A stretch of 64,000 bases of DNA from Pristiophorus japonicus. Lineage: Eukaryota. Each line of letters opens with the position of its first letter. Positions within the stretch are counted from its first letter, which is position 1. Below, in pieces: positions 1-64,000 of this stretch. The stretch spans positions 26,288,001 to 26,352,000 of the forward strand of contig NC_091987.1 of the NCBI RefSeq assembly GCF_044704955.1, written 5' to 3'. Under the pieces are notes generated by a model. That model was not told where the DNA came from, searched no databases, and was given only the letters and a program-made list of their open reading frames with translations. A program made the position numbers and the translations under genes.

Positions 1-167
1 TACTGGTTATATAAACAATTAGCAGTATATACAAATCTCAATAGCTATTTATATATTAAGGCTAACTTAAAGGGTAAAATGATTGGTTGACTTTACATAC
101 AGTGCACTAAGAAGTTAACGAAAGTGAGATTACATAGAAGAAGACGAGAGATTTGACGTTAGCTCAC

Positions 168-213
168 ATGGCATCAGCAATGTAAAGGCAAAGAGCAAGA
201 CTTTCAATGTCAT
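168..213 (-). CDS. V-gene leader exon (signal peptide MTLKVLLFAFTLLMP); its V exon lies left of the window
   Basis: ATG at 213, 46-nt phase-1 exon ending at donor GTGAGC (167-162), hydrophobic peptide, same geometry as the other leaders, CRE/ETS motif upstream. Confidence 0.75.
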
Positions 214-310
214 CCTTCTGGGGGATCCGAAGATAGAGTCTGTCAGCCTGAGAATCATACGGAAAGTGCCGCCGATTGCTGAGCAGAGCCTGAAAAGTAT
301 AACGCTCTGG

Positions 311-360
311 CAGGAAATGATGTCACGAATGCGACTGTCTGAAAGCCACGCGGCGGAAGT
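311..360 (-). promoter_or_regulatory. V promoter: ETS-CRE composite plus a second ETS site
   Basis: CAGGAAATGATGTCACG (311-327; reverse complement CGTGACATCA resembles the TCR Vbeta CRE decamer) and GCGGAAGT (353-360), about 100-150 bp upstream of the leader ATG. Confidence 0.6.
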
Positions 361-1344
361 CAACAATAATTGCACAGGATTGAGTCAAACACTTAGATTA
401 GATCGGCTTTTGATGCACGGCTGGCTGAGAGTGAAGAGTTGGTGGCCATTGTATCTCCTTGATTGTCCGGATGTAATTAAGGTTTTCGGACCCGTCTTCT
501 CACTTTCTTACTGATCTACATTCCGAAGCAAACTGAAGATCATATCTCAGATGCACGCACCCACAAGACATGTGTGTGGAATTCACGGGGTAGAGTGCAC
601 GTGAGGGTCAACAGTTTATTGGCCTATCGAAGGACAGTGCTGGTGATACCGAATAAATACTATCCTAGAGAAGCACTCTATTGGCACATATCGACTCTAG
701 AGATGATTGTTAACTGCGCAGTGAGGAATAGTTTATAATATGAGAGGAAACTAGCGTAAATTAGTGTAGCCACTATTAATGGATATTTAAATAGGTGGAA
801 ACGGATTCAATAGCGTCTTTCAATAGAGAATGGGAAAAATATTTGAAGGGGAAAAATTCAGGGCTGTGGGTAAAGGGCAGGGTCGTAGGAATAATTGGAT
901 AGTTCTTTGAAAGAGCCGACACGGCCACGATGGGCCAAATGGCCTCCCTTTGTGCTTCTTTGCTTCTATGATGCGATATATGTTGGAAAACTTTAACCTA
1001 AAATCATTGCTTTTAAAAATAAATTGGGCTGGAGAGCATGAAGGTTAGGTATTCCCTCTACGGATACATTCACGCTGCAATTACTGTTCCAGTCATTGCT
1101 CTAGAACATTAACTGCCCTGGATAAATGTTGTGTCACGAAGATGGGGAATTCCCAAATATTGTGTCAAATGCGCTGCGATGGTTATCATCTGAAAAGGCC
1201 TAAGTTAAACAGAATATATGAAAGTATTTCAGGGAGCGAGTTTCCAATCGATGGAACTGCCTCCCCGGCGAGAATTGCGGGAGCGGGTTGTAGAATGTAT
1301 TGATTCCTATAAAAATGAATCAGATTTCAACTATCCTAATATTA

Positions 1345-2068
1345 ACTGGGGCAAAGTTAGTGTGAAGTGTTCAGAGGGTGCAGATTACCTAAAATGAATT
1401 CAGGACAAACGTTTTTAACCAGCATGTAGTAAGCCCAACACGTCAGAGGGCGGTTCTGGACTTAGTTTTAGGGAATGAAGCTGGGCAGGTAGAAGAAGCA
1501 TCAATGGGTGAGCATTTAGGTGCTAATGACCATAATTCAGTTAGATTTAAAGTGGTTATGGAATAGGACTAGGATAGACGAGGAAATAAAGTTCTAAATT
1601 GGAGAAAAGCCAATTTTGCGAAGTTGAGAGGTAATTTAGCAATAGTGAACTGGAAACTGCTACGTGAAGATAAATCAGCGGCAGGTTGCTAATCTGCTGG
1701 GACATCCTCAGAATCCAGGGAAATTAAGTAAATTATAACCAATGCATCCACTATCCCTGCCGCTACTTATCTTAAGAACCTAGGATGCAAGCCATTGGGT
1801 TCAGGGGATTTAACCGCCTTTAGTCCCATTATCTTTGGAATACCACCTCCTTAGTCACTATGACTGTGCTAAGTTCATCGCCCATCCCCTATAGCCCCTT
1901 GACTATTTTGGAATATTTTGAATGTCCTCTACCTTAAAGACTGATACAAAATACCTGTTCAGAGATTCTGCCGACTTCATGTTCCCCATCACTAATTCCC
2001 CAATCTCGTCCTCTAAGGGACCAACATTTATATTAGCCACTCTTTTCCTTTTTATATACCTGTAGAGG
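1345..2068. mobile_element. Two degraded CR1 LINE fragments (endonuclease region on +, ORF2 fragment on -)
   Basis: Similar to the EN region 'QYV..PTR..AVLDLV' and the ORF2 of longer CR1 copies in this window. Confidence 0.6.
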
Positions 2069-2084
2069 TTATGTTAGTGGACGA

Positions 2085-2450
2085 TCTGTGTTCAAATCCC
2101 ACCATGGCAGCTGGGGTATTTAAATTCGATTAAATAAATCTGAAATAAAACAAAGGAACGGTTTCTGTAATGGAGACTATGAAACTACCAGATTGTCGTA
2201 AAACCTCATCTGGTTCACTAATGCTCCATAGGGAAGGACATTTGTCGTCCTTACCCGGTCTGGCTACTAGGTGACTCTAGACCCACAGCAATGTGCTTTA
2301 TTCTTAACTGACCTCTGAAATGGCCGAGCGAGACATTGAATTGTATTAACGAAAGCGGCTCAACACCACGTCCTCGAGAGCAATTTGCGATGGGCAATAA
2401 ATGCCAGCCTTGCCAGCGATGCACACATCCCGTGGATGATTAAAAATATT
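2085..2450 (+). mobile_element. SINE-like repeat (tRNA B-box-like GTTCAAATCC, tail GGGCAATAAATGC...CACATCCC); reverse copies at ~4320-4670, ~19850-20040, ~24205-24680 and ~26190-26570
   Basis: Same ~350-bp sequence recurs several times in the window. Confidence 0.6.
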
Positions 2451-2454
2451 TAAA

Positions 2455-3545
2455 AAGCAGAATCATTTTAAAAGGAGAAAGATGTTGGTATTCAAACGGA
2501 TTTGGGTGTCCATGTACACGAATCACAGAAAGTTCATGTAATGTAGAGTAAGCCATAAGGAAGGCAAATAGCATTTATCACAAGAGATTTGTGTTAGGAG
2601 TGTAAGGATATTTTGCTGAAAATATATAGCGCTTTGGTGAGACCACACCCAGAGTGCTGTGTACAGTTTTGGTCTCCTTACCGAAGGCAGGATATACTTG
2701 ACATAGAAGGTGTGCAGCTAAGGTTCATCAGACTGATTGCTGCGAGGAGAGGATTGTCCGCTGAGTCGAGGTTGAGTAGATTGGCCATTTTTTTGGAGGG
2801 TTTAGAAGAATGCGAAGCAATCTCATTGAAACGTGTAAATTCTTAGAAAACATGACAGAGTAGATGCTGAGAAGATGTTTCACCTGGCTGGAAAGTCGAC
2901 AACCAGCGGTCAAAATCACGAGGGTTCTGGACTGAGTAGATAAAGAGAAACTGTTCCTAGAAGGGTCTAGAACCAGAGGACAAAGATTTAAGGTGATAGG
3001 CAAAATAACTAAAGGCGACATGAGAAAAAATATTTTTATGCAGTGAGCCGTTAGGATCTAGAATGCACTGCCTGATAGGATGGTGGAGGCAGACTCAATC
3101 GTGGCTTTCCAAAGAACTTGCAGAAAATAAATTGAAGGGCTACTGGAAATGGGCGAGGGAGTGGGACTAGCTGAGGTGCTCATGCATAGATCCGGCATGG
3201 GCCGACGGGCCGAACGACCTCCTTCTGTGCTGTTACCATTCGATGATTTTACGATATACTCGGGATAAGGGTTTGGCCAATTAGTACTGAGATAAGGAGA
3301 ACTTGCTTCGCTCAGAGACTCGTGAATCTTCGGAATTTACTTGCCCAGGGTGTTATGGATGCACCGTCATTGAGAATATACCGAAGTGAGATCGATAGAT
3401 GTTTGTACATGGAAATTAAGGGATATGGGGATTAGGCTGGAAAATGGAACCGACGTAGAAAACAAGCAAAGGTCTTATTGTGTGCCGGAGCAGGCTGGAG
3501 GAGCCTTATATCCAAATCATTTTTCTATTTGTTATGTATTTTGAT
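2455..3545 (+). mobile_element. Degraded CR1 3' fragments (nested)
   Basis: ORF 2613-2846 LVRPHPECCVQFWSP matches the CR1 ORF2 C-terminus; CR1 3' UTR motifs present. Confidence 0.75.
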
Positions 3546-3614
3546 CGAGGTATAAGCCTGTTTTCTACATATATGCTAATTTCAGATTAGAATGGAGAGT
3601 ACGTGGGCAAACAT

Positions 3615-3627
3615 CGCCATCTGCTGG
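3615..3627 (-). promoter_or_regulatory. CTCF-like site
   Basis: Reverse complement CCAGCAGATGGCG fits the CTCF core CCASYAGRKGGCR and sits in non-repeat DNA. Confidence 0.45.
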
Positions 3628-4719
3628 TGTAGTAGCATATTATATATTAAGATCACGTGAAAAAGTCGGTCTCGCGCATGTGAACTGACATTGTCCATCA
3701 AGGTGTACAATTAGACGCACTTTCAGTACATCTTTGGTGTTCCAGCTGAAAGCTCGCCTGAATTGATTAGTATTGGGATGACCCAAGGGACAGTAGTAAG
3801 CGTGTAGATGTATAACATGCGTGTACCATATGTCGATGTAATAAAACAAACCAATTGCTTTAGCTCTGTCCTTCGAACATGTGGGAACATCGGAACCGGA
3901 GTGGGCCATTGACCCACTAGAGGCTATTCCGCAATTACGTTATAACTTGCCTGATCACTATCTTATTTCTATCTACGTACTTTAGTTCCTTAAGCTTTAA
4001 TAGCCCTGACTAACAAAAATCAATTTATCGTGGTTTTGAAACTTGAAATTGACTCTCACAGACTAAGTAGCGGTTTTGGGGGAGAGAGTTCCAGATTTCC
4101 GCTCCCCTTTGTGTGAACACATGCTTACTCACATCACAAGGGAACGGCCTGGCTCTAACATTGTTCCAGCCCATTGTTCTGGACTCCACCACCAGAGGAA
4201 ATAGTTTCACTCTATAAAGCATTTCAACTCCTTTAAACATCTTTAAAAAAACTCGACTTGATAACCCTTGAATCTGATATATACCAGTAAATTAAGGCAA
4301 GTCTATGCAACCTATCTTTTTTTTGAATTAATCATTCATGGGAAGGCTGGCAACCCTAATTACCCTTGGGAATGTGGAGGTGAGCCGCATTCTTGAACTG
4401 CTACAGACTATATGCTGAAGGCACTCCCACACTGTTGCAACGATGTATCACGACTGGGTGGCTCGCTAGGCCATTTCAGTGGGCAGTTAACAGTCAACCA
4501 CATTGCTATGCGTCTGGAGTAAGGTACAGGCCAGACCAGGTAAGGACGGCAGATTTCCAAAAGGACATTCGTAACCAGATGGGGTTTTACAACGACCCGG
4601 TATCTTAATGGTCACCATAACTGATAATAGCTTTTTATTCCCGCTTTATTTAATGGGATTTTATTTCTCCAGCTGCCTATTCGATGAATTCTTTAAACGT
4701 AATTTAAATCTTTTAGCAC

Positions 4720-5270
4720 CATTATCATTCTGGGATAGTCTTCTGCTCTGGCAATCCCTCGGAGTCGAGGAACACTTGCTATCACGCTAAAAGTGAGTTC
4801 TCAGGTGACTGAAATATCCAATGCGGGACCTACAGTCTCTGTTACAGGTGTGACAGACAGTAGTTGGAGGAAAGGGTGAGTGGGACTGGTTTGCTGCACG
4901 CTCCTTGCGCTGCCTGTGCTTGTTTTTTGCATGTTCTCCGCGATGCGACTCGAGGTGCTCAGTGCCCTCCGGGATGCTCTTCCTCCACATTGGATGGTCT
5001 TGCGCCAGGGATTACCATGTGTCGGTGGGGATGTTGATGCTTTTTCAAGGAGGCTTTGAGGGTGTCCTTAAAGCATTTCCTCTACCCACCTCGGGCTCGC
5101 TTTCCGTGCCAGAGCTGCGAGTAGAGCGCTTCCTTTGGGAGTCCCGTGTCGGGCATGTGGACGATGTGGCCCGCCCGACGGAACTGATCGAACATGGTCA
5201 ATGCTGCCATGCTGGGAATGTTGGCCTAATCGAGGACACTGACGTTGGTGCCTCTGTCCTGCCAATGGAG
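4720..5270 (-). mobile_element. RTE-clade LINE 3' end
   Basis: C-terminal C..C...C.SRIG..SHLRTH zinc-knuckle motif (ORF 4787-4990); homologous to the RTE at 36.7-38.2 kb. Confidence 0.7.
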
Positions 5271-5352
5271 TAGCAGGAATATAACTTAGATCGATCACTC
5301 CCGTGGATCTGAGACCTAGAATTCTATTTTGATTCAACTCACTAAAGCTATA

Positions 5353-8082
5353 CATAGAAACATAGAAAATAGGTGCAGGCGTAGGCCATTCGGCCCTTCG
5401 AGCCTGCACTGCTATTCAATGAGTTAATGGCTGATCATGCAACTTCAGTAGCCCATATTCTTGCCATACCCCTTCTCGCCATACCCCTTGATCCCCCTAG
5501 TAGTAAGGACTACATCTGACTCTATTTTGAATATATTTAGTGAATTGGCCTCAACAACTTTCCATGGCAGAGAATTCCACAGGTTCACCACTCTCTGGGT
5601 GAAGAAGTTTCCCCTCATCTCGGTCCTAAATGGCTTAGCCCTTATCCTTAAACTGTGACCCCTGGTTCTGGACTTCCCCAACATTGGGAACATTCTTCCT
5701 GCATCTAACCTGTCTAAAGCCGTCAGAATTTTAAACGTTTCTATGAGGTCCCCTCTCATTCTTCTGAACACCAGTGAATACAAGCCCAATTGATCCAATC
5801 TTTCTTGATATGTCATCCCGGGAATCAGTCTGGTGAACCTTCGCTGCACTCCCTCAATAGCAAGAATGTCCTTCCTCAAGTTAGGAGACTAAAACTGTAC
5901 AAAATACTCCAGGTGTGGCCTCACCAAGGCACTGTACAACTGTAGTAACACCTCCCTGCCTCCGTATTCAAATCCCCTCGCTATGAAGGCCAACATGCCA
6001 TTTGCTTTCTTAACCGCCTGCTGTACCTGCATGCCAACCTTCAATGACTGATGTACCATGACACCCAGGTCTCGTTGCACCTCCCCTTTTCCTAATCTAT
6101 CACCATTCAGATAATAATCTGTCTCTCTGTTGTTACCACCAAAGCGGATAACCTCACATTTATCCACATTACACTTCAACTGCCATGCATTTGCCACTCA
6201 CCTAACCTATCCACGTCACTCTGCAGCCTCATTGCATCCTCCTCGCAGCTCACACTGCCACCCAACTTAGTGTCATCCGCAAATTTGGAGATACTGCATT
6301 TAATCCCCTCGTCTAAATCATTAATGTACAATGTAAACAGCTGGGGTCCCAGCACAGAACCTTGCGGTACACCACTAGTCACTGCCTGACATTCTGACAA
6401 GTACCCATTTACTCCTACTCTTTGCTTCCTGTCTACCAACCAGTTCTCAATCCACCAACCAGTTCTCAATCCACGTCAGCACACTACCCCCAATCCCACG
6501 TGCTTTAATTTTGCACATTAATCTCTTGTGTGGGACCTTGTCGAAAGCCTTCTGAAAGTCCAAATACACCACATCAACTAGTTCTCCCTTGTCCACTCTA
6601 CTGGAAACATCCTCAAAAAATTCCAGAAGATTTGTCAAGCATGTTTACACTGTACATTAATGATTTAGATGAGGGGATTAAATGTAGTATCTCCAAATTT
6701 GCGGATGACACTAAGTTGGGTGGCAGTGTGAGCTGCGAGGAGGATGCTGTGAGGCTGCAGAGCGACTTGGATAGGTTAGGTGAGTGGGCAAATGCATGGC
6801 AGATGAAGTATAATGTGGATAAATGTGAGGTTATCCACTTTGGTGGTAAAAACAGAGAGACAGACTATTATCTGAATGGTGACAGATTAGGAAAAGGGGA
6901 GGTGCAAAGAGACCTGGGTGTCATGGTACATCAGTCATTGAAGGTTGGCATGCAGGTGCAGCAGGCGGTTAAGAAAGCAAATGGCATGTTGGCCTTCATA
7001 GCAAGGGGATTTGAGTACAGGGGCAGGGAGGTGTTGCTACAGTTGTACAGGGCATTGGTGAGGCCACACCTGGAGTATTGTGTACAGTTTTGGTCTCCTA
7101 ACCTGAGGAAGGACATTCTTGCTATTGAGGGAGTGCAGCGAAGGTTCACCAGACTGATTCCCGGGATGGCGGGACTGACCTATCAAGAAAGACTGGATCA
7201 ACTGGGCTTGTATTCACTGGAGTTCAGAAGAATGAGAGGGGACCTCATAGAAACATATAAAATTCTGACGGGGTTAGACAGGTTAGATGCAGGAAGAATG
7301 TTCCCAATGTTGGGGAAGTCCAGAACCAGGGGTCACAGTCTAAGGATAAGGGGTAAGCCATTTAGGACCGAGATGCGGAGGAACTTCTTCACCCAGAGAG
7401 TGGTGAACCTGTGGAATTCTCTACCACAGAAAGTTGTTGAGGCCAATTCACTAAATATATTCAAAAAGGAGTTAGATGAGGTCCTTACTGCTAGGGGGAT
7501 CAAGGGGTATGGCGAGAAAGCAGGAATGGGGTACTGAAGTTGAATGTTCAGCCATGAACTCATTGAATGGCGGTGCAGGCTAGAAGGGCCGAATGGCCTA
7601 CTCCTGCACCTATTTTCTATGTTTCTATGTTTCTATGTTTCTATGATTTCCCTTTCATAAATCCATACTGACTTGGACCTATAATGTCACCTCTTTCCAA
7701 ATGCGCTGCTATGGCATCCTTAATAATTGATTCCATCATTTTACCCACTACCGATGTCAGGCTGACCAGTCTATAATTCCCTGTTTCCTCTCTCCCTCCT
7801 TTTTTAAAAAGTGGGGTTACATTGGCTGCCCTCCACTCCATAGGAACTGATCCAGAGTCGATGGAATGTTGGAAAATGACTGTCAATTCATCCACTATTT
7901 CCAAGGTCACCTCCTTAAGTATTCTGGGATGCAGACCATCAGGCCCTGGGGATTATCGGCCTTCAATCCCATCAATTTCCCCAACACAATTTCCCGACTA
8001 GTAAGGATTTCCCTCAGCTCATCCTTCTTACTAGACCCTCTGACCCCTTTTATATCCAGAAGGTTGTTTGTGTCCTCCTTTA
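5353..8082 (-). mobile_element. 5'-truncated CR1 LINE split at 6643/7646 by a nested copy
   Basis: RT motifs VYLDFQKAFDKV, GVPQGSVLGP, KFADD; (CATAGAAA)n tail at 5353; the sequence GGAAATCA|TGCTTGAC rejoins across the insert. Confidence 0.92.
6644..7645 (+). mobile_element. Young 5'-truncated CR1 inserted antisense inside the previous CR1
   Basis: Uninterrupted RT C-terminal frame to 7537, (TTTCTATG)n tail, ATG duplicated at 6641-6643 and 7643-7645. Confidence 0.93.
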
Positions 8083-8183
8083 GTTAGAACGTAAACTATG
8101 TAAAGAATTATCAAGAGCAGGAGAGTTTATGAGTGCTGCTGAACTGACGTTTCGTCTCTTTCGGCTCAGTGTTATGAGTGGTA

Positions 8184-8222
8184 CGTTTTTGACGAGGCGC
8201 TACACTTGTTTGAATCACTGTG
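8184..8222 (-). other. 23-bp-spacer recombination signal sequence
   Basis: CACAGTG (8222-8216), 23-nt spacer, TCAAAAACG (8192-8184). Confidence 0.9.
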
Positions 8223-8515
8223 ATCACTTGCAGCACAGTAGTACAACGCTGTGTCAGTCGGTTTGACGCTCTCTATTTTCAGTCTGCAAGACTTAAGATC
8301 AGGCCTGATGACTTTAAACATGTCCTTGAAACTGCCTTCAAAAGTGGTGTCAGAAGTTCCAATCGAGGTGGCTATGAGCTGGAACCCTGCCCCGCGGTAC
8401 CAGTACATGTAGCTATCGCTGGTGTCGTTCTGGTAGCAGTGCATTTCTGCCGTGAGCCCCGCTCCAACCGACAGCCGGTTCGACCACTGGGAAACCAGAG
8501 CGTTCCTGCAAGGGG
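8223..8515 (-). CDS. TRBV: TCR beta-like V exon, open frame, with a 3-codon FR2 deletion
   Basis: Acceptor TTTGTAG; LVSQW..EMHCYQNDTSDSYMYWYRGAG..DTALYYCAAS; resembles horn shark TCR Vbeta as recalled from memory (needs BLAST); followed by an RSS. Confidence 0.88.
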
Positions 8516-9274
8516 CTACAAAGGAACAGGAGAAACATATCAGCTCAAATAAAAAGAGGATAGGGAGACATTTTATGTCAAATCGCGCGATGCACACCAC
8601 AATCGATCAGTTCGCCGAGCGAAGATGCAGACTCGTCATCGGTGGGTGCGAAGTGCTAACTGATCTCGACTGGAGCGGTGCTAAATCGGTGCACTGGCCT
8701 CAGGTCCCATTGCTATGGAGGCATCATGCCAGCGGGCGCCCCTCAATCCTGCAGATTCTGGCTTGTTTGACACGCTTTGCACCGTCAAACAGTCTATGAG
8801 GCCGGACTGGTTCGGCTCAATCACTTGGGTAATCTTCCAGGACATTCCGCCTCTGGTCGTCCAACCATCAGGTAATATGTAGGCGACGAGGCACATTACA
8901 TATATTTAGAAAAAAAAATTAGGCCACAATAAAATGGATCCATCGGATAATAGAGGGTTACAGCACAGAAGGAAAACATTTGTCCCATCTTGCTCTGCTG
9001 TCTCTTTGAAACAACTTTCCGATTTGGCCTACAATGACACTCTTCCCCCACAGCCCGGCAAATTTTACGCCTTTAGTTATTCATCCAATTGTCTTTTGCA
9101 AGATGCTATGGAATCTGTTTCCACCGCCCTGTCAGGCAGTATATTGCAGATCCTAACAACTCGCAAAATAAACCCTTTAAATCATCTATCTGATTGGAGC
9201 GTATGTTCAGCAACCCAAAGAAAAGTTATCAGGTTAAACAGGGCCCGAATTGCCGTACAGGTATAATCAGTTAC

Positions 9275-9320
9275 CTGGGAGAACCAGCAAAAATATATAT
9301 CGGTATACAGAATACAGCAT
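9275..9320 (-). CDS. TRBV: Leader exon of the 8223-8515 V (MLYSVYRYIFLLVLP)
   Basis: 46-nt exon, donor CAG|GTAAC, splices in frame (G+CC = Ala) across a 759-nt intron. Confidence 0.85.
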
Positions 9321-9406
9321 GCTTCCAGACTCTCTGCCTCCAAGCACAGCCCTGCTGCCACGCACAGGGCTATTGTCGCACCTGCGCCTGGTTTTGTTGT
9401 TCTAGT

Positions 9407-9419
9407 GGATGTGACATCA
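9407..9419 (-). promoter_or_regulatory. ETS-CRE promoter element
   Basis: GGATGTGACATCA about 90 bp upstream of the leader ATG. Confidence 0.6.
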
Positions 9420-9739
9420 TTGCAAGTGTCTCCATTAGAACTTCTCCTCATTCCAACAATGCACATGGTTGTTTCTGAGGTGCAAATGCAAGAACAATCA
9501 ATACACAGGTTTGAGCAGCAATGTGCAATCTATTCAACTTGTTCGCGAGTTCCATTAATTTTGAAATGGTTGACATATATCTGCTTTGTGCAGATACATG
9601 TCACGTGTAGAGACATTTTTGTAATTTATTCCCGAGATGTGGGCGTTGCTGGCAAAGCCTGCATTTAGTCTCCATCCCTCATTGCCCATTAGTTCCTTGC
9701 TATATCATTTTGGAGTGCAGTTCAGAGTCATTCACATAC

Positions 9740-10640
9740 AACATAAGAAATTGGAGCAGGAGTAGGCCATTTGGATCCACGAGCCGGCTCCGCCTTTAAA
9801 AAAAGATCCTGACTGATCTGATCATGGAATTAACTTCATTTCCCTGCCCACTCCTCTTAACTATTTATTCCCTTATCATTCAAAATCTGTCTATATCCGC
9901 CTTAAATATATTCAATAACCAGCCTCCACAGCTCTCTGGAGCAGACATTCCATAGATTTACAACCCGCTGAGAGAATAAATTACTCCTCATCTCAGTTTT
10001 AAATGGGTGGCCCTTATCCTGAGACTATGACCCCTAGTTCTAGTTTTCCCGATGAGTGGAAATATTCTCTCCGCATCCACCTTGTCGAGCACCCTCATTA
10101 TCTTATATGTATCTTATATGTATCGAATGGAGCTCATTCTTCTGAACTCCAATCAGTTGAGGCCCAAATTACTCAACCTTTCCTCATCAGTCAACCCCCT
10201 CATCTCCCGAATCAACCTAGTGAACCTTCTCTGAACTGCATCCAATGCACGTATATTTCCTTAAATACTGAGACTGAAACCTTATGCAGTGGTCTAGATG
10301 TGGCCGCGCCAATACCCTGTACAGTTGTAGCAGGAATTCTCTGCTTTTATACTCCAACCCCTTGCAATAAAGGCCAACATTCCATTTGCCTTCCTGATCA
10401 CTTGCTGTATCTGCATACTAACAGTTTGTGCTTCACGCACAAGGAGGCCAGGCCCCTCTGTACTGCAGCACTTTCAAATTTTTCTCCATTTTAATTATAA
10501 TTTGCTTTTCTATTTGTTCTTCCAAAGTGAAAACCTCACATTTTCCTCCATCTGCCAGATTTTTGGCCACTCACTTAGCCTGTCTATATCCCTTTGCAGA
10601 TTTGTTCTGTCCTCCTCACAGCTTGCTTTCCCACCCGTCT
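9740..10640 (-). mobile_element. CR1 3' fragment inserted into a SINE
   Basis: CR1 3' UTR and RT homology; absent at the paralogous position near 19.97 kb. Confidence 0.75.
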
Positions 10641-11059
10641 TTTATCATTGCTGCGGGTCTGCAGTTACATTTTGGCCAGACCGTGTAAGGACAGCAGATT
10701 TCGTTCCCTAATGGACTGCAGAGACTGGAGAAGATACCACTGCATTCTTTATAGCAGAGAATATTAAAAGGAGATTTATTGGAGTTATTCAACTTCAGGA
10801 AGGATTTTGATAGAATAACTAAGGAAACACTGTTATCAGTGACACAACGGACTACCCAGAGGACGCACGATTGAACGTGATTTACGACCAAATCAGTGGA
10901 CAGAGGAGGCCATTATTTTAATTCGTAACGAGTTGTTGTGATCTGGAATGCACTGCTTAAAAGTGTGTTGTAATCAGATTCTATACTATCTTGCAAAAGT
11001 AAATGACTTAACATTGGGTATAGCCAAGTCGGAGAGCGTTGCATCTTCTAAGTAAGAAA

Positions 11060-11510
11060 CACTTGAATTTCTATAGCCCCTTTCACGGTTTCAGATCGTC
11101 CCATAACACTACAATGCCAGTGAAGTCGTTCATGAATTGTAGTCCGTATTGTGATGTAGGAAACGTGGTTGTCAATTTACACACAGCATGCTCCCATAAA
11201 CAGCAATGTGAGAATGACCCGATAACCAGTTTTGTCAGTGAAGTTGGTTAGCTCACCGTGAAGTATTTCGCTTTGGTTCTTCGAAGTAGTGGTCTTAGGA
11301 TGTTCTACAACCTCCTCCAAGGGCAGACGAGTCCCCGATTTAACGTGCCATCCGAAAGACGACATCACCGACAGTGAAACACAGGAGTGTCAGCCTAGAT
11401 TTTGTGTCACCGTCATGATTGGGACTTGGTCTAAAGCGCTTCGGAGTCAAAGGTCACAGGCTGACCGAAAGATCGAAATTTCCCATGGTCCTGAAAGACG
11501 TGGTATAAAA
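11060..11510 (-). mobile_element. Deu-domain SINE (SacSINE1/AmnSINE1-like); other copies at ~20230-20560(+), 22820-23290(-), 27840-28075(+), 35800-36060(-), 44820-45080(-), 53900-54155(-), 60055-60175(-)
   Basis: Core TGCTGTTT.TGGGAGC.TGCTGTG...AAATTG...CGTTTCCTACAT.ACAA recognised from memory of DeuSINEs; recurs across the window. Confidence 0.55.
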
Positions 11511-11514
11511 GAAA

Positions 11515-11775
11515 GTATCTTTCTTTTCTTCGTTCTTTCCATCTTTCTTTCCTTCTTGCTTTCTCTCTTTCCTTCTCTCTTTCTATCTTTCTCTCCTTTA
11601 TTTCGTTCTCTCCTTTATTTATTTCTTGCTTTTTCTCCTTTCTTTCCCTCTCTCCTGCTTTCTTTCACTCTTTCTTTCGCACCTTCTTTCTGTCTTTTTT
11701 TCTTTCTTTCTCTCCTACTCTTTCTGTTTCTCTCCTTTAATGCTTTCCTTCTCCCTTCCGTCCTTCCTTCGTTTC
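11515..11775. repeat. Pyrimidine-rich (TTTC-like) low-complexity tract; similar tracts at ~13225-13340, 23300-23378 and 26050-26180
   Basis: Direct reading. Confidence 0.85.
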
Positions 11776-11857
11776 TCACAAAAGAAGGAAGGAAATCCTG
11801 AAGACAGAAACACCTGCGTTATGGTAATGGATCTGCAGAAAGCAATCCATTTCTGAT

Positions 11858-12187
11858 GATTTTTGGAAGGGTTGTGCATCTGTCTGAAGTGTTATGTTAC
11901 AACGCTATTGGCGCAGGAATACACTGCTTCATCGCTCGGTCTCAAGCTGGTAATGCTGTGAGTGGATTTCTTATCACTCACGGTTCGCGCCATGTGAAAT
12001 CTTGCCTTAAATTCCTCTCCATTTGGAGTTGTGACGACCAAATGAAATAACCAATCAACATGGGCCCCTCTCCAGCGAATTTATACCAGAGCAAATCCAT
12101 TCCCGAGAATGATTAGTTCCACGCCAGGTTTCTGGGTTGCAACAATGGAAGGGGGCCACAGAACTAGCGGGTCTGACAAGGAATTAC
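11858..12187 (-). pseudogene. Degenerate TRBV pseudogene with a decayed RSS (not in the ORF track)
   Basis: Acceptor TTCCAG, then GNSLSDPLVLWPPSIVA../DLLWYKFAGEGPMLIGYF/GEEFKARFHMARTVSDKKSTHSITSLRPSDEAVYSCA across two frameshifts; first Cys lost; heptamer CATAACA, 23-nt spacer, nonamer CCAAAAATC. Confidence 0.75.
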
Positions 12188-13549
12188 CTGGAAAGGAATT
12201 GGTGCTCAATTAAGATCGTTCAAAGACACAATTAACTAGGTATTTGACGAATATTTTTATCAGCAACGATATTCATTGCATCAGGAAATATTGCAAGAAA
12301 TTAATTATTGTAAATTTAGAAGCACAAAATCAGCACAAATTCGCAGAACACCCAAGGAGGCTATCTTGCCTACGCAGTCTATATCATGCAATTACAAAAT
12401 TAGTGGGACATTTCACTACGTTCAAGGCGCTATATATAAAAAAGTTGTTGTTGTAGTCTAAACAATTTCTCCTCATTGGACAAACCCGCATCCAAGAAAT
12501 AACTGGCGATCCTTTGCTCGACAGGATTAATCAATCATAATGTGCGGATTCCATGATCATATTTAATGGCCAGGCTCCGAATGGCCCAATCCTGCTCCTG
12601 TGTCTTACGTTATTATGTATTTATGATTTAATTGAGGTGTTCCATATTATCAAGGATTTGGTTAGTGTTACGAAGGAGAAATTGTTTCCAGTGGCAGGGA
12701 TTGTGTAGAATGGACCCATATTCTCTGCAGTTTAGAAGAAAGAGAGGTGATGTCATTAAAAATGCAAGATTCTGAAGGCGGTTGAAATGATAGATGCTGA
12801 GAGGTTGTTTCCTTAACCCTAACTGGAGTTTCCAGAACGAGGAGGTGCAGGCTTAGGGTAAGAGGTAGGCCCTTATTGAAATGCAAGAACATGCTCGAAA
12901 TGCCGTATGGCCTACTCGTGGTCCTATTTCTTATGCCTGTATGTTTTGACATGTCAGTAACCAGAGGACATAGATTTAATGACTGGACAGCGATATCATG
13001 ATTTTTTTAAGCAGTTATTTTGGGGAGTTTGGAATGCAATGTCCGAAAGGAGGGGGAATCAGATCCAATAATAACACACAAAGGGAATTTAATACAGAGT
13101 GGAAATGGAGGTTGCCTGGGCTATGGGAAAAGGGCAGTGGACTAGGACTAATTGGTAGATCTCTCAAAGAGCCGCTACAGGTACGTGTTGCAGAATGTCC
13201 TCCTTCCGGCTGGACCAGTTTGTTCTTTCAGTTAGACTTTCTTTCTTGTGTTTTACTTTCTTTCTTTCCTGATATATTTTTATCTTTTTGTGTTTTCGTT
13301 TTCTTTGTTTATTTGTTTTTTCTTTCTTGTTTTCTGTCTTACTTATGCAATAACTTATTTCAAAAATATAGCAAACTGTTACTGAGTTGGAAATGTGATA
13401 TGGGACTAGGAAGACACATAGTTCTGCTGATAGAGATAATATTAAAGAACAACACAATCTGTGGGATAATTGTCCTCATCATTTGAGTTATTTACCTGGA
13501 GTTCTGTGTAAAAATCGTCGGGGTTGCTGGGGGCAATAAAGAGTGTGAG

Positions 13550-16500
13550 TATGAAGAACCTCAAAAGTAGTAATCTCGGGATTGCTACCAGTGCCACGTG
13601 CTAGTCAGAGTAGGAATCGCAGGATAGTGCAGATGAATACGTGGCTTGAGCAGTGGTGCAGCAGGAAGGGATTCAAATTCCTGGGGCATTGGAACCGGTT
13701 CTGGGGGAGATGGGACCAGTACAAACCGGATGGTCTGCACCTGGGCAGGACCAGAACCAATGTCCTAGGGGGAGTGTTTGCTAATGCTGTTGGGGAGGAG
13801 TTAAACTAATATGGCAGTGGGATGGGAACCAATGCAGGGAGACAGAGGGAAACAAAATGGAGACAGAAGCAAAAGACAGAAAGGAGATGAGTAAAAGTGG
13901 AGGGCAGAGAAACCCAAAGTTAAAACAAAAAGGGCCAATGTACAGCAAAATTCTTAAGGGTCAAAGTGTAATAAAAAGGCAAGCCTGAAAGCTCAGTGCC
14001 TCAATGCAAGGAGAATTTGGAACCCAGGAGAGGGCTCTGAGCTAGTTAGAGTGGGTGAGAGCTCAGATTAACAGGACCCCAAGAAAGAATGCAAAAGGCA
14101 GGATGCAACAGAGCAGGGTAGCACTGGGGTAAGTGTAAACCACAAGGTGATAGGAAGGGACAATATGCATGAATATAACGGGGCTGCAGGAGGGGTCAAA
14201 TCTAAAAATCATGGTTTAAAAACTAGTATTAAAACACTTTACATAAACGCACACAGCATTCGAAATAAAGTAAATGAGTTGAGGCACAAAGCCTTGCAAA
14301 CGGGTAAGATTTGGTGGCCATTACAGAAACTTGGTTGCAGGGTGGCCAAGACTGGGAATTAAACATACAGGGGTATCTGACAATTCGGAAGGATAGACAA
14401 GAAGGGAAAGGAGGTGGGGTAGCTCTGTTAATAAAGGATGATATCAGGGCAGTTGTGAGAGATGATATTGGCTCTAATGAACAAAATGTTGAATCATTGT
14501 GGGTGGAGATCAGAGATAGTAAGCGGAAAAAGTCACTGGTGGGCGTAGTTTATAGGCCCCCAAATAATAACTTCACGGTGGGGCGGACAATAATGAAGGG
14601 AATAATAGAGGCATGTGAAGAAGGAATGGCAGTAATCATGGGGGATTTTAGCCTACATATCGGTTGGTCAAATCAAATCGCACGAGGTAGCCTGGAGGAG
14701 GAATTCATAGAATGCAAACGGGATTGTTTCTTAGAGCAGTATGTTACAGAACCTACAAGGGAGCAAGCTATCTTAGATCTGGTCCTGTGTAATGAGACAG
14801 GAATAATTAACGATCTCCAAGTAAAAGATTCTCTCGGAATGAGTGATCACAGTATGGTTGAATTTGTAATACAGATTGAGGGTGAGGAAGTAGTGTCTCA
14901 AACGAGCGTACTATGCTTAAACAAAGGGGAATACAGTGGGATGAGGGCAGAGTTAGCTAAAGTAGACTGGGAACGCAGACTAAACGGTGGCACAATTGAG
15001 GAACAGTGGAGGACTTTTAAGGAGCTCTTTCATAGTGCTCAACAAAAATATATTCCAGTGAAAAAGAAGGGTGGTAAGAGAAGGGATAACCAGCTGTGGA
15101 TAACCAAGGAAATAAAGGAGAGTATCAAATTAAAAACCAATGTGTATAAGGTGGCCAAGGTTAGTGGGAAACTGGAAAATTGGGAAAATTTTAAATGACA
15201 GCAAAAATGACTAAGAAAGCAACAAAGAAAGGAAAGATAGATTACGAAAGTAAACTTTGCAAAACATAAAAACAGATAGTAAAAGCTTTTACCGATATAT
15301 AAAACGGAAGAGAGTGACCAAAGTACATGTTGGTCCCTTAGAAGATGAGAAGGGGTATTTAATAATGGGAAATGTGGAAATGGCTGAGACCTTAAACAAT
15401 TATTTTGCTTCGGTCTTCACAGTGGAAGACACAAAAACCATGCCAAAAATTGCTGGTCACAGGAATGTGGGAAGGGAGGACCTTGAGACAATCACTATCA
15501 CGAGGGGGGTTAGTGCTGGACAGGCTAATGGATCTCAAGTAGACCAGTCCCCTGGTCCTGATGAAATGCATCCCAGGGCATTAAAAGAGATGGCAGAAGT
15601 TATAGCAGATGGATTCGTTATAATCTACCAAAATTCTCTGGAATCTGGGGAGGTACCAGCGGATTGGAAAGCAGCTAATGTAATGCCTCTGTTTAAAAAA
15701 GGGGGCAGACAAAAGGCAGATAACTTTAGGCCGGTTAGTTTAACATATGTAGTGGGGAAAATGATTGAAGCTATCATTAAGGAAGAAATAGCGGGACATC
15801 TAGATAGGAATAGTGCAATCAAGCAGACACAATGTGGATTCATGAAGGGGAAATCATGTTTAACTAATTTACTGGAATTCTTTGAGGGTATAACGAGCAT
15901 AGTGGATAGAGTTGTACCGATGGATCTGGTATATTTGGATTTCCAAAAGGCATTCGATAAGGTGCCACACAAAAGGTTACTGCAGAAGATAAAGGTACGT
16001 GGAGTCAGAGGAAATGTATTGGCATGGATAGAGAATTGGCTGGCTAACGGAAAGCAGAGAGTCGGGATAAATGGGTCCTTTTCGGGTTGGAAATCGGTGG
16101 TTAGTGGTGTGCCACTGGGATCAGTGCTGGGACCACAACTGTTTACAATATACATAGATGACCTGGAAGAGGGGACAGAGTGTAGTGTAACAAAATTTGC
16201 AGATGACACAAAGATTAGTGGGAAAGCGGGTTGTGCAGAGGACACAGAGAGGCTGCAAAGAGATTTAGATAGGTTAAGCGAATTGGCGAAGGTTTGGCAG
16301 ATGGAATACAATGTCAGAAAATATGAGGTCATCCACCTTGGAAAAAAAAGCAGTAAATGGGAATATTATTTGAATGGGGAGAAATTACAACATGCTGTGG
16401 TGCAGAGGGACCTGGGGGTCCTTGTGCATGAATCCCAAAAAGTTAGTTTGCTGGTGCAGCAGGTAATCAGGAAGGCGAATGGAATGTTGGCCTTCATTGC

Positions 16501-17126
16501 GAGAGGGATGGAGTACAAAAGCAGGGAGGTACTGCTGCAACTGTGCAGGGTATTGGTGATGCCGCACCTGGAGTACTGCGTGCAGTTTTGGTCACCTTAC
16601 TTAAGGAAGGATAAACTAGCTTTGGAGGGGGTACAGAGACGATTTTATAGGCTGATTCCGGAGATGAGGGGGTTACCTTATGATGATAGATTGAGTAGAC
16701 TGGGTCTTTACTCGTTGGAGTTCAGAAGGATGAGGGGTGATCTTATAGAAACATTTAAATAATGAAAGGGATGGACAGGATAGAGGCAGAGAGGTTGTTT
16801 CCACTGGTCGGGGAGACTATAACTAGGGGGCACAGCCTCAAAATACGGAGGAGCCAATTTAAAACCGAGTTGAGAAAGAATGTCTTCACCCAGAGGGTTG
16901 TGAATCTGTGGAATTCTCTGCCCAAAGAAGCAGTTGAGGCGAGGTCATTGAATGTATTCAAATCACAGATAGATACATTTTTAACCAATAAGGGAATTAA
17001 GGGTTATGGGGAGCGGGCGGGTAAGTGGAGCTGAGTCCACGGCCAGATCAGCCATGATCTTGTTGAATGGCGGAGCAGGCTCGAGGGGCTAGATGGCCTA
17101 CTCCTGTTCCTAATTCTTATGTTCTT
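13550..17126 (+). mobile_element. Long CR1 LINE: ORF1 esterase-like C-terminus plus ORF2 (APE endonuclease and RT), frameshifted
   Basis: ORF1 LLPVPR..DGLHL; EN motifs VAITETW, VVYRPP, SDH; RT motifs LDFQKAFD, PLGSVLGP, FADD; tail TTCTTATGTTCTTA. Confidence 0.93.
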
Positions 17127-17927
17127 AAGCTAGTATGCGGGTACAGCAAATAATTGGGAAGGCAAATGGAATGTTGGTTTTTATTGTAAGGAGGATACAG
17201 TGTAAAAGTAGGGAAGTCTTGCTACAACTGCAACGCCTTGAATAATGCGTATTTTTTTGGTGTCATTATTTCAGGAGGGACATATTGTATTGGAGGCAGA
17301 TCAGAGAAGGTTCACTAAGTTTATTCCTAGAATGGATGGGTTGTTATATAAAGAAAGGTTGAGCGGTTTGGGCCTGCACTCATTGCAGTTTAGAAGAATG
17401 AGAAATTATCTTATTAAAAAGTATAAGATTCTGAGGGTAGATGCTGAGAGGATGTTTCCCCTCATGATCTGTGGGGCGCAGTTTCAGAATAAGAGGTCGC
17501 CCATTTAAGATGGAGCTGAAGGTTGTGAATCTTTGGAGTTCTCTACCCCGTTGAACTGTGGAAGCTGAGTCATTGAATATATTGAAGGCTGAGATTGACA
17601 GATGCTTGAACTATCTGGAAGTCAAGGGTTATAGGGAACATGCAGGAAAGTGGAGTTGTGGTAGAAGATCAGCCATGCTCTGAGTTAATGAGGCAACAGG
17701 CTCGAGCATCCGTATGGCCCACTCCTGCTCCTATTTCTCATGTTCTTATATATAATTTGAACTGGAACCCAGACATTTCTTTTGATTTATCTCAATTGGA
17801 AAAGATTTGTTTATTTAACCCGTTACATTCACCAGAAAACGATGTGTGGCTTCACCGATGAGCAGGCGGGATCATGAGCTCTGGTGAATTGAGGTTTCGT
17901 CACTTTAGGCTGTGTTATGGGGCGGTC

Positions 17928-18254
17928 TGTTTTTGACGCAGCCCTGAACCTGGTTGTACCACTATGCGCTGCAGCAGCGCCATGTCAGCCAGCTCCACGC
18001 TCAGTATTTTCAGGTTGCAAGACTTATGATCGGGTCTGGTGCCTCAGACCTATCCTTGAAACCGTCTTCAGGCGTCGGGATGGAGGTGCCAATCGATGTA
18101 GCTATGAACTGAAACTCTGCCCCGCTGTGCTGCCCGTATCAATACGTGGAGTTATAGCTTGTTTCGTTCTGGTAACAGTGCAGTTCGGCCTCGAGCCGCA
18201 CTTCAACTGACAACCGGGTCGACCACAGGGAAAGCAGAGCGCTCCTGCATGGGG
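17928..18254 (-). pseudogene. TRBV pseudogene V exon plus defective RSS (paralog of the 8223 V)
   Basis: Conserved Trp codon is TGA; 13-nt deletion removes YYC; heptamer CATAGTG (17966-17960), 23-nt spacer, nonamer TCAAAAACA. Confidence 0.88.
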
Positions 18255-18687
18255 CTGCAGCGGAACAAGTGAAACAGATCAGCTCAAATATAAACAGGCA
18301 CAATAAGGATGCGGAGACATTTTATATCAAAGCAAATGATGCACAGCACGGTCGATCAGTTCGCCGCGCTAAGATACAGACTTGTCATCTGGGGAGGCCC
18401 AGTGCCAGCTGATCACGACTGTAGCGGCGCTAAATCAGATCCCATTGCTGGGGAGGCATCACGCCAGCTGGCGTCCCTAATTCCTGCACTGCCAATTCTG
18501 ACTTCTTTGCAATGCCTTGCACCGTCAACCAGTCTATGAGGCCGGATTGGTTCTGCTCACTCATTTGGGCAATCTGCCGGGACCTGCCGCCTCGTCCCGT
18601 CCAATCTTCAGGTACAAGGGAGGCGACGAGGCACGTTACATATATTTATAAACAATTAGGCCACAATATAATGGATGTGTAGGGATA

Positions 18688-19204
18688 TAGAAACATAGAA
18701 ACATAGAAAATAGGTGCAGGATTAGGCCAGTCAGCACTTCAAGCCGGCACCTCCATTCAATATGATCATGGCTGATCATGCAACCTCAGTACCACATTCC
18801 TGCTTTCTCTCCTTACCACTTGATCCCTTTAGCCATAAGATGCCACACCTAACTCCCTTTTGAATATATCTAACGAACTGCCCACAAGAAATTTCTGTGG
18901 TAGAGAATTCTACAGGTTCACAATTTTCTGAGTGAAGAAGTTTCTCCATATCTCGGTGGTAAATGGTTTACCCCTTATCTTTAGACTGCGAACCCTGGTT
19001 CTGGACTTCCCCAAAATCGGGAACATTCATCCTGTATCTAACCTATCCAATCCCGTCAGAATGTTATATGTTTCTATCTTATTCCCTCTCATTCTTCTAA
19101 ACTCCAGTGTATATAAAGACACAGTTGATCCAGTCTCTCCTCATATGTCAGTCCTGCCATTCCGTGAATCAATCTGGTGAACGTTTGCTTCACTCCCTCA
19201 ATAG
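18688..19204 (-). mobile_element. CR1 3' end inside the leader-V intron
   Basis: (CATAGAAA)n tail; absent from the paralogous intron at ~8950. Confidence 0.85.
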
Positions 19205-19519
19205 AGGGCTAATGCACCGAAGGAGACCATTTGGCCCATATTTGAAACAACTTTCAGAATGGTCCTACTCCCACAAACGTTCCTCATAGCCCTACCAATT
19301 TCCCCCTTCAGTTATTGATTCAATTGTCTTTTGCAAGTTGTTATCGAATTTGCATCCACCGCCCTCTCAGGTAGTACATTCCAGATCCGAAAACTCGTTG
19401 CGTGGGAGAATAATAAACCCTTTAAAAGATCTAACTGATTGGAACGTATGTTCAGCAACCCGAATATATGTCACCAGATTAAACCGGGCACGAATTACCC
19501 GACAAGTATAACCAGTTAC

Positions 19520-19565
19520 CTGGGAGAACCAGCAAAAGTGTATATATATAAACAATTTGCAGCAT
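19520..19565 (-). pseudogene. Leader exon (MLQIVYIYTLLLVLP) of the 17967-18254 pseudogene
   Basis: 46 nt, donor CAG|GTAAC, paralogous to 9275-9320. Confidence 0.82.
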
Positions 19566-19646
19566 GCTTCCAGACTCTCCCAGTGTAGCGCAGCTGTCAC
19601 TCACTGGCCTATTATTGCCCCTGCGCCTCGTTTTGTGATGTGGCGT

Positions 19647-19659
19647 GGAATTGACGTCA
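19647..19659 (-). promoter_or_regulatory. ETS-CRE promoter element with a perfect CRE
   Basis: GGAATTGACGTCA about 85 bp upstream of the ATG. Confidence 0.65.
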
Positions 19660-21268
19660 TTGCAAGAATGTCCAATAGAACATCACCTCATCCAGGCAAT
19701 GCAGAAGGTTGTTTCTGAGATGTAAGTGCAAGAATAATCAATACACAGAATTGACAAGCAATGTACAATCTATGCACAGTGTTCACGAGTTTGTTTAAGT
19801 TTTGAACAGTTAACCTATACATGCAGACATGCGCTTACGTGTTAAGATTATTTTTTAATTCATTCACGGGATGTGGGCATCGTTGGCAAGATCCGCATTT
19901 ATTGTCCATCCCTCGTTGCCCATTAGCTACTTGCTGGGCCATTTCAGAGGGTAGTTAAAAGTCAACCACGTTGCTATGGGTCTGGAGTTACATATAGTCC
20001 GGACTGGACAAGGACGCAGATTTATTCCTCTCATGGACTGCAGAAAATGGAGAAGCTACCGCTGCCCTCTTTACAACAGCGATGTTAAAATGAGAGTTAT
20101 TGGAAGTGTTGAACATCATGAAGGTTTTTGATATATTAAATGAGAAAACACTGCTTTCAGTGGCATCTGGGTCTAACCAGAGCGCACACGATTTAATGTA
20201 ATTTACCAGAGAACCCGGTAGAGATGAGGCACAAAAACAGAACAAAGTGCCGTCTTTCAGATCAGAGATTAAACTGAGCTCCTGTTTGCTATCAGGAGGA
20301 GATGAAGCACTGCAGAGCCACCACTTCAAAGAATCATAGGGGAGTACTACCCGGTGAGCTAACCAACATCACGGGCAAAACTGATTATCTGCCATTCTCG
20401 CACTGCTCTTTCTGGGAGCTTGCTGTGTGCAGTTAGACAGCCACGTTCCCTACATCACAATACTGGTTGCAATTCACAACCGACTTCCTTGGCACTTCAG
20501 TGCTGCTGGATGGCCAGAGAATGTGAATGGAATATTGAAATTCAGGTGTTTCTTGCTTAGATTATGCAATGCTCTCTGACTTAGCTATTCCCAATTGTAT
20601 ATCAATGCCTTTTGCAAGGTACTGTTGAATCTGATTCCACCACGCTTTCAGGCATTTGGGTTGTAAGAAAGTTTGTGCAATTTGGGCCTGTAATCATTGG
20701 AGTTTAGAAGAATGAGAGCTGATCTTATTGAAATGTATGATATTCTGAGCGGGCTTGACAGGATAGATGCTGAGAGGATGCTCCCCCTCGTGGGGTAATC
20801 TAGAATTAGAGGGCATAGTTTCAGCAGAAGGGGTCGCCCAGTTAAGATGGAGATGAGGGTCGTGAATCTTTTGAGTTTTCTACCCCGTTGAGCTGTAGAA
20901 GCTGTCATTGAATATAATGAAGGCTGAGATTGACAGATTCTTGAACCATTAGGAAGTCAAGGTTTATGTAGGAAAGTGTTGTGGTAGATGATCAGCCGTG
21001 CTCTTGTTGAATAGCAGAACTGGCTCAAGCAACCGTGTGGCCTACTCCTGCTTCTATTTCTTATGTTCTGATATATCATTTGGTTGAAATGCTCCGTTTG
21101 ACATGGAACCCAGAAATATCTTTTGTTTTATCTGAATTAGAATAGTTTGTTTATTTAACCCGTTACTTTCATCCGAAAACGATGTTAGGCTTTTTGATGA
21201 GCAGGCGGGTACATGAGCTCTGCGTAATAGAATTTTCGTCACTTCCGGCTCAGTGTTCCGTGGCGGAA

Positions 21269-21595
21269 TATTTTTGATGCAGTCCCGCACCTGTTTGTAC
21301 CACTGTGCTCTCCAGCAGCGCAGTAATAAACCGCCGTGTCAGCCAGCTCCACGCTGAGTATTTTCAGGCTGCAAGACTTAAGATCAGGTCTGATGCCTTC
21401 AAACCTATCCTTGAAACCGTCCTCAGGCGTAGGGTTGGAGATACTAACCGAGGTGGCCCCGAGCTGGAACCCAGCCCCGTTGCGCTGCTGCTACCAGTAA
21501 ATGTAGCTATCGCTGGTGTCGTTCTGGTAAAGTGCATTTCCGCCGTGGGCCGCGCTCCAACCGACAATCGGAAAACAGAGCGCTCTTGCAACGTG
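21269..21595 (-). pseudogene. TRBV pseudogene (third paralog) with RSS; leader deleted
   Basis: Frameshift at the first Cys, W-TAG stop, intact DTAVYYCAAGE; CACAGTG (21307-21301), 23-nt spacer, TCAAAAATA. Confidence 0.88.
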
Positions 21596-24500
21596 CTATG
21601 GTGGAACAGGAGAAACAGAACGGAAATTTATTCAATGGAAATGTTTACACTATTGTAGATTTTGAAGAAAGATCAATTTAGCATTGTAGTAAAAGTTCAT
21701 AATTTTATTGCAAACTAAATTTCTGTTGAGAGTCGCTGAATTATGGGGAAGAATAACACACAGCGTGTCTTAAATGGACACTGCAACCAGTGAACATAAT
21801 CACCAATATATCCACAGTATTAAAGTCCAGCCAAGTTATCGGGTTATTATGAGCATACAAACAGGCACAATATGGATAGCGAAACATTTTAAGTCAAATT
21901 GTGCGGCACCAGAGTCGATCAGTTCGCCGAGCTAAGATACAGAATCTTCAGCTGTGGCGCCCAGTATCTGCTGATCACGACTGGAGCGGCGCTAAAACAT
22001 CTGGTCTCAGGTCCCGTTGCTGGGGCGACAACACACCTACGTGCATTCGTCAAACTAGCGCCTCCGATTCTGGCTCCTTTGCAATGCCTTGCTTCATCAA
22101 CCAATCTAAGGAGACGGACTGGTTCGGCTCATTCACTTGGGCAACTTGTCGGGACCTGCGGTCACGGCCCATCCAACCTTCAGGTACAAGCAAGACGACC
22201 AGGACATTACATATATTTAGAAACATTTAGTCGGTAATATAATGGATTTGTATGAATACTGATTGCTACAGCATGGAAATAGACCATTTGGTTCATATTG
22301 GTGTGCTGTCTCTTTGTAACATCTTTCCGATTACTCCTACTCCGACAAGATCGATGACCTTTCAGATCGATGATCTTTCGTCAGAACTGGCAATCGTTCG
22401 GAATGTAACACATTCTTAAGGAAGTGCTGGGGCCCATAAAGGGAGAGGGGGCGGCTGGTAAGAACAAAAGAGAAGGTCTATGATGGATGGAAAGCAGAAG
22501 GGATTTGAGAGACAAAGGGGATGATGGATCGAACTGAGAAGGCAATAGCACAAGGAAATAAAGGGTGAGTCTGGAAAGAGTAAAAATTGCCACCTACCAA
22601 GGAAACATGGAGAAACAAAATAAAAATAAAAAAGGGTAGCGGAAGAATGTTTTTTTCTCCCCCAGATGAGGCAATTGTTTTAATTTGTAGCGAGTAGTTG
22701 TGATCTGGAATGCACTGCCTGAAAGAGTGGTGCAATCAGATTCAATAGTACCTTGCAAAAGGCAATGCCTTACCATTGGAAATAGCTAAATCAGAGAGCA
22801 TTACATAAGCTGAGCAAGAAACACATGAGTTTCTATAATCCCATTCACGGTATTAGGTCGTCCCATAGCGCTATAATGCCAAGGAAATCGTTTCTGGATT
22901 GCAGGCAGTATTGCGATATAGGAAACTTCGCTGTCAATCTGCTTACAGCAAGCTCCCAGGAACAGAAGTGTGAGAATCACCAGATAATCATTTTTGACAG
23001 TAATGTTGGTTAGCCCATCAGGATGTACTCCCCTGCGGTTCTTACAGTAGTGCCCTTGGGATGTTTTACCACCTCCGGACAGGGCAGACTGGGCCTAGCT
23101 TTAACATCTGATCCAAAAGATGGTACCTCCGACAGTGAAGCCTACCCTCATTGCTGCATTCGAGTGTCAGTCTCGATTTTGTGTCGAAATCTTCAGTGGG
23201 ACTTGAACTAAAAAGCTTCACAGTCAGAATTCATAGGGGGACTAAAATGTTTCGGAAATTCCTCAGGTTGTGAAAGAGGCTACATAAAACCAAGTATTTT
23301 TTCTCTTTCTTCCTTTCTTGCTTGCTTGCTTTCTTTCTTGCTTTCTTTCTTTCTTGCTTTCTTTCTCTCCTTCTTTCTAGATCCTACCTAGACTCGCACT
23401 CTTCAAGTAATGTGAACGCCGTATTCTTCCGACCACAATACAATACTTCACATTTATCTTTGGCACAGGCACGATGGGATGAATGTTAACACGACTATGG
23501 TTTATCTGATAGGGTGACATGAAATAGGATGGGAGGAGGCATATATGAAGTGCATACAGCGGCATTGACGAGTTAGGCACGAACGGCCTGTTTCTGTGTT
23601 GTATTTATATGTAATTAGTTGTGGTGGTGATCTTCTGCGTCGTCATGCTCTATGTGACAGAGGACGGAGTGAGGTCGGGTTCTTTGACTAATTCACTCAC
23701 AATGCAAGAGCTCCACACATCTGTAACGATACTCACAACGTACATACATCGCAGCGTGTTTGCACGATTTTCTATACAGAGAAAGCGCAGTATAACTTTG
23801 GTAGAAATTACATTGCAGCAATGATCGTCATCCTACCCTGGTGCTCTGATTTACAAAATTGTGATGAAGGAACGAAAGGGAACAGCAATGGCGAGAGAAT
23901 AAGTAGCTCACTGTTATGCACACGGCACTAGGACGTAAGGATTCAATAGGTTAGATGGAGAGAAAATATTACCTCTATTGTTTGAGTCCAGAACAAGGGC
24001 GCATAAACTAAACTTAGAGACAGGCCATTCATGGGTGAAGACAGAAACCACTTCTTCGCACAAAGGATAGTGGCAATCTATAAATCTCTCCCCGGAGTAC
24101 CTGTGGATATTCGGGGTCAGTTAAATCATTCAAAACTAAGACAGATGTATTTAAGTTAGGCAAGGGCGTTTCTTTTTATTTATTCTTTTTTACAAATGTA
24201 TATTTTTTCTTTGCTCTTGGGATCTGGGTGTTGCTGGCAAGTCCAGCATTTATTGCCCATCCCTAATTGCCCTTGAGAGGGTGGAGGTGAGCCACCTTCT
24301 TGAACCACTGCAGTCCGTGTGGTGAAAGTACACAGTGCTGACATTGTCGTAACGGTTTGTTACAACTAAGTGGCATGCGGGGACATAACATAGGGCAGCT
24401 GAGAGGCAACCACATTGCTGTGGGTGTGGAGTCTAGAGTTACCTGTAGGCCAGACCGGATACGGGCAGCAGATTTCCTTCCCTTCAGGCCATTAGTGAAC

Positions 24501-24704
24501 CAGATGAGTTTTATGAAAATCGCCAGTTTCATGTAACTATTAGTGATACTCGCTTTTTTGACAATTCCAGAATTATTTAATCAACTGAATTCAATCGATT
24601 TGCAACTTACATCTCCGAATCATCAGTCCAGGCTTCTGGATTACTAGTTCAGTTACATAAGCACTATTCTACCTTACAGAACCAATGCGGGTACATAAGA
24701 ACAT

Positions 24705-25640
24705 GATACATAGTAGCAGGTGTAGGCCATATACAGCTCCTCGAGACTGCTCTGCAATTCAATACGATCATGGCTGACCTGATCTTGTCCTCAACTCCAA
24801 TTTTCTTCCTGCTCTCAGTAATCATTGACCCCCCTATAGTACAAGAATCTATCTGCCTCAGCCTTGACTATATTGAATGACTCAGTCTCCACAGCTCAAT
24901 GTGGTAGAGATTTCTAAATATACACAAAGCACTGAGAAAGTAAATTCCTCCTCATCTCCATTCTAAATGGTCGACCCCTTATTCTGAAGCTATGCCCCCT
25001 AGATCTCGACCCCCCCATGAGGATCCTCTCAGCAGGAATCCTTTGAAGCCCCCTCGGGATCTTACACGTTTAAATATAATCACCTCTCATTCTTCTAAAC
25101 TCCAAAGAGTATAGGCCCAACCTGCTCAAACGTTCCTCATAAGACTGCACCTTTCTTCCCAGGAACCAACCTAATGAACCTTCTCTGAACAGCCACCAAT
25201 GCAAGTATATCCTTCCTTAAATAATGAAACCAAAACTGTACGCGGTACCCTTGGCGCAGTTTCACCAACATTTTGTCCAGTAGGAGCAGGACTTCTCTGC
25301 TTTTATATTCCATCCCCCTTGCAATAAAGGCCAACATTCCATTTTGCCTCCCTGATTACTTCCTGAACCAGCATGCTAACTTTTTATGTTTCATGTACGA
25401 GGACACCTAGGTCCCTCTGTATCGCAATATGCTGTAGTCTCTCTCCATTTAAATAACATTTTGCTTTTCTATTCTTCCCAGCAAAGTGTATAACCTGCCA
25501 TTTTGCAAACATTATACTCCATCTGCCAAATTCTTGCCCTCTCCCTTATCCTTTATATGTTCCTTTGTAGACTCTTTGCTTCCTCCTTTCAACTTTCTTT
25601 CCCGACTCTCTTTGTATCGTCAACAAATGTGGCTATATTA
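24705..25640 (-). mobile_element. Degraded CR1 3' fragment
   Basis: ORF 25137-25337 MLAFIARGMEYKSREVLL. Confidence 0.8.
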
Positions 25641-26574
25641 GGGCTATGGGTATTGATCAGGGCGTGGTAGCCCCACTAATTGGGTAGTTGTGTGATAAAG
25701 ACTGCGCAGGCAAGATGGTATCCTTGTGTGCTCAGTGAATTTTTGCAGTGGTGTGTGAGTGCTGCACTATTCGAACAGAATTGCCTTGAATGTACCATGC
25801 AGAAACGGGCCATTCGGCCCAACTGATCCATGCTGGTGTGTATGCTCCAAGCAAGCCTCCCCACCACCGTAATTCATCCAACCCTACCAGCATAATCTTC
25901 AATACGTTTTTTCAAATATTTGATTAACTACATTTCCCTAAAATGCTTCTATGTTATTTGCCTCAATTGCATCTTCTGTAGCGAAATATGCATTCTCATT
26001 ACTCACTGGGCAAATAAGCTTCTCCTGGATTTCCTATTGGTTTTCAATCGTCTTGCTTTTTTTCTGTCTTTCTAGATTTCTTTCTTTCCTCCGCAATTCT
26101 CTTATTCAGTTTCGTTTCTACTTCTTTCTTTCCTCTTCCATATTTCTGTCCTTCTTTCTTTCCATTTTTCTATATTTCATATTGCGGAAGGAGATGTGGG
26201 CTTCGCTGACAAGGCCCGCATTTATTCACCATCACTAATTTCCCTTGCGGAGATGGTTCTGAGCCGTCCTCTTGAAACTGCTGAGTGTCCTGCTAGGCCC
26301 GTAAAGATGGCAGTTAAGAGTCAAGCACATACTGTGGGTCTCGAGTCACTTATAGGCCAAACCAGGTAAGGATGGCTGATTTCCTGCTCAAAGGACATTA
26401 GTGAACGAATGGGTTTTACAACATGGCCAGTATTACAGGTACTAGCTTTGTGTTCCAGATGTATTTAATTAACTGAAATTAACAAATTCCCTCGCTGCCG
26501 TGATGGGATTTGAACTCACATTAGTCCAGCCTCTGTTCAGTAACATAACCACTATTCTACCATACCCCATTCTC

Positions 26575-27112
26575 CCCTCTACACTTGACTATTCCAGTGC
26601 ACACCTGGCTGGCCTCGCATATTCTACCCTTTTTTCAGCGTTGTCTTAACTCCCATCATGTCCCGCTCACCCATCACCCTTCTGCTCAGTGAGCTGCATT
26701 GGCTCCCGTTTAAGCACCACCTAGATTTCAAAATTCCCATCCTTGTTTTCAAGTCCCTGCATGGCCTCGCCCCTCCCTCTGCCTGTAATCTCCTCCTGCT
26801 CCACGACACCCCTGAGGTGTCTGCTCTAATTCTGCCCTTTGAGCATCGCTGATTATAATCGTTCAACAATTGGCAGCCGTGCCTGCTGTTGCCTGGGCCT
26901 CAATCTCTGGAACATGCTGCCGAAACATCTCCGCCCCTGTGCCTCTCTTTCATCATTCAGGGGCTCCTTAATACCTGTTTCTGTGACTACCTGCCCTAAT
27001 TTCTGCTTATGCGGTTCGGTGTTAAATTATTATCTCTCATAACAGTTCTGTGACGCGCCGTGGGTCGTTTCATTTATTTAATATCGCAATCTAAATGTGA
27101 GTTGTTGATGTT
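26575..27112 (+). mobile_element. L2-clade LINE 3' end
   Basis: PIT.LLSELHWLP...DFKI..LVFKSLHGLAP motif (ORF 26658-26852); TGT-rich tail. Confidence 0.7.
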
Positions 27113-27330
27113 TATTCCTTCTTTCTGAATTAGTTTTCGCATGTTATCTTTATTTTTTCTTTCTCTCTCTCGATTCCTTGATCTGCTCTTTGTAAATTTA
27201 ATTCTTGGTGGTTTTCACCATTTTGTGTGAAAGCTGCTTGAAATCGAAGAAACCACAACATCTGCCTCTCCCTTCCCCCCACCCTGTGTTAAACTCGGTC
27301 GCTGGTGTGACAGAGGTGTCACGGTGCAAA

Positions 27331-27368
27331 GGTTTTTGTCAGGGCCCAGGTGGGTTTGTAACGCTGTG
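27331..27368 (-). other. RSS with a 22-bp spacer
   Basis: CACAGCG (27368-27362), 22-nt spacer, consensus nonamer ACAAAAACC. Confidence 0.88.
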
Positions 27369-27677
27369 CCCCATCAGCAGCCGCGCAGTAATACACCGAC
27401 GCATCCATTTGCTTCACGCTATTCAACTTTAAACTGGACATCTTGTCGTTCAGAGTTCGGCTGATCACATATCCCGTTTTGAACCCCTCTCCATACTCAG
27501 CTTTGCCGAATTTATAGAAATATCCGATGAAGGTGAATCCTTGGCCGCGAGACTGCCGATACCAGAGCACATTGTCGCGGGCCGTTCCATTCTGATAACA
27601 GTTTAACACAGCGGATTCTCGCTCCTTTAGGGCCATCCAATGGGGCCATTGATGCACCATGTCTCCCCGGGAACCAC
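27369..27677 (-). CDS. TRBV: TCR beta-like V exon, apparently functional
   Basis: Acceptor TTTGCAG; VHQWP..AVLNCYQNGT..VLWYRQSRGQGFTFIGY..DASVYYCAAADG; no stops; both Cys, the Trp and WYRQ intact. Confidence 0.9.
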
Positions 27678-28252
27678 CTGCAAACCAACGATCCGAGAAA
27701 TATATTGATCTAACACTGAAGTGCACGCGTACTCTGAGTCAATTGCTGATATACCAGCGATTTGACGCACAAATTGTTCATATATACCGGAATTAATGCA
27801 ACGGTAACACATTTAAACTAGTTATCCCAATCCCCAAACCCTACGTGAAAAGATCCTAATACATTACTTGAAGAAGAGCTGCGGCGTCCTAGGAGAATAT
27901 TTATTCCTGAAACAATCTCACTAAAAATAGATAATCTGGTTGTATCCCGGTTATGTTTATGGGATCTTGTTTTGCGCGATTTCGCTGCCGCCTTTTCGAC
28001 ATTACAACAGTAACTACACTTCACAAACACATAACTCGGGATGTCCTGAGGTTGCGCAATTTAAAAGCAAGTCTTTCCTTCTTTGTTAAATAAAACATTC
28101 ATATAGAAGACGAATAAATAAAGTCTAATAACTGATAGTACTTTGGCACAGCTGATTAAATCGGTATGTCTTTTTGTCATTTCCACATTTATACAAAATT
28201 AAAATTAAAGGGACAAAACAGAGATGAGGTATTGGCTCAATGCCATTCTTAC

Positions 28253-28298
28253 ACAGCAGCAGAAATAAAACCGTCAGTTGGAGAACATTGAAAAGCAT
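28253..28298 (-). CDS. TRBV: Leader exon (MLFNVLQLTVLFLLL) of the 27369-27677 V
   Basis: 46 nt, donor GTAAGA, in-frame splice (T+GT = Cys). Confidence 0.87.
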
Positions 28299-28394
28299 CG
28301 TGGCGGTAAGATGCAATCCGATGGCTGCTGTTTTTGCACGCAGCGGAATGACCAAGTCTTAAATCCGCTTGAGATTATTTGTCATAACTTCAGA

Positions 28395-28527
28395 GCGGAA
28401 GTTAAATCGAAAAGCTAGAACCACTGCTACATCCCGGAAGTTGCATCAAATAGCAGCACACGCCCCTACACCCCGGAAGTTTCATCAAACTTCTGACCAT
28501 GGACCTAAGCCTCGGAAATTGCATCAA
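28395..28527 (-). promoter_or_regulatory. V promoter with four ETS sites at a 39-bp period, three joined to TT(G/T)CATCA
   Basis: GGAA starts at 28397, 28436, 28475 and 28514. Confidence 0.65.
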
Positions 28528-28653
28528 TTTCTGTAATCACCCATTTATCTTGTTATCCTCCTTTCTTCACTTGTTTACTTTTCTCTACTGTTGTTATCCA
28601 TTTCCTTTAAATCCTTGCTTTCCTGTCGTTCATCTTTCCTTCCTTCCATTTAG

Positions 28654-31600
28654 AAGCATAGAAACGTAGAAATTTACAGCGCAGAAGGAGGACATTCCTG
28701 CCCGCCGTGTCAGCCCGACAAGGAGCTGCATGGCCCTAGGTCAGCAGCCCTAAAGGTTATATACAAACCCATGAACAATGATGGAAAGGCAAAGAGCACC
28801 CAGCCCAACCAGTCCACCTCAAACAACTGCAAAACCCCTTATACTGAAACATTCTACACTCCACCCTAACCAGAGCCATGTGATCTCCTGGGAGAGGCAA
28901 GAAACAGATAAAAACCCAACCCAATTGAGGAAGAAAAAATCTGGGAAATTTCCTTTCCGAGCCATTCAGACAATCAACGCTAGTCCAGGAGATCCCACTG
29001 TCCGTATTCTATTCCCTGCAGTGCTGACCAATATATATGCGCCGTCCAACCAAAGGTTATCCAGTCTAATCCCAATTACCAGCTCTAGGTCTGATACCCT
29101 GCAAGTTACTGCATTTTAAGTGCCCATCCAACCATCTCTTAAAAGTAGTGACCCTTTCTGCACCACTCATCCAGGCAGCGAGTTCCAGATCTCCACAACC
29201 CTTTGCTTAAACACGACCCCCACCCCCGCCCCGGCAAATCCCCTCTAAACCTTCCAACAATCACCTTAAAACTATGCCTCCTCAGAATAGACCCCTGCAC
29301 CAATGGAGATAGACCCTTACTGTCCACTATGCCCAGGCCCCTCAATATGTTGTACACCTCGATGACGTCTCCTCTCAACCTCCTCTGTTCCAAAGAGAAC
29401 AAACCCAGCCTATCCAATCTGTCCTCATAACTAAGATTCTCCATTCCAGGCAGCACCTATTAAATCTCCTCTGCACCCTCTCGAGTGCAATCACATCCAT
29501 TCTATAATACGGCGACCAGAACTGAACACTGTACTCCAGCTGTGGCCTAACCAAAGTATTATACAATTGAAGCATAACCTCCCCACTCTTACATTCTATG
29601 CCTCGGCCAATAAACGCAAGCATTCCATATGCAGAGAAACATAGAAACATACAAAATAGGTGCAGGAGTAGGCCGTTTAGCCCTTCGAGCATGCACCACC
29701 ATTCAATAAGATCATGGCTGATTATTCACCTCAGTAGCCCTTTCCTGCTTCCTCTCCATACCCCTTGATCCCTTTAGCCATAAGGGCCAAATCTATCTCC
29801 CTCTTGAATATATCCAACGTACTGGCATCAATAACTCTCTGCAATAGGGCATTCCACAAATTAACAAATCTCTGATTGAAGAAGCTTCTCCTCATCGCAG
29901 TCCTAAATGTCTTACCCCTTATGCTTAGACTGTGTCCCCTGGTTCTGGACTTCCCCAACATCGGGAACATTCTTCCTGCATTTAACCTGCCCAGTTCCAT
30001 CAGAATTTTATATGTTTCTATGAGATCTCCTCTCATCCTTCTAAACTCCAGTGAATAAAGGCATAGTCGATCCAATCTGTCCTCATATGTCTCCTGCTAT
30101 TCCAGTAATCAGTCTGGTGAATCTTTGCTGTACTCCCTCAACAGCAAGAACGTCCTTCCTTTGATTAGGAGATCAAAACTGAACACAATATTCCAGGTGA
30201 GGCCTCACCAAGACCTTGTATAACTGCAGTAAGACATCCCTGCTCCTATACTCAAATCCCCTAGCTATGAAGGCCAACATATCATTTGTCTTCTTCACCG
30301 CCTGCTGTACTTGCATGCCAACCTTGAAGGACTGATGTACCATGACACCCAGATCTCGTTGCACCTCCCCTTTTACTAATCTGCCACCATTCAGATAATA
30401 TTCTGCCTTCGTGTTTTTACCCCAAAGTGGATAACCTCACATTTATCCACATTATACTGCATCTTCCATGCATTTTCCCATGCACATAATCTGTCCAAGT
30501 CAACCTGCAGCCTCTTAGCGTCCTCCTCACAGCTCACACCGCCACCCAGTTTAGTGTCATCTGCAACATTGGAGACACTAAATTCAATTCCTTTATCTAA
30601 ATCATTAATGTATATTGTAAATAGCTGGAGTCCCTGCACTGAGCCCTGCGGCACCCCACTAGTCACTGGCTGCCATTCTGAAAATGACCCGTTTATCCCG
30701 ACTCTCTGCTTCCTGTCTGCCAACCAGTTCTCTATCCACGTCAGTACCTTACCCGCAATACCATGTGCTTTAATCTTGCGCATCAATCTCTTGTTTGGGA
30801 CCTTGTCAAAAGCCTTTTGAAAGTCCAAATGCACCACAACCACTTGTTCTCCCTTGTCCACTCTATTAGTTGCATCCTCAAAAAAGCCTTCTTAACCACC
30901 TTATCTGCCTGGCCTGCTAAATTCAGGGATCTATGGACAAGCACTCCAAGGTCCCTTTGTTCATCTACACTATTAAGTGGCCTACTACTTAATGTGTATA
31001 TCTTTCCTTATTAGCCCTCCCAATGCACATCACCTCAATCTTCTCTGAATTAAATTCCATTTGCCACTGCTCTGCCCACTTGACCAGTAGATTGATATCC
31101 TCCTGTAGCCCATGACTTTCCTCTTCAGTATCAACCTGCATCCAACTTTAGTTTCGTCTGCAAACTTCGTAATCGTACTCCTTATATGCAAATCTAAATC
31201 GTTGATATATACCACACTAAGCAAGGGACCCAGAACTGAGCCCTGCGGAACCCAACTGGAAATAACTTTCCAGTCACAAAAACATCCATCAAGCATTATC
31301 CTTTGCTTTCTACCTCCAAGCCAATTTTGGATCCAATTTGCCACTTTGCCCATTATCCCATGGGTTTTAAACTTCATGACCAGTCTACCATGTGGGACCT
31401 TATCAAAAACCTTGCTAAAGTCCATATATAGTCCAGCGTATGCACTACCCTCATCGCACATCTTAATTATCTCCTCAAAAGATTCAATCAGGATAGTCAA
31501 AACGATCTTCCCTTAACAAATCATTGCTGACTGTCCCTAATTAATTCTTGGATTTCCAAATGTAGATTTGCCAGTCTTTCAGGATTTTTTCCAATAATTT

Positions 31601-33935
31601 CCCATCACTGAGGTTAGGCTGACAGGTCTGTAATTACTCGGCCTATCCCTTTTTCCCTTCTTAAACAAGGGTACAACATTAGCTGTCCTCCACTCCTCTG
31701 GCTTCATGCCCAGATTCAAAGAGTACTGGAAAATGATGGTCAAGGCCTCTGCTATTTCCTCTTTTATTTGGTTCAACAGCCTGCGATGCATTTCATACGG
31801 GTCTGGTGTCTTATCGAATTTCAAAGTTGCTAAACCGCTTAATGCTTCCTCTCTCACTATATTTATTTCAACCAGAATATCACACACCTCCTCGATAGCA
31901 GTATCTGCATTACCCCTTTCCTTTGTGAAAACAGATGCAAAGTTTTTGTAAAGAACCCTACCAATATCTTCCGCCTCCACACAAAGATTACCATCATGGT
32001 CTCTAATGGCCCCCACCCTTTCTTTAGTTACCCTCTTAGTCTCAACATATTTATACAACATCTTAACGTTTACCTTAATTTCGCTGGCCAAGAATTTCTC
32101 GTGCTCTCTCTTCGCATTCCTAAAGTCCGTTTAAATTTTGCCACTTATCTTTCTATATTCCTCTAAAGATTCTAAAACATTTAGCCATTGCTATATGACA
32201 TAAGCATCCCTTTTTTCCTTAATCCTCCCCTGTAAGTCCCTAGTCATCCAGGGAGCTCTAGAAATATTTTTTCCAACCTTTTTCTTTAAGGGCATATGTT
32301 TGGCCTGAGCCGTCCGGATCTCCTCCTTGTATTCCTCCCACTGTTCCGACACGGATTTACCACAGTAGCCATTTCCAGTCCACTATGGCCAAATCATGCA
32401 CTAACATAGCAAAATGTCCTCAATTCGGAACTTTTAGTCCAGTCCGATTCTTGTCCTTATCCATAACCAACTTGAATCTGACTGAATTATGGCCACTGGC
32501 ACCAAGTGCTCCGCCACGAATACCCCTTCAACCTGCCCATCTTTATTCCCTAAAACGAAATTCAAGACCGCCCCCTGTCGTTTGGGGCTTGCTACATACT
32601 GACTAAAAAAGTTCTCTTGAACGCATTTGAAGCTCCCTCTATACACTTCACGCTATATTTGTCCCAATCAATATTTGGAGAGTTAAAGTCCCCGACTATT
32701 ACCACCCTGTGCTTTAGACTTCGCAGCAATGTGCCTACATATTTGCTCCTCTATCTCCCTCCCACTGTTTAGGGGTCTGTACTGTGATCGCCCATTTTTT
32801 ATTTTTCAATTCGACCCATATGGCCTCATTTGATGATCACTCTAAGGTATCATCCCTTCGCACCACTGTAATAGTTTATTTAATTAGTACTACAACCCCC
32901 AAACCCCTCCTTTTACCTCCCTCTCTATCTTGACTAAAAATCCTGTAGCCAGGAATATTGATCTTTCAAACCTGCCCCTCTTTCAGCCATATCTCTGTAA
33001 CGGCTATAATGTCATACTCCCAAGTGTCTACCTGTGCTCTTAGCTCATCTGCCTTATCGCTATACTCCTCGCATTAAATTATATACCATTCAGAACAGGA
33101 AGACCTCCTTGCTTACTACGTACTAAGCCCTGTTTCCTCTGTCTTACAGATTCACTTTCTAGATTTTTGCTATCCAATTTCTGCTTTACTTCCTTCCCTT
33201 TTGAATTCGTTCCCAGGATCCCACCTCCCTGCCAAGCTAGATAACTTCTCCCCAACAACACTAGCAAAACTCCCCGTGATGATATTGGTCCCTGCGCTGT
33301 TGAAATGCAAGCCATCCGGTTTGTACAGGTCCCATCTCCGCCAGACAAGGTCCCAATGTTTCAAGAATTTAAAGCCCTCCCTTCTGCATCAACTTACCAG
33401 CCACGTGTTCATCCTCTCTTTCCTTCTACTCTTATACTCATTAGCACGTGGCACCGGTAGTAACCCGCAGATTACTACCTTTGAGGTCCTACGCTTTAAT
33501 TTTCTTCCTCGCTCGCTGAAATCTTCCTGTAAGACCTCACTCCTCATTTTACCTACGTCGTTGGTCCCGATATGGACCACGATCTCAAGCTGTTTACCCT
33601 CCCCCTCCAGAATGCCCTGCGTCCGCTTTGTGACATCCTTGACCCTGGCACCAGGGATGCACAAAACCATTCAGGAGTCACGTCTACGGCCGCAGAAACG
33701 CCTGTCTGCTCCCCTAACTATCGAAACCCCTATTACAGGGGCACTTTTTTCGCCGTCCCTCAGCCCTGTACAGCTGGGTCACCCCTGGTGCCTTGGAATT
33801 TCCTCGGGCTGCACTCCCCAGAGGCACCATCATCCTTACCGATACTCAGAAGTGAATATCGATTTGAAAGCGGGATGGACTCACAGGGGGACTCTGCGCT
33901 AGCTGCATAGCATATGTATTACCTCTGGTGGTTAG
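28654..33935 (-). mobile_element. Long CR1 (family with a long 3' UTR; ORF1 esterase plus ORF2), interrupted at 29633-30886 by a second CR1
   Basis: ORF1 PGARVKDV..VVHIGTNDV..LLPVPR..DGLH; RT motifs; host CCATATGC|CTTCTTAACC rejoins across the nested copy. Confidence 0.88.
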
Positions 33936-34161
33936 CACTTCCCCTTGTTTTAATAAGTCGCAAGATCCTGATTAATAAGTTACTGTTGCCAATACAAACA
34001 AACATTGAAAGCAAAAAGCGTGGGTAATTCATTGGTGACATAAGAATATTAGAAGTAGGAGCAGGAAAAAGCCAGACGGTCCTTCCACCCTTCTCCGCCA
34101 TTCAATGTGATCATAGCTGATCATCGACCTCCACTCCTCTTTTCTGCCCGATCTCCATATC

Positions 34162-34348
34162 CAGGGATGATGCTCATACCACGTCACTATAAAAGAACAG
34201 GCATGAGGAAGATTGATCGCGTTTTCATTTTGTGCCAAATGGACGGACTGTAAAAGCGTCACAGAACCAGCGTAGTTGACCTTTAAGGTGACTCGTAGAG
34301 CTGCTGCAACATTTTTTCAATCTCTGCCTCGGCATCTGGAGGCACGGG
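34162..34348 (-). pseudogene. Possible 5' half of a degenerate V exon; copies at ~43184-43370 and ~52262-52444
   Basis: MLQQ../VTLKVNYAGSVTL(x)CS../VTWYEHHP with frameshifts, truncated by a CR1 tail, downstream of a leader-like exon. Confidence 0.35.
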
Positions 34349-35566
34349 CTACAATGGAGCTACTGCGTCAGCTAGTGACGGCAATCTGCAACTACATGAA
34401 CTTGGCAGCAGCACAGTGTTACCAATAAAGTCGGCATTTTGAAGTCATGGCGTGACATAGTTCCATCTTCCAATTATTCTATTCTCAACTTCAGGTGTTG
34501 ACGCTTGTTTCATAGAACAAGATTGAATTGCACTGCACCGCGGTAGAATTGACGAATTGGATTATTTAGATCATTAATTGTGCTTTAAAACATAAGAACT
34601 TAAGAAATAGGGGCAGGATAAAGCCATTCAGTCCCTGGAGCCTGCTCCTCCATTCAATAAGATCATCGTTGATCTGATATTGGCCTCAAGTCCAATTCTC
34701 TGCCTGTTCCCAATAACCCTTCAAACCCCTGTAGTTCAAAAATCTATCTATATCCGCCTTAATTGCATTCAATGAAACAGCCTCGAAAGATATCTGGGAT
34801 AGAGTATTCCAAAGTTCACGATAATTTGAGAGAGGAAATTCCTCCTAATAATGTCTTAAATGGACGACCCCTCATTCACAAACAAACCCCCTGTTTCTAG
34901 AAGCCGCCACGAGGGAAAACATCGGATCAGCGTCTACCCTGTCAAGTCCCCTCAGAATGTAAACTCCAGTGAGTATAGCCCAAAACTGCTCAACCTTTCC
35001 TCATAAGACAAGGCTTCATCTCCGGACTGAACCCAGTGAAATTTATCTGAAGGGCCACAATTCAACTATATCACTCCTTAAATAAAGAGACCAAAACTGC
35101 TCGAGGTGTGGTCTCACCAACGCCCTGTACAGTTGTAGCAAGACTTCCTTACATGCATACTCCATCCCCTTGCAATAAAGGCCAACATTCCATTTGCCTT
35201 CCTAATTATTTGCTGTACCTGCATTCTAACTTTTTGTGTTTCATGTACGAGGATACCCAGATCGCACTGCGCCACAGCATTCTGTAGTCTCTCTCCATTT
35301 GAATAATAATTTGCTTTTTTATTCTTCCTACGAAACTGGATTACCTCACCTTTTCCAACATTGTACCCCATCTGCCAAATCATTGCCCACTTACTTAACC
35401 TGTCAATATCCTTTGCAGGCTCGTTGTGTCCGTTTTACATCGTGCTTCCCTACCCATAATTGTATCATCAGTAAATTTGGCTACAGTATAGTATACTCCG
35501 TCTTTTCATCCAAGTCTTTTTATTCGGACAAATCTAGAAACATGATTACAAATGCATGTAATATAC

Positions 35567-35612
35567 TTAAAGGCAGAAAGAGAAAACCAAGGATGATGGA
35601 AGTGCAGTGCAT
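35567..35612 (-). pseudogene. Leader-like exon MHCTSIILGFLFLPL (unit 1)
   Basis: 46 nt to GT (weak donor GTATAT); upstream resembles the 28298 promoter, with TAACGTCA and GCGGAAGT. Confidence 0.55.
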
Positions 35613-36069
35613 CGTTGCTGCAGATGTAATACACATTCGGCTGTTTGATGCGGCTTTCATGGAGAGACGCTGTTTGAGAGCAGGCAAAATATAACGTCAT
35701 AAGCGGAAGTTATTACATGGTAATTGGCGATGGCTTGTCCCGAGCTTTTGTTTCTATCTTTCTTCCTTTAATTCGTTGTTTATTTATGTCATTCTAACTT
35801 GCATTTCTATTGCACCTCTCATGACTTCAGAATGTTCCCAAGAATTTTACAACCAATAAAGTGCAGTCACTGTTGCAATGTAGGAAACGCGTTGGTCAAT
35901 TGCAAAGAGCAAGCTCCCACAAACAGCAATGTGATATTTACCAGATAATCTGTTTTAATTATTTTGCCTCAGGAATAAACAGTGCTCAGGACACCATGCG
36001 AACTTTTCTGCTCTTCGAAATACTGTCAGTGAGGAATTTTACGTCCAGTTGAGAGTTTACTTACACCCT

Positions 36070-36680
36070 CTGTACTCCCACTGCGACAGTTCTGCACCAG
36101 CTCAGCACTGCGCCTTCAAGAGTGCAGCATTCCCTCAATACTGCCGCTTCGACAGGGCAACTGTCCCTCAGTACTGGTCCTCCAACATTACAGCATTCCC
36201 TCAGTACTGCCCCTCTGACAGTGCGGCGCTCCCTCAGTGCTACACTTCTGACAATGCAGCCCTCAGTCGGTAGTGCACGTCAGACAGTGCAGCATTCCCT
36301 CAGTACTGCCCCTCAGACAGTGCAGCACCTCCTCAGTACTGCCCCTCCGACAGTGCAGCACTCCCTCAGTAGTGCGCCTCCGACAGTGCAGCGCTCCCTC
36401 AGTAGTGCGCCTCAGACAGTGCAGCACTCCCTCAGTACTGTCGCTCGAACAGTGCAGCGCTCCCTCAGAACTGTCGCTGTGACAGTGCGGTGCTCCCTCA
36501 GTACTGTCCCTGTGACAGTGCAGCAATCCCTGAGTACTACCCTTCCGACGGTGCAGCGCTCCATCAGTACTGTCCCTGTGACAGTGCAGCACTCCCTGAG
36601 TACTACCCCTCCGACGGTGCAGCGCTCCCTCAGTACTGTCCCTGTGACAGTGCAGCACTCCCTGAGTACTGCCCCTCCGA
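36070..36680. repeat. 33-bp minisatellite (CAGTGCAGCACTCCCTCAGTACTGCCCCTCCGA)n; copies at ~45090-45760 and ~54170-54778
   Basis: Direct reading; 11-aa periodicity in the overlapping ORFs. Confidence 0.92.
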
Positions 36681-38230
36681 AGGCAGTTGTTTGGGAGTCT
36701 TCTATCAGGCATGCGAGCAATGTGGCTCGCCCAACGGAGCTGATCAAGTGTGGTCAGTGCTTCGATGCTGTGGATGTTGGACTGATCAAGGACACTAACG
36801 TTGATGCTTCTGTTCTCTCATCAGATTTGCAGGATCTTGTGGAGACATCGTTATTGTATTTCTCCAGCGACTTGAGATGTCTACTGTATATGGTCCACAT
36901 CTCTGTGCCATACAGCAGGGCAGGTATCACTACAGCCTTTTAGACCATGAGCTTGGTGGTAGATTTGAGAGCATGATCTTTGAAGACTCTTTTCCTCAGG
37001 TGGCCGAAGCTACGCTGGCGCACTGGAGGCAGTGTTGAATCTCGTTGTTGATGTCTGCCCTTGCTGATAATAGGTTCCTGTGGTATGGAAAGTGCTCCAC
37101 GTTGTCCAGGGCCGAGCCATGGTTCTTGATGAATGTGGGGCAGTGCTGTGTGTCGGGGTCAGGTTGGTGGAGGTCTTCTGGATGTTTCGTGTAAGGCTCA
37201 TGCATTTGTACGCCTCAGTGAAGATGTTGACTATGACTTGGATTTCAGTCTCCGAAAGTGTGCAGATACATGTGTCATCCGCATACTGTAGTTTGACGAC
37301 AGTGGTTGGAATGGTATTCGATCTGGCCTGGAGATGCCGGAGGTTGAAAAGGTTGCCACTGGTTCCGTAGTTTAGTTGCACACACATGCTTTCGATACCT
37401 GGCTCAGACGATGATATCGTTGAGCAGGTGCCAGTGTTTAGAGCGAGCATGTTGCCATGATGCATTGTACTTATCCTTCTGGCAGAACAAGTGTTCGTGA
37501 TAACAAAGTCGTGCTCCAGGCATTTTGTCAGGAGCAGGGTACCGCTGGAATTGTTTTCCCTAACCCCTCTCTGCTGATCCATAAAGGGCTGCGTCCTTGC
37601 TGACCCTGTCAGTCAAGTCACCGAGGAGGATTAGTTTGTCATCTGCAGATATGCAGGACAAGGATTTTTTGAACTGTTAAAACCCTCTTTGATATCATCT
37701 AATGCATCCGAGTGTTGGGGTGTACGCACTAATGACTGTGGCGCATTGGTTCTGGGATAGGGTGAGTCTGAGAGTTATGGGACATTCGCTAATCTTGCAG
37801 GGGGAGTCTCTGAGGCAGTCGACCAGCTCGTTCTTGATCGCGAAATTGACTCTGTGGAGGCGCCATTCTTCCTCTGGTTTGCCTTTCGAGAAGTCATTAT
37901 AACCTCTACCTTGTTCCTTGAGCTGGTCTTCCCCTGCCCGCCAGGTCTCTCTTAGGGTGGCGATGTTGCCAATGAAGCATCTACATTCCCGGGCAACTAT
38001 GGAGGTGCGGCGCTCCGGTCTGTCACTGAGGGCCCTGACATTCCAGGTCCCGAAATTCATATTGAAGTTTGGAAGATACTTGTGCGTGATTTCTTTTCAC
38101 GTGGGGTGGCAGTTGCACACCGACTACCACATGGACTAAGCTGAGCAATGTCTTCGTTCAGTGACAAGAGGCTCCAAGACGGCCAGTGACCAGGCACTGC
38201 TGTATGAGCCTAATTGCCTATGGTGAGTTG
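36681..38230 (-). mobile_element. Internally deleted RTE-clade LINE; copies at ~45760-47300 and ~54780-56330
   Basis: EN start MNFGTWNVR..RRT.IVARE..LRET, ISAY.PT; RT LQYADD. Confidence 0.85.
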
Positions 38231-38361
38231 CGGACTGTAAGCTCGGCTCTGAGCTGCGCCCTTCCGTGAGGTCGTAATTGATCCGAGGCTTGGCTGGGGC
38301 AGGCATTGGGAAGGTCAGAGATCGAATTTGTGGAAAGAGGAGAGCTCAGAGAGGTGACAGC

Positions 38362-38630
38362 CAATGTGCTCACCACCTGCTACAGGAGTAGAGGCCCGGT
38401 CGGCGCTGGATGGATGGAGACCCGCTCATCGATGGATGGAAGAAGGCCCCATCGTCGCCAATGCGTGGAGGCCCGGAGGGAAGGCTCGTGCGTGCGTTAA
38501 GCCCAATGCTGCTTTAGTAACAGGTCGATGTTTCACAGGGGGTCGCTTGGAGCAGCTGAGTCGTCTGTAGGGGAGCGAAAAGCGAGGGTCCAGATGGAGG
38601 AACTTGGTAGGGAGGACGTCGTAATGAATT
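38362..38630 (-). pseudogene. Possible highly decayed V relic with heptamer CACATTG; copies at ~47431-47700 and ~56461-56728
   Basis: YQVPP../LSCS../T(W>C)Y*..GL../DERVSI../DRA(L)YSC.GGE then CACATTG; needs several frameshifts and has no nonamer at 23 nt. Confidence 0.3.
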
Positions 38631-41600
38631 TGTTAAGGAAAAGGATATCAGAAACAATGATAGAATCATAGAAACATAGAAAATAGGTGCAGGAGTAGGC
38701 CATTCGGCGCCTCGAGCTTGCGCCACTTTTCAATAGGTCATGGATGATCATTCACCTCAGTACCCCTTTCCTGCTTTTTCTCCATACCCTTGGTCCCTTT
38801 AGCCGTAAGGGTCAAATCTAACTCCCTCTTGAATAAATCCAATGAACTGACATGAGCAATTCTCTGCGGTAGGGAATTCCACAGGTTAACAACTTTCTCA
38901 GTGAAGAGGTTTCTCCTCATCTCGGTCCTAAATGACTTACCCCTTATCCTTAGATTGTGTTCCCTGATTCTGGACTTCCCCAACATCGGGAACATTCTTC
39001 CTGCATCTAACCTGTCCAGTTCCGTCAGAATTTTATATGTTTCTATGAGATCCCCTCCCTTCCTTCTAAACTCCAGTGAATACAGGTCTAGTCGATCCAG
39101 TCTCTCCTCATATGTCAGTCCTGCCATCCGGGGAATCATTCTGGTGAACCTTCGCTGCACTCACTCAATAGCAATAACATCCTTCCTCAGATTAGGAGAC
39201 CAAAACTGAAAACAATATTCCAGGTGAGGCGTCACCAAGGCCCTGTACAACTGCAGTAAGACCTCCCTGCTCCTATACTCGAATCCCCTAGCTATGAAGG
39301 CCAACATACCATTTGCCTTCTTCACCACCTACTGTGCCTGCATGCCAACTTTCAATGACCGTTGTACCATGACTCCCAGACCTCATTGCACCTCCCCTTT
39401 TCCTAATCTGCCACCATTCAGATAATAATCTACCTACGTGTTTTTGTCACCAAAGTGGATAACCTCACATTTATCCACATTATACTGCATCTTCCATGAA
39501 TTTGCCCACGCACCTAATCTGTCCAAGTCAACCTGCAGCCTCTTAGCGTCCTCCTCACAGCTCACACCGCCACCCAGTTTAGTGTCATCTGCAACATTGG
39601 AGACACTACATTCAATTCCTTTATCTAAATCATTAATGTATATTGTAAATAGAAGGAGTCCCTGCACTGAGCCCTGCGGTACCCCACTAGTCACTGGCTG
39701 CCATTCTGCAAATGACCCGTTTATCCCAACTCTCTGCTTCCTGTCTGCTAACCAGTTCTCTATACACGTCAGTACCTTACCCCCAATACTATGTGCTTTA
39801 ATCTTGCACACCAATCTCTTGTGTGGGACCTTGTCAAAAGCCTTTTGAAAGTCCAAATGCACCACAACCACTTGTTCTCCCTTGTCCACTCTATTAGTTA
39901 CATCCTCAAAAAAGCCTTCTTAACCACCTTATCTGCCTGGCCTGCTAAATTCAGGGATCTATGGACAAGCACTCCATGGTCCCTTTGTTCATCTACACTA
40001 TTAAGTGGCCTCTTGCTTAATGTGTATATCTTTCCTTATTAGCCCTCCCAATGCACATCACCTCAATCTTCTCTGAATTAAATTCCATTTGCCACTGCTC
40101 TGCCCACTTGACCAGTAGATTGATATCCTCCTGTAGCCCATGACTTTCCTCTTCAGTATCAACCTGCATCCAACTTTAGTTTCGTCTGCAAACTTCGTAA
40201 TCGTACTCCTTATATGCAAATCTAAATCGTTGATATATACCACACTAAGCAAGGGACCCAGAACTGAGCCCTGCGGAACCCAACTGGAAACAGCTTTCCA
40301 ATCACAAAAACATCCATCAAGCATTATCCTTTGCTTCCTACCTCCAAGCCAATTTTGGATCCAATTTACCACTTTGCCCATTATCCCATGGGGTTTAAAC
40401 TTCATGACCAGTCTACCATGTGGGACCTTATCAAAAGCCTTGCTAAAGTCCATATATAGTCCAGCGTAGGCACTAGCCTCATCGTACATCTTAATTACCT
40501 CCTCAAAAAATTCAATCAGGATAGTCAAAACGATCTTCCCTTAACAAATCCTTGCTGACGGTCCCTAATTAATTCTTGGCTTTCCAAATGTAGATATGCC
40601 TGTCTTTCAGGATTTTTTCCAATAATTTCCCATCACTGAGGTTAGGCTGACAGGCCTGTAATTACTCGGCCTATCCCTTTTTCCCTTCTTAAACAAGGGT
40701 ACAATATTAGCAGTCCTCCACTCCTCTGGCATCATGCCCAGATCCAAAGAGTACTGGAAAATGATGGTCAAGGCCTCTGCTATTTCCTCTTTTATTTTGC
40801 TCAACAGCCTGCGATGCATTTCATACGGGTCTGGCGTCTTATCTACTTTCAAAGTTGATAAACCACTTAATGCTTCCTCTCTCACTATATTTATTTCAAC
40901 CAGAATATCACACACCTCCTCGATAGCAGTTTCTGCATTACCCCTTTCCTTTGTGAAAACAGATGCAAAGTTTTCGTAAAGAATCCTACCAACATCTTCC
41001 GCCTCCACACAAAGATTACGTTCATGGTCTCTAATAGCCCTACCCTTTCTTTAGTTACCTTCTTAGTCTCAACATATTTATACAACATCTTAATGTTTAC
41101 CTTAATTTCGCTGGCCAAGAATTTCTCGTACTCTCTCTTAGCATTCTTAAAGTCCTTTTTAATTTTGCCTCTTATATTTCTATATTCCTCTAAAGATTCT
41201 AAAATATTTAGCCATTGCTATATGACATAAGCGTCCCTTTTTTCCTTAATCCTCCCCTGTAAGTCCCTAGTCATCCAGGGAGCTCTAGAAATATTTTCCC
41301 AACCTTTTTCTCTAAGGGCATATGTTTGGCCTGAGCCGTCCGGATCTCCTCCTTGTATTCCTCCCACTGTTCCGACACGGATTTACCACAGTAGCCATTT
41401 CCAGTCCACTATGGCCAAATCATGCCCTAACGTCGCAAAATTTCCCCAATTCGGAACTTTTAGTCCAGTCCGATTCTTGTCCTTATCCATAACCAACTTG
41501 AATCTGACTGAATTATGGCCACTGGCACCAAGTGCTCCGCCACTAATACCCCTTCAACCTGCCCATCTTTATTCGCCAAAACTAAATTCAAGACCGCCCC

Positions 41601-44587
41601 CTCTCGTGTGGGGCTTGCAACATACTGACTAAAAAAGTTCTCTTGAACGCATTTGAAGCTCCCTCTATACACTTCACGCTATATTTGTCCCAATCAATAT
41701 TTGGATAGTTAAAATCCCCGAATATTACCACCCTGTGCTTTAGACTTCGCAGCAATGTGCCTACATATTTGCTCCTCTATCTCCCTCCCACTGTTTAGGG
41801 GTCTGTCCTGTGATCGCCCATTTTTTATTTTTCAATTCGACCCATATGGCCTCATTTGATGATCACTCTAACGTATCATCCCTCCTCACCACTGTAATAG
41901 TTTATTTAATTAGTACTACAACCCCCACATCCCTCCTTTTACCTCCCTCTCTATCTTGACTAAAAATCCTGTAGCCAGGAAGATTGATCTGTCAAACCTG
42001 TCAAACAGCCATGTCTCTGTAACGGCTATAATGTCATACTCCCAAGTGTATACCTGTGCTCTTAGCTCATCTGCCTTATCGCTATACTCCTCGCATTAAA
42101 TTATATACCATTCAGAACAGGAAGACCTCCTTGCTTACTACGTACTAAGCCCTGTTTCCTCTGTCTTACAGATTCGCTTTCTAGATTCTTGCTATCCAAT
42201 TCCTGCTTTACTTCCTTCCTTTTTGAATTCGTTCCCAGGATCTCACCTCCCTGCCAAGCTAGTTTAACTTCTCCCCAACAACACTAGCAAAATTCCCCGT
42301 GATGATATTGGTACCTGCGCTGTTGAAATGCAAGCCGTCCGGTTTGTACAGGTCCCATCTCCGCCAGACATGGTCCCAATGCTTCAAGAATTTAAAGCCC
42401 TCCCTTCTGCATCAACTTACCAGCCACGTGTTCATCCTCTCTTTCCTTCTACTCTTATACTCATTAGCACGTGGCACCGATAGTAACCCGAAGATTACTA
42501 CCTTTGAGGTCCTATGCTTTAATTTTCTTCCTCGCTCGCTGAAATCTTCTTGTAAGACCTCATCCTCATTTTACCTACGTCGTTGGTCCCGATATGGACC
42601 ACGATCTCAAGCTGTTTACCCTCCCCCTCCAGAATGCCCTGCGTCCGCTTTGTGACATCCTTGACCCTGGCACCAGGGATGCACAAAACCATTCAGGAGT
42701 CACGTCTACGGCCGCAGAAACGCCTGTCTGCTCCCCTAACTATCGAAACCCCTATCACAGGGGCACTTCTTTCGCAGTCCCTTACCCCTGTGCAGTTGGG
42801 TCAGCCCTGGTGCCTTGGAATTGCCTCGGGCTGCACTCCCCAGAGGCACCATCGTCCTTACCGATACTCAGAAGTGAATATCGGTTTGAAAGCGGGATGG
42901 ACTCCCGGGGGTCTCTGCGCTAGCTGCATAGCACACTTACTACCTCTGGTGGTTACCCACTTCCCCTTGTTTTAATAAATCGCAAGATCCTGATTAATAA
43001 GTTACTGTTGCCAATACAAACAAACAGTGAAAGCAAAAAGCGTGGGTAATTCATTGGTGACATAAGAATATTAAAAGTAGGAGCAGGAAAAAGCCAGGCG
43101 TTCCTTCCACCCTCCTCCGCCATTCAATATGATCATAGCTGATCATCGACCTCCACTCCTCTTTTCTGCCCGATCTCCATATCCAGGGATGATGCTCATA
43201 CCACGTCACTATAAAAGAACAGGCATGAGGAAGATTGATCGCGTTTTCATTTTGTGCCAAATGGACGGACTGTAAAAGCGTCACAGAACCAGCGTAGTTG
43301 ACCTTTAAGGTGACTCGTAGAGCTGCTGCAACATTTTTTCAATCTCTGCCTCGGCATCTGGAGGCACGGGCTACAATGGAGCTACTGCGCCAGCTAGTGA
43401 CGGCAATCTGCAACTACATGAACTTGGCAGCAGCACAGTATGACCGATAAAGTCGGCATTTTGAAGTCATGTCGTGACATAGTTCCATCTTCCAATTATT
43501 CTATTCTCAGCTTCAGGTGTTGACGCTTGTTTCATAGAACAAGATTGAATTGCACTGCACCGCGGTAGAATTGACGAAGTGGATTATTTAGATCATTAAT
43601 TGTGCTTTAAAACATAAGAACTTAAGAAATAGGGGCAGGATAAAGCCATTCAGTCCCTGGAGCCTGCTCCTCCATTCAATAAGATCATCGTTGATCTGAT
43701 ATTGGCCTCAAGTCCAATTCTCTGCCTGTTCCCAATAACCCTTCAAACCCCTGTAGTTCAAAAATCTATCTATATCCGCCTTAATTGCATTCAATGAAAC
43801 AGCCTCGAAAGATATCTGGGATAGAGTATTCCAAAGTTCACGATAATTTGAGAGAGGAAATTCCTCCTAATAATGTCTTAAATGGACGACCCCTCATTCA
43901 CAAACAAACCCCCTGTTTCTAGAAGCCGCCACGAGGGAAAACATCGGATCAGCGTCTACCCTGTCAAGTCCCCTCAGAATGTAAACTCCAGTGAGTATAG
44001 CCCAAAACTGCTCAACCTTTCCTCATAAGACAAGGCTTCATCTCCGGACTGAACCCAGTGAAATTTATCTGAAGGGCCACAATGCAACTATATCACTCCT
44101 TAAATAAAGAGACCAAAACTGCTCTAGGTGTGGTCTCACCAACGCCCTGTACAGTTGTAGCAAGACTTCCTTACATGCATACTCCATCCCCTTGCAATAA
44201 AGACCAACATTCCATTTGCCTTCCTAAGTATTTGCTGTACCTGCATTCTAACTTTTTGTGTTTCATGTACGAGGATACCCAGATCGCACTGCGCCACAGC
44301 ATTCTGTAGTCTCTCTCCATTTGAATAATAATTTGCTTTTTTATTCTTCCTACGAAACTGGATTACCTCACTTTTCCAACATTGTACCCCATCTGCCAAA
44401 TCATTGCCCACTTACTTAACCTGTCAATATCCTTTGCAGGCTCCTTGTGTCCTTTTTACATCGTGCTTCCCTACCCATAATTGTATCATCAGTAAATTTG
44501 GCTACATTATAGTATACTCCGTCTTTTCATCCAAGTCTTTTTATTCGGACAAATCTAGAACCATGATTACAAATGCATGTAATACAC

Positions 44588-44633
44588 TTAAAGGCAGAAA
44601 GAGAAAACCAAGGATGATGGAAGTGAAGTGCAT
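44588..44633 (-). pseudogene. Leader-like exon MHFTSIILGFLFLPL (unit 2)
   Basis: Duplicate of 35567-35612; donor GTGTAT. Confidence 0.55.
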
Positions 44634-47600
44634 CGTTGCTGCAGATGTAATACACATTCGGCTGTTTGATGCGGCTTTCATGGAGAGACGCTGTTTGAGA
44701 GCAGGCAAAATATAACGTCATAAGCGGAAGTTATTACATGGTAATTGGCGATGGCTTGTCCCGAGCTTTTGTTTCTATCTTTCTTCCTTTAATTCGTTGT
44801 TTATTTATGTCATTCTAACTTGCATTTCTATTGCGCCTCTCATGACTTCAGAATGTTCCCAAGAATTTTACAACCAATAAAGTGCAGTCACTGTTGCAAT
44901 GTAGGAAACGCGTTGGTCAATTGCAAAGAGCAAGCTCCCACAAACAGCAATGTGATATTTACCAGATAATCTGTTTTAATTATATTGCCTCAGGAATAAA
45001 CAGTGCTCAGGACACCATGCGAACTTTTCTGCTCTTCGAAATACTGTCAGTGAGGAATTTTACGTCCAGTTGAGAGTTTACTTACACCCTCTGTACTCCC
45101 ACTGCGACAGTTCTGCACCAGCTCAGCACTGCGCCTTCAAGAGTGCAGCATTCCCTCAATACTGCCGCTTCGACAGGGCAACTGTCCCTCAGTACTGGTG
45201 CTCCAACATTACAGCATTCCATCAGTACTGCCCCTCTGACAGTGCGGCGCTCCCTCAGTGCTACACTTCTGACAATGCAGCCCTCAGTCGGTAGTGCACG
45301 TCAGACAGTGCAGCATTCCCTCAGTACTGCCCCTCAGACAGTGCAGAACCTCCTCAGTACTGCCCCTCCGACAGTGCAGCACTCCCTCAGTAGTGCGCCT
45401 CCGACAGTGCAGCGCTCCCTCAGTAGTGCGCCTCAGACAGTGCAGCACTCCCTCAGTACTTTCGCTCCAACAGTGCAGCGCTCCCTCAGAACTGTCGCTG
45501 TGACAGTGCGGTGCTCCCTCAGTACTGTCCCTGTGACAGTGCAGCAATCCCTGAGTACTACCCTTCCGACGGTGCAGCGCTCCATCAGTACTGTCCCTGT
45601 GACAGTGCAGCACTCCCTGAGTACTACCCCTCCGACGGTGCAGCGCTCCCTCAGTACTGTCCCTGTGACAGTGCAGCACTCCCTGAGTACTTCCCCTCCG
45701 ACGGTGCAGCGCTCCCTCAGTATTGTCCCTGTGACAGTGCAGCACTGCCTCAGTACTGTTTGGGAGTCTTCTATCAGGCATGCGAGCAATGTGGCTCGCC
45801 CAACGGAGCTGATCAAGTGTGGTCAGTGCTTCGATGCTGTGGATGTTGGACTGATCAAGGACACCAACGTTGATGCTTCTGTTCTCCCATCAGATTTGCA
45901 GGATCTTGTATAGACATCGTTATTGTATTTCTCCAGCGACTTGAGATGTCTACTGTATATGGTCCACATCTCTGTGCCATACAGCAGGGCAGGTATCACT
46001 ACAGCCTTTTAGACCATGAGCTTGGTGGTAGATTTGAGAGCATGATCTTTGAAGACTCTTTTCCTCAGGTGGCCGAAGCTGCGCTGGCGCACTGGAGGCA
46101 GTGTTGAATCTCGTTGTTGATGTCTGCCCTTGCTGATAATAGGTTCCTGTGGTATGGAAAGTGCTCCACGTTGTCCAGGGCCGCGCCATGGTTCTTGATG
46201 AATGTGGGGCAGTGCTGTGTGTCGGGGTCAGGTTGGTGGAGGTCTTCTGGATGTTTCGTGTAAGGCTCATGCATTTGTACGCCTCAGTGAAGATGTTGAC
46301 TATGACTTGGAGTTCAGTCTCCGAAAGTGTGCAGATACATGTGTCATCCGCATACTGTAGTTTGACGACAGTGGTTGGAATGGTCTTCGATCTGGCCTGG
46401 AGATGCTGAAGGTTGAAAAGGTTGCCACTGGTTCCGTAGTTTAGTTGCACACACATGCTTTCGATACCTGGCTCAGACGATGATATCGTTGAGCAGGTGC
46501 CAGTGTTTAGAGCGAGCATGTTGCCATGATGCATTGTACTTATCCTTCTGGCAGAACAAGTGTTCGTGATAACAAAGTCGTGCTCCAGGCATTTTGTCAG
46601 GAGCAGGGTACCGCTGGAATTGTTTTCCCTAACCCCTCTCTGCTGATCCATAAAGGGCTGCGTCCTTGCTGACCCTGTCAGTCAAGTCACCGAGGAGGAT
46701 TAGTTTGTCATCTGCAGATATGCAGGACAAGGATTTTTTGAACTGTTAAAACCGTCTTTGATATCATCTAATGCATCCGAGTGTTGGGGTGTACGCACTA
46801 ATGACTGTGGCGCATTGGTTCTGGGATAGGGTGAGTCTGAGAGTTATGGGACATTCGCTAATCTTGCAGGGGGAGTCTCTGAGGCAGTCGACCAGCTCGT
46901 TCTTGATCGCGAAATTGACTCTGTAGAGGCGCCATTCTTCCTCTGGTTTGCCTTTCGAGAAGTCATTATAACCTTTACCTTGTTCCTTGAGCTGGCCTTC
47001 CCCTGCCTGCCAGGTCTCTCTTAGGGTGGCGATGTTGCCAATGAAGTATCTACATTCCCGGGCAACTATGGAGGTGCGGCGCTCCGGTCTTTCACTGAGG
47101 GCCCTGACATTCCAGGTCCCGAAATTCATATTGAAGTTTGGAAGATACTTGTGCGTGATTTCTTTTCACGTGGGGTGGCAGTTGCACACCGACTACCACA
47201 TGGACTAAGCTGAGCAATGTCTTCGTTCAGTGACAAGAGGCTCCAAGACGGCCAGTGACCAGGCACTGCTGTATGAGCCTAATTGCCTATGGTGAGTTGC
47301 GGGCTGTAAGCTCGGCTCTGAGCTGCGCCCTTCCGTGAGGTCGTAATTGATCCGAGGCTTGGCTGGGGCAGGCATTGGGAAGGTCAGAGATCGAATTTGT
47401 GGAAAGATGAGAGCTCAGAGAGGTGACAGCCAATGTGCTCACCACCTGCTACAGGAGTAGAGGCCCGGTCGTCGCTGGATGGATGGAGACCCGCTCATCG
47501 ATGGATGGAAGAAGGCCCCATCGTCGCCAATGCGTGGAGGCCCGGAGGGAAGGCTCGTGCGTGCGTTAAGCCCAATGCTGCTTTAGTAACAGGTCGATGT

Positions 47601-50600
47601 TTCACAGGGGGTCGCTTGGAGCAGCTGAGTCGTCTGTAGGGGAGCGAAAAGCGAGGGTCCAGATGGAGGAACTTGGTAGGGAGGACGTCGTAATGAATTT
47701 GTTAAGGAAAAGGATATCAGAAACAATGATAGAATCATAGAAACATAGAAAATAGGTGCAGGAGTAGGCCATTCGGCGCCTCGAGCTTGCGCCACTTTTC
47801 AATAGGTCATGGATGATCATTCACCCCAGTACCCCTTTCCTGCTTTTTCTCCATACCCTTGGTCCCTTTAGCCGTAAGGGTCAAATCTAACTTCCTCTTG
47901 AATAAATCCAATGAACTGACATCAACAATTCTCTGCGGTAGGGAATTCCACAGGTTAACAACGTTCTCAGTGAAGAAGTTTCTCCTCATCTCGGTCCTAA
48001 ATGACTTACCCCTTATCCTTAGACTGTGTTCCCTGATTCTGGACTTCCCCAACATCGGGAACATTCTTCCTGCATCTAACCTGTCCAGTTCCGTCAGAAT
48101 TTTATATGTTTCTATGAGATCCCCTCCCATCCTTCTAAACTCCAGTGAATACAGGTCTAGTCGATCCAGTCTCTCCTCATATGTCAGTCCTGCCATCCGG
48201 TGAATCATTCTGGTGAACCTTCGCTGCACTCCCTCAATAGCAATAACATCCTTCCTCAGATTAGGAGACCAAAACTGATAACAATATTCCAGGTGAGGCC
48301 TCACCAAGGCCCTGTACAACTGCAGTAAGACCTCCCTGCTCCTATACTCGAATCCCCTAGCTATAAAGGCCAACATACCATTTGCCTTCTTCACCACCTA
48401 CTGTGCCTGCATGCCAACTTTCAATGACCGTTGTACCATGACTCCCGGCCTCATTGCACCGTCCCTTTTCCTAATCTGCCACCATTCAGATAATAATCTA
48501 CCTACGTGTTTTTGTCACCAAAGTGGATAACCTCACATTTATCCACATTATACTGCATCTTCCATGAATTTGCCCACGCACCTAATCTGTCCAAGTCAAC
48601 CTGCAGCCTCTTAGCGTCCTCCTCACAGCTCACACCGCCACCCAGTTTAGTGTCATCTGCAACATTGGAGACACTACATTCAATTCCTTTATCTAAATCA
48701 TTAATGTATATTGTAAATAGAAGGAGTCCCTGCACTGAGCCCTGCGGTACCCCACTAGTCACTGGCTGCCATTCTGCAAATGACCCGTTTATCCCAACTC
48801 TCTGCTTCCTGTCTGCTAACCAGTTCTCTATACACGTCAGTACCTTACCCCCAATACTATGTGCTTTAATCTTGCACACCAATCTCTTGTGTGGGACCTT
48901 GTCAAAAGCCTTTTGAATGTCCAAATGCACCACAACCACTTGTTCTCCCTTGTCCACTCTATTAGTTACATCCTCAAAAAAGCCTTCTTAACCACCTTAT
49001 CTGCCTGGCCTGCTAAATTCAGGGATCTATGGACAAGCACTCCAAGGTCCCTTTGTTCATCTACACTATTAAGTGGCCTCCTGCTTAATGTGTATATCTT
49101 TCCTTATTAGCCCTCCCAATGCACATCACCTCAATCTTCTCTGAATTAAATTCCATTTGCCACTGCTCTGCCCACTTGACCAGTAGATTGATATTCTCCT
49201 CTAGCCCATGACTTTCCTCTTCAGTATCAACCTGCATCCAACTTTAGTTTCGTCTGCAAACTTCGTAATCGTACTCCTTATATGCAAATCTAAATCGTTG
49301 ATATATACCACACTAAGCAAGGGACACAGAACTGAGCCCTGCGGAACCCAACTGGAAACAGCTTTCCAATCACAAAAACATCCATCAAGCATTATCCTTT
49401 GCTTCCTTCCTCCAAGCCAATTTTGGATCCAATTTGCCACTTTGCCCATTATCCCATGGGTTTTAAACTTCATGACCAGTCTACCATGTGGGACCTTATC
49501 AAAAGCCTTGCTAAAGTCCATATATAGTCCAGCGTAGGCACTACCCTCATCGTACATCTTAATTACCTCCTCAAAAAATTCAATCAGGATAGTCAAAACG
49601 ATCTTCCCTAAACAAATCCTTGCTAATTGTCCCTAATTAATTCTTGGCTTTTCAAATGTAGATTTGCCTGTCTTTCAGGATTTTTTCCAATAATTTCCAA
49701 TAATTTCCCATCACTGAGGTTAGGCTGACAGGCCTGTAATTACTCGGCCTATCCCTTTTTCCCTTCTTAAACAAGGGTACAACATTAGCAGTCCTCCACT
49801 CCTCTGGCATCATGCCCAGATCCAAAGAGTACTGGAAAATGATGGTCAAGGCCTCTGCTATTTCCTCTTTTATTTGGCTCAACAGCCTGCAATGCATTTC
49901 ATATGGGTCTGGCGTCTTATCTACTTTCAAAGTTGATAAACCACTTAATGCTTCCTCTCTCACTATATTTATTTCAACCAGAATATCACACACCTCCTCG
50001 ATAGCAGTTTCTGCATTACCCCTTTCCTTTGTGAAAACAGATGCAAAGTTTTCGTAAAGAACCCTACCAACATCTTCCGCCTCCACACAAAGATTACGTT
50101 AATGGTCTCTAATAGCCCTACCCTTTCTTTACTTACCCTCTTAGTCTTAACATATTTATACAGCATCTTAACGTTTACCTTAATTTCGCTGGCCAAGAAT
50201 TTCTCGTACTCTCTCTTAGCATTCTTAAAGTCCTTTTTAATTTTGCCTCTTATCTTTCTATATTCCTCTAAAGATTCTAAAATATTTAGCCAATGCTATA
50301 TGACATAAGCGTCCCTTTTTTCCTTAATCCTCCCCTGTAAGTCCCTAGTCATCCAGGGAGCTCTAGAAATATTTTCCCAACCTTTTTCTCTAAGGGCATA
50401 TGTTTGGCCTGAGCCGTCCGGATCTCCTCCTTGTATTCCTCCCACTGTTCCAACACGGATTTACCACAGTAGCCATTTCCAGTCCACTATGGCCAAATCA
50501 TGTCCTAACGTAGCAAAGTTTCCCCAATTCGGAACTTTTCGTCCAGTCCGATTCTTGTCCTTATCCATAACCAACTTGAATCTGACTGAATTATGGCCAC

Positions 50601-53600
50601 TGGCACCAAGTGCTCCGCCACTGATACCCCTTCAACCTGCCCATCTTTATTCGCCAAAACTAAATTCAAGACCGCCACCTCTCGTGTGGGGCTTGCAACA
50701 TACTGACTAAAAAAGTTCTCTTGAACGCATTTGAAGCTCCCTCTATACACTTCACGCTATATTTGTCCCAATCAATATTTGGATAGTTAAAATCCCCGAA
50801 TATTACCACCCTGTGCTTTAGACTTCGCAGCAATGTGCCTACATATTTGCTCCTCTATCTCCCTCCCACTGTTTAGGGGTCTGTACTGTGATCGCCCATT
50901 TTTTATTTTTCAATTCGACCCATATGGCCTCATTTGATCATCACTCTAACGTATCATCCCTCCTCACCACTGTAATAGTTTATTTAATTAGTACTACAAC
51001 CCCCATATCCCTCCTTTTACCTCCCTCTCTATCTTGACTAAAAATCCTGTAGCCAGGAAGATTGATCTGTCAAACCTGTCAAACAGCCATGTCTCTGTAA
51101 CGGCTATAATGTCATACTTCCAAGTGTCTACCTGTGCTCTTAGCTCATCTGCCTTATCGCTATACTCCTCGCATTAAATTATATACCATTCAGAACAGGA
51201 AGACCCCCTTGCTTACTTCGTACTAAGCCCTGTTTCCTCTGTCTTACAGATTCACTTTCTAGATTCTTGCTATCCAATTCCTGCTTTACTTCCTTCCTTT
51301 TTGAATTCGTTCCCAGGATCCCAACTCTCGGCCAAGCTAGTTTAACTTCTCCCCAACAACACTAGCAAAATTCCCCGTGATGATATTGGTACCTGCGCTG
51401 TTGAAATGCAAGCCGTCCGGTTTGTTCAGGTCCCATCTCCGCCAGACATGGTCCCAATGCTTCAAGAATTTAAAGCCCTCCCTTCTGCATCAACTTACCA
51501 GCCACGTGTTCATCCTCTCTTTCCTTCTACTCTTATACTCATTAGTACGTGGCACCGGTAGTAACCCGCAGATTACTACCTTTGAGGTCCTACGCTTTAA
51601 TTTTCTTCCTCGCTCGCTGAAATCTTCCTGTAAACCTCATTCCTCATTTTACCTACGTCGTTGGTCCCGATATGGACCACGATCTCAAGCTGTTTACCCT
51701 CCCCCTCCAGAATGCCCTGCGTCCGCCTTGTGACATCCTTGACCCTGGCACCAGGGATGCACAAAACCATTCAGGAGTCACGTCTACGGCCGCAGAAACG
51801 CCTGTCTGCTCCCCTAACTATCGAAACCCCTATCACAGGGGCACTTTTTTCGCCGTCCCTCACCCCTGTGCAGCTGGGTCACCCCTGGTGCCTTGGAATT
51901 GCCTCGGGCTGCACTCCCCAGAGGCACCATCGTCCTTACTGATACTCAGAAGTGAATATCGGTTTGAAAGCGGGATGGACTCCCGGGGGTCTCTGCGCTA
52001 GCTGCATAGCACACTTACTACCTCTGGTGGTTACCCACTTCCCCTTGTTTTAAAAAATCGCAAGATCCTGATTAATAAGTTACTGTTGCCAATACAAACA
52101 AACAGTGAAAGCAAAAAGCGTGGGTAATTCATTGGTGACATAAGAATATTAGAAGTAGGAGAAGGAAAAAGCCAGGCGTTCCTTCCACCCTCCTCCGCCA
52201 TTCGATATGATCATAGCTGATCATCGACCTCCACTCCTCTTTTCTGCCCGATCTCCATATCCAGGGATGATGCTCATATCACGTCATGATAAACAGGCAT
52301 GAGGAAGATTGATCGCGTTTTCATTTTGTGCCAAATGGACGGACTGCAACAGCGTCACAGAACCAGCGTAGTTGACCTTTATGGTGACTCGTAGAGCTGC
52401 TGCAACATTTTTTCAATCTCTGCCTCGGCATCTGGAGGCACGGGCTACAATGGAGCTACTGCGCCAGCTAGTGACGGCAATCTGCAACTACATGCACTTG
52501 GCAGTAGCACAGTATTACCGATAAAGTCGGCATTTTGAAGTCATGGCGTGACATAGTTCCATCTTCCAATTATTCTATTCTCAGCTTCAAGTGTTGACGC
52601 TTGTTTCAAAGAACAAGATTGAATTGCACTGCACCGCGGTAGAATTGACGAGTTGGATTATTTAGATCATTAATTGTGCTTTAAAACATAAGAACTTAAG
52701 AAATAGGGGCAGGATAAAGCCATTCAGTCCCTGGAGCCTGCTCCTCCATTCAATAAGATCATCGTTGATCTGATATTGGCCTCAAGTCCAATTCTCTGCC
52801 TGTTCCCAATAACCCTTCAAACCCCTGTAGTTCAAAAATCTATCTCTATCCGCCTTAATTGCATTCAATGAAACAGCCTCGAAAGATATCTGGGATAGAG
52901 TATTCCAAAGTTCACGATAATTTGAGAGAGGAAATTCCTCCTAATAATGTCTTAAATGGGCGACCCCTCATTCACAAACACACCCCTTGTTTCTAGAAGC
53001 CGCCACGAGGGGAAACATCGGATCAGCGTCTCCCCTGTCAAGTCCCCTCAGAATGTAAACTCCAATGACTGTAGCCCAAAACAGCTCAACCTTTCCTCAT
53101 AAGACAAGGCTTCATCTCCGGAATGAACCCAGTGAAATTTATCTGAACGGCCTACAATGCAACTATATCACTCCTAAAATAAAGAGACCAAAACTGCTCT
53201 AGGTGTGGTCTCACCAACGCCCTGTACAGTTGTAGCAAGACTTCCTTACATGCATACTCCATCCCCTTGCAATAAAGACCAACATTCCATTTGCCTTCCT
53301 AATTATTTGCTGTACCTGCATACTAACTTTTTGTGTTTCATGTACGAGGATACCCAGATCGCACTGCGCCACAGCATTCTGTAGTCTCTCTCCATTTGAA
53401 TAATAATTTGCTTTTTTATTCTTCCTACGAAAGTGGATTACCTCACCTTTTCCAACATTGTACCCCATCTGCCAAATCATTGCCCACTTACTTAACCTGT
53501 CTATATCCTTTTGCAGGCTCGTTGTGTCCTTTTTACATCGTGCTTCCCTACCCATTATTGTATCATCAGTAAATTTGGCTACATTATACTATACTCCGTC

Positions 53601-53664
53601 TTTTCATCCAAGTCGTTTTATTCGGACAAATCTAGAAACATGATTACAAATGCATGTAATACAC

Positions 53665-53710
53665 TTAAAGGCAGAAAGAGAAAACCAAGGATGATGGAAG
53701 TGAAGTGCAT
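53665..53710 (-). pseudogene. Leader-like exon MHFTSIILGFLFLPL (unit 3)
   Basis: Duplicate of 35567-35612. Confidence 0.55.
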
Positions 53711-56700
53711 CGTTGCTGCAGATGTAATACACATTCGGCTGTTTGATGCGGCTTTCATGGAGAGACGCTGTTTGAGAGCAGGCAAAATATAACGTAATAA
53801 GCGGAAGTTATTTCATGGTAATTGGCGATGGCTTGTCCTGAGCTTTTGTTTCTCTCTTTCTTCCTTTAATTCGTTGTTTATTTATGTCATTCTAACTTGC
53901 ATTTCTATTGCGCGTCTCATGACTTCAGAATGTTCCCAAGAATTTTACAACCAATAAAGTGCAGTCACTGTTGCAATGTAGGAAACGCGGTGGTCAATTG
54001 CAAAGAGCAAGCTCCTACAAACAGCAATGTGATAATTACCAGATATTCTGTTTTAATTATTTTGCCTCAGGAATAAACAGTGCTCAGGACACCATGCGAA
54101 CTTTTCTGCTCTTCGAAATACTGTCAGTGAGGAATTTTACGTCCACTTGAGAGTTTACTTACACCCTCTGTACTCCCACTGCGACAGTTCTGCACCAGCT
54201 CAGCACTGCGCCTTCAAGAGTGCAGCATTCCCTCAATACTGCCGCTTCGACGGGGCAACTGTCCCTCAGTACTGGTCCTCCAACAATACAGCATTCCATC
54301 AGTACTGTCCCTCTGACAGTGCGGCGCTCCCTCAGCGCTACACTTGTGACAATGCAGCACTCACTCGGTAGTGCACGTCAGACAGTGCAGCATTCCCTCA
54401 GTACTGCCCCTCAGATAGTGCAGCACCTCCTCAGTACTGCCCCTCCGACAGTGCAGCACTCCCTCAGTAGTGCGCCTCCGGCAGTGCAGCGCTCCCTCAG
54501 TAGTGCGCCTCAGACAGTGCAACACTCCCTCAGTACTGTCGCTCCAACAGTGCGGCGCTCCCTCAGTACTGTCCCTGTGACAGTGCGGTGCTCCCTCAGT
54601 ACTGTCCCTGTGACAGTGCAGCAATCCCTGAGTACTACACTTCCGACGGTGCAGCGCTCCCTCAGTACTGTCCCTGTGACAGTGCAGCATTCCCTGAGTA
54701 CTACCCCTCCGACGGTGCAGCGCTCCCTCAGTACTGTCCCTGTGACAGTGCAGCACTGCCTCAGTACTGCCCCTCCGGAGGCAGTTGTTTGGGAGTCTTG
54801 TGTCAGGCATGCGAGCATTGTGGCTCGCCCAACGGAGCTGATCAAGTGTGGTCAGTGCTTCGATGCTGTGGATGTTGGACTGATCAAGGACACTAACGTT
54901 GATGCTTCTGTTCTCCCAGCAGATTTGCAGGATCTTGTGGAGACGTCGTTAGTGGTATTTCTCCAGCGACTTGCGATGTCTACTGTATATGGTCCACATC
55001 TCTGTGCCATACAGCAGGGCAAGTATCACTACAGCCTTTTAGACCATGAGCTTGGTGGTAGATTTGAAAGCATGATCTTTGAAAACTCTTTTCCTCAGGT
55101 GGCCGAAGGCTGCGCTGGCGCACTGGAGGCAGTGTTGAATCTCGTTGTTGATGTCTGCCCTTGCTGATAATAGGTTCCTGTGGTATGGAAAGTGCTCCAC
55201 GTTGTCCAGGGCCGCGCCATGGTTCTTGATGAATGTGGGGCAGTGCTGTGTGTCGGGGTCAGGTTGCTGGAGGTCTTCTGGATGTTTCGTGTAAGCCCCA
55301 TGCAATTGTACGCCTCAGTGAAGATGTTGACTATGACTTGGAGTTCAGTCTCCGAAAGTGTGCAGATACATGCGTCATCCGCATACTGTAGTTTGACGAC
55401 AGTGGTTGGAACGGTCTTCGATCTGGCCTGGAGATTCTGAAGGTTGAAAAGGTTGCCACTGATTCCATAGTTTAGTTGCACACATATGCTTTTGATACCT
55501 GGCTCAGACGATGATACAGTTGAGCAGGTGCCAGTGTTTAGAGCGAGCATGTTGCCATGATGCATTGTACTTATCCTTCTGGCAGAACAAGGGTTAGTGA
55601 TAACATTTTGTCATTTTGTCAGGAGCAGGGTACCGCTGGAATTGTTTTCCCTACCCGCTCTCTGCTGATCATGGCTCCATAAAGGGCTGCGTCCTTGCCG
55701 ACCCTGTCAGTCAAGTCACCGAGGAGGATTAGTTTTTCATCTGCAGATATGCAGGAGAAGGATTTTTTGAGATGTTAAAACCCTCTTTGATATCATCTAA
55801 TGCATCCGAGTGTTGGGGTGTAAGCTCTGATGACTGTGGCGCATTGGTTCTGGGATAGGCTGAGTCTGAGAGTTATGAGACATTCGCTAATCTTGCAGGG
55901 AGAGTCTCTGAGGCGGTCGACCAGCTCGTTCTTGATCGCGAAATTGACTCTTTGGAGGCGGCGTTATTCCTCTGGTTTGCCTTTCGAGAAGTTGCTATCA
56001 CCTCTACCTTGTTCCTTGAGCTGGCCTTCCCCTGCCCGCCAGGTCTCTCTTAGGGTGGCGATGTTGCCAATGAAGCATCTAATTTCCCGGGAAACTATGG
56101 AGGTGTGGCGCTCCGGTCTGTCAGTGAGGGCCCTGACATTCCAGGTCCCGAAATTCATATTGAAGGTTGCAAGATACTTGTGCGTGATTTATTTTCACAT
56201 GGGTTGGCAGTTGCACACCGACTACCACATGGACTATGCTGAACAATGTCTTCGTTCAGTGACAAGAGGCTCCAAGATGGCCAGTGACCAGGCACTGCTG
56301 TATGAGCCTAATTCCCTATGGTGAGTTGCGGGCTGTAAGCTCGGCTCTGAGCTGCGCCCTTCCGTGAGGTCGTAATTGATCCGAGGCTTGGCTGGGGGCA
56401 GGCATTGGGAAGGTCAGAGATCGAATTTGTGGAAAGAGGTGAGCTCAGAGAGGTGACAGCCAATGTGCTCACCACCTGCTACGGGAGTAGAGGCCCGGTC
56501 GCCGCTGGATGGATGGAGACCCGCTCATCGATGGATGGAAGGAGGCCCCATCGTCGCCAATGCGTGGAGGCCCGGAGGGAAGGCTCGTGCGTGCGTTAAG
56601 CCCAATGCTGCTTTAGTAACAGGTCGATGGTTCACAGGGGGTCGCTTGGAGCAGCTGAGTCGTCTGTAGGGGAGCGAAAAGCGAGGGTTCAGATGGAGGA

Positions 56701-56756
56701 ACTTGTTGGGAGGACGTCGTAATGAATTTGTTAAGGAAAAGGATATCAGAAACAAT

Positions 56757-59005
56757 GATAGAAACATAGAAACATAGAAAATAGGTGCAGGAGTAGGCCA
56801 TTCGGCGCCTCAAGCTTGCGCCACTTTTCAATAGGTCATGGATGATCATTCACCTCTGTACCCCGTTCCTGCTTTCTCTCCATACCCTTGGTCCCTTTAG
56901 CCGTAAGGGTCAAATCTAACTCCCTCTTCAATAAATCCATTGAACTTACATCAACAATTCTCTGCGGTAGGGAATTCTACAGGTTAACAACTCTCTCATG
57001 AAGAAGTTTTTCCTCATCTCAGTCCTAAATGACTTACTCCTTATCCTTAGACTGTGTCCCCTGATTCTGGACTTCCCCAACATCGGGAACATTCTTCCTG
57101 CATCTAACCTGTCCAGTTCCGTCAGAATTTTATATGTTTCTATGAGATCCCCTCCCATCCTTCTAAACTCCAGTGAATACAGGCCTAGTCGATCCAGTCT
57201 CTCCTCATATGTCAGTCCTGCCATCCGGGGAATCATTCTGGTGAACCTTCGCTGCACTCCCTCAATAGCAAGAACATCCTTCCTCAGATTAGGAGACCAA
57301 AACTGAAAACAATATTCCAGGTGAGGCCTCACCAAGGCCCTGTACAACTGCAGTAAGACCTCCCTGCTCCTATACTTGAATCCCCTAGCTATGAAGGCCA
57401 ACATACCATTTGCCTTCTTCACTGCCTACTGTGCCTGCATGCCAACTTTCAATGACCAATGTACCAAGACACCCAGGCCTCATTGCACCTCCCCTTTTCC
57501 TAATTTGCCGTCATTCAGATAATAATCTACCTTCGTGTTTTTGTCACCAAAGTGGATGAGCTCAGATTTATCCACATTATACTGCATCTACCATGCGTTT
57601 CCCACTCACCTATCATGTCCAAGTCCCCCTGAAGACTTTTAGCGTCCTCCAAACAGCTCACACCGCCACCCAGCTTCGTGTCATCTGCAAACTTGGAGAT
57701 ATTACACTCAATTCCCTCATCAAAATCATTAATGTATATTGTTAACAGCTGGAGTCCCAGCACTGAGTCCTGTGGCACCACACTAGTCACTGCTTGCCAT
57801 TCTGAAAAATACCTGTTTACCCTGACTCTCTGCTTCCTGTCTGCCAACCACTTCTCTATCCACGTCAGTATATTACCCCCAAAACCATGTGCTTTAATTT
57901 TGCACACCAATCTGTTGTGTGGGACGTTGTGAAAAGCCTTTTGAAAATCCAAATACACCACATTCACTGGTTCTCCCTTGTCCACTCTACCAGTTACATC
58001 CTCAAAAATTTCTTGAAGATTTGTCAAGCCAGATTTCCCTTTCAGAGATCCATGCTGACTTGGACCGATCCTGTCACTGCTCTCCAAATGTGCTGTTATT
58101 TTATCTTTAATAATTGATTCCAACATTTTCCCCACGAATGATGTCAGGCTAACCGATTTGTAATTACCCGTTTTATCTCTCCCTCCTTTCTTAAAAAATT
58201 GTGTTACATTAGCTATCCTGCAGTCCATAGAACCGATCCAGATTCGATAGACTGTTCGAAAATGATCACCAATGCATCCACTCTTTCAAGAGCCATTTTT
58301 TAAAGTATTCTGGGATGCAGACTATCAAGCCCTGGTGATTTAGCGAGCTTCAATCCCATCAATTTCTCTAACACAATCTCCCGCCTAATAAGGATTTCCT
58401 TCAGTTCCACCTTCTTACTAGACCCTCGGTCCCCTAGTATTTCCAGAAGATTATTTGTGTCTTCCTTCGTGAAGACAGAAGCAAAGTATTTGTTTAACTG
58501 GTCCACCATTTCTTTTTTTCCCCATCATAAATTCACCTGAATCTGACTGCAAGGGACCCACGTTTTTTTACACTAATCTTTTTCTCTTCACATATCTATA
58601 GAAGCTTTTGCAGTCAGTTTTTATGTTCCCGGCAAGCTACCACTCATACTCTACTTTCCCCCTCCTAATTAAGCCCTTTGTCCTCCTCTGCTGTACTATA
58701 AAATTCTCCCAGTCCTTGGGTTTGCTGTTTTTTCTGCCAATTTATATGCCTCTTCCTTGGATTTAACACTATCCTTAATGTCCCTTGTTAGCCACGGTTG
58801 AGCCACCTTCCCCGTTTTACTTTTACTTTTACTTTTACTCCAAACAGGGATGTTCAATTGCTGCAGTTCTTCCATGTGATCTTTAAATGTTTGCCATTGC
58901 CTATCCACCGCCAACCCTTTATGTATCACTCGCCAGTCTATTCTAGCCAATTCACGACTCATACCATCGAAGTTACCTTTCATTAAGTTCAGAACCCAAG
59001 TCTCC
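56757..59005 (-). mobile_element. 5'-truncated CR1 (ORF2 fragments), right-hand parent of the duplication junctions
   Basis: ORFs 56946-57422, 57527-58228 and 58696-59052 with RT motifs; (CATAGAAA)n tail. Confidence 0.9.
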
Positions 59006-59204
59006 ATCTTACTAAAAATTCTATCAGTAGCAACATAGGTTAACAAGGCCACAGAAAAAGAAAATCCAATCTAGGGTTTATTTATTGAGGGATTGAATTG
59101 AAAACTACACAATTTATGCTGAATCTGTATCGAATCTTGATTATACCTCACTTGGAGTACTGCGCACAACTCTGGTTGCCATATTAGAAAACGTACGTGG
59201 AAGT

Positions 59205-59598
59205 ATTCATTGGAGTTCAGAAGAATGAGAGGGGTTAGACAGGTTAGATGCAGGAAGAATGTTCCCAATGTTGGGGAAGTCCAGAACCAGAGGTCACAGT
59301 CTAAGGATAAGGGGTAAGCCATTTAGGACCGAGATGCGGAGGAACTTCTGCACCCAGAGAGTGGTGAACCTGTGGAATTCTCTACCACAGAAAGTTGTTG
59401 AGGCCAATTCACTAAATATATTCAAAAAGGAGTTAGATGAGGTCCTTACTACTAGGGGGATCAAGGGGTATGGCGAGAAAGCAGGAATGGGGTACTGAAG
59501 TTGAATGTTCAGCCATGAACTCATTGAATTGCGGTGCAGGCTAGAAGGGCCGAATGGCCTACTCCTGCACCTATTTTCTATGTTTCTATGTTTCTATG
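59205..59598 (+). mobile_element. Young CR1 3' end nested in an older CR1 fragment (~59030-60050)
   Basis: Nearly identical to 7210-7645 apart from a short internal deletion. Confidence 0.85.
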
Positions 59599-60181
59599 TA
59601 CCGGAGAGGGTTCAACAAGATTTAGAAGGTTGATACCAGAAATGCAAGGGAATATCAGAAAGAATGAACAGGCTGGGTGTCTTTACTCTTGAAAAGAGAT
59701 GGTTGAGGGGTGACATAACAGAGGTCTTTAAAATTTTGAAAAGTTTTGATAGATTAGAAACATAGGGGATGTTTCCAGTTGTGCGGAAGAGCAAAACTAG
59801 AGTCTATCAATATGAGTCACCAAGAAATCAAATACGGAATTCAGAAGAAACGTCTTTACCCACAGAGTGGTGAGACAATGTGAAAAACGCTACTGCAAGG
59901 AGTGGTTGAAGCGAATAATATGGTGCCTCTAAGGGGAGGCTAAACAAGCATACATGGGAGAAGGGGTCAAAGGGACATGCTCATTGAGTTAGATGAGGAA
60001 ACATGGAAGGAAGCTGGAGTGGACATTTTGGGCCGAATTACCCTATGTAATTGTATATAATTCTATCGCACCTTTCACTAACCCGTGAAGTCCCCAGGCA
60101 CAAAACAGGCAATTCACAATTCTGAACTGTTGTTTCTGTTGCAATGCAGAAAACGTGGCTGTGAATGTGCACCCGGCTTCT

Positions 60182-62040
60182 TCACAGTCTGATTGGCAGT
60201 CCCGCCCCCTCACATTCTGATTGCCAGTCCCGCACCCTCACAGTCTAATTGGCAGTCCAGCCCCCTAACATTCTGATTGGCAGTCCCGCCCCATCACAAT
60301 CTGATTGGCAGTCCCGCCCCCTCACAGTCTGATTGGCAGTCCCGTCCCCTCACAGTCGAATTGGCAGTCCCGCCCCATCACAATCTGATTGGTAGTCCCG
60401 CCCCCTCACAGTCTGATTGGCAGTCGCTCCCCCTCACAGTCTGATTGGCAGTTCCGCCCTCTCGCAATTTGATTGGCAGTTCCGTCCCCTCACAGTCAGA
60501 TTGGCAGTCCCGCCCCCTCACAATCTGATTGGCAGTCCCGCCCCCTCACAGTCAGATTTGCAGTCCCACCCCCTCACACTCTGATTGGCAGCCCCGCCCC
60601 ATCACAAACTGATTGGCAGTCCCGCCCCCTGACAGTCTGATTGGAAAACCCGCCCCTTACAATTTGATTGGCAGTCCCGCCCATAAAATCTGATGGGCAG
60701 TCCTGGCCGGTCACAGTCTGATTGGCAGTCCTGCCCTCTCACAGTCTGTTTCGCAGCCCCGCCCCCTCACAGTCTGATTGGTAGCCCCGCCACCTCACAA
60801 TCTGTTTGGCAGCTCCGCCCCCTCACAAACTGATTGGCAGCCTCGCCCCCTCACAGTCTGATTGGCAGTCCCGCACCCTCACGATCTGATTGGCAGTCCC
60901 GCCCCATCACAATCTGATTGGCAGTCCCGTCCCCAAACAGTCAAATTGGCAGTCCCGCCCCCTCACGATCTGATTGGCAGTCCCGCCCGCTCACAGTCTA
61001 ATTGGCAGTCCCGCCCCATCACAATCTGATTGGCAGTCCCGCCCCCTCACAGTCTGATTGGCAGTCCCGCCCCCTCACAGTCTGATTGGCAGTTCCGCCC
61101 TCTCGCAATTTGATTGGCAGTTCCCTCCCCTCACTGTCGGATTGGCAATCCAGCCCCCTCACAATCTGATTGGCAGTCCCGCCCCCTCACAGTCAGATTT
61201 GCAGTCCCGCCCCCTCACACTCTGATTGGCAGTCCCGCCCCCTCACAATCTGATTGTCAGCCCCGCCCCATCACAAACTGATTGGCAGTCCCGCCCCCTG
61301 ACAGTCTGATTGGAAAACCCGCCCTTTACAATTTGATTGGCAGTCCCGCCCATAAAATCTGGTGGGTAGTCCTGGCCGGTCACAGTCTGATTGGCAGTCC
61401 TGCCCTCACACAGTCTGATTCGCAGCCCCGCCCCCTCACAGTCTGATTGGTAGCCCCGCCCCCTTACAATCTGATTGGCAGCTCCGCGTCCTCACAAACT
61501 GATTGGCAGCCTCGCCCCTTCACAGTCTGATTGGCAGTCCCGCACCCTCACAGTCAAATTGGCAGTCCCGCCCCCTCACATTCTGATCGGCAGTCCCGCC
61601 ACATCACAATCTGATTGGCAGTCCCGCCCCCTCAAAGTCTGATTGGCAGTCGCGCCCCCTCACAGTCTGATTGTCAGTTCCGCCTTCTCGCAATTTGATT
61701 GGCAGTCCCGCCCCCTCACAATCTGATTGGCAGTCCCGCCCCCTCACAGTCAGATTTGCAGTCCCGCCCCCTCACACTCTGATTGGCAGTCCCGCCCCCT
61801 CAGAGTCTGATTGGCAGTCCCGCCCCCTGACAGTCTGTTTGGACAACCCACCTCTCACAATTTGATTGGCAGTCCCGCCCCATAAAATCTGATTGGCAGT
61901 CCTGGCCGGTCACAGTCTGATTGGCAGTCCTGCCCCCTCACAATTTGATTGGCAATCCCGTTCCATTTCAGTCTGATTGACAGTCCCGCTCCTGATATTT
62001 TGATTAACAGCCCAATCTCCTCACTGGCTGATTGACAGCC
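60182..62040. repeat. 28-bp minisatellite (TCACAGTCTGATTGGCAGTCCCGCCCCC)n, about 66 units
   Basis: Unit starts at 60182, 60210, 60238 and so on; a variant block recurs at 60641 and 61310. Confidence 0.95.
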
Positions 62041-62106
62041 GACAACTCCCTGATAGTGGGGAGTTTTGGTATGAAACAGATGGCGATGGTTCCTTCATTG
62101 GCGATT

Positions 62107-62267
62107 TTTTTTTGTCACGGTGCTAAGCGGCTCTGAAACACTGTGATCCCCATCACCGGTGGCACAGAAATACACCGCTGAGTCAGCAGCTTTGACTCCG
62201 CCTATCTGCAGCCCGGACTTGTTACTAGTCACACTTCGGGTGATGCTAAGCCCGGAGTCATAACCCT
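62107..62267 (-). pseudogene. 3' half of a TRBV exon with an intact 23-RSS, disrupted by an LTR element
   Basis: GYDSGLSITRSVTSNKSGLQIGGVKAADSAVYFCATGDGD; CACAGTG (62145-62139), 23-nt spacer, ACAAAAAAA (62115-62107). Confidence 0.85.
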
Positions 62268-63497
62268 TGTTATTTCTCAAATAAAGCAATGTGACTGAGT
62301 ACTGTGGACTTGAGTAAGTCTGACATTAGTATCTTTATTCTGACTCCAGAGTGCTGGTACAGCATGGGAGGCCTGCTTATATGCAGTGCTCCCAAGGGAT
62401 GCTGGCGCACGCAAGACTCCAAATCTGAGTCGATGCCGGGCCACCGCACATGGGATCTGGCTATAGTTTTCATCATTACTATGAATGGGTGGGTACTGTG
62501 TAGGTCACGTGTGAACGTTTACCTGCCTTTTTTAGGCAAAACCACACGATGACCCCACAAAAGACAGTCCGCCTGTATGGACATTTTGTCTTTCTGCCGT
62601 TGGAACAGCTTGATCTCTTCTTGCATCTCTGCTGGGATGCTGGAACAGCTCCCTTGAAGGACAGAGTTTTTTACAAGGGACAGTAAAGGATTTTGGCTGG
62701 TCCAGGTCCTGATCTGGCAGGCCGAGCAGGTAACTTTGCGTTTTCAAATGCATCCATCACCAAGAGCAAGTCTGCCGGCTGTGCCATTTTACCCCGGTGG
62801 TGGGCAATGGTATCCGACTGAGAGTATCAGTGCAGTTCTGTGGCGAATTACACAGTTATGTGCAGACAGTGTGAGCGCCCATCATTGGATGCGAGCAAAG
62901 GCATTGCTATTAATACCTTTGCTCTCTGAGAATAGCGATATGAGCGGCTTCTGGTCAGTTTCTAACTCGAACTTAAACCCAAACAGATGCTGGTGCATTT
63001 TTTTTTTACCCCGCATACGCATGTCAGAGCTTCTTCTTCAATAATGCTGTAGGCCCTTTCAACCTTGGACAAAGTCCTGGATGCATAAGCGACCGGTTGC
63101 AATGTTCCCAATTCGTTTGCTTGTTGTAACACACACCCGACCCAGTACGAAGATGCATCGCAAGCTAGCACTAAACGTTTACATGAGTCATACAGAACAA
63201 GCAGTTTGTCGGAACATACACAGATTTCTGGCTTTCTCAATAGCAGTCTCTTGTGATTTCCCCCATACCCAGTCATTTCCCTTGTGTTGCAAAACATGTA
63301 GAGGTTCTAGCAAGGTGCTTTACCCGGGTAGGAAATTAACAAACTAATTGAGAAACCCCAGGAAGACCACAGCTCCGTCACGTTCTGTGGTCTTGGTGCA
63401 TTCTTGATGGCCTCCGTCTTGGCGTCGGTGGGTCTGATGCTGTCAGCCGCAATCCTTCTCCCTAAGAACTCGACCTCTGGCGCCAGGAAAACACATT
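62268..63497 (-). mobile_element. Gypsy-type LTR retrotransposon relic (partial LTR 62268-~62405; integrase, RNase H and RT fragments)
   Basis: LVLACDASSY.VGCVL, PVAYASRTL..ER.YS, MK.IARSHV.WPGID.D.E; LTR end ...TAACA with TATA and AATAAA. Confidence 0.85.
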
Positions 63498-63555
63498 GGA
63501 ATTCAGAAGAATGAGAGGTGATCTTATAGAAATGTATAAGATTATGAGGGGGCTT

Positions 63556-64000
63556 TGTTCTCTATGTATAACATAAGTATACTCCCTTTACACTAAATGT
63601 ACATTTACATAAGACTACTGGATGCACCTTCACTGTATACACTATGCTGTACAATCAGAGGGTGCAACTGATGGACAACTAGGGGTCACCTGTACACAAC
63701 TGGTAATCAGGTATAAAAGGGAGCTCACCATGCTGTACCTTCACTCAGGAGCTGTAATAAATGGACTAAGGTCACAACAGTTCAAGTACCTTGCCTCGTG
63801 GAATCATTACTAGAGTGCTTACAGATACAACAACTTGCGACGAGATTACGAATTTCCACACGAAAATGGATAACCTTTTCAACAAATTGCCGATGGGGAA
63901 GATTGGGATGCCTGTGTGGAAAGACTCGAACACTTCTTTATTGTGAACAACCTGGCTGGAGACACACCAACATCGCTGGCTGATAAGCGCAGAGCTATCC
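63556..64000 (+). mobile_element. 5' LTR (63556-63832), PBS-like site and start of gag of a second Gypsy-type element
   Basis: TGT...ACA ends, TATAAAA, AATAAA, PBS-like ACTTGCGACGAG (63833-63844), gag-like DWDA.VERLEHFF..N.L. Confidence 0.75.

Follow-up and report, generated by a model that had tools for sequence, protein, structure and literature searches.

The window analysed here, a stretch of 64,000 nucleotides, holds on its minus strand a T cell receptor beta (TCR-beta) V gene preceded by a periodic array of putative ETS-bZIP composite sites. The V gene is followed on the same strand by eleven J segments and a C-beta exon, which identifies it as a TCR-beta V gene in the usual orientation, and the array has the position of a V promoter, upstream of a leader, a V exon and a 23-type recombination signal (spacer 22 bp) that face J-beta and C-beta. 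The position of an inverted 3' V gene (TRBV30-like) is ruled out, since the gene faces its J-C cluster. It is single-copy, with 43-51% identity to its eight nearest matches. No D segment was identified in the surveyed TCR-beta loci. A contig from run X6, which comes from another sample, has 272 bases identical to the C-beta exon and departs at the splice donor; this suggests that the cluster is transcribed and has no bearing on the V gene with the array. The features, in window positions, are as follows.

27331..27368, minus strand: recombination signal (heptamer CACAGCG, 22-bp spacer, nonamer ACAAAAACC)
27369..27677, minus strand: TCR-beta V exon, frame open, both cysteines and the tryptophan present
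27678..28252, minus strand: leader-V intron, containing part of a high-copy dispersed repeat (~27955-28052)
28253..28298, minus strand: leader exon of the V gene (ATG at 28298, hydrophobic 15-residue leader, GTAAGA donor)
28396..28409, minus strand: unit 1, nearest the gene; sense CGATTTAA-CTTCCG, ETS core intact, bZIP half decayed
28410..28434, no strand: spacer 1, 25 bp; identity 15/25 to spacer 2 and 8/25 to spacer 3
28435..28448, minus strand: unit 2, TGATGCAA-CTTCCG; C/EBP-ATF 8-mer abutting the ETS core, at -142
28449..28473, no strand: spacer 2, 25 bp; identity 13/25 to spacer 3
28474..28487, minus strand: unit 3, TGATGAAA-CTTCCG, at -181; sole change at the N of NTGATGNAAN
28488..28512, no strand: spacer 3, 25 bp
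28513..28526, minus strand: unit 4, TGATGCAA-TTTCCG, at -220; sole change at the R of GGAAR

Periodicity and uniqueness of the array

The array spans 28396-28526 on the minus strand, 103-220 bp upstream of the ATG, and consists of four 14-bp motifs and three 25-bp spacers. CGGAAR starts at 28396, 28435, 28474 and 28513, a period of 39 bp, and all four CGGAA cores are retained. The first-pass annotation had placed GGAA at 28397, 28436, 28475 and 28514 in exact 39-bp steps, and both these positions and its unit readings agree with ours. It had drawn the repeat over 28395..28552; the array itself stands, but its upper limit does not: the array ends at ~28527, and its flanks agree with the spacers in no more than 5-8 of 25 positions. 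Four equally spaced CGGAAR would be expected ~2e-7 times by chance in a 64-kb window, and the periodicity at 39 (z=8.8) was reached by 0 of 1000 shuffles. Tandem Repeats Finder, at score 30, did not list the array among its repeats.

The array is neither an assembly artefact nor a dispersed repeat. Membership of a dispersed repeat family, which the first-pass annotation had named as an outcome that would undo its proposal, was not what we found: a 381-bp stretch containing the array has one genomic match (in a search that skips very common words), and a contig pile-up sought over 28096-28640 at 80% likeness was absent, with flat depth over the array. In two runs from a single sample, which may be the source animal, a short-read contig crosses the array without any difference. 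The four sequencing runs listed as containing the stretch, none of them RNA, all come from this sample; runs X5 and X6 gave no coverage of the V exon or the promoter, a gap that carries no weight. Unlike the array, the repeat fragment in the leader-V intron is covered by short-read contigs stacked thousands deep. That fragment, together with the repeat-rich window, is what would favor a piece of dispersed repeat or an assembly artefact having landed in the promoter; the single match, the lack of a pile-up and the contigs without differences largely refute this explanation, to which we give almost no credence.

Genome-wide word counts bear on the same point. The 15-mer CGGAARTTKCATCAA has 16 matches in the 5.9-Gb genome, 3 of them inside the array, where a Markov background predicts 18-36. 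The flanks of the other 13 differ, save for a repeat-like flank common to a pair of them, and a second composite is absent beside all 13, which again argues against a dispersed repeat. The paired composite pattern has 2 overlapping matches genome-wide, both in the array (1 for the reversed control). The 13 other matches were also considered as a regulon and rejected, their number being at or below chance with no common promoter context seen.

The surroundings of the array have features of their own. CpG observed/expected is 0.85-1.1 over 27369-28530, whereas the window as a whole has 0.54 and the sequence immediately upstream 0.36; in this respect the segment resembles a small CpG island. Just upstream of the array, 29635-58008 carries a 9-kb unit in three copies that are 95-96% alike and lack V exons.

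Composite elements in paralog promoters

Our promoter survey covered 860 kb from two TCR-beta loci of one genome, and its comparisons are among paralogs, not orthologs. It started from 114 V-like ends, of which 3 were dropped as false or fragmentary, and 92 of the remaining 111 had an automatic leader call. Within 350 bp of these 92 leaders, 54 promoters have no ETS-bZIP composite, 37 have one (2 of these composites belong to a neighbor's leader and 1 is doubtful) and 1 has three. The three-composite promoter is that of the V gene with the array, the sole such cluster in the 860 kb. A quick tree of 104 rows, from which 7 with more than one stop were omitted, splits into a 41-row clade (support 92) and a 63-row clade. 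Composites occur in 33 of the 34 leader-anchored rows of the former, at -72 to -115 (2 of the 33 being those of a neighbor's leader), versus 2 of 53 in the latter. The tree leaves open the branching of the V gene with the array, and hence also the order of the bZIP changes.

The ETS core of unit 1 lies 103 bp upstream of the ATG, and the single composite of the nearest paralogs lies at -94 to -104. Because these positions match, unit 1 probably represents the ancestral site, to which units 2-4 were probably added. The flanking promoter can no longer be aligned with the paralogs; the motif and its distance from the gene persist. Comparison with the paralogs gave no significant homology in the downstream promoter, nor any between the spacers and the sequence flanking the paralog composites, where 1 of 32 comparisons reached p=0.05; tracing the ancestral unit is therefore not possible.

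Of the 92 V promoters, 15 are periodic, which makes promoter repeats a common feature of these TCR-beta loci. Twelve of the 15 carry repeats of 26-34 bp (or double that) that are rich in CCAAT-like and GC-box-like words, and these belong to the other clade, whose members end in CAWS. Examples stand on contig G000:C1166 upstream of 505589, 220899, 545469, 159922 and 456588. A similar repeat, ~65 copies of a 28-bp unit with CCAAT-like and GC-box-like words, occupies 60182-61989 of the window; its downstream side showed no V exon.

The V gene with the array had been taken for the one intact V in the window. This does not hold, as a second V at 8.2 kb (8222-9320) also has an open leader and V frame; it shows a three-codon gap after WYR relative to paralogs and has a TGATGTCA-CATCC composite at -91. 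V pseudogenes lie at ~12.0, 18.1 and 21.4 kb, and a V fragment at 62.2 kb. The next V lies to the left of the window, and its promoter (313-359) has a composite and, 41 bp further upstream, a second CGGAAG without a bZIP site. The two loci (G000:C11:26.08-26.43 Mb and G000:C1166:0.13-0.60 Mb) each contain a convergent pair of V-J-C clusters; a single J was found in one cluster of each pair and 10-11 J in the other. Identity is ~36% between the two C types and 79% between the single-J C exons of the two loci, which are either paralogous loci or divergent haplotypes. On the second contig, a V family at G000:C1166:324917, 335466, 343775, 352084 and 373657 has open exons and recombination signals, with no leader exon found between each member and the preceding V; these genes may rely on a leader further upstream, or may be inactive.

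Tandem origin and probable motif constraint

The spacers preserve a record of how the array arose. In register they are identical at 36 of 75 positions, compared with 21.6 in shuffles (p=0.0005), and their 22-nt core at 29 of 66 compared with 18.6 (p=0.005). Identity is 0.48 in register versus 0.15-0.35 at other shifts, and neighboring spacers are the most alike (15, 13 and 8 of 25). Since the spacers are alike only in register, and neighbors most so, we conclude that the array originated by tandem duplication, in line with the first-pass claim of a decayed tandem repeat. That the four sites arose independently by point mutation could be argued from spacers 1 and 3, which share only 8 of 25 positions; however, the exact 39-bp period repeated three times and the in-register excess of identity make such an origin highly improbable.

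Against this background of spacer divergence the motifs have changed little. Invariant columns number 12 of 14 in the motif versus 7 of 25 in the spacer (Fisher 7e-4), or 11 of 14 with unit 1 included (Fisher 0.003). A two-rate model puts the motif rate at 0.11 of the spacer rate (LRT 13.1, p=3e-4), on 3-4 copies only, a star tree, Jukes-Cantor distances and a consensus derived from the units themselves. Motif mismatches amount to 5 of 56, with 18.7 expected (p=2e-5, or 0.004 with the closest spacer pair). Both changes in units 2-4 fall within the 6 of 42 single changes that would be tolerated (p ~0.02), a set drawn up in this analysis from the published consensus. The three spacers contain 0 indels, compared with 2-4 expected under assumed ratios (P 0.02-0.13). 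The constraint is uneven, the bZIP half of unit 1 having decayed through three changes, and no common helical face was found, 39 bp being ~3.7 turns. The earlier claim that motifs were kept over diverged spacers is thus upheld within one genome, at p=0.015 or 0.054, depending on phase, if the window is treated as a post hoc choice.

The motif window is fixed independently by the paralogs, yet the array was noticed because its motifs survived. The duplication may have had no effect, with one site mattering and the rest seeming conserved because only a surviving array would be seen. Such neutral decay is consistent with the post hoc probabilities and with the lost bZIP half of unit 1, and the 15 periodic promoters among 92 imply that duplication needs no benefit. 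It fits poorly, however, with a motif position set by paralogs, with the rate ratio of 0.11, with the retention of all four CGGAA cores, with changes that sit at tolerated positions, and with the lack of indels in the spacers. We therefore consider neutral decay unlikely, and selection on the motifs likely, though not proven.

The interpretation we favor, and hold to be reasonably probable, is that of a V promoter in which the single ETS-bZIP composite of its clade exists in four copies, produced by old 39-bp tandem duplications, with selection keeping the motifs as the spacers drift. Judged from sequence, the array is probably functional. A metagenome scan for relatives returned one 18-residue match, which we take as chance.

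Predicted binding specificity and proposed function

The bZIP half of units 2-4 is of the C/EBP-ATF type. The consensus given in the part of PMC10637723 consulted is NTGATGNAAN, which units 2, 3 and 4 match and unit 1 does not, and the same part reports NTGACGNAAN to be bound by ATF4 heterodimers. The ATF4-C/EBP seeds in the consulted part of PMC12119339 read TGAYGCAA, covering both the C and the T form. Six paralogs carry TGACGCAA beside the ETS core, also an ATF4-C/EBP site, from which the array gene differs by one C>T transition at a CpG. Other V promoters, too, have repeatedly lost this CpG (TGATGTCA, TGATGCCA, AGATGTAA, TGACATCA). The first-pass proposal of an altered bZIP specificity is thereby weakened: the sequence contrast behind it holds relative to the two CRE-like promoters in the window, but not relative to the family, given the six paralogs with TGACGCAA. 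Its further claim, that the element keeps the register of the CRE-type composite in other V promoters, is borne out by the paralog promoters.

A stronger version would have TGAT fixed before duplication, converting a CREB/ATF-type element into three ATF4-C/EBP stress elements, so that the V gene answers different signals. All four units have GAT, which likely places the change before the duplication; units 2-4 fit NTGATGNAAN exactly, unit 3 varying only at N; and none of the other 91 of the 92 promoters was scored as having TGATGNAA. However, the paralog TGACGCAA already is an ATF4-C/EBP site, its CpG has disappeared repeatedly among V promoters, and the mammalian TRBV element, in the part of PMC2685407 consulted, is TGAxxTCA, degenerate at these very bases. 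We find a switch of specificity quite doubtful. Still bolder, and in our view improbable, is a V promoter wired to the ATF4 stress pathway through three C/EBP-ATF sites that would be immune to methylation and fixed one by one to an ETS core in a three-protein module. If such wiring were true, amino-acid or ER stress would raise V rearrangement or expression and bias the repertoire toward one V, and the ETS-C/EBP-ATF4 module would be without counterpart among the motif rows compared.

Under the favored model of a multiplied composite, the change would be mainly in dose and not in factor class, as far as sequence can tell. An ETS protein (of GABP, ETS1, FLI1 or ELF type) would sit on each of the four CGGAAR. 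On units 2-4, a bZIP dimer would occupy the 8-mer beside the core, its C/EBP-type subunit contacting TTGC, the half next to the ETS core, and its ATF-type subunit the distal half. Unit 1, in the ancestral position, would be left as an ETS-only site. The extra copies would activate additively and raise promoter output, which would in turn give more accessibility for V-DJ joining and more later transcription. V-beta promoters reportedly help rearrangement (Ryu 2004).

Published motifs provide close precedents for the units. As in the ETS-CRE and ETS-C/EBP motifs (PMC3464117 and PMC12119339, in the parts consulted), GGAAR is followed directly by an 8-bp bZIP site; the register is that of RSMGGAANTTGCGYAAN (ERF-CEBPD), NSCGGAAGTTGCGN (CEBPB-FLI1) and the ETS-CRE motif, and the TTGC half adjoins the ETS core as in the ERF-, ETV-, FLI1- and GABPA-CEBP seeds of the latter source. 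The units do not carry the ETS-CRE (GABPA-CREB1) sequence CGGAAGTGACG, reading CGGAARTT in the same register. Relative to the CAP-SELEX motif GGAAN-TTGCGYAA, units 2 and 4 have GGAAR-TTGC but a distal half of ATCA, not GYAA. The published seeds consulted are TTGCGYAA or TGACGT, whereas array units have TTGCATCA, the C/EBP-ATF4 8-mer; no seed like it occurs among the first 17 of 51 bZIP_Ets rows and all 10 Ets_bZIP rows of PMC12119339. Published ETS-C/EBP seeds thus ask for TTGCG where the array has TTGCA, and the consulted part of Table S4 of PMC12119339 has no seed with TGCATCA, a weak negative given that seeds are degenerate and either-stranded. Three-way ETS-C/EBP-ATF cooperativity is therefore a conjecture.

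The nearest analogue is the 33-bp repeat of the human TRIB3 promoter, and the array may work alike in principle. In the part of PMC7425993 consulted, this VNTR contains a C/EBP-ATF site, output rises with copy number, and the repeat is single in other mammals; both cases have a C/EBP-ATF site in a promoter repeat, single in relatives and multiplied in one lineage. The TRIB3 copies, by that account, are recent, nearly identical and polymorphic, and their effect has been measured, whereas the array has spacers about half diverged and sites that abut ETS cores. At 48% spacer identity, and unlisted by Tandem Repeats Finder, the array is not a VNTR of near-identical copies. It has instead the marks of a homotypic site cluster formed by tandem duplication, namely a constant period with homology beyond the motif, single-copy paralogs and constrained motifs. 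In flies, sites within ~50 bp share descent by local duplication followed by point mutation, according to the part of PMC3188502 consulted; that is a statistical result, and the array is a single visible vertebrate case with one specificity kept in three copies.

A subset of mammalian TRBV promoters has a TGAxxTCA CRE/decamer ~80-120 bp upstream (PMC2685407, part consulted). The shark element is similar in type and upstream distance, but it abuts an ETS core clade-wide, often ends in GCAA or GTTA and is multiplied in one gene. In this cartilaginous fish, a whole clade of V genes shares a counterpart of the CRE-type element known from mammalian TCR-beta V promoters.

No prior description of the array was found in the literature searched, most subscription and older immunology papers being outside that scope, and the consulted parts of PMC7696796 and PMC2435157 hold nothing on V promoters of its kind. 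Its ingredients are each already known and multiplied switches are a known kind; in the sources as consulted, both the ETS-C/EBP register and a C/EBP-ATF promoter repeat (TRIB3) are already described. Unless stress-inducibility is demonstrated, the array is only modestly surprising. It is nonetheless a clear natural example of binding-site duplication at a late stage of decay, for which the single-copy paralogs serve as ready-made controls, and the pair of one-copy and four-copy promoters would let the effect of promoter dose on V usage be tested. The recombination signal spacer is 22 bp in the V gene with the array and 23 in close paralogs, and a weaker 22-bp-spacer signal paired with a multiplied promoter may be a compensatory arrangement.

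Follow-up and report, generated by a model that had tools for sequence, protein, structure and literature searches.

The 64,000-nucleotide window analysed here, positions 26288001-26352000 of NC_091987.1 (C11) in the 5.9-Gb genome of Pristiophorus japonicus, contains a three-copy tandem array that probably arose in two steps: a homology-directed exchange between the LINEs A and D, and then, likely, an unequal crossover within the duplicated unit, which carries no V exon. The array is an ordinary repeat-driven duplication of the TEMR-HR type (transposable-element-mediated rearrangement by homologous recombination), a mechanism known in humans, and it fits that class on every feature tested.

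Locus Setting and Array Structure

The locus was surveyed over 464 kb around the window. Its V exons lie on the minus strand and carry 22- or 23-spacer signals. To the left of the window, on the same strand, are a D segment, GGGACAGGGGGGGG, at a distance of 17.2 kb, and 11 J-like segments at 17.9-40.2 kb; the D segment has one signal with a 12 and one with a 23 spacer. The D core agrees with the conserved TRBD1 core as quoted in the accessible text of PMC11754216. The order V(23)-D(12/23)-J(12), taken with this conserved core, is that of a TRB locus, and on these features the locus is called TRB-type here. The assignment rests on D and J because structure and protein matches of the V gave a generic V-set only: PDB and Atlas matches for the V at 27370-27678 were of this generic kind, and a protein homologue search with it returned 3 candidates, none reaching E 1e-15. 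No TRBC was found on C11 among the 150 listed of 970 C1-set candidates. Within the window we count six V exons or relics, truncated ones included, at 8.2k, 11.9k, 17.9k, 21.3k, 27.3k, and 62.1k, all outside 29635-59005. The nearest intact-looking V gene has a V-set domain (E 3.3e-9), is single copy in the window, and ends 1.3 kb outside LINE A, beyond the duplication. We note that 33-bp tandem repeats are also present in this DNA.

Self-comparison gave diagonals at offsets 9027 and 18096, and the stretch 29635-56759 consists of three tandem units (Table 1). Their boundaries are four LINE 3' ends that contain RT sequence and all point the same way, at 29635 (A), 38662 (B), 47731 (C), and 56760 (D). 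About 88% of U1 matches at least three other places in the DNA compared. The 9-kb unit is mostly transposon-derived and without a V exon, and its low-copy DNA is a V remnant. Copies of the LINE family have the 8-bp CTATGTTT tail, a short tandem repeat at the 3' end; this tail type, the RT domain (RVT_1 match), and the 5' truncation fit the CR1 clade. The name CR1 for these LINEs follows the first-pass annotation and is putative.

A and D lie on the same strand and are 86.6% identical over 1253 bp, so that the duplicated interval is flanked by homologous elements in direct orientation, as is the case in TEMR-HR. A splits an older host LINE, of which both parts are found at A only. At other loci the two halves are contiguous in 29 left/right flank pairings, and 14 of those 29, as listed, join across the A site with an overlap of 2-6 bp. 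No target-site duplication of D was evident by eye.

Table 1. Features of the array and its surroundings, in window positions
Feature	Position	Strand	Description
U1	29635..38661		9027 bp
U2	38662..47730		9069 bp; resembles U3 on the left and U1 on the right
U3	47731..56759		9029 bp
LINE A, parent	29633..30885	-	CR1-like 3' end, 5'-truncated, nested in older LINE; RVT_1 E 7.8e-18
LINE B, chimeric junction	38662..39913	-	tail side from D, 5' side from A
LINE C, chimeric junction	47731..48981	-	sister copy of B
LINE D, parent	56760..59004	-	CR1-like 3' end, ~2.2 kb
Host LINE, 3' part	29330..29632	-	older LINE split by A; extends further left; beside A only
Host LINE, 5' part	30886..33300	-	right end approximate; U2 and U3 have copies of it that lack the 3' part
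Event 1 breakpoint interval	B 39448..39492; C 48516..48560; A 30421-30464; D 57545-57589
Event 2 breakpoint zone	43129..43516		best split 43129/43201; a split at 43510/43516 scores 3 log units lower
Orphan V promoter and leader exon, U1	35526..35712	-	ATG 35612, MHCTSIILGFLFLPL, GT donor
Orphan V promoter and leader, U2	44547..44733	-	ATG 44633
Orphan V promoter and leader, U3	53624..53810	-	ATG 53710; TGACG motif altered
Old LINE fragment in remnant intron	34590..35490	-	in all three units
Deletion scar	34166..34579	-	junction of an intron stub (34579-34506) with DNA of the V 3' flank (34538-34166)
Deletion scar copies	43188-43601 and about 52262-52675
Nearest intact-looking V gene	27331..28298	-	leader 28298-28253, exon from 27677, RSS heptamer 27368, 22-bp spacer
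V relic with 23-RSS	62107..62277	-	5'-truncated; outside duplication

Chimeric Junction LINEs and the First Exchange

The four LINE copies were aligned, and, as identity can be ancestral, their variable sites were polarised against 57 outgroups, all of the 57 further family copies collected. Of the 169 columns that distinguish A from D, B and C both agree with D at 95 and with A at 71, the other 3 following neither pattern. The best single switch lies at 39449/39461 and was matched by none of 2000 permutations. To the left of 39448-39492, 29 of the 44 rare alleles of D occur in B and C, and none of the 48 of A; to the right, 19 of the 28 rare alleles of A occur in them, and none of the 26 of D. 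Relative to the 57 outgroups, the sites with a derived state shared by B, C, and D (27) all lie at or before 39447, and those shared by B, C, and A (17) all lie at or after 39510. The breakpoint interval is set at 39448-39492 because position 39493 is also common to A, B, and C against the family majority; from 39450 to 39492 A, B, and C are identical, and D has three private differences. Divergence follows the same pattern, with B-D at 4.6% left and 14.1% right of the switch, B-A at 12.6% and 4.2%, and the outgroup nearest to B at 7.7% and 8.5%. The switch score is 18.6 for B and 18.9 for C, as against a mean of 1.7 (sd 1.1, maximum 3.9) in the 57 outgroups.

The first-pass annotation had described the junction LINEs as matching D on the tail side and A beyond ~39490, with a switch at ~39450-39490, and had proposed a four-way alignment with breakpoint analysis. 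The rare-allele counts and the alignment agree with that description, the diagnostic sites do switch, the polarised sites place the switch in nearly the same interval, and the motifs that it quoted are present in the alignment, as is the truncation point AAAAAGCCTTC common to A, B, and C.

The flanks are exchanged as well: B and C have the left flank of D and the right flank of A, with only the 5' half of the host LINE. Because the flanks switch along with the change from D to A, the product is of the crossover type and not a conversion. The junction is in register at homologous positions, without inserted bases or an extra switch. From this anatomy it is well supported that a homology-directed exchange between two same-orientation LINEs 9 kb apart made the first duplication. 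Four comparisons date the event to 3.4-4.6% divergence (B-D 4.6%; B-A 4.2%; U1 against U2 and U3 on the left, 3.8 and 4.0%; U3 against U1 and U2 on the right, 3.4%). The ~13% by which A and D now differ, minus ~4% acquired since, would put their identity at the time of the exchange at ~91% over 1.25 kb.

Origin of the Third Copy

B and C agree with each other against A and D at 20 sites; 7 further changes are found in B only and 10 in C only. The 20 private changes common to B and C point to one CR1-CR1 event and one chimera that was copied later. Odd-one-out counts for U1/U2/U3 are 111/28/36 to the left and 23/26/129 to the right of a split at ~34100 in U1, a contrast matched by none of 1000 permutations. 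Accordingly placed in percentages, U2 and U3 diverge by 1.73 +/- 0.43% on the left and U1 and U2 by 1.12 +/- 0.31% on the right, values that are near but not quite equal, and all other pairs stand at 3.4-4.0%. The breakpoint of this second event is more than 3 kb from the junction LINE. The third copy is likely the product of an unequal crossover inside the unit, at ~43130-43510, between homologues of the two-unit array. The slightly unequal sister divergences and a mixed set of sites from 34368 to 34488 leave room for gene conversion.

Contigs from sequencing runs also bear on the copies. The four listed runs that contain the stretch as contigs, none of them an RNA run, come from one sample and one study, perhaps the assembly's own; X1 and X3 were compared, the other two being equal to them in size. 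The contigs of this one sample carry alleles of all three units. One contig of 703 bp runs through the zone of the second breakpoint. It differs from U2 at 1 site, as against 22 differences and 2 gaps from U1, and it carries three U2-private alleles; contigs can merge near-identical copies and U2 has the majority allele at most sites, so such a contig is weaker than a long read. In X1 the U3 allele at 34556 has a depth of 7.7 and the U2 allele at 34557 a depth of 9.4, of 24.1; X3 shows neither, and the contigs of both runs lack the base at 44561 that is private to U2. Depth, which is not copy number, is 24.2 and 19.5 for the shared-unit contig, while the contig of the single-copy V has 4.8 and 5.3, and the summed unit depth comes to 3.7-5.1 times that of the single-copy V contig. 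Fewer than three copies, which the first-pass annotation had named as a possible outcome of a read-depth check, are thus not favoured by contig depth, within the limits of depth as a measure of copy number. The copy number on the other haplotype may exceed three. No contig bridging the breakpoint inside B or C was among the listed contigs of X1 and X3, and for this reason the first event rests on the assembly.

The V Remnant inside the Unit

V profiles (DNA and protein) for which 26 V exons from the locus were used found nothing better than E 0.4 in 29635-59005, and RSS scans found no RSS in the duplicated units. Expansion of a V array entails at least one V exon with an RSS per unit, and no unit contains one. 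Each unit instead holds an orphan V promoter and leader exon, and in each the leader is open and followed by a GT donor of phase 1. The U1 copy matches at 79% the promoter-leader region of an intact V, locus L062 on contig C1166. Downstream, the intron continues for ~70 bp past the inserted LINE fragment, and the DNA to which it is fused has counterparts in five paralogous loci, where they lie 0.9-1.6 kb downstream of the V exon. Among eight V loci compared, the promoter and leader were matched in six and the 3' flank in five, with a V exon between them in those loci. All three units lack ~1.4-2.2 kb that includes the exon and the RSS, and because the scar is common to all three, the deletion of the V exon is older than the duplication. 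A V-like reading frame at 34029-34316, picked out by eye, has no Pfam match at E 1 and is V 3'-flank DNA.

Since the event copied a V relic, it does not demonstrate repertoire growth. The array is probably neutral. The orientation and splice phase of the leaders fit the exon at 27677, 8-26 kb downstream. It is conceivable, if improbable, that the orphan promoter-leaders are still active and tune the use of the V at 27677 via alternative first exons or germline transcription; were that so, the triplication would be a change of repertoire by promoter dosage and not by added V segments.

Proposed History and Alternative Explanations

In the history that we favour, a V gene first lost its exon and RSS while keeping its promoter, leader, and 3' flank. 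A and D lay on either side of the 9-kb interval, in the same orientation. With an identity at that time of ~91% along 1.25 kb, they would then have mispaired, and an exchange within a 45-bp interval would have yielded two units and one chimeric LINE. The chimera gained its 20 private changes before being copied. Two 96%-identical units would finally have misaligned, with a crossover at ~43130-43510 giving three units, in which U2 is a U3/U1 mosaic and B and C are sister copies.

The first step might also have been a replicative template switch between the LINEs (break-induced replication or a homeologous MMBIR-type event), a different repair path to the same product and anatomy, and crossover and template switch are indistinguishable from sequence. 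We consider the template switch possible but doubtful. Its substrates would be short (1.25 kb) and, at an inferred ~91%, below the 95-97% identity down to which LINE pairs are enriched at breakpoints in the accessible text of PMC4344489, which also notes a replicative or homeologous path as the supposed origin of Alu-Alu events; the junction, however, is in register and free of insertions and extra switches, and PMC9675761, as far as its accessible text goes, gives human LINE-1 HR pairs a median similarity of 93.5% and LINE-1 a median microhomology of 34 bp, near the 45-bp interval found here. The same ~91% lies below the enrichment limit of PMC4344489, which counts against the explanation that we prefer.

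For the third copy, a crossover at or near the junction LINE, with later conversion of the left 4.4 kb of U2 from U3, would account for the mixed sites near the switch and for the slight difference between sister divergences (1.7% left, 1.1% right). It needs an extra long event, and it predicts that the left sisters be the closer pair, whereas they are the more diverged one; we regard it as quite unlikely. An assembly artefact, in which two haplotypes of a two-copy array were wrongly joined to give U2, is less credible still. In its favour, U2 is an exact mosaic of U3 and U1, the contigs lack one of its private bases, and there is only one sample. Against it, U2 has 54 private substitutions (28 + 26), several of which occur in contigs with depths similar to U3 alleles, and the depth summed over the unit is 3.7 times the single-copy contig's or more. 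Hardly any weight can be given to the reading in which CR1-CR1 crossovers made both junctions, duplicating a V-containing cassette and enlarging the V array. Both junctions are indeed chimeric, and the unit holds part of a V gene and sits in a V array; B and C, however, share one breakpoint and 20 private changes, U2 switches parent more than 3 kb from the LINE, and the V exon and RSS are absent in every unit. This reading is refuted for this haplotype. It was that of the first-pass annotation, whose non-allelic recombination between same-orientation CR1s ~9 kb apart is supported, as a homology-directed exchange, for the first duplication and gives way, for the third copy, to a likely crossover inside the unit. 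Its V-containing cassette reduces to a promoter, a leader, and an intron stub fused to V 3' flank, and its direct mechanism for V-array expansion is not borne out, no V segment having been added.

Relation to Known Systems

The comparisons below refer to the accessible text of each source. PMC9675761 characterises TEMR-HR by in-register chimeras and describes further copy gains after the first event. The array is like these cases in direct orientation, a homologous breakpoint, one chimeric junction element, tens of bp of homology, and later copies; it differs in that its elements are CR1-like where those are Alu or L1, in that it is fixed or old (~4% diverged), and in having a second breakpoint mapped inside the unit, in a fish-like genome. 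LINE-LINE NAHR is common in humans according to PMC4344489, and there, as here, duplication breakpoints fall inside two directly oriented LINEs. Those pairs exceed 4 kb and 95% identity, as against 1.25 kb and an inferred ~91%, and the reciprocal product is not seen in the one assembly and one sample used here. PMC2685407 proposes genome-wide repeats as unequal-crossover substrates for TR duplications, with repeats rarely at homology-unit boundaries in cattle and human TRB. Our array resembles those homology units as a tandem unit of the 7-31 kb class in a TRB V region, and differs from them in having a repeat at its boundary and no V gene, where theirs have 1-11 TRBV per unit. Listings of the literature open without subscription showed no paper that describes a CR1 chimera from a TR locus of a shark.

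The two-step history is well resolved: a LINE-LINE exchange at an inferred ~91% identity would have seeded the duplication, and amplification by the array's own homology would have followed. As a mapped case with a repeat at the boundary, it shows that this route is open in a LINE-rich genome; in mammals, repeats are reported to be rare at the boundaries of TRB homology units (PMC2685407).

Other nearby duplications do carry V exons (71.8k/89.3k, -138k/-127k, 128k/143k/163k, and a pair on C1166). An informal look at two annotated ones found no clear in-register chimeric LINE at their ends. The copies in these V-exon-bearing duplications are 75-93% alike and interrupted by insertions.

D and J segments and an inverted V set

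A TRB-type D segment lies ∼17 kb to the left of the window (−17.2k; about 2700−2830 of the fetched stretch L009), and 11 J-like segments are found left of the window as far as −40.2k (stretches L006−L009). Further left, at about 26.09−26.18 Mb of the same contig (G000:C11; −196k to −110k), V exons also occur on the plus strand, as a second set in inverted orientation that faces the first cluster, that is, the TRB-type segments on the minus strand in and around the window. The inverted set has its own D-like segment at −116.9k together with two J-like segments, and its V families are a mirror image of the families found to the right of the window.

Other V genes and repeats

Among the V exons or relics of the window, those at 8.2k, 17.9k, and 21.3k are 71−76% alike and go back to old duplications. 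More V genes are present on G000:C1166, an unplaced 1.25-Mb contig of the same assembly (stretches L113−L120), where they belong to the family of the remnant (the V promoter, leader, and intron stub found once per unit) and include a 13.5-kb V-bearing duplication with copies ∼85−88% alike. These genes may represent a second locus, a missing part of the TRB-type locus, or the other haplotype.

Coordinates of V-bearing features and repeats (minus, left of window start; plus, right; k, kb)
Feature	Position	Details
V exons or relics	8.2k, 11.9k, 17.9k, 21.3k (within 7645−12200, 17350−22400)	some interrupted by insertions
V-bearing duplication, ∼17 kb	+69k to +98k (L012−L015)	V at 71.8k and 89.3k, 84−89% alike
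Satellite array, ∼38 kb	+190k to +228k (L106−L110)	
Tandem array, LINE-derived units of ∼1.6 kb	+237k to +264k (L110−L112)	units 85−95% alike
28-bp minisatellite	60182−61989	65 copies; adjoins V relic at 62.1k
33-bp tandem repeat	36066−36677 (U1), 45142−45758 (U2), 54199−54777 (U3)	one per ∼9-kb tandem unit

The offsets within the satellite array suggest a 22-bp period. The minisatellite contains many CCAAT-like and GC-box-like motifs, and the 33-bp repeat of U2 ends with 48 additional bases. By eye, positions 63600−64000 resemble the beginning of a candidate LTR retrotransposon.
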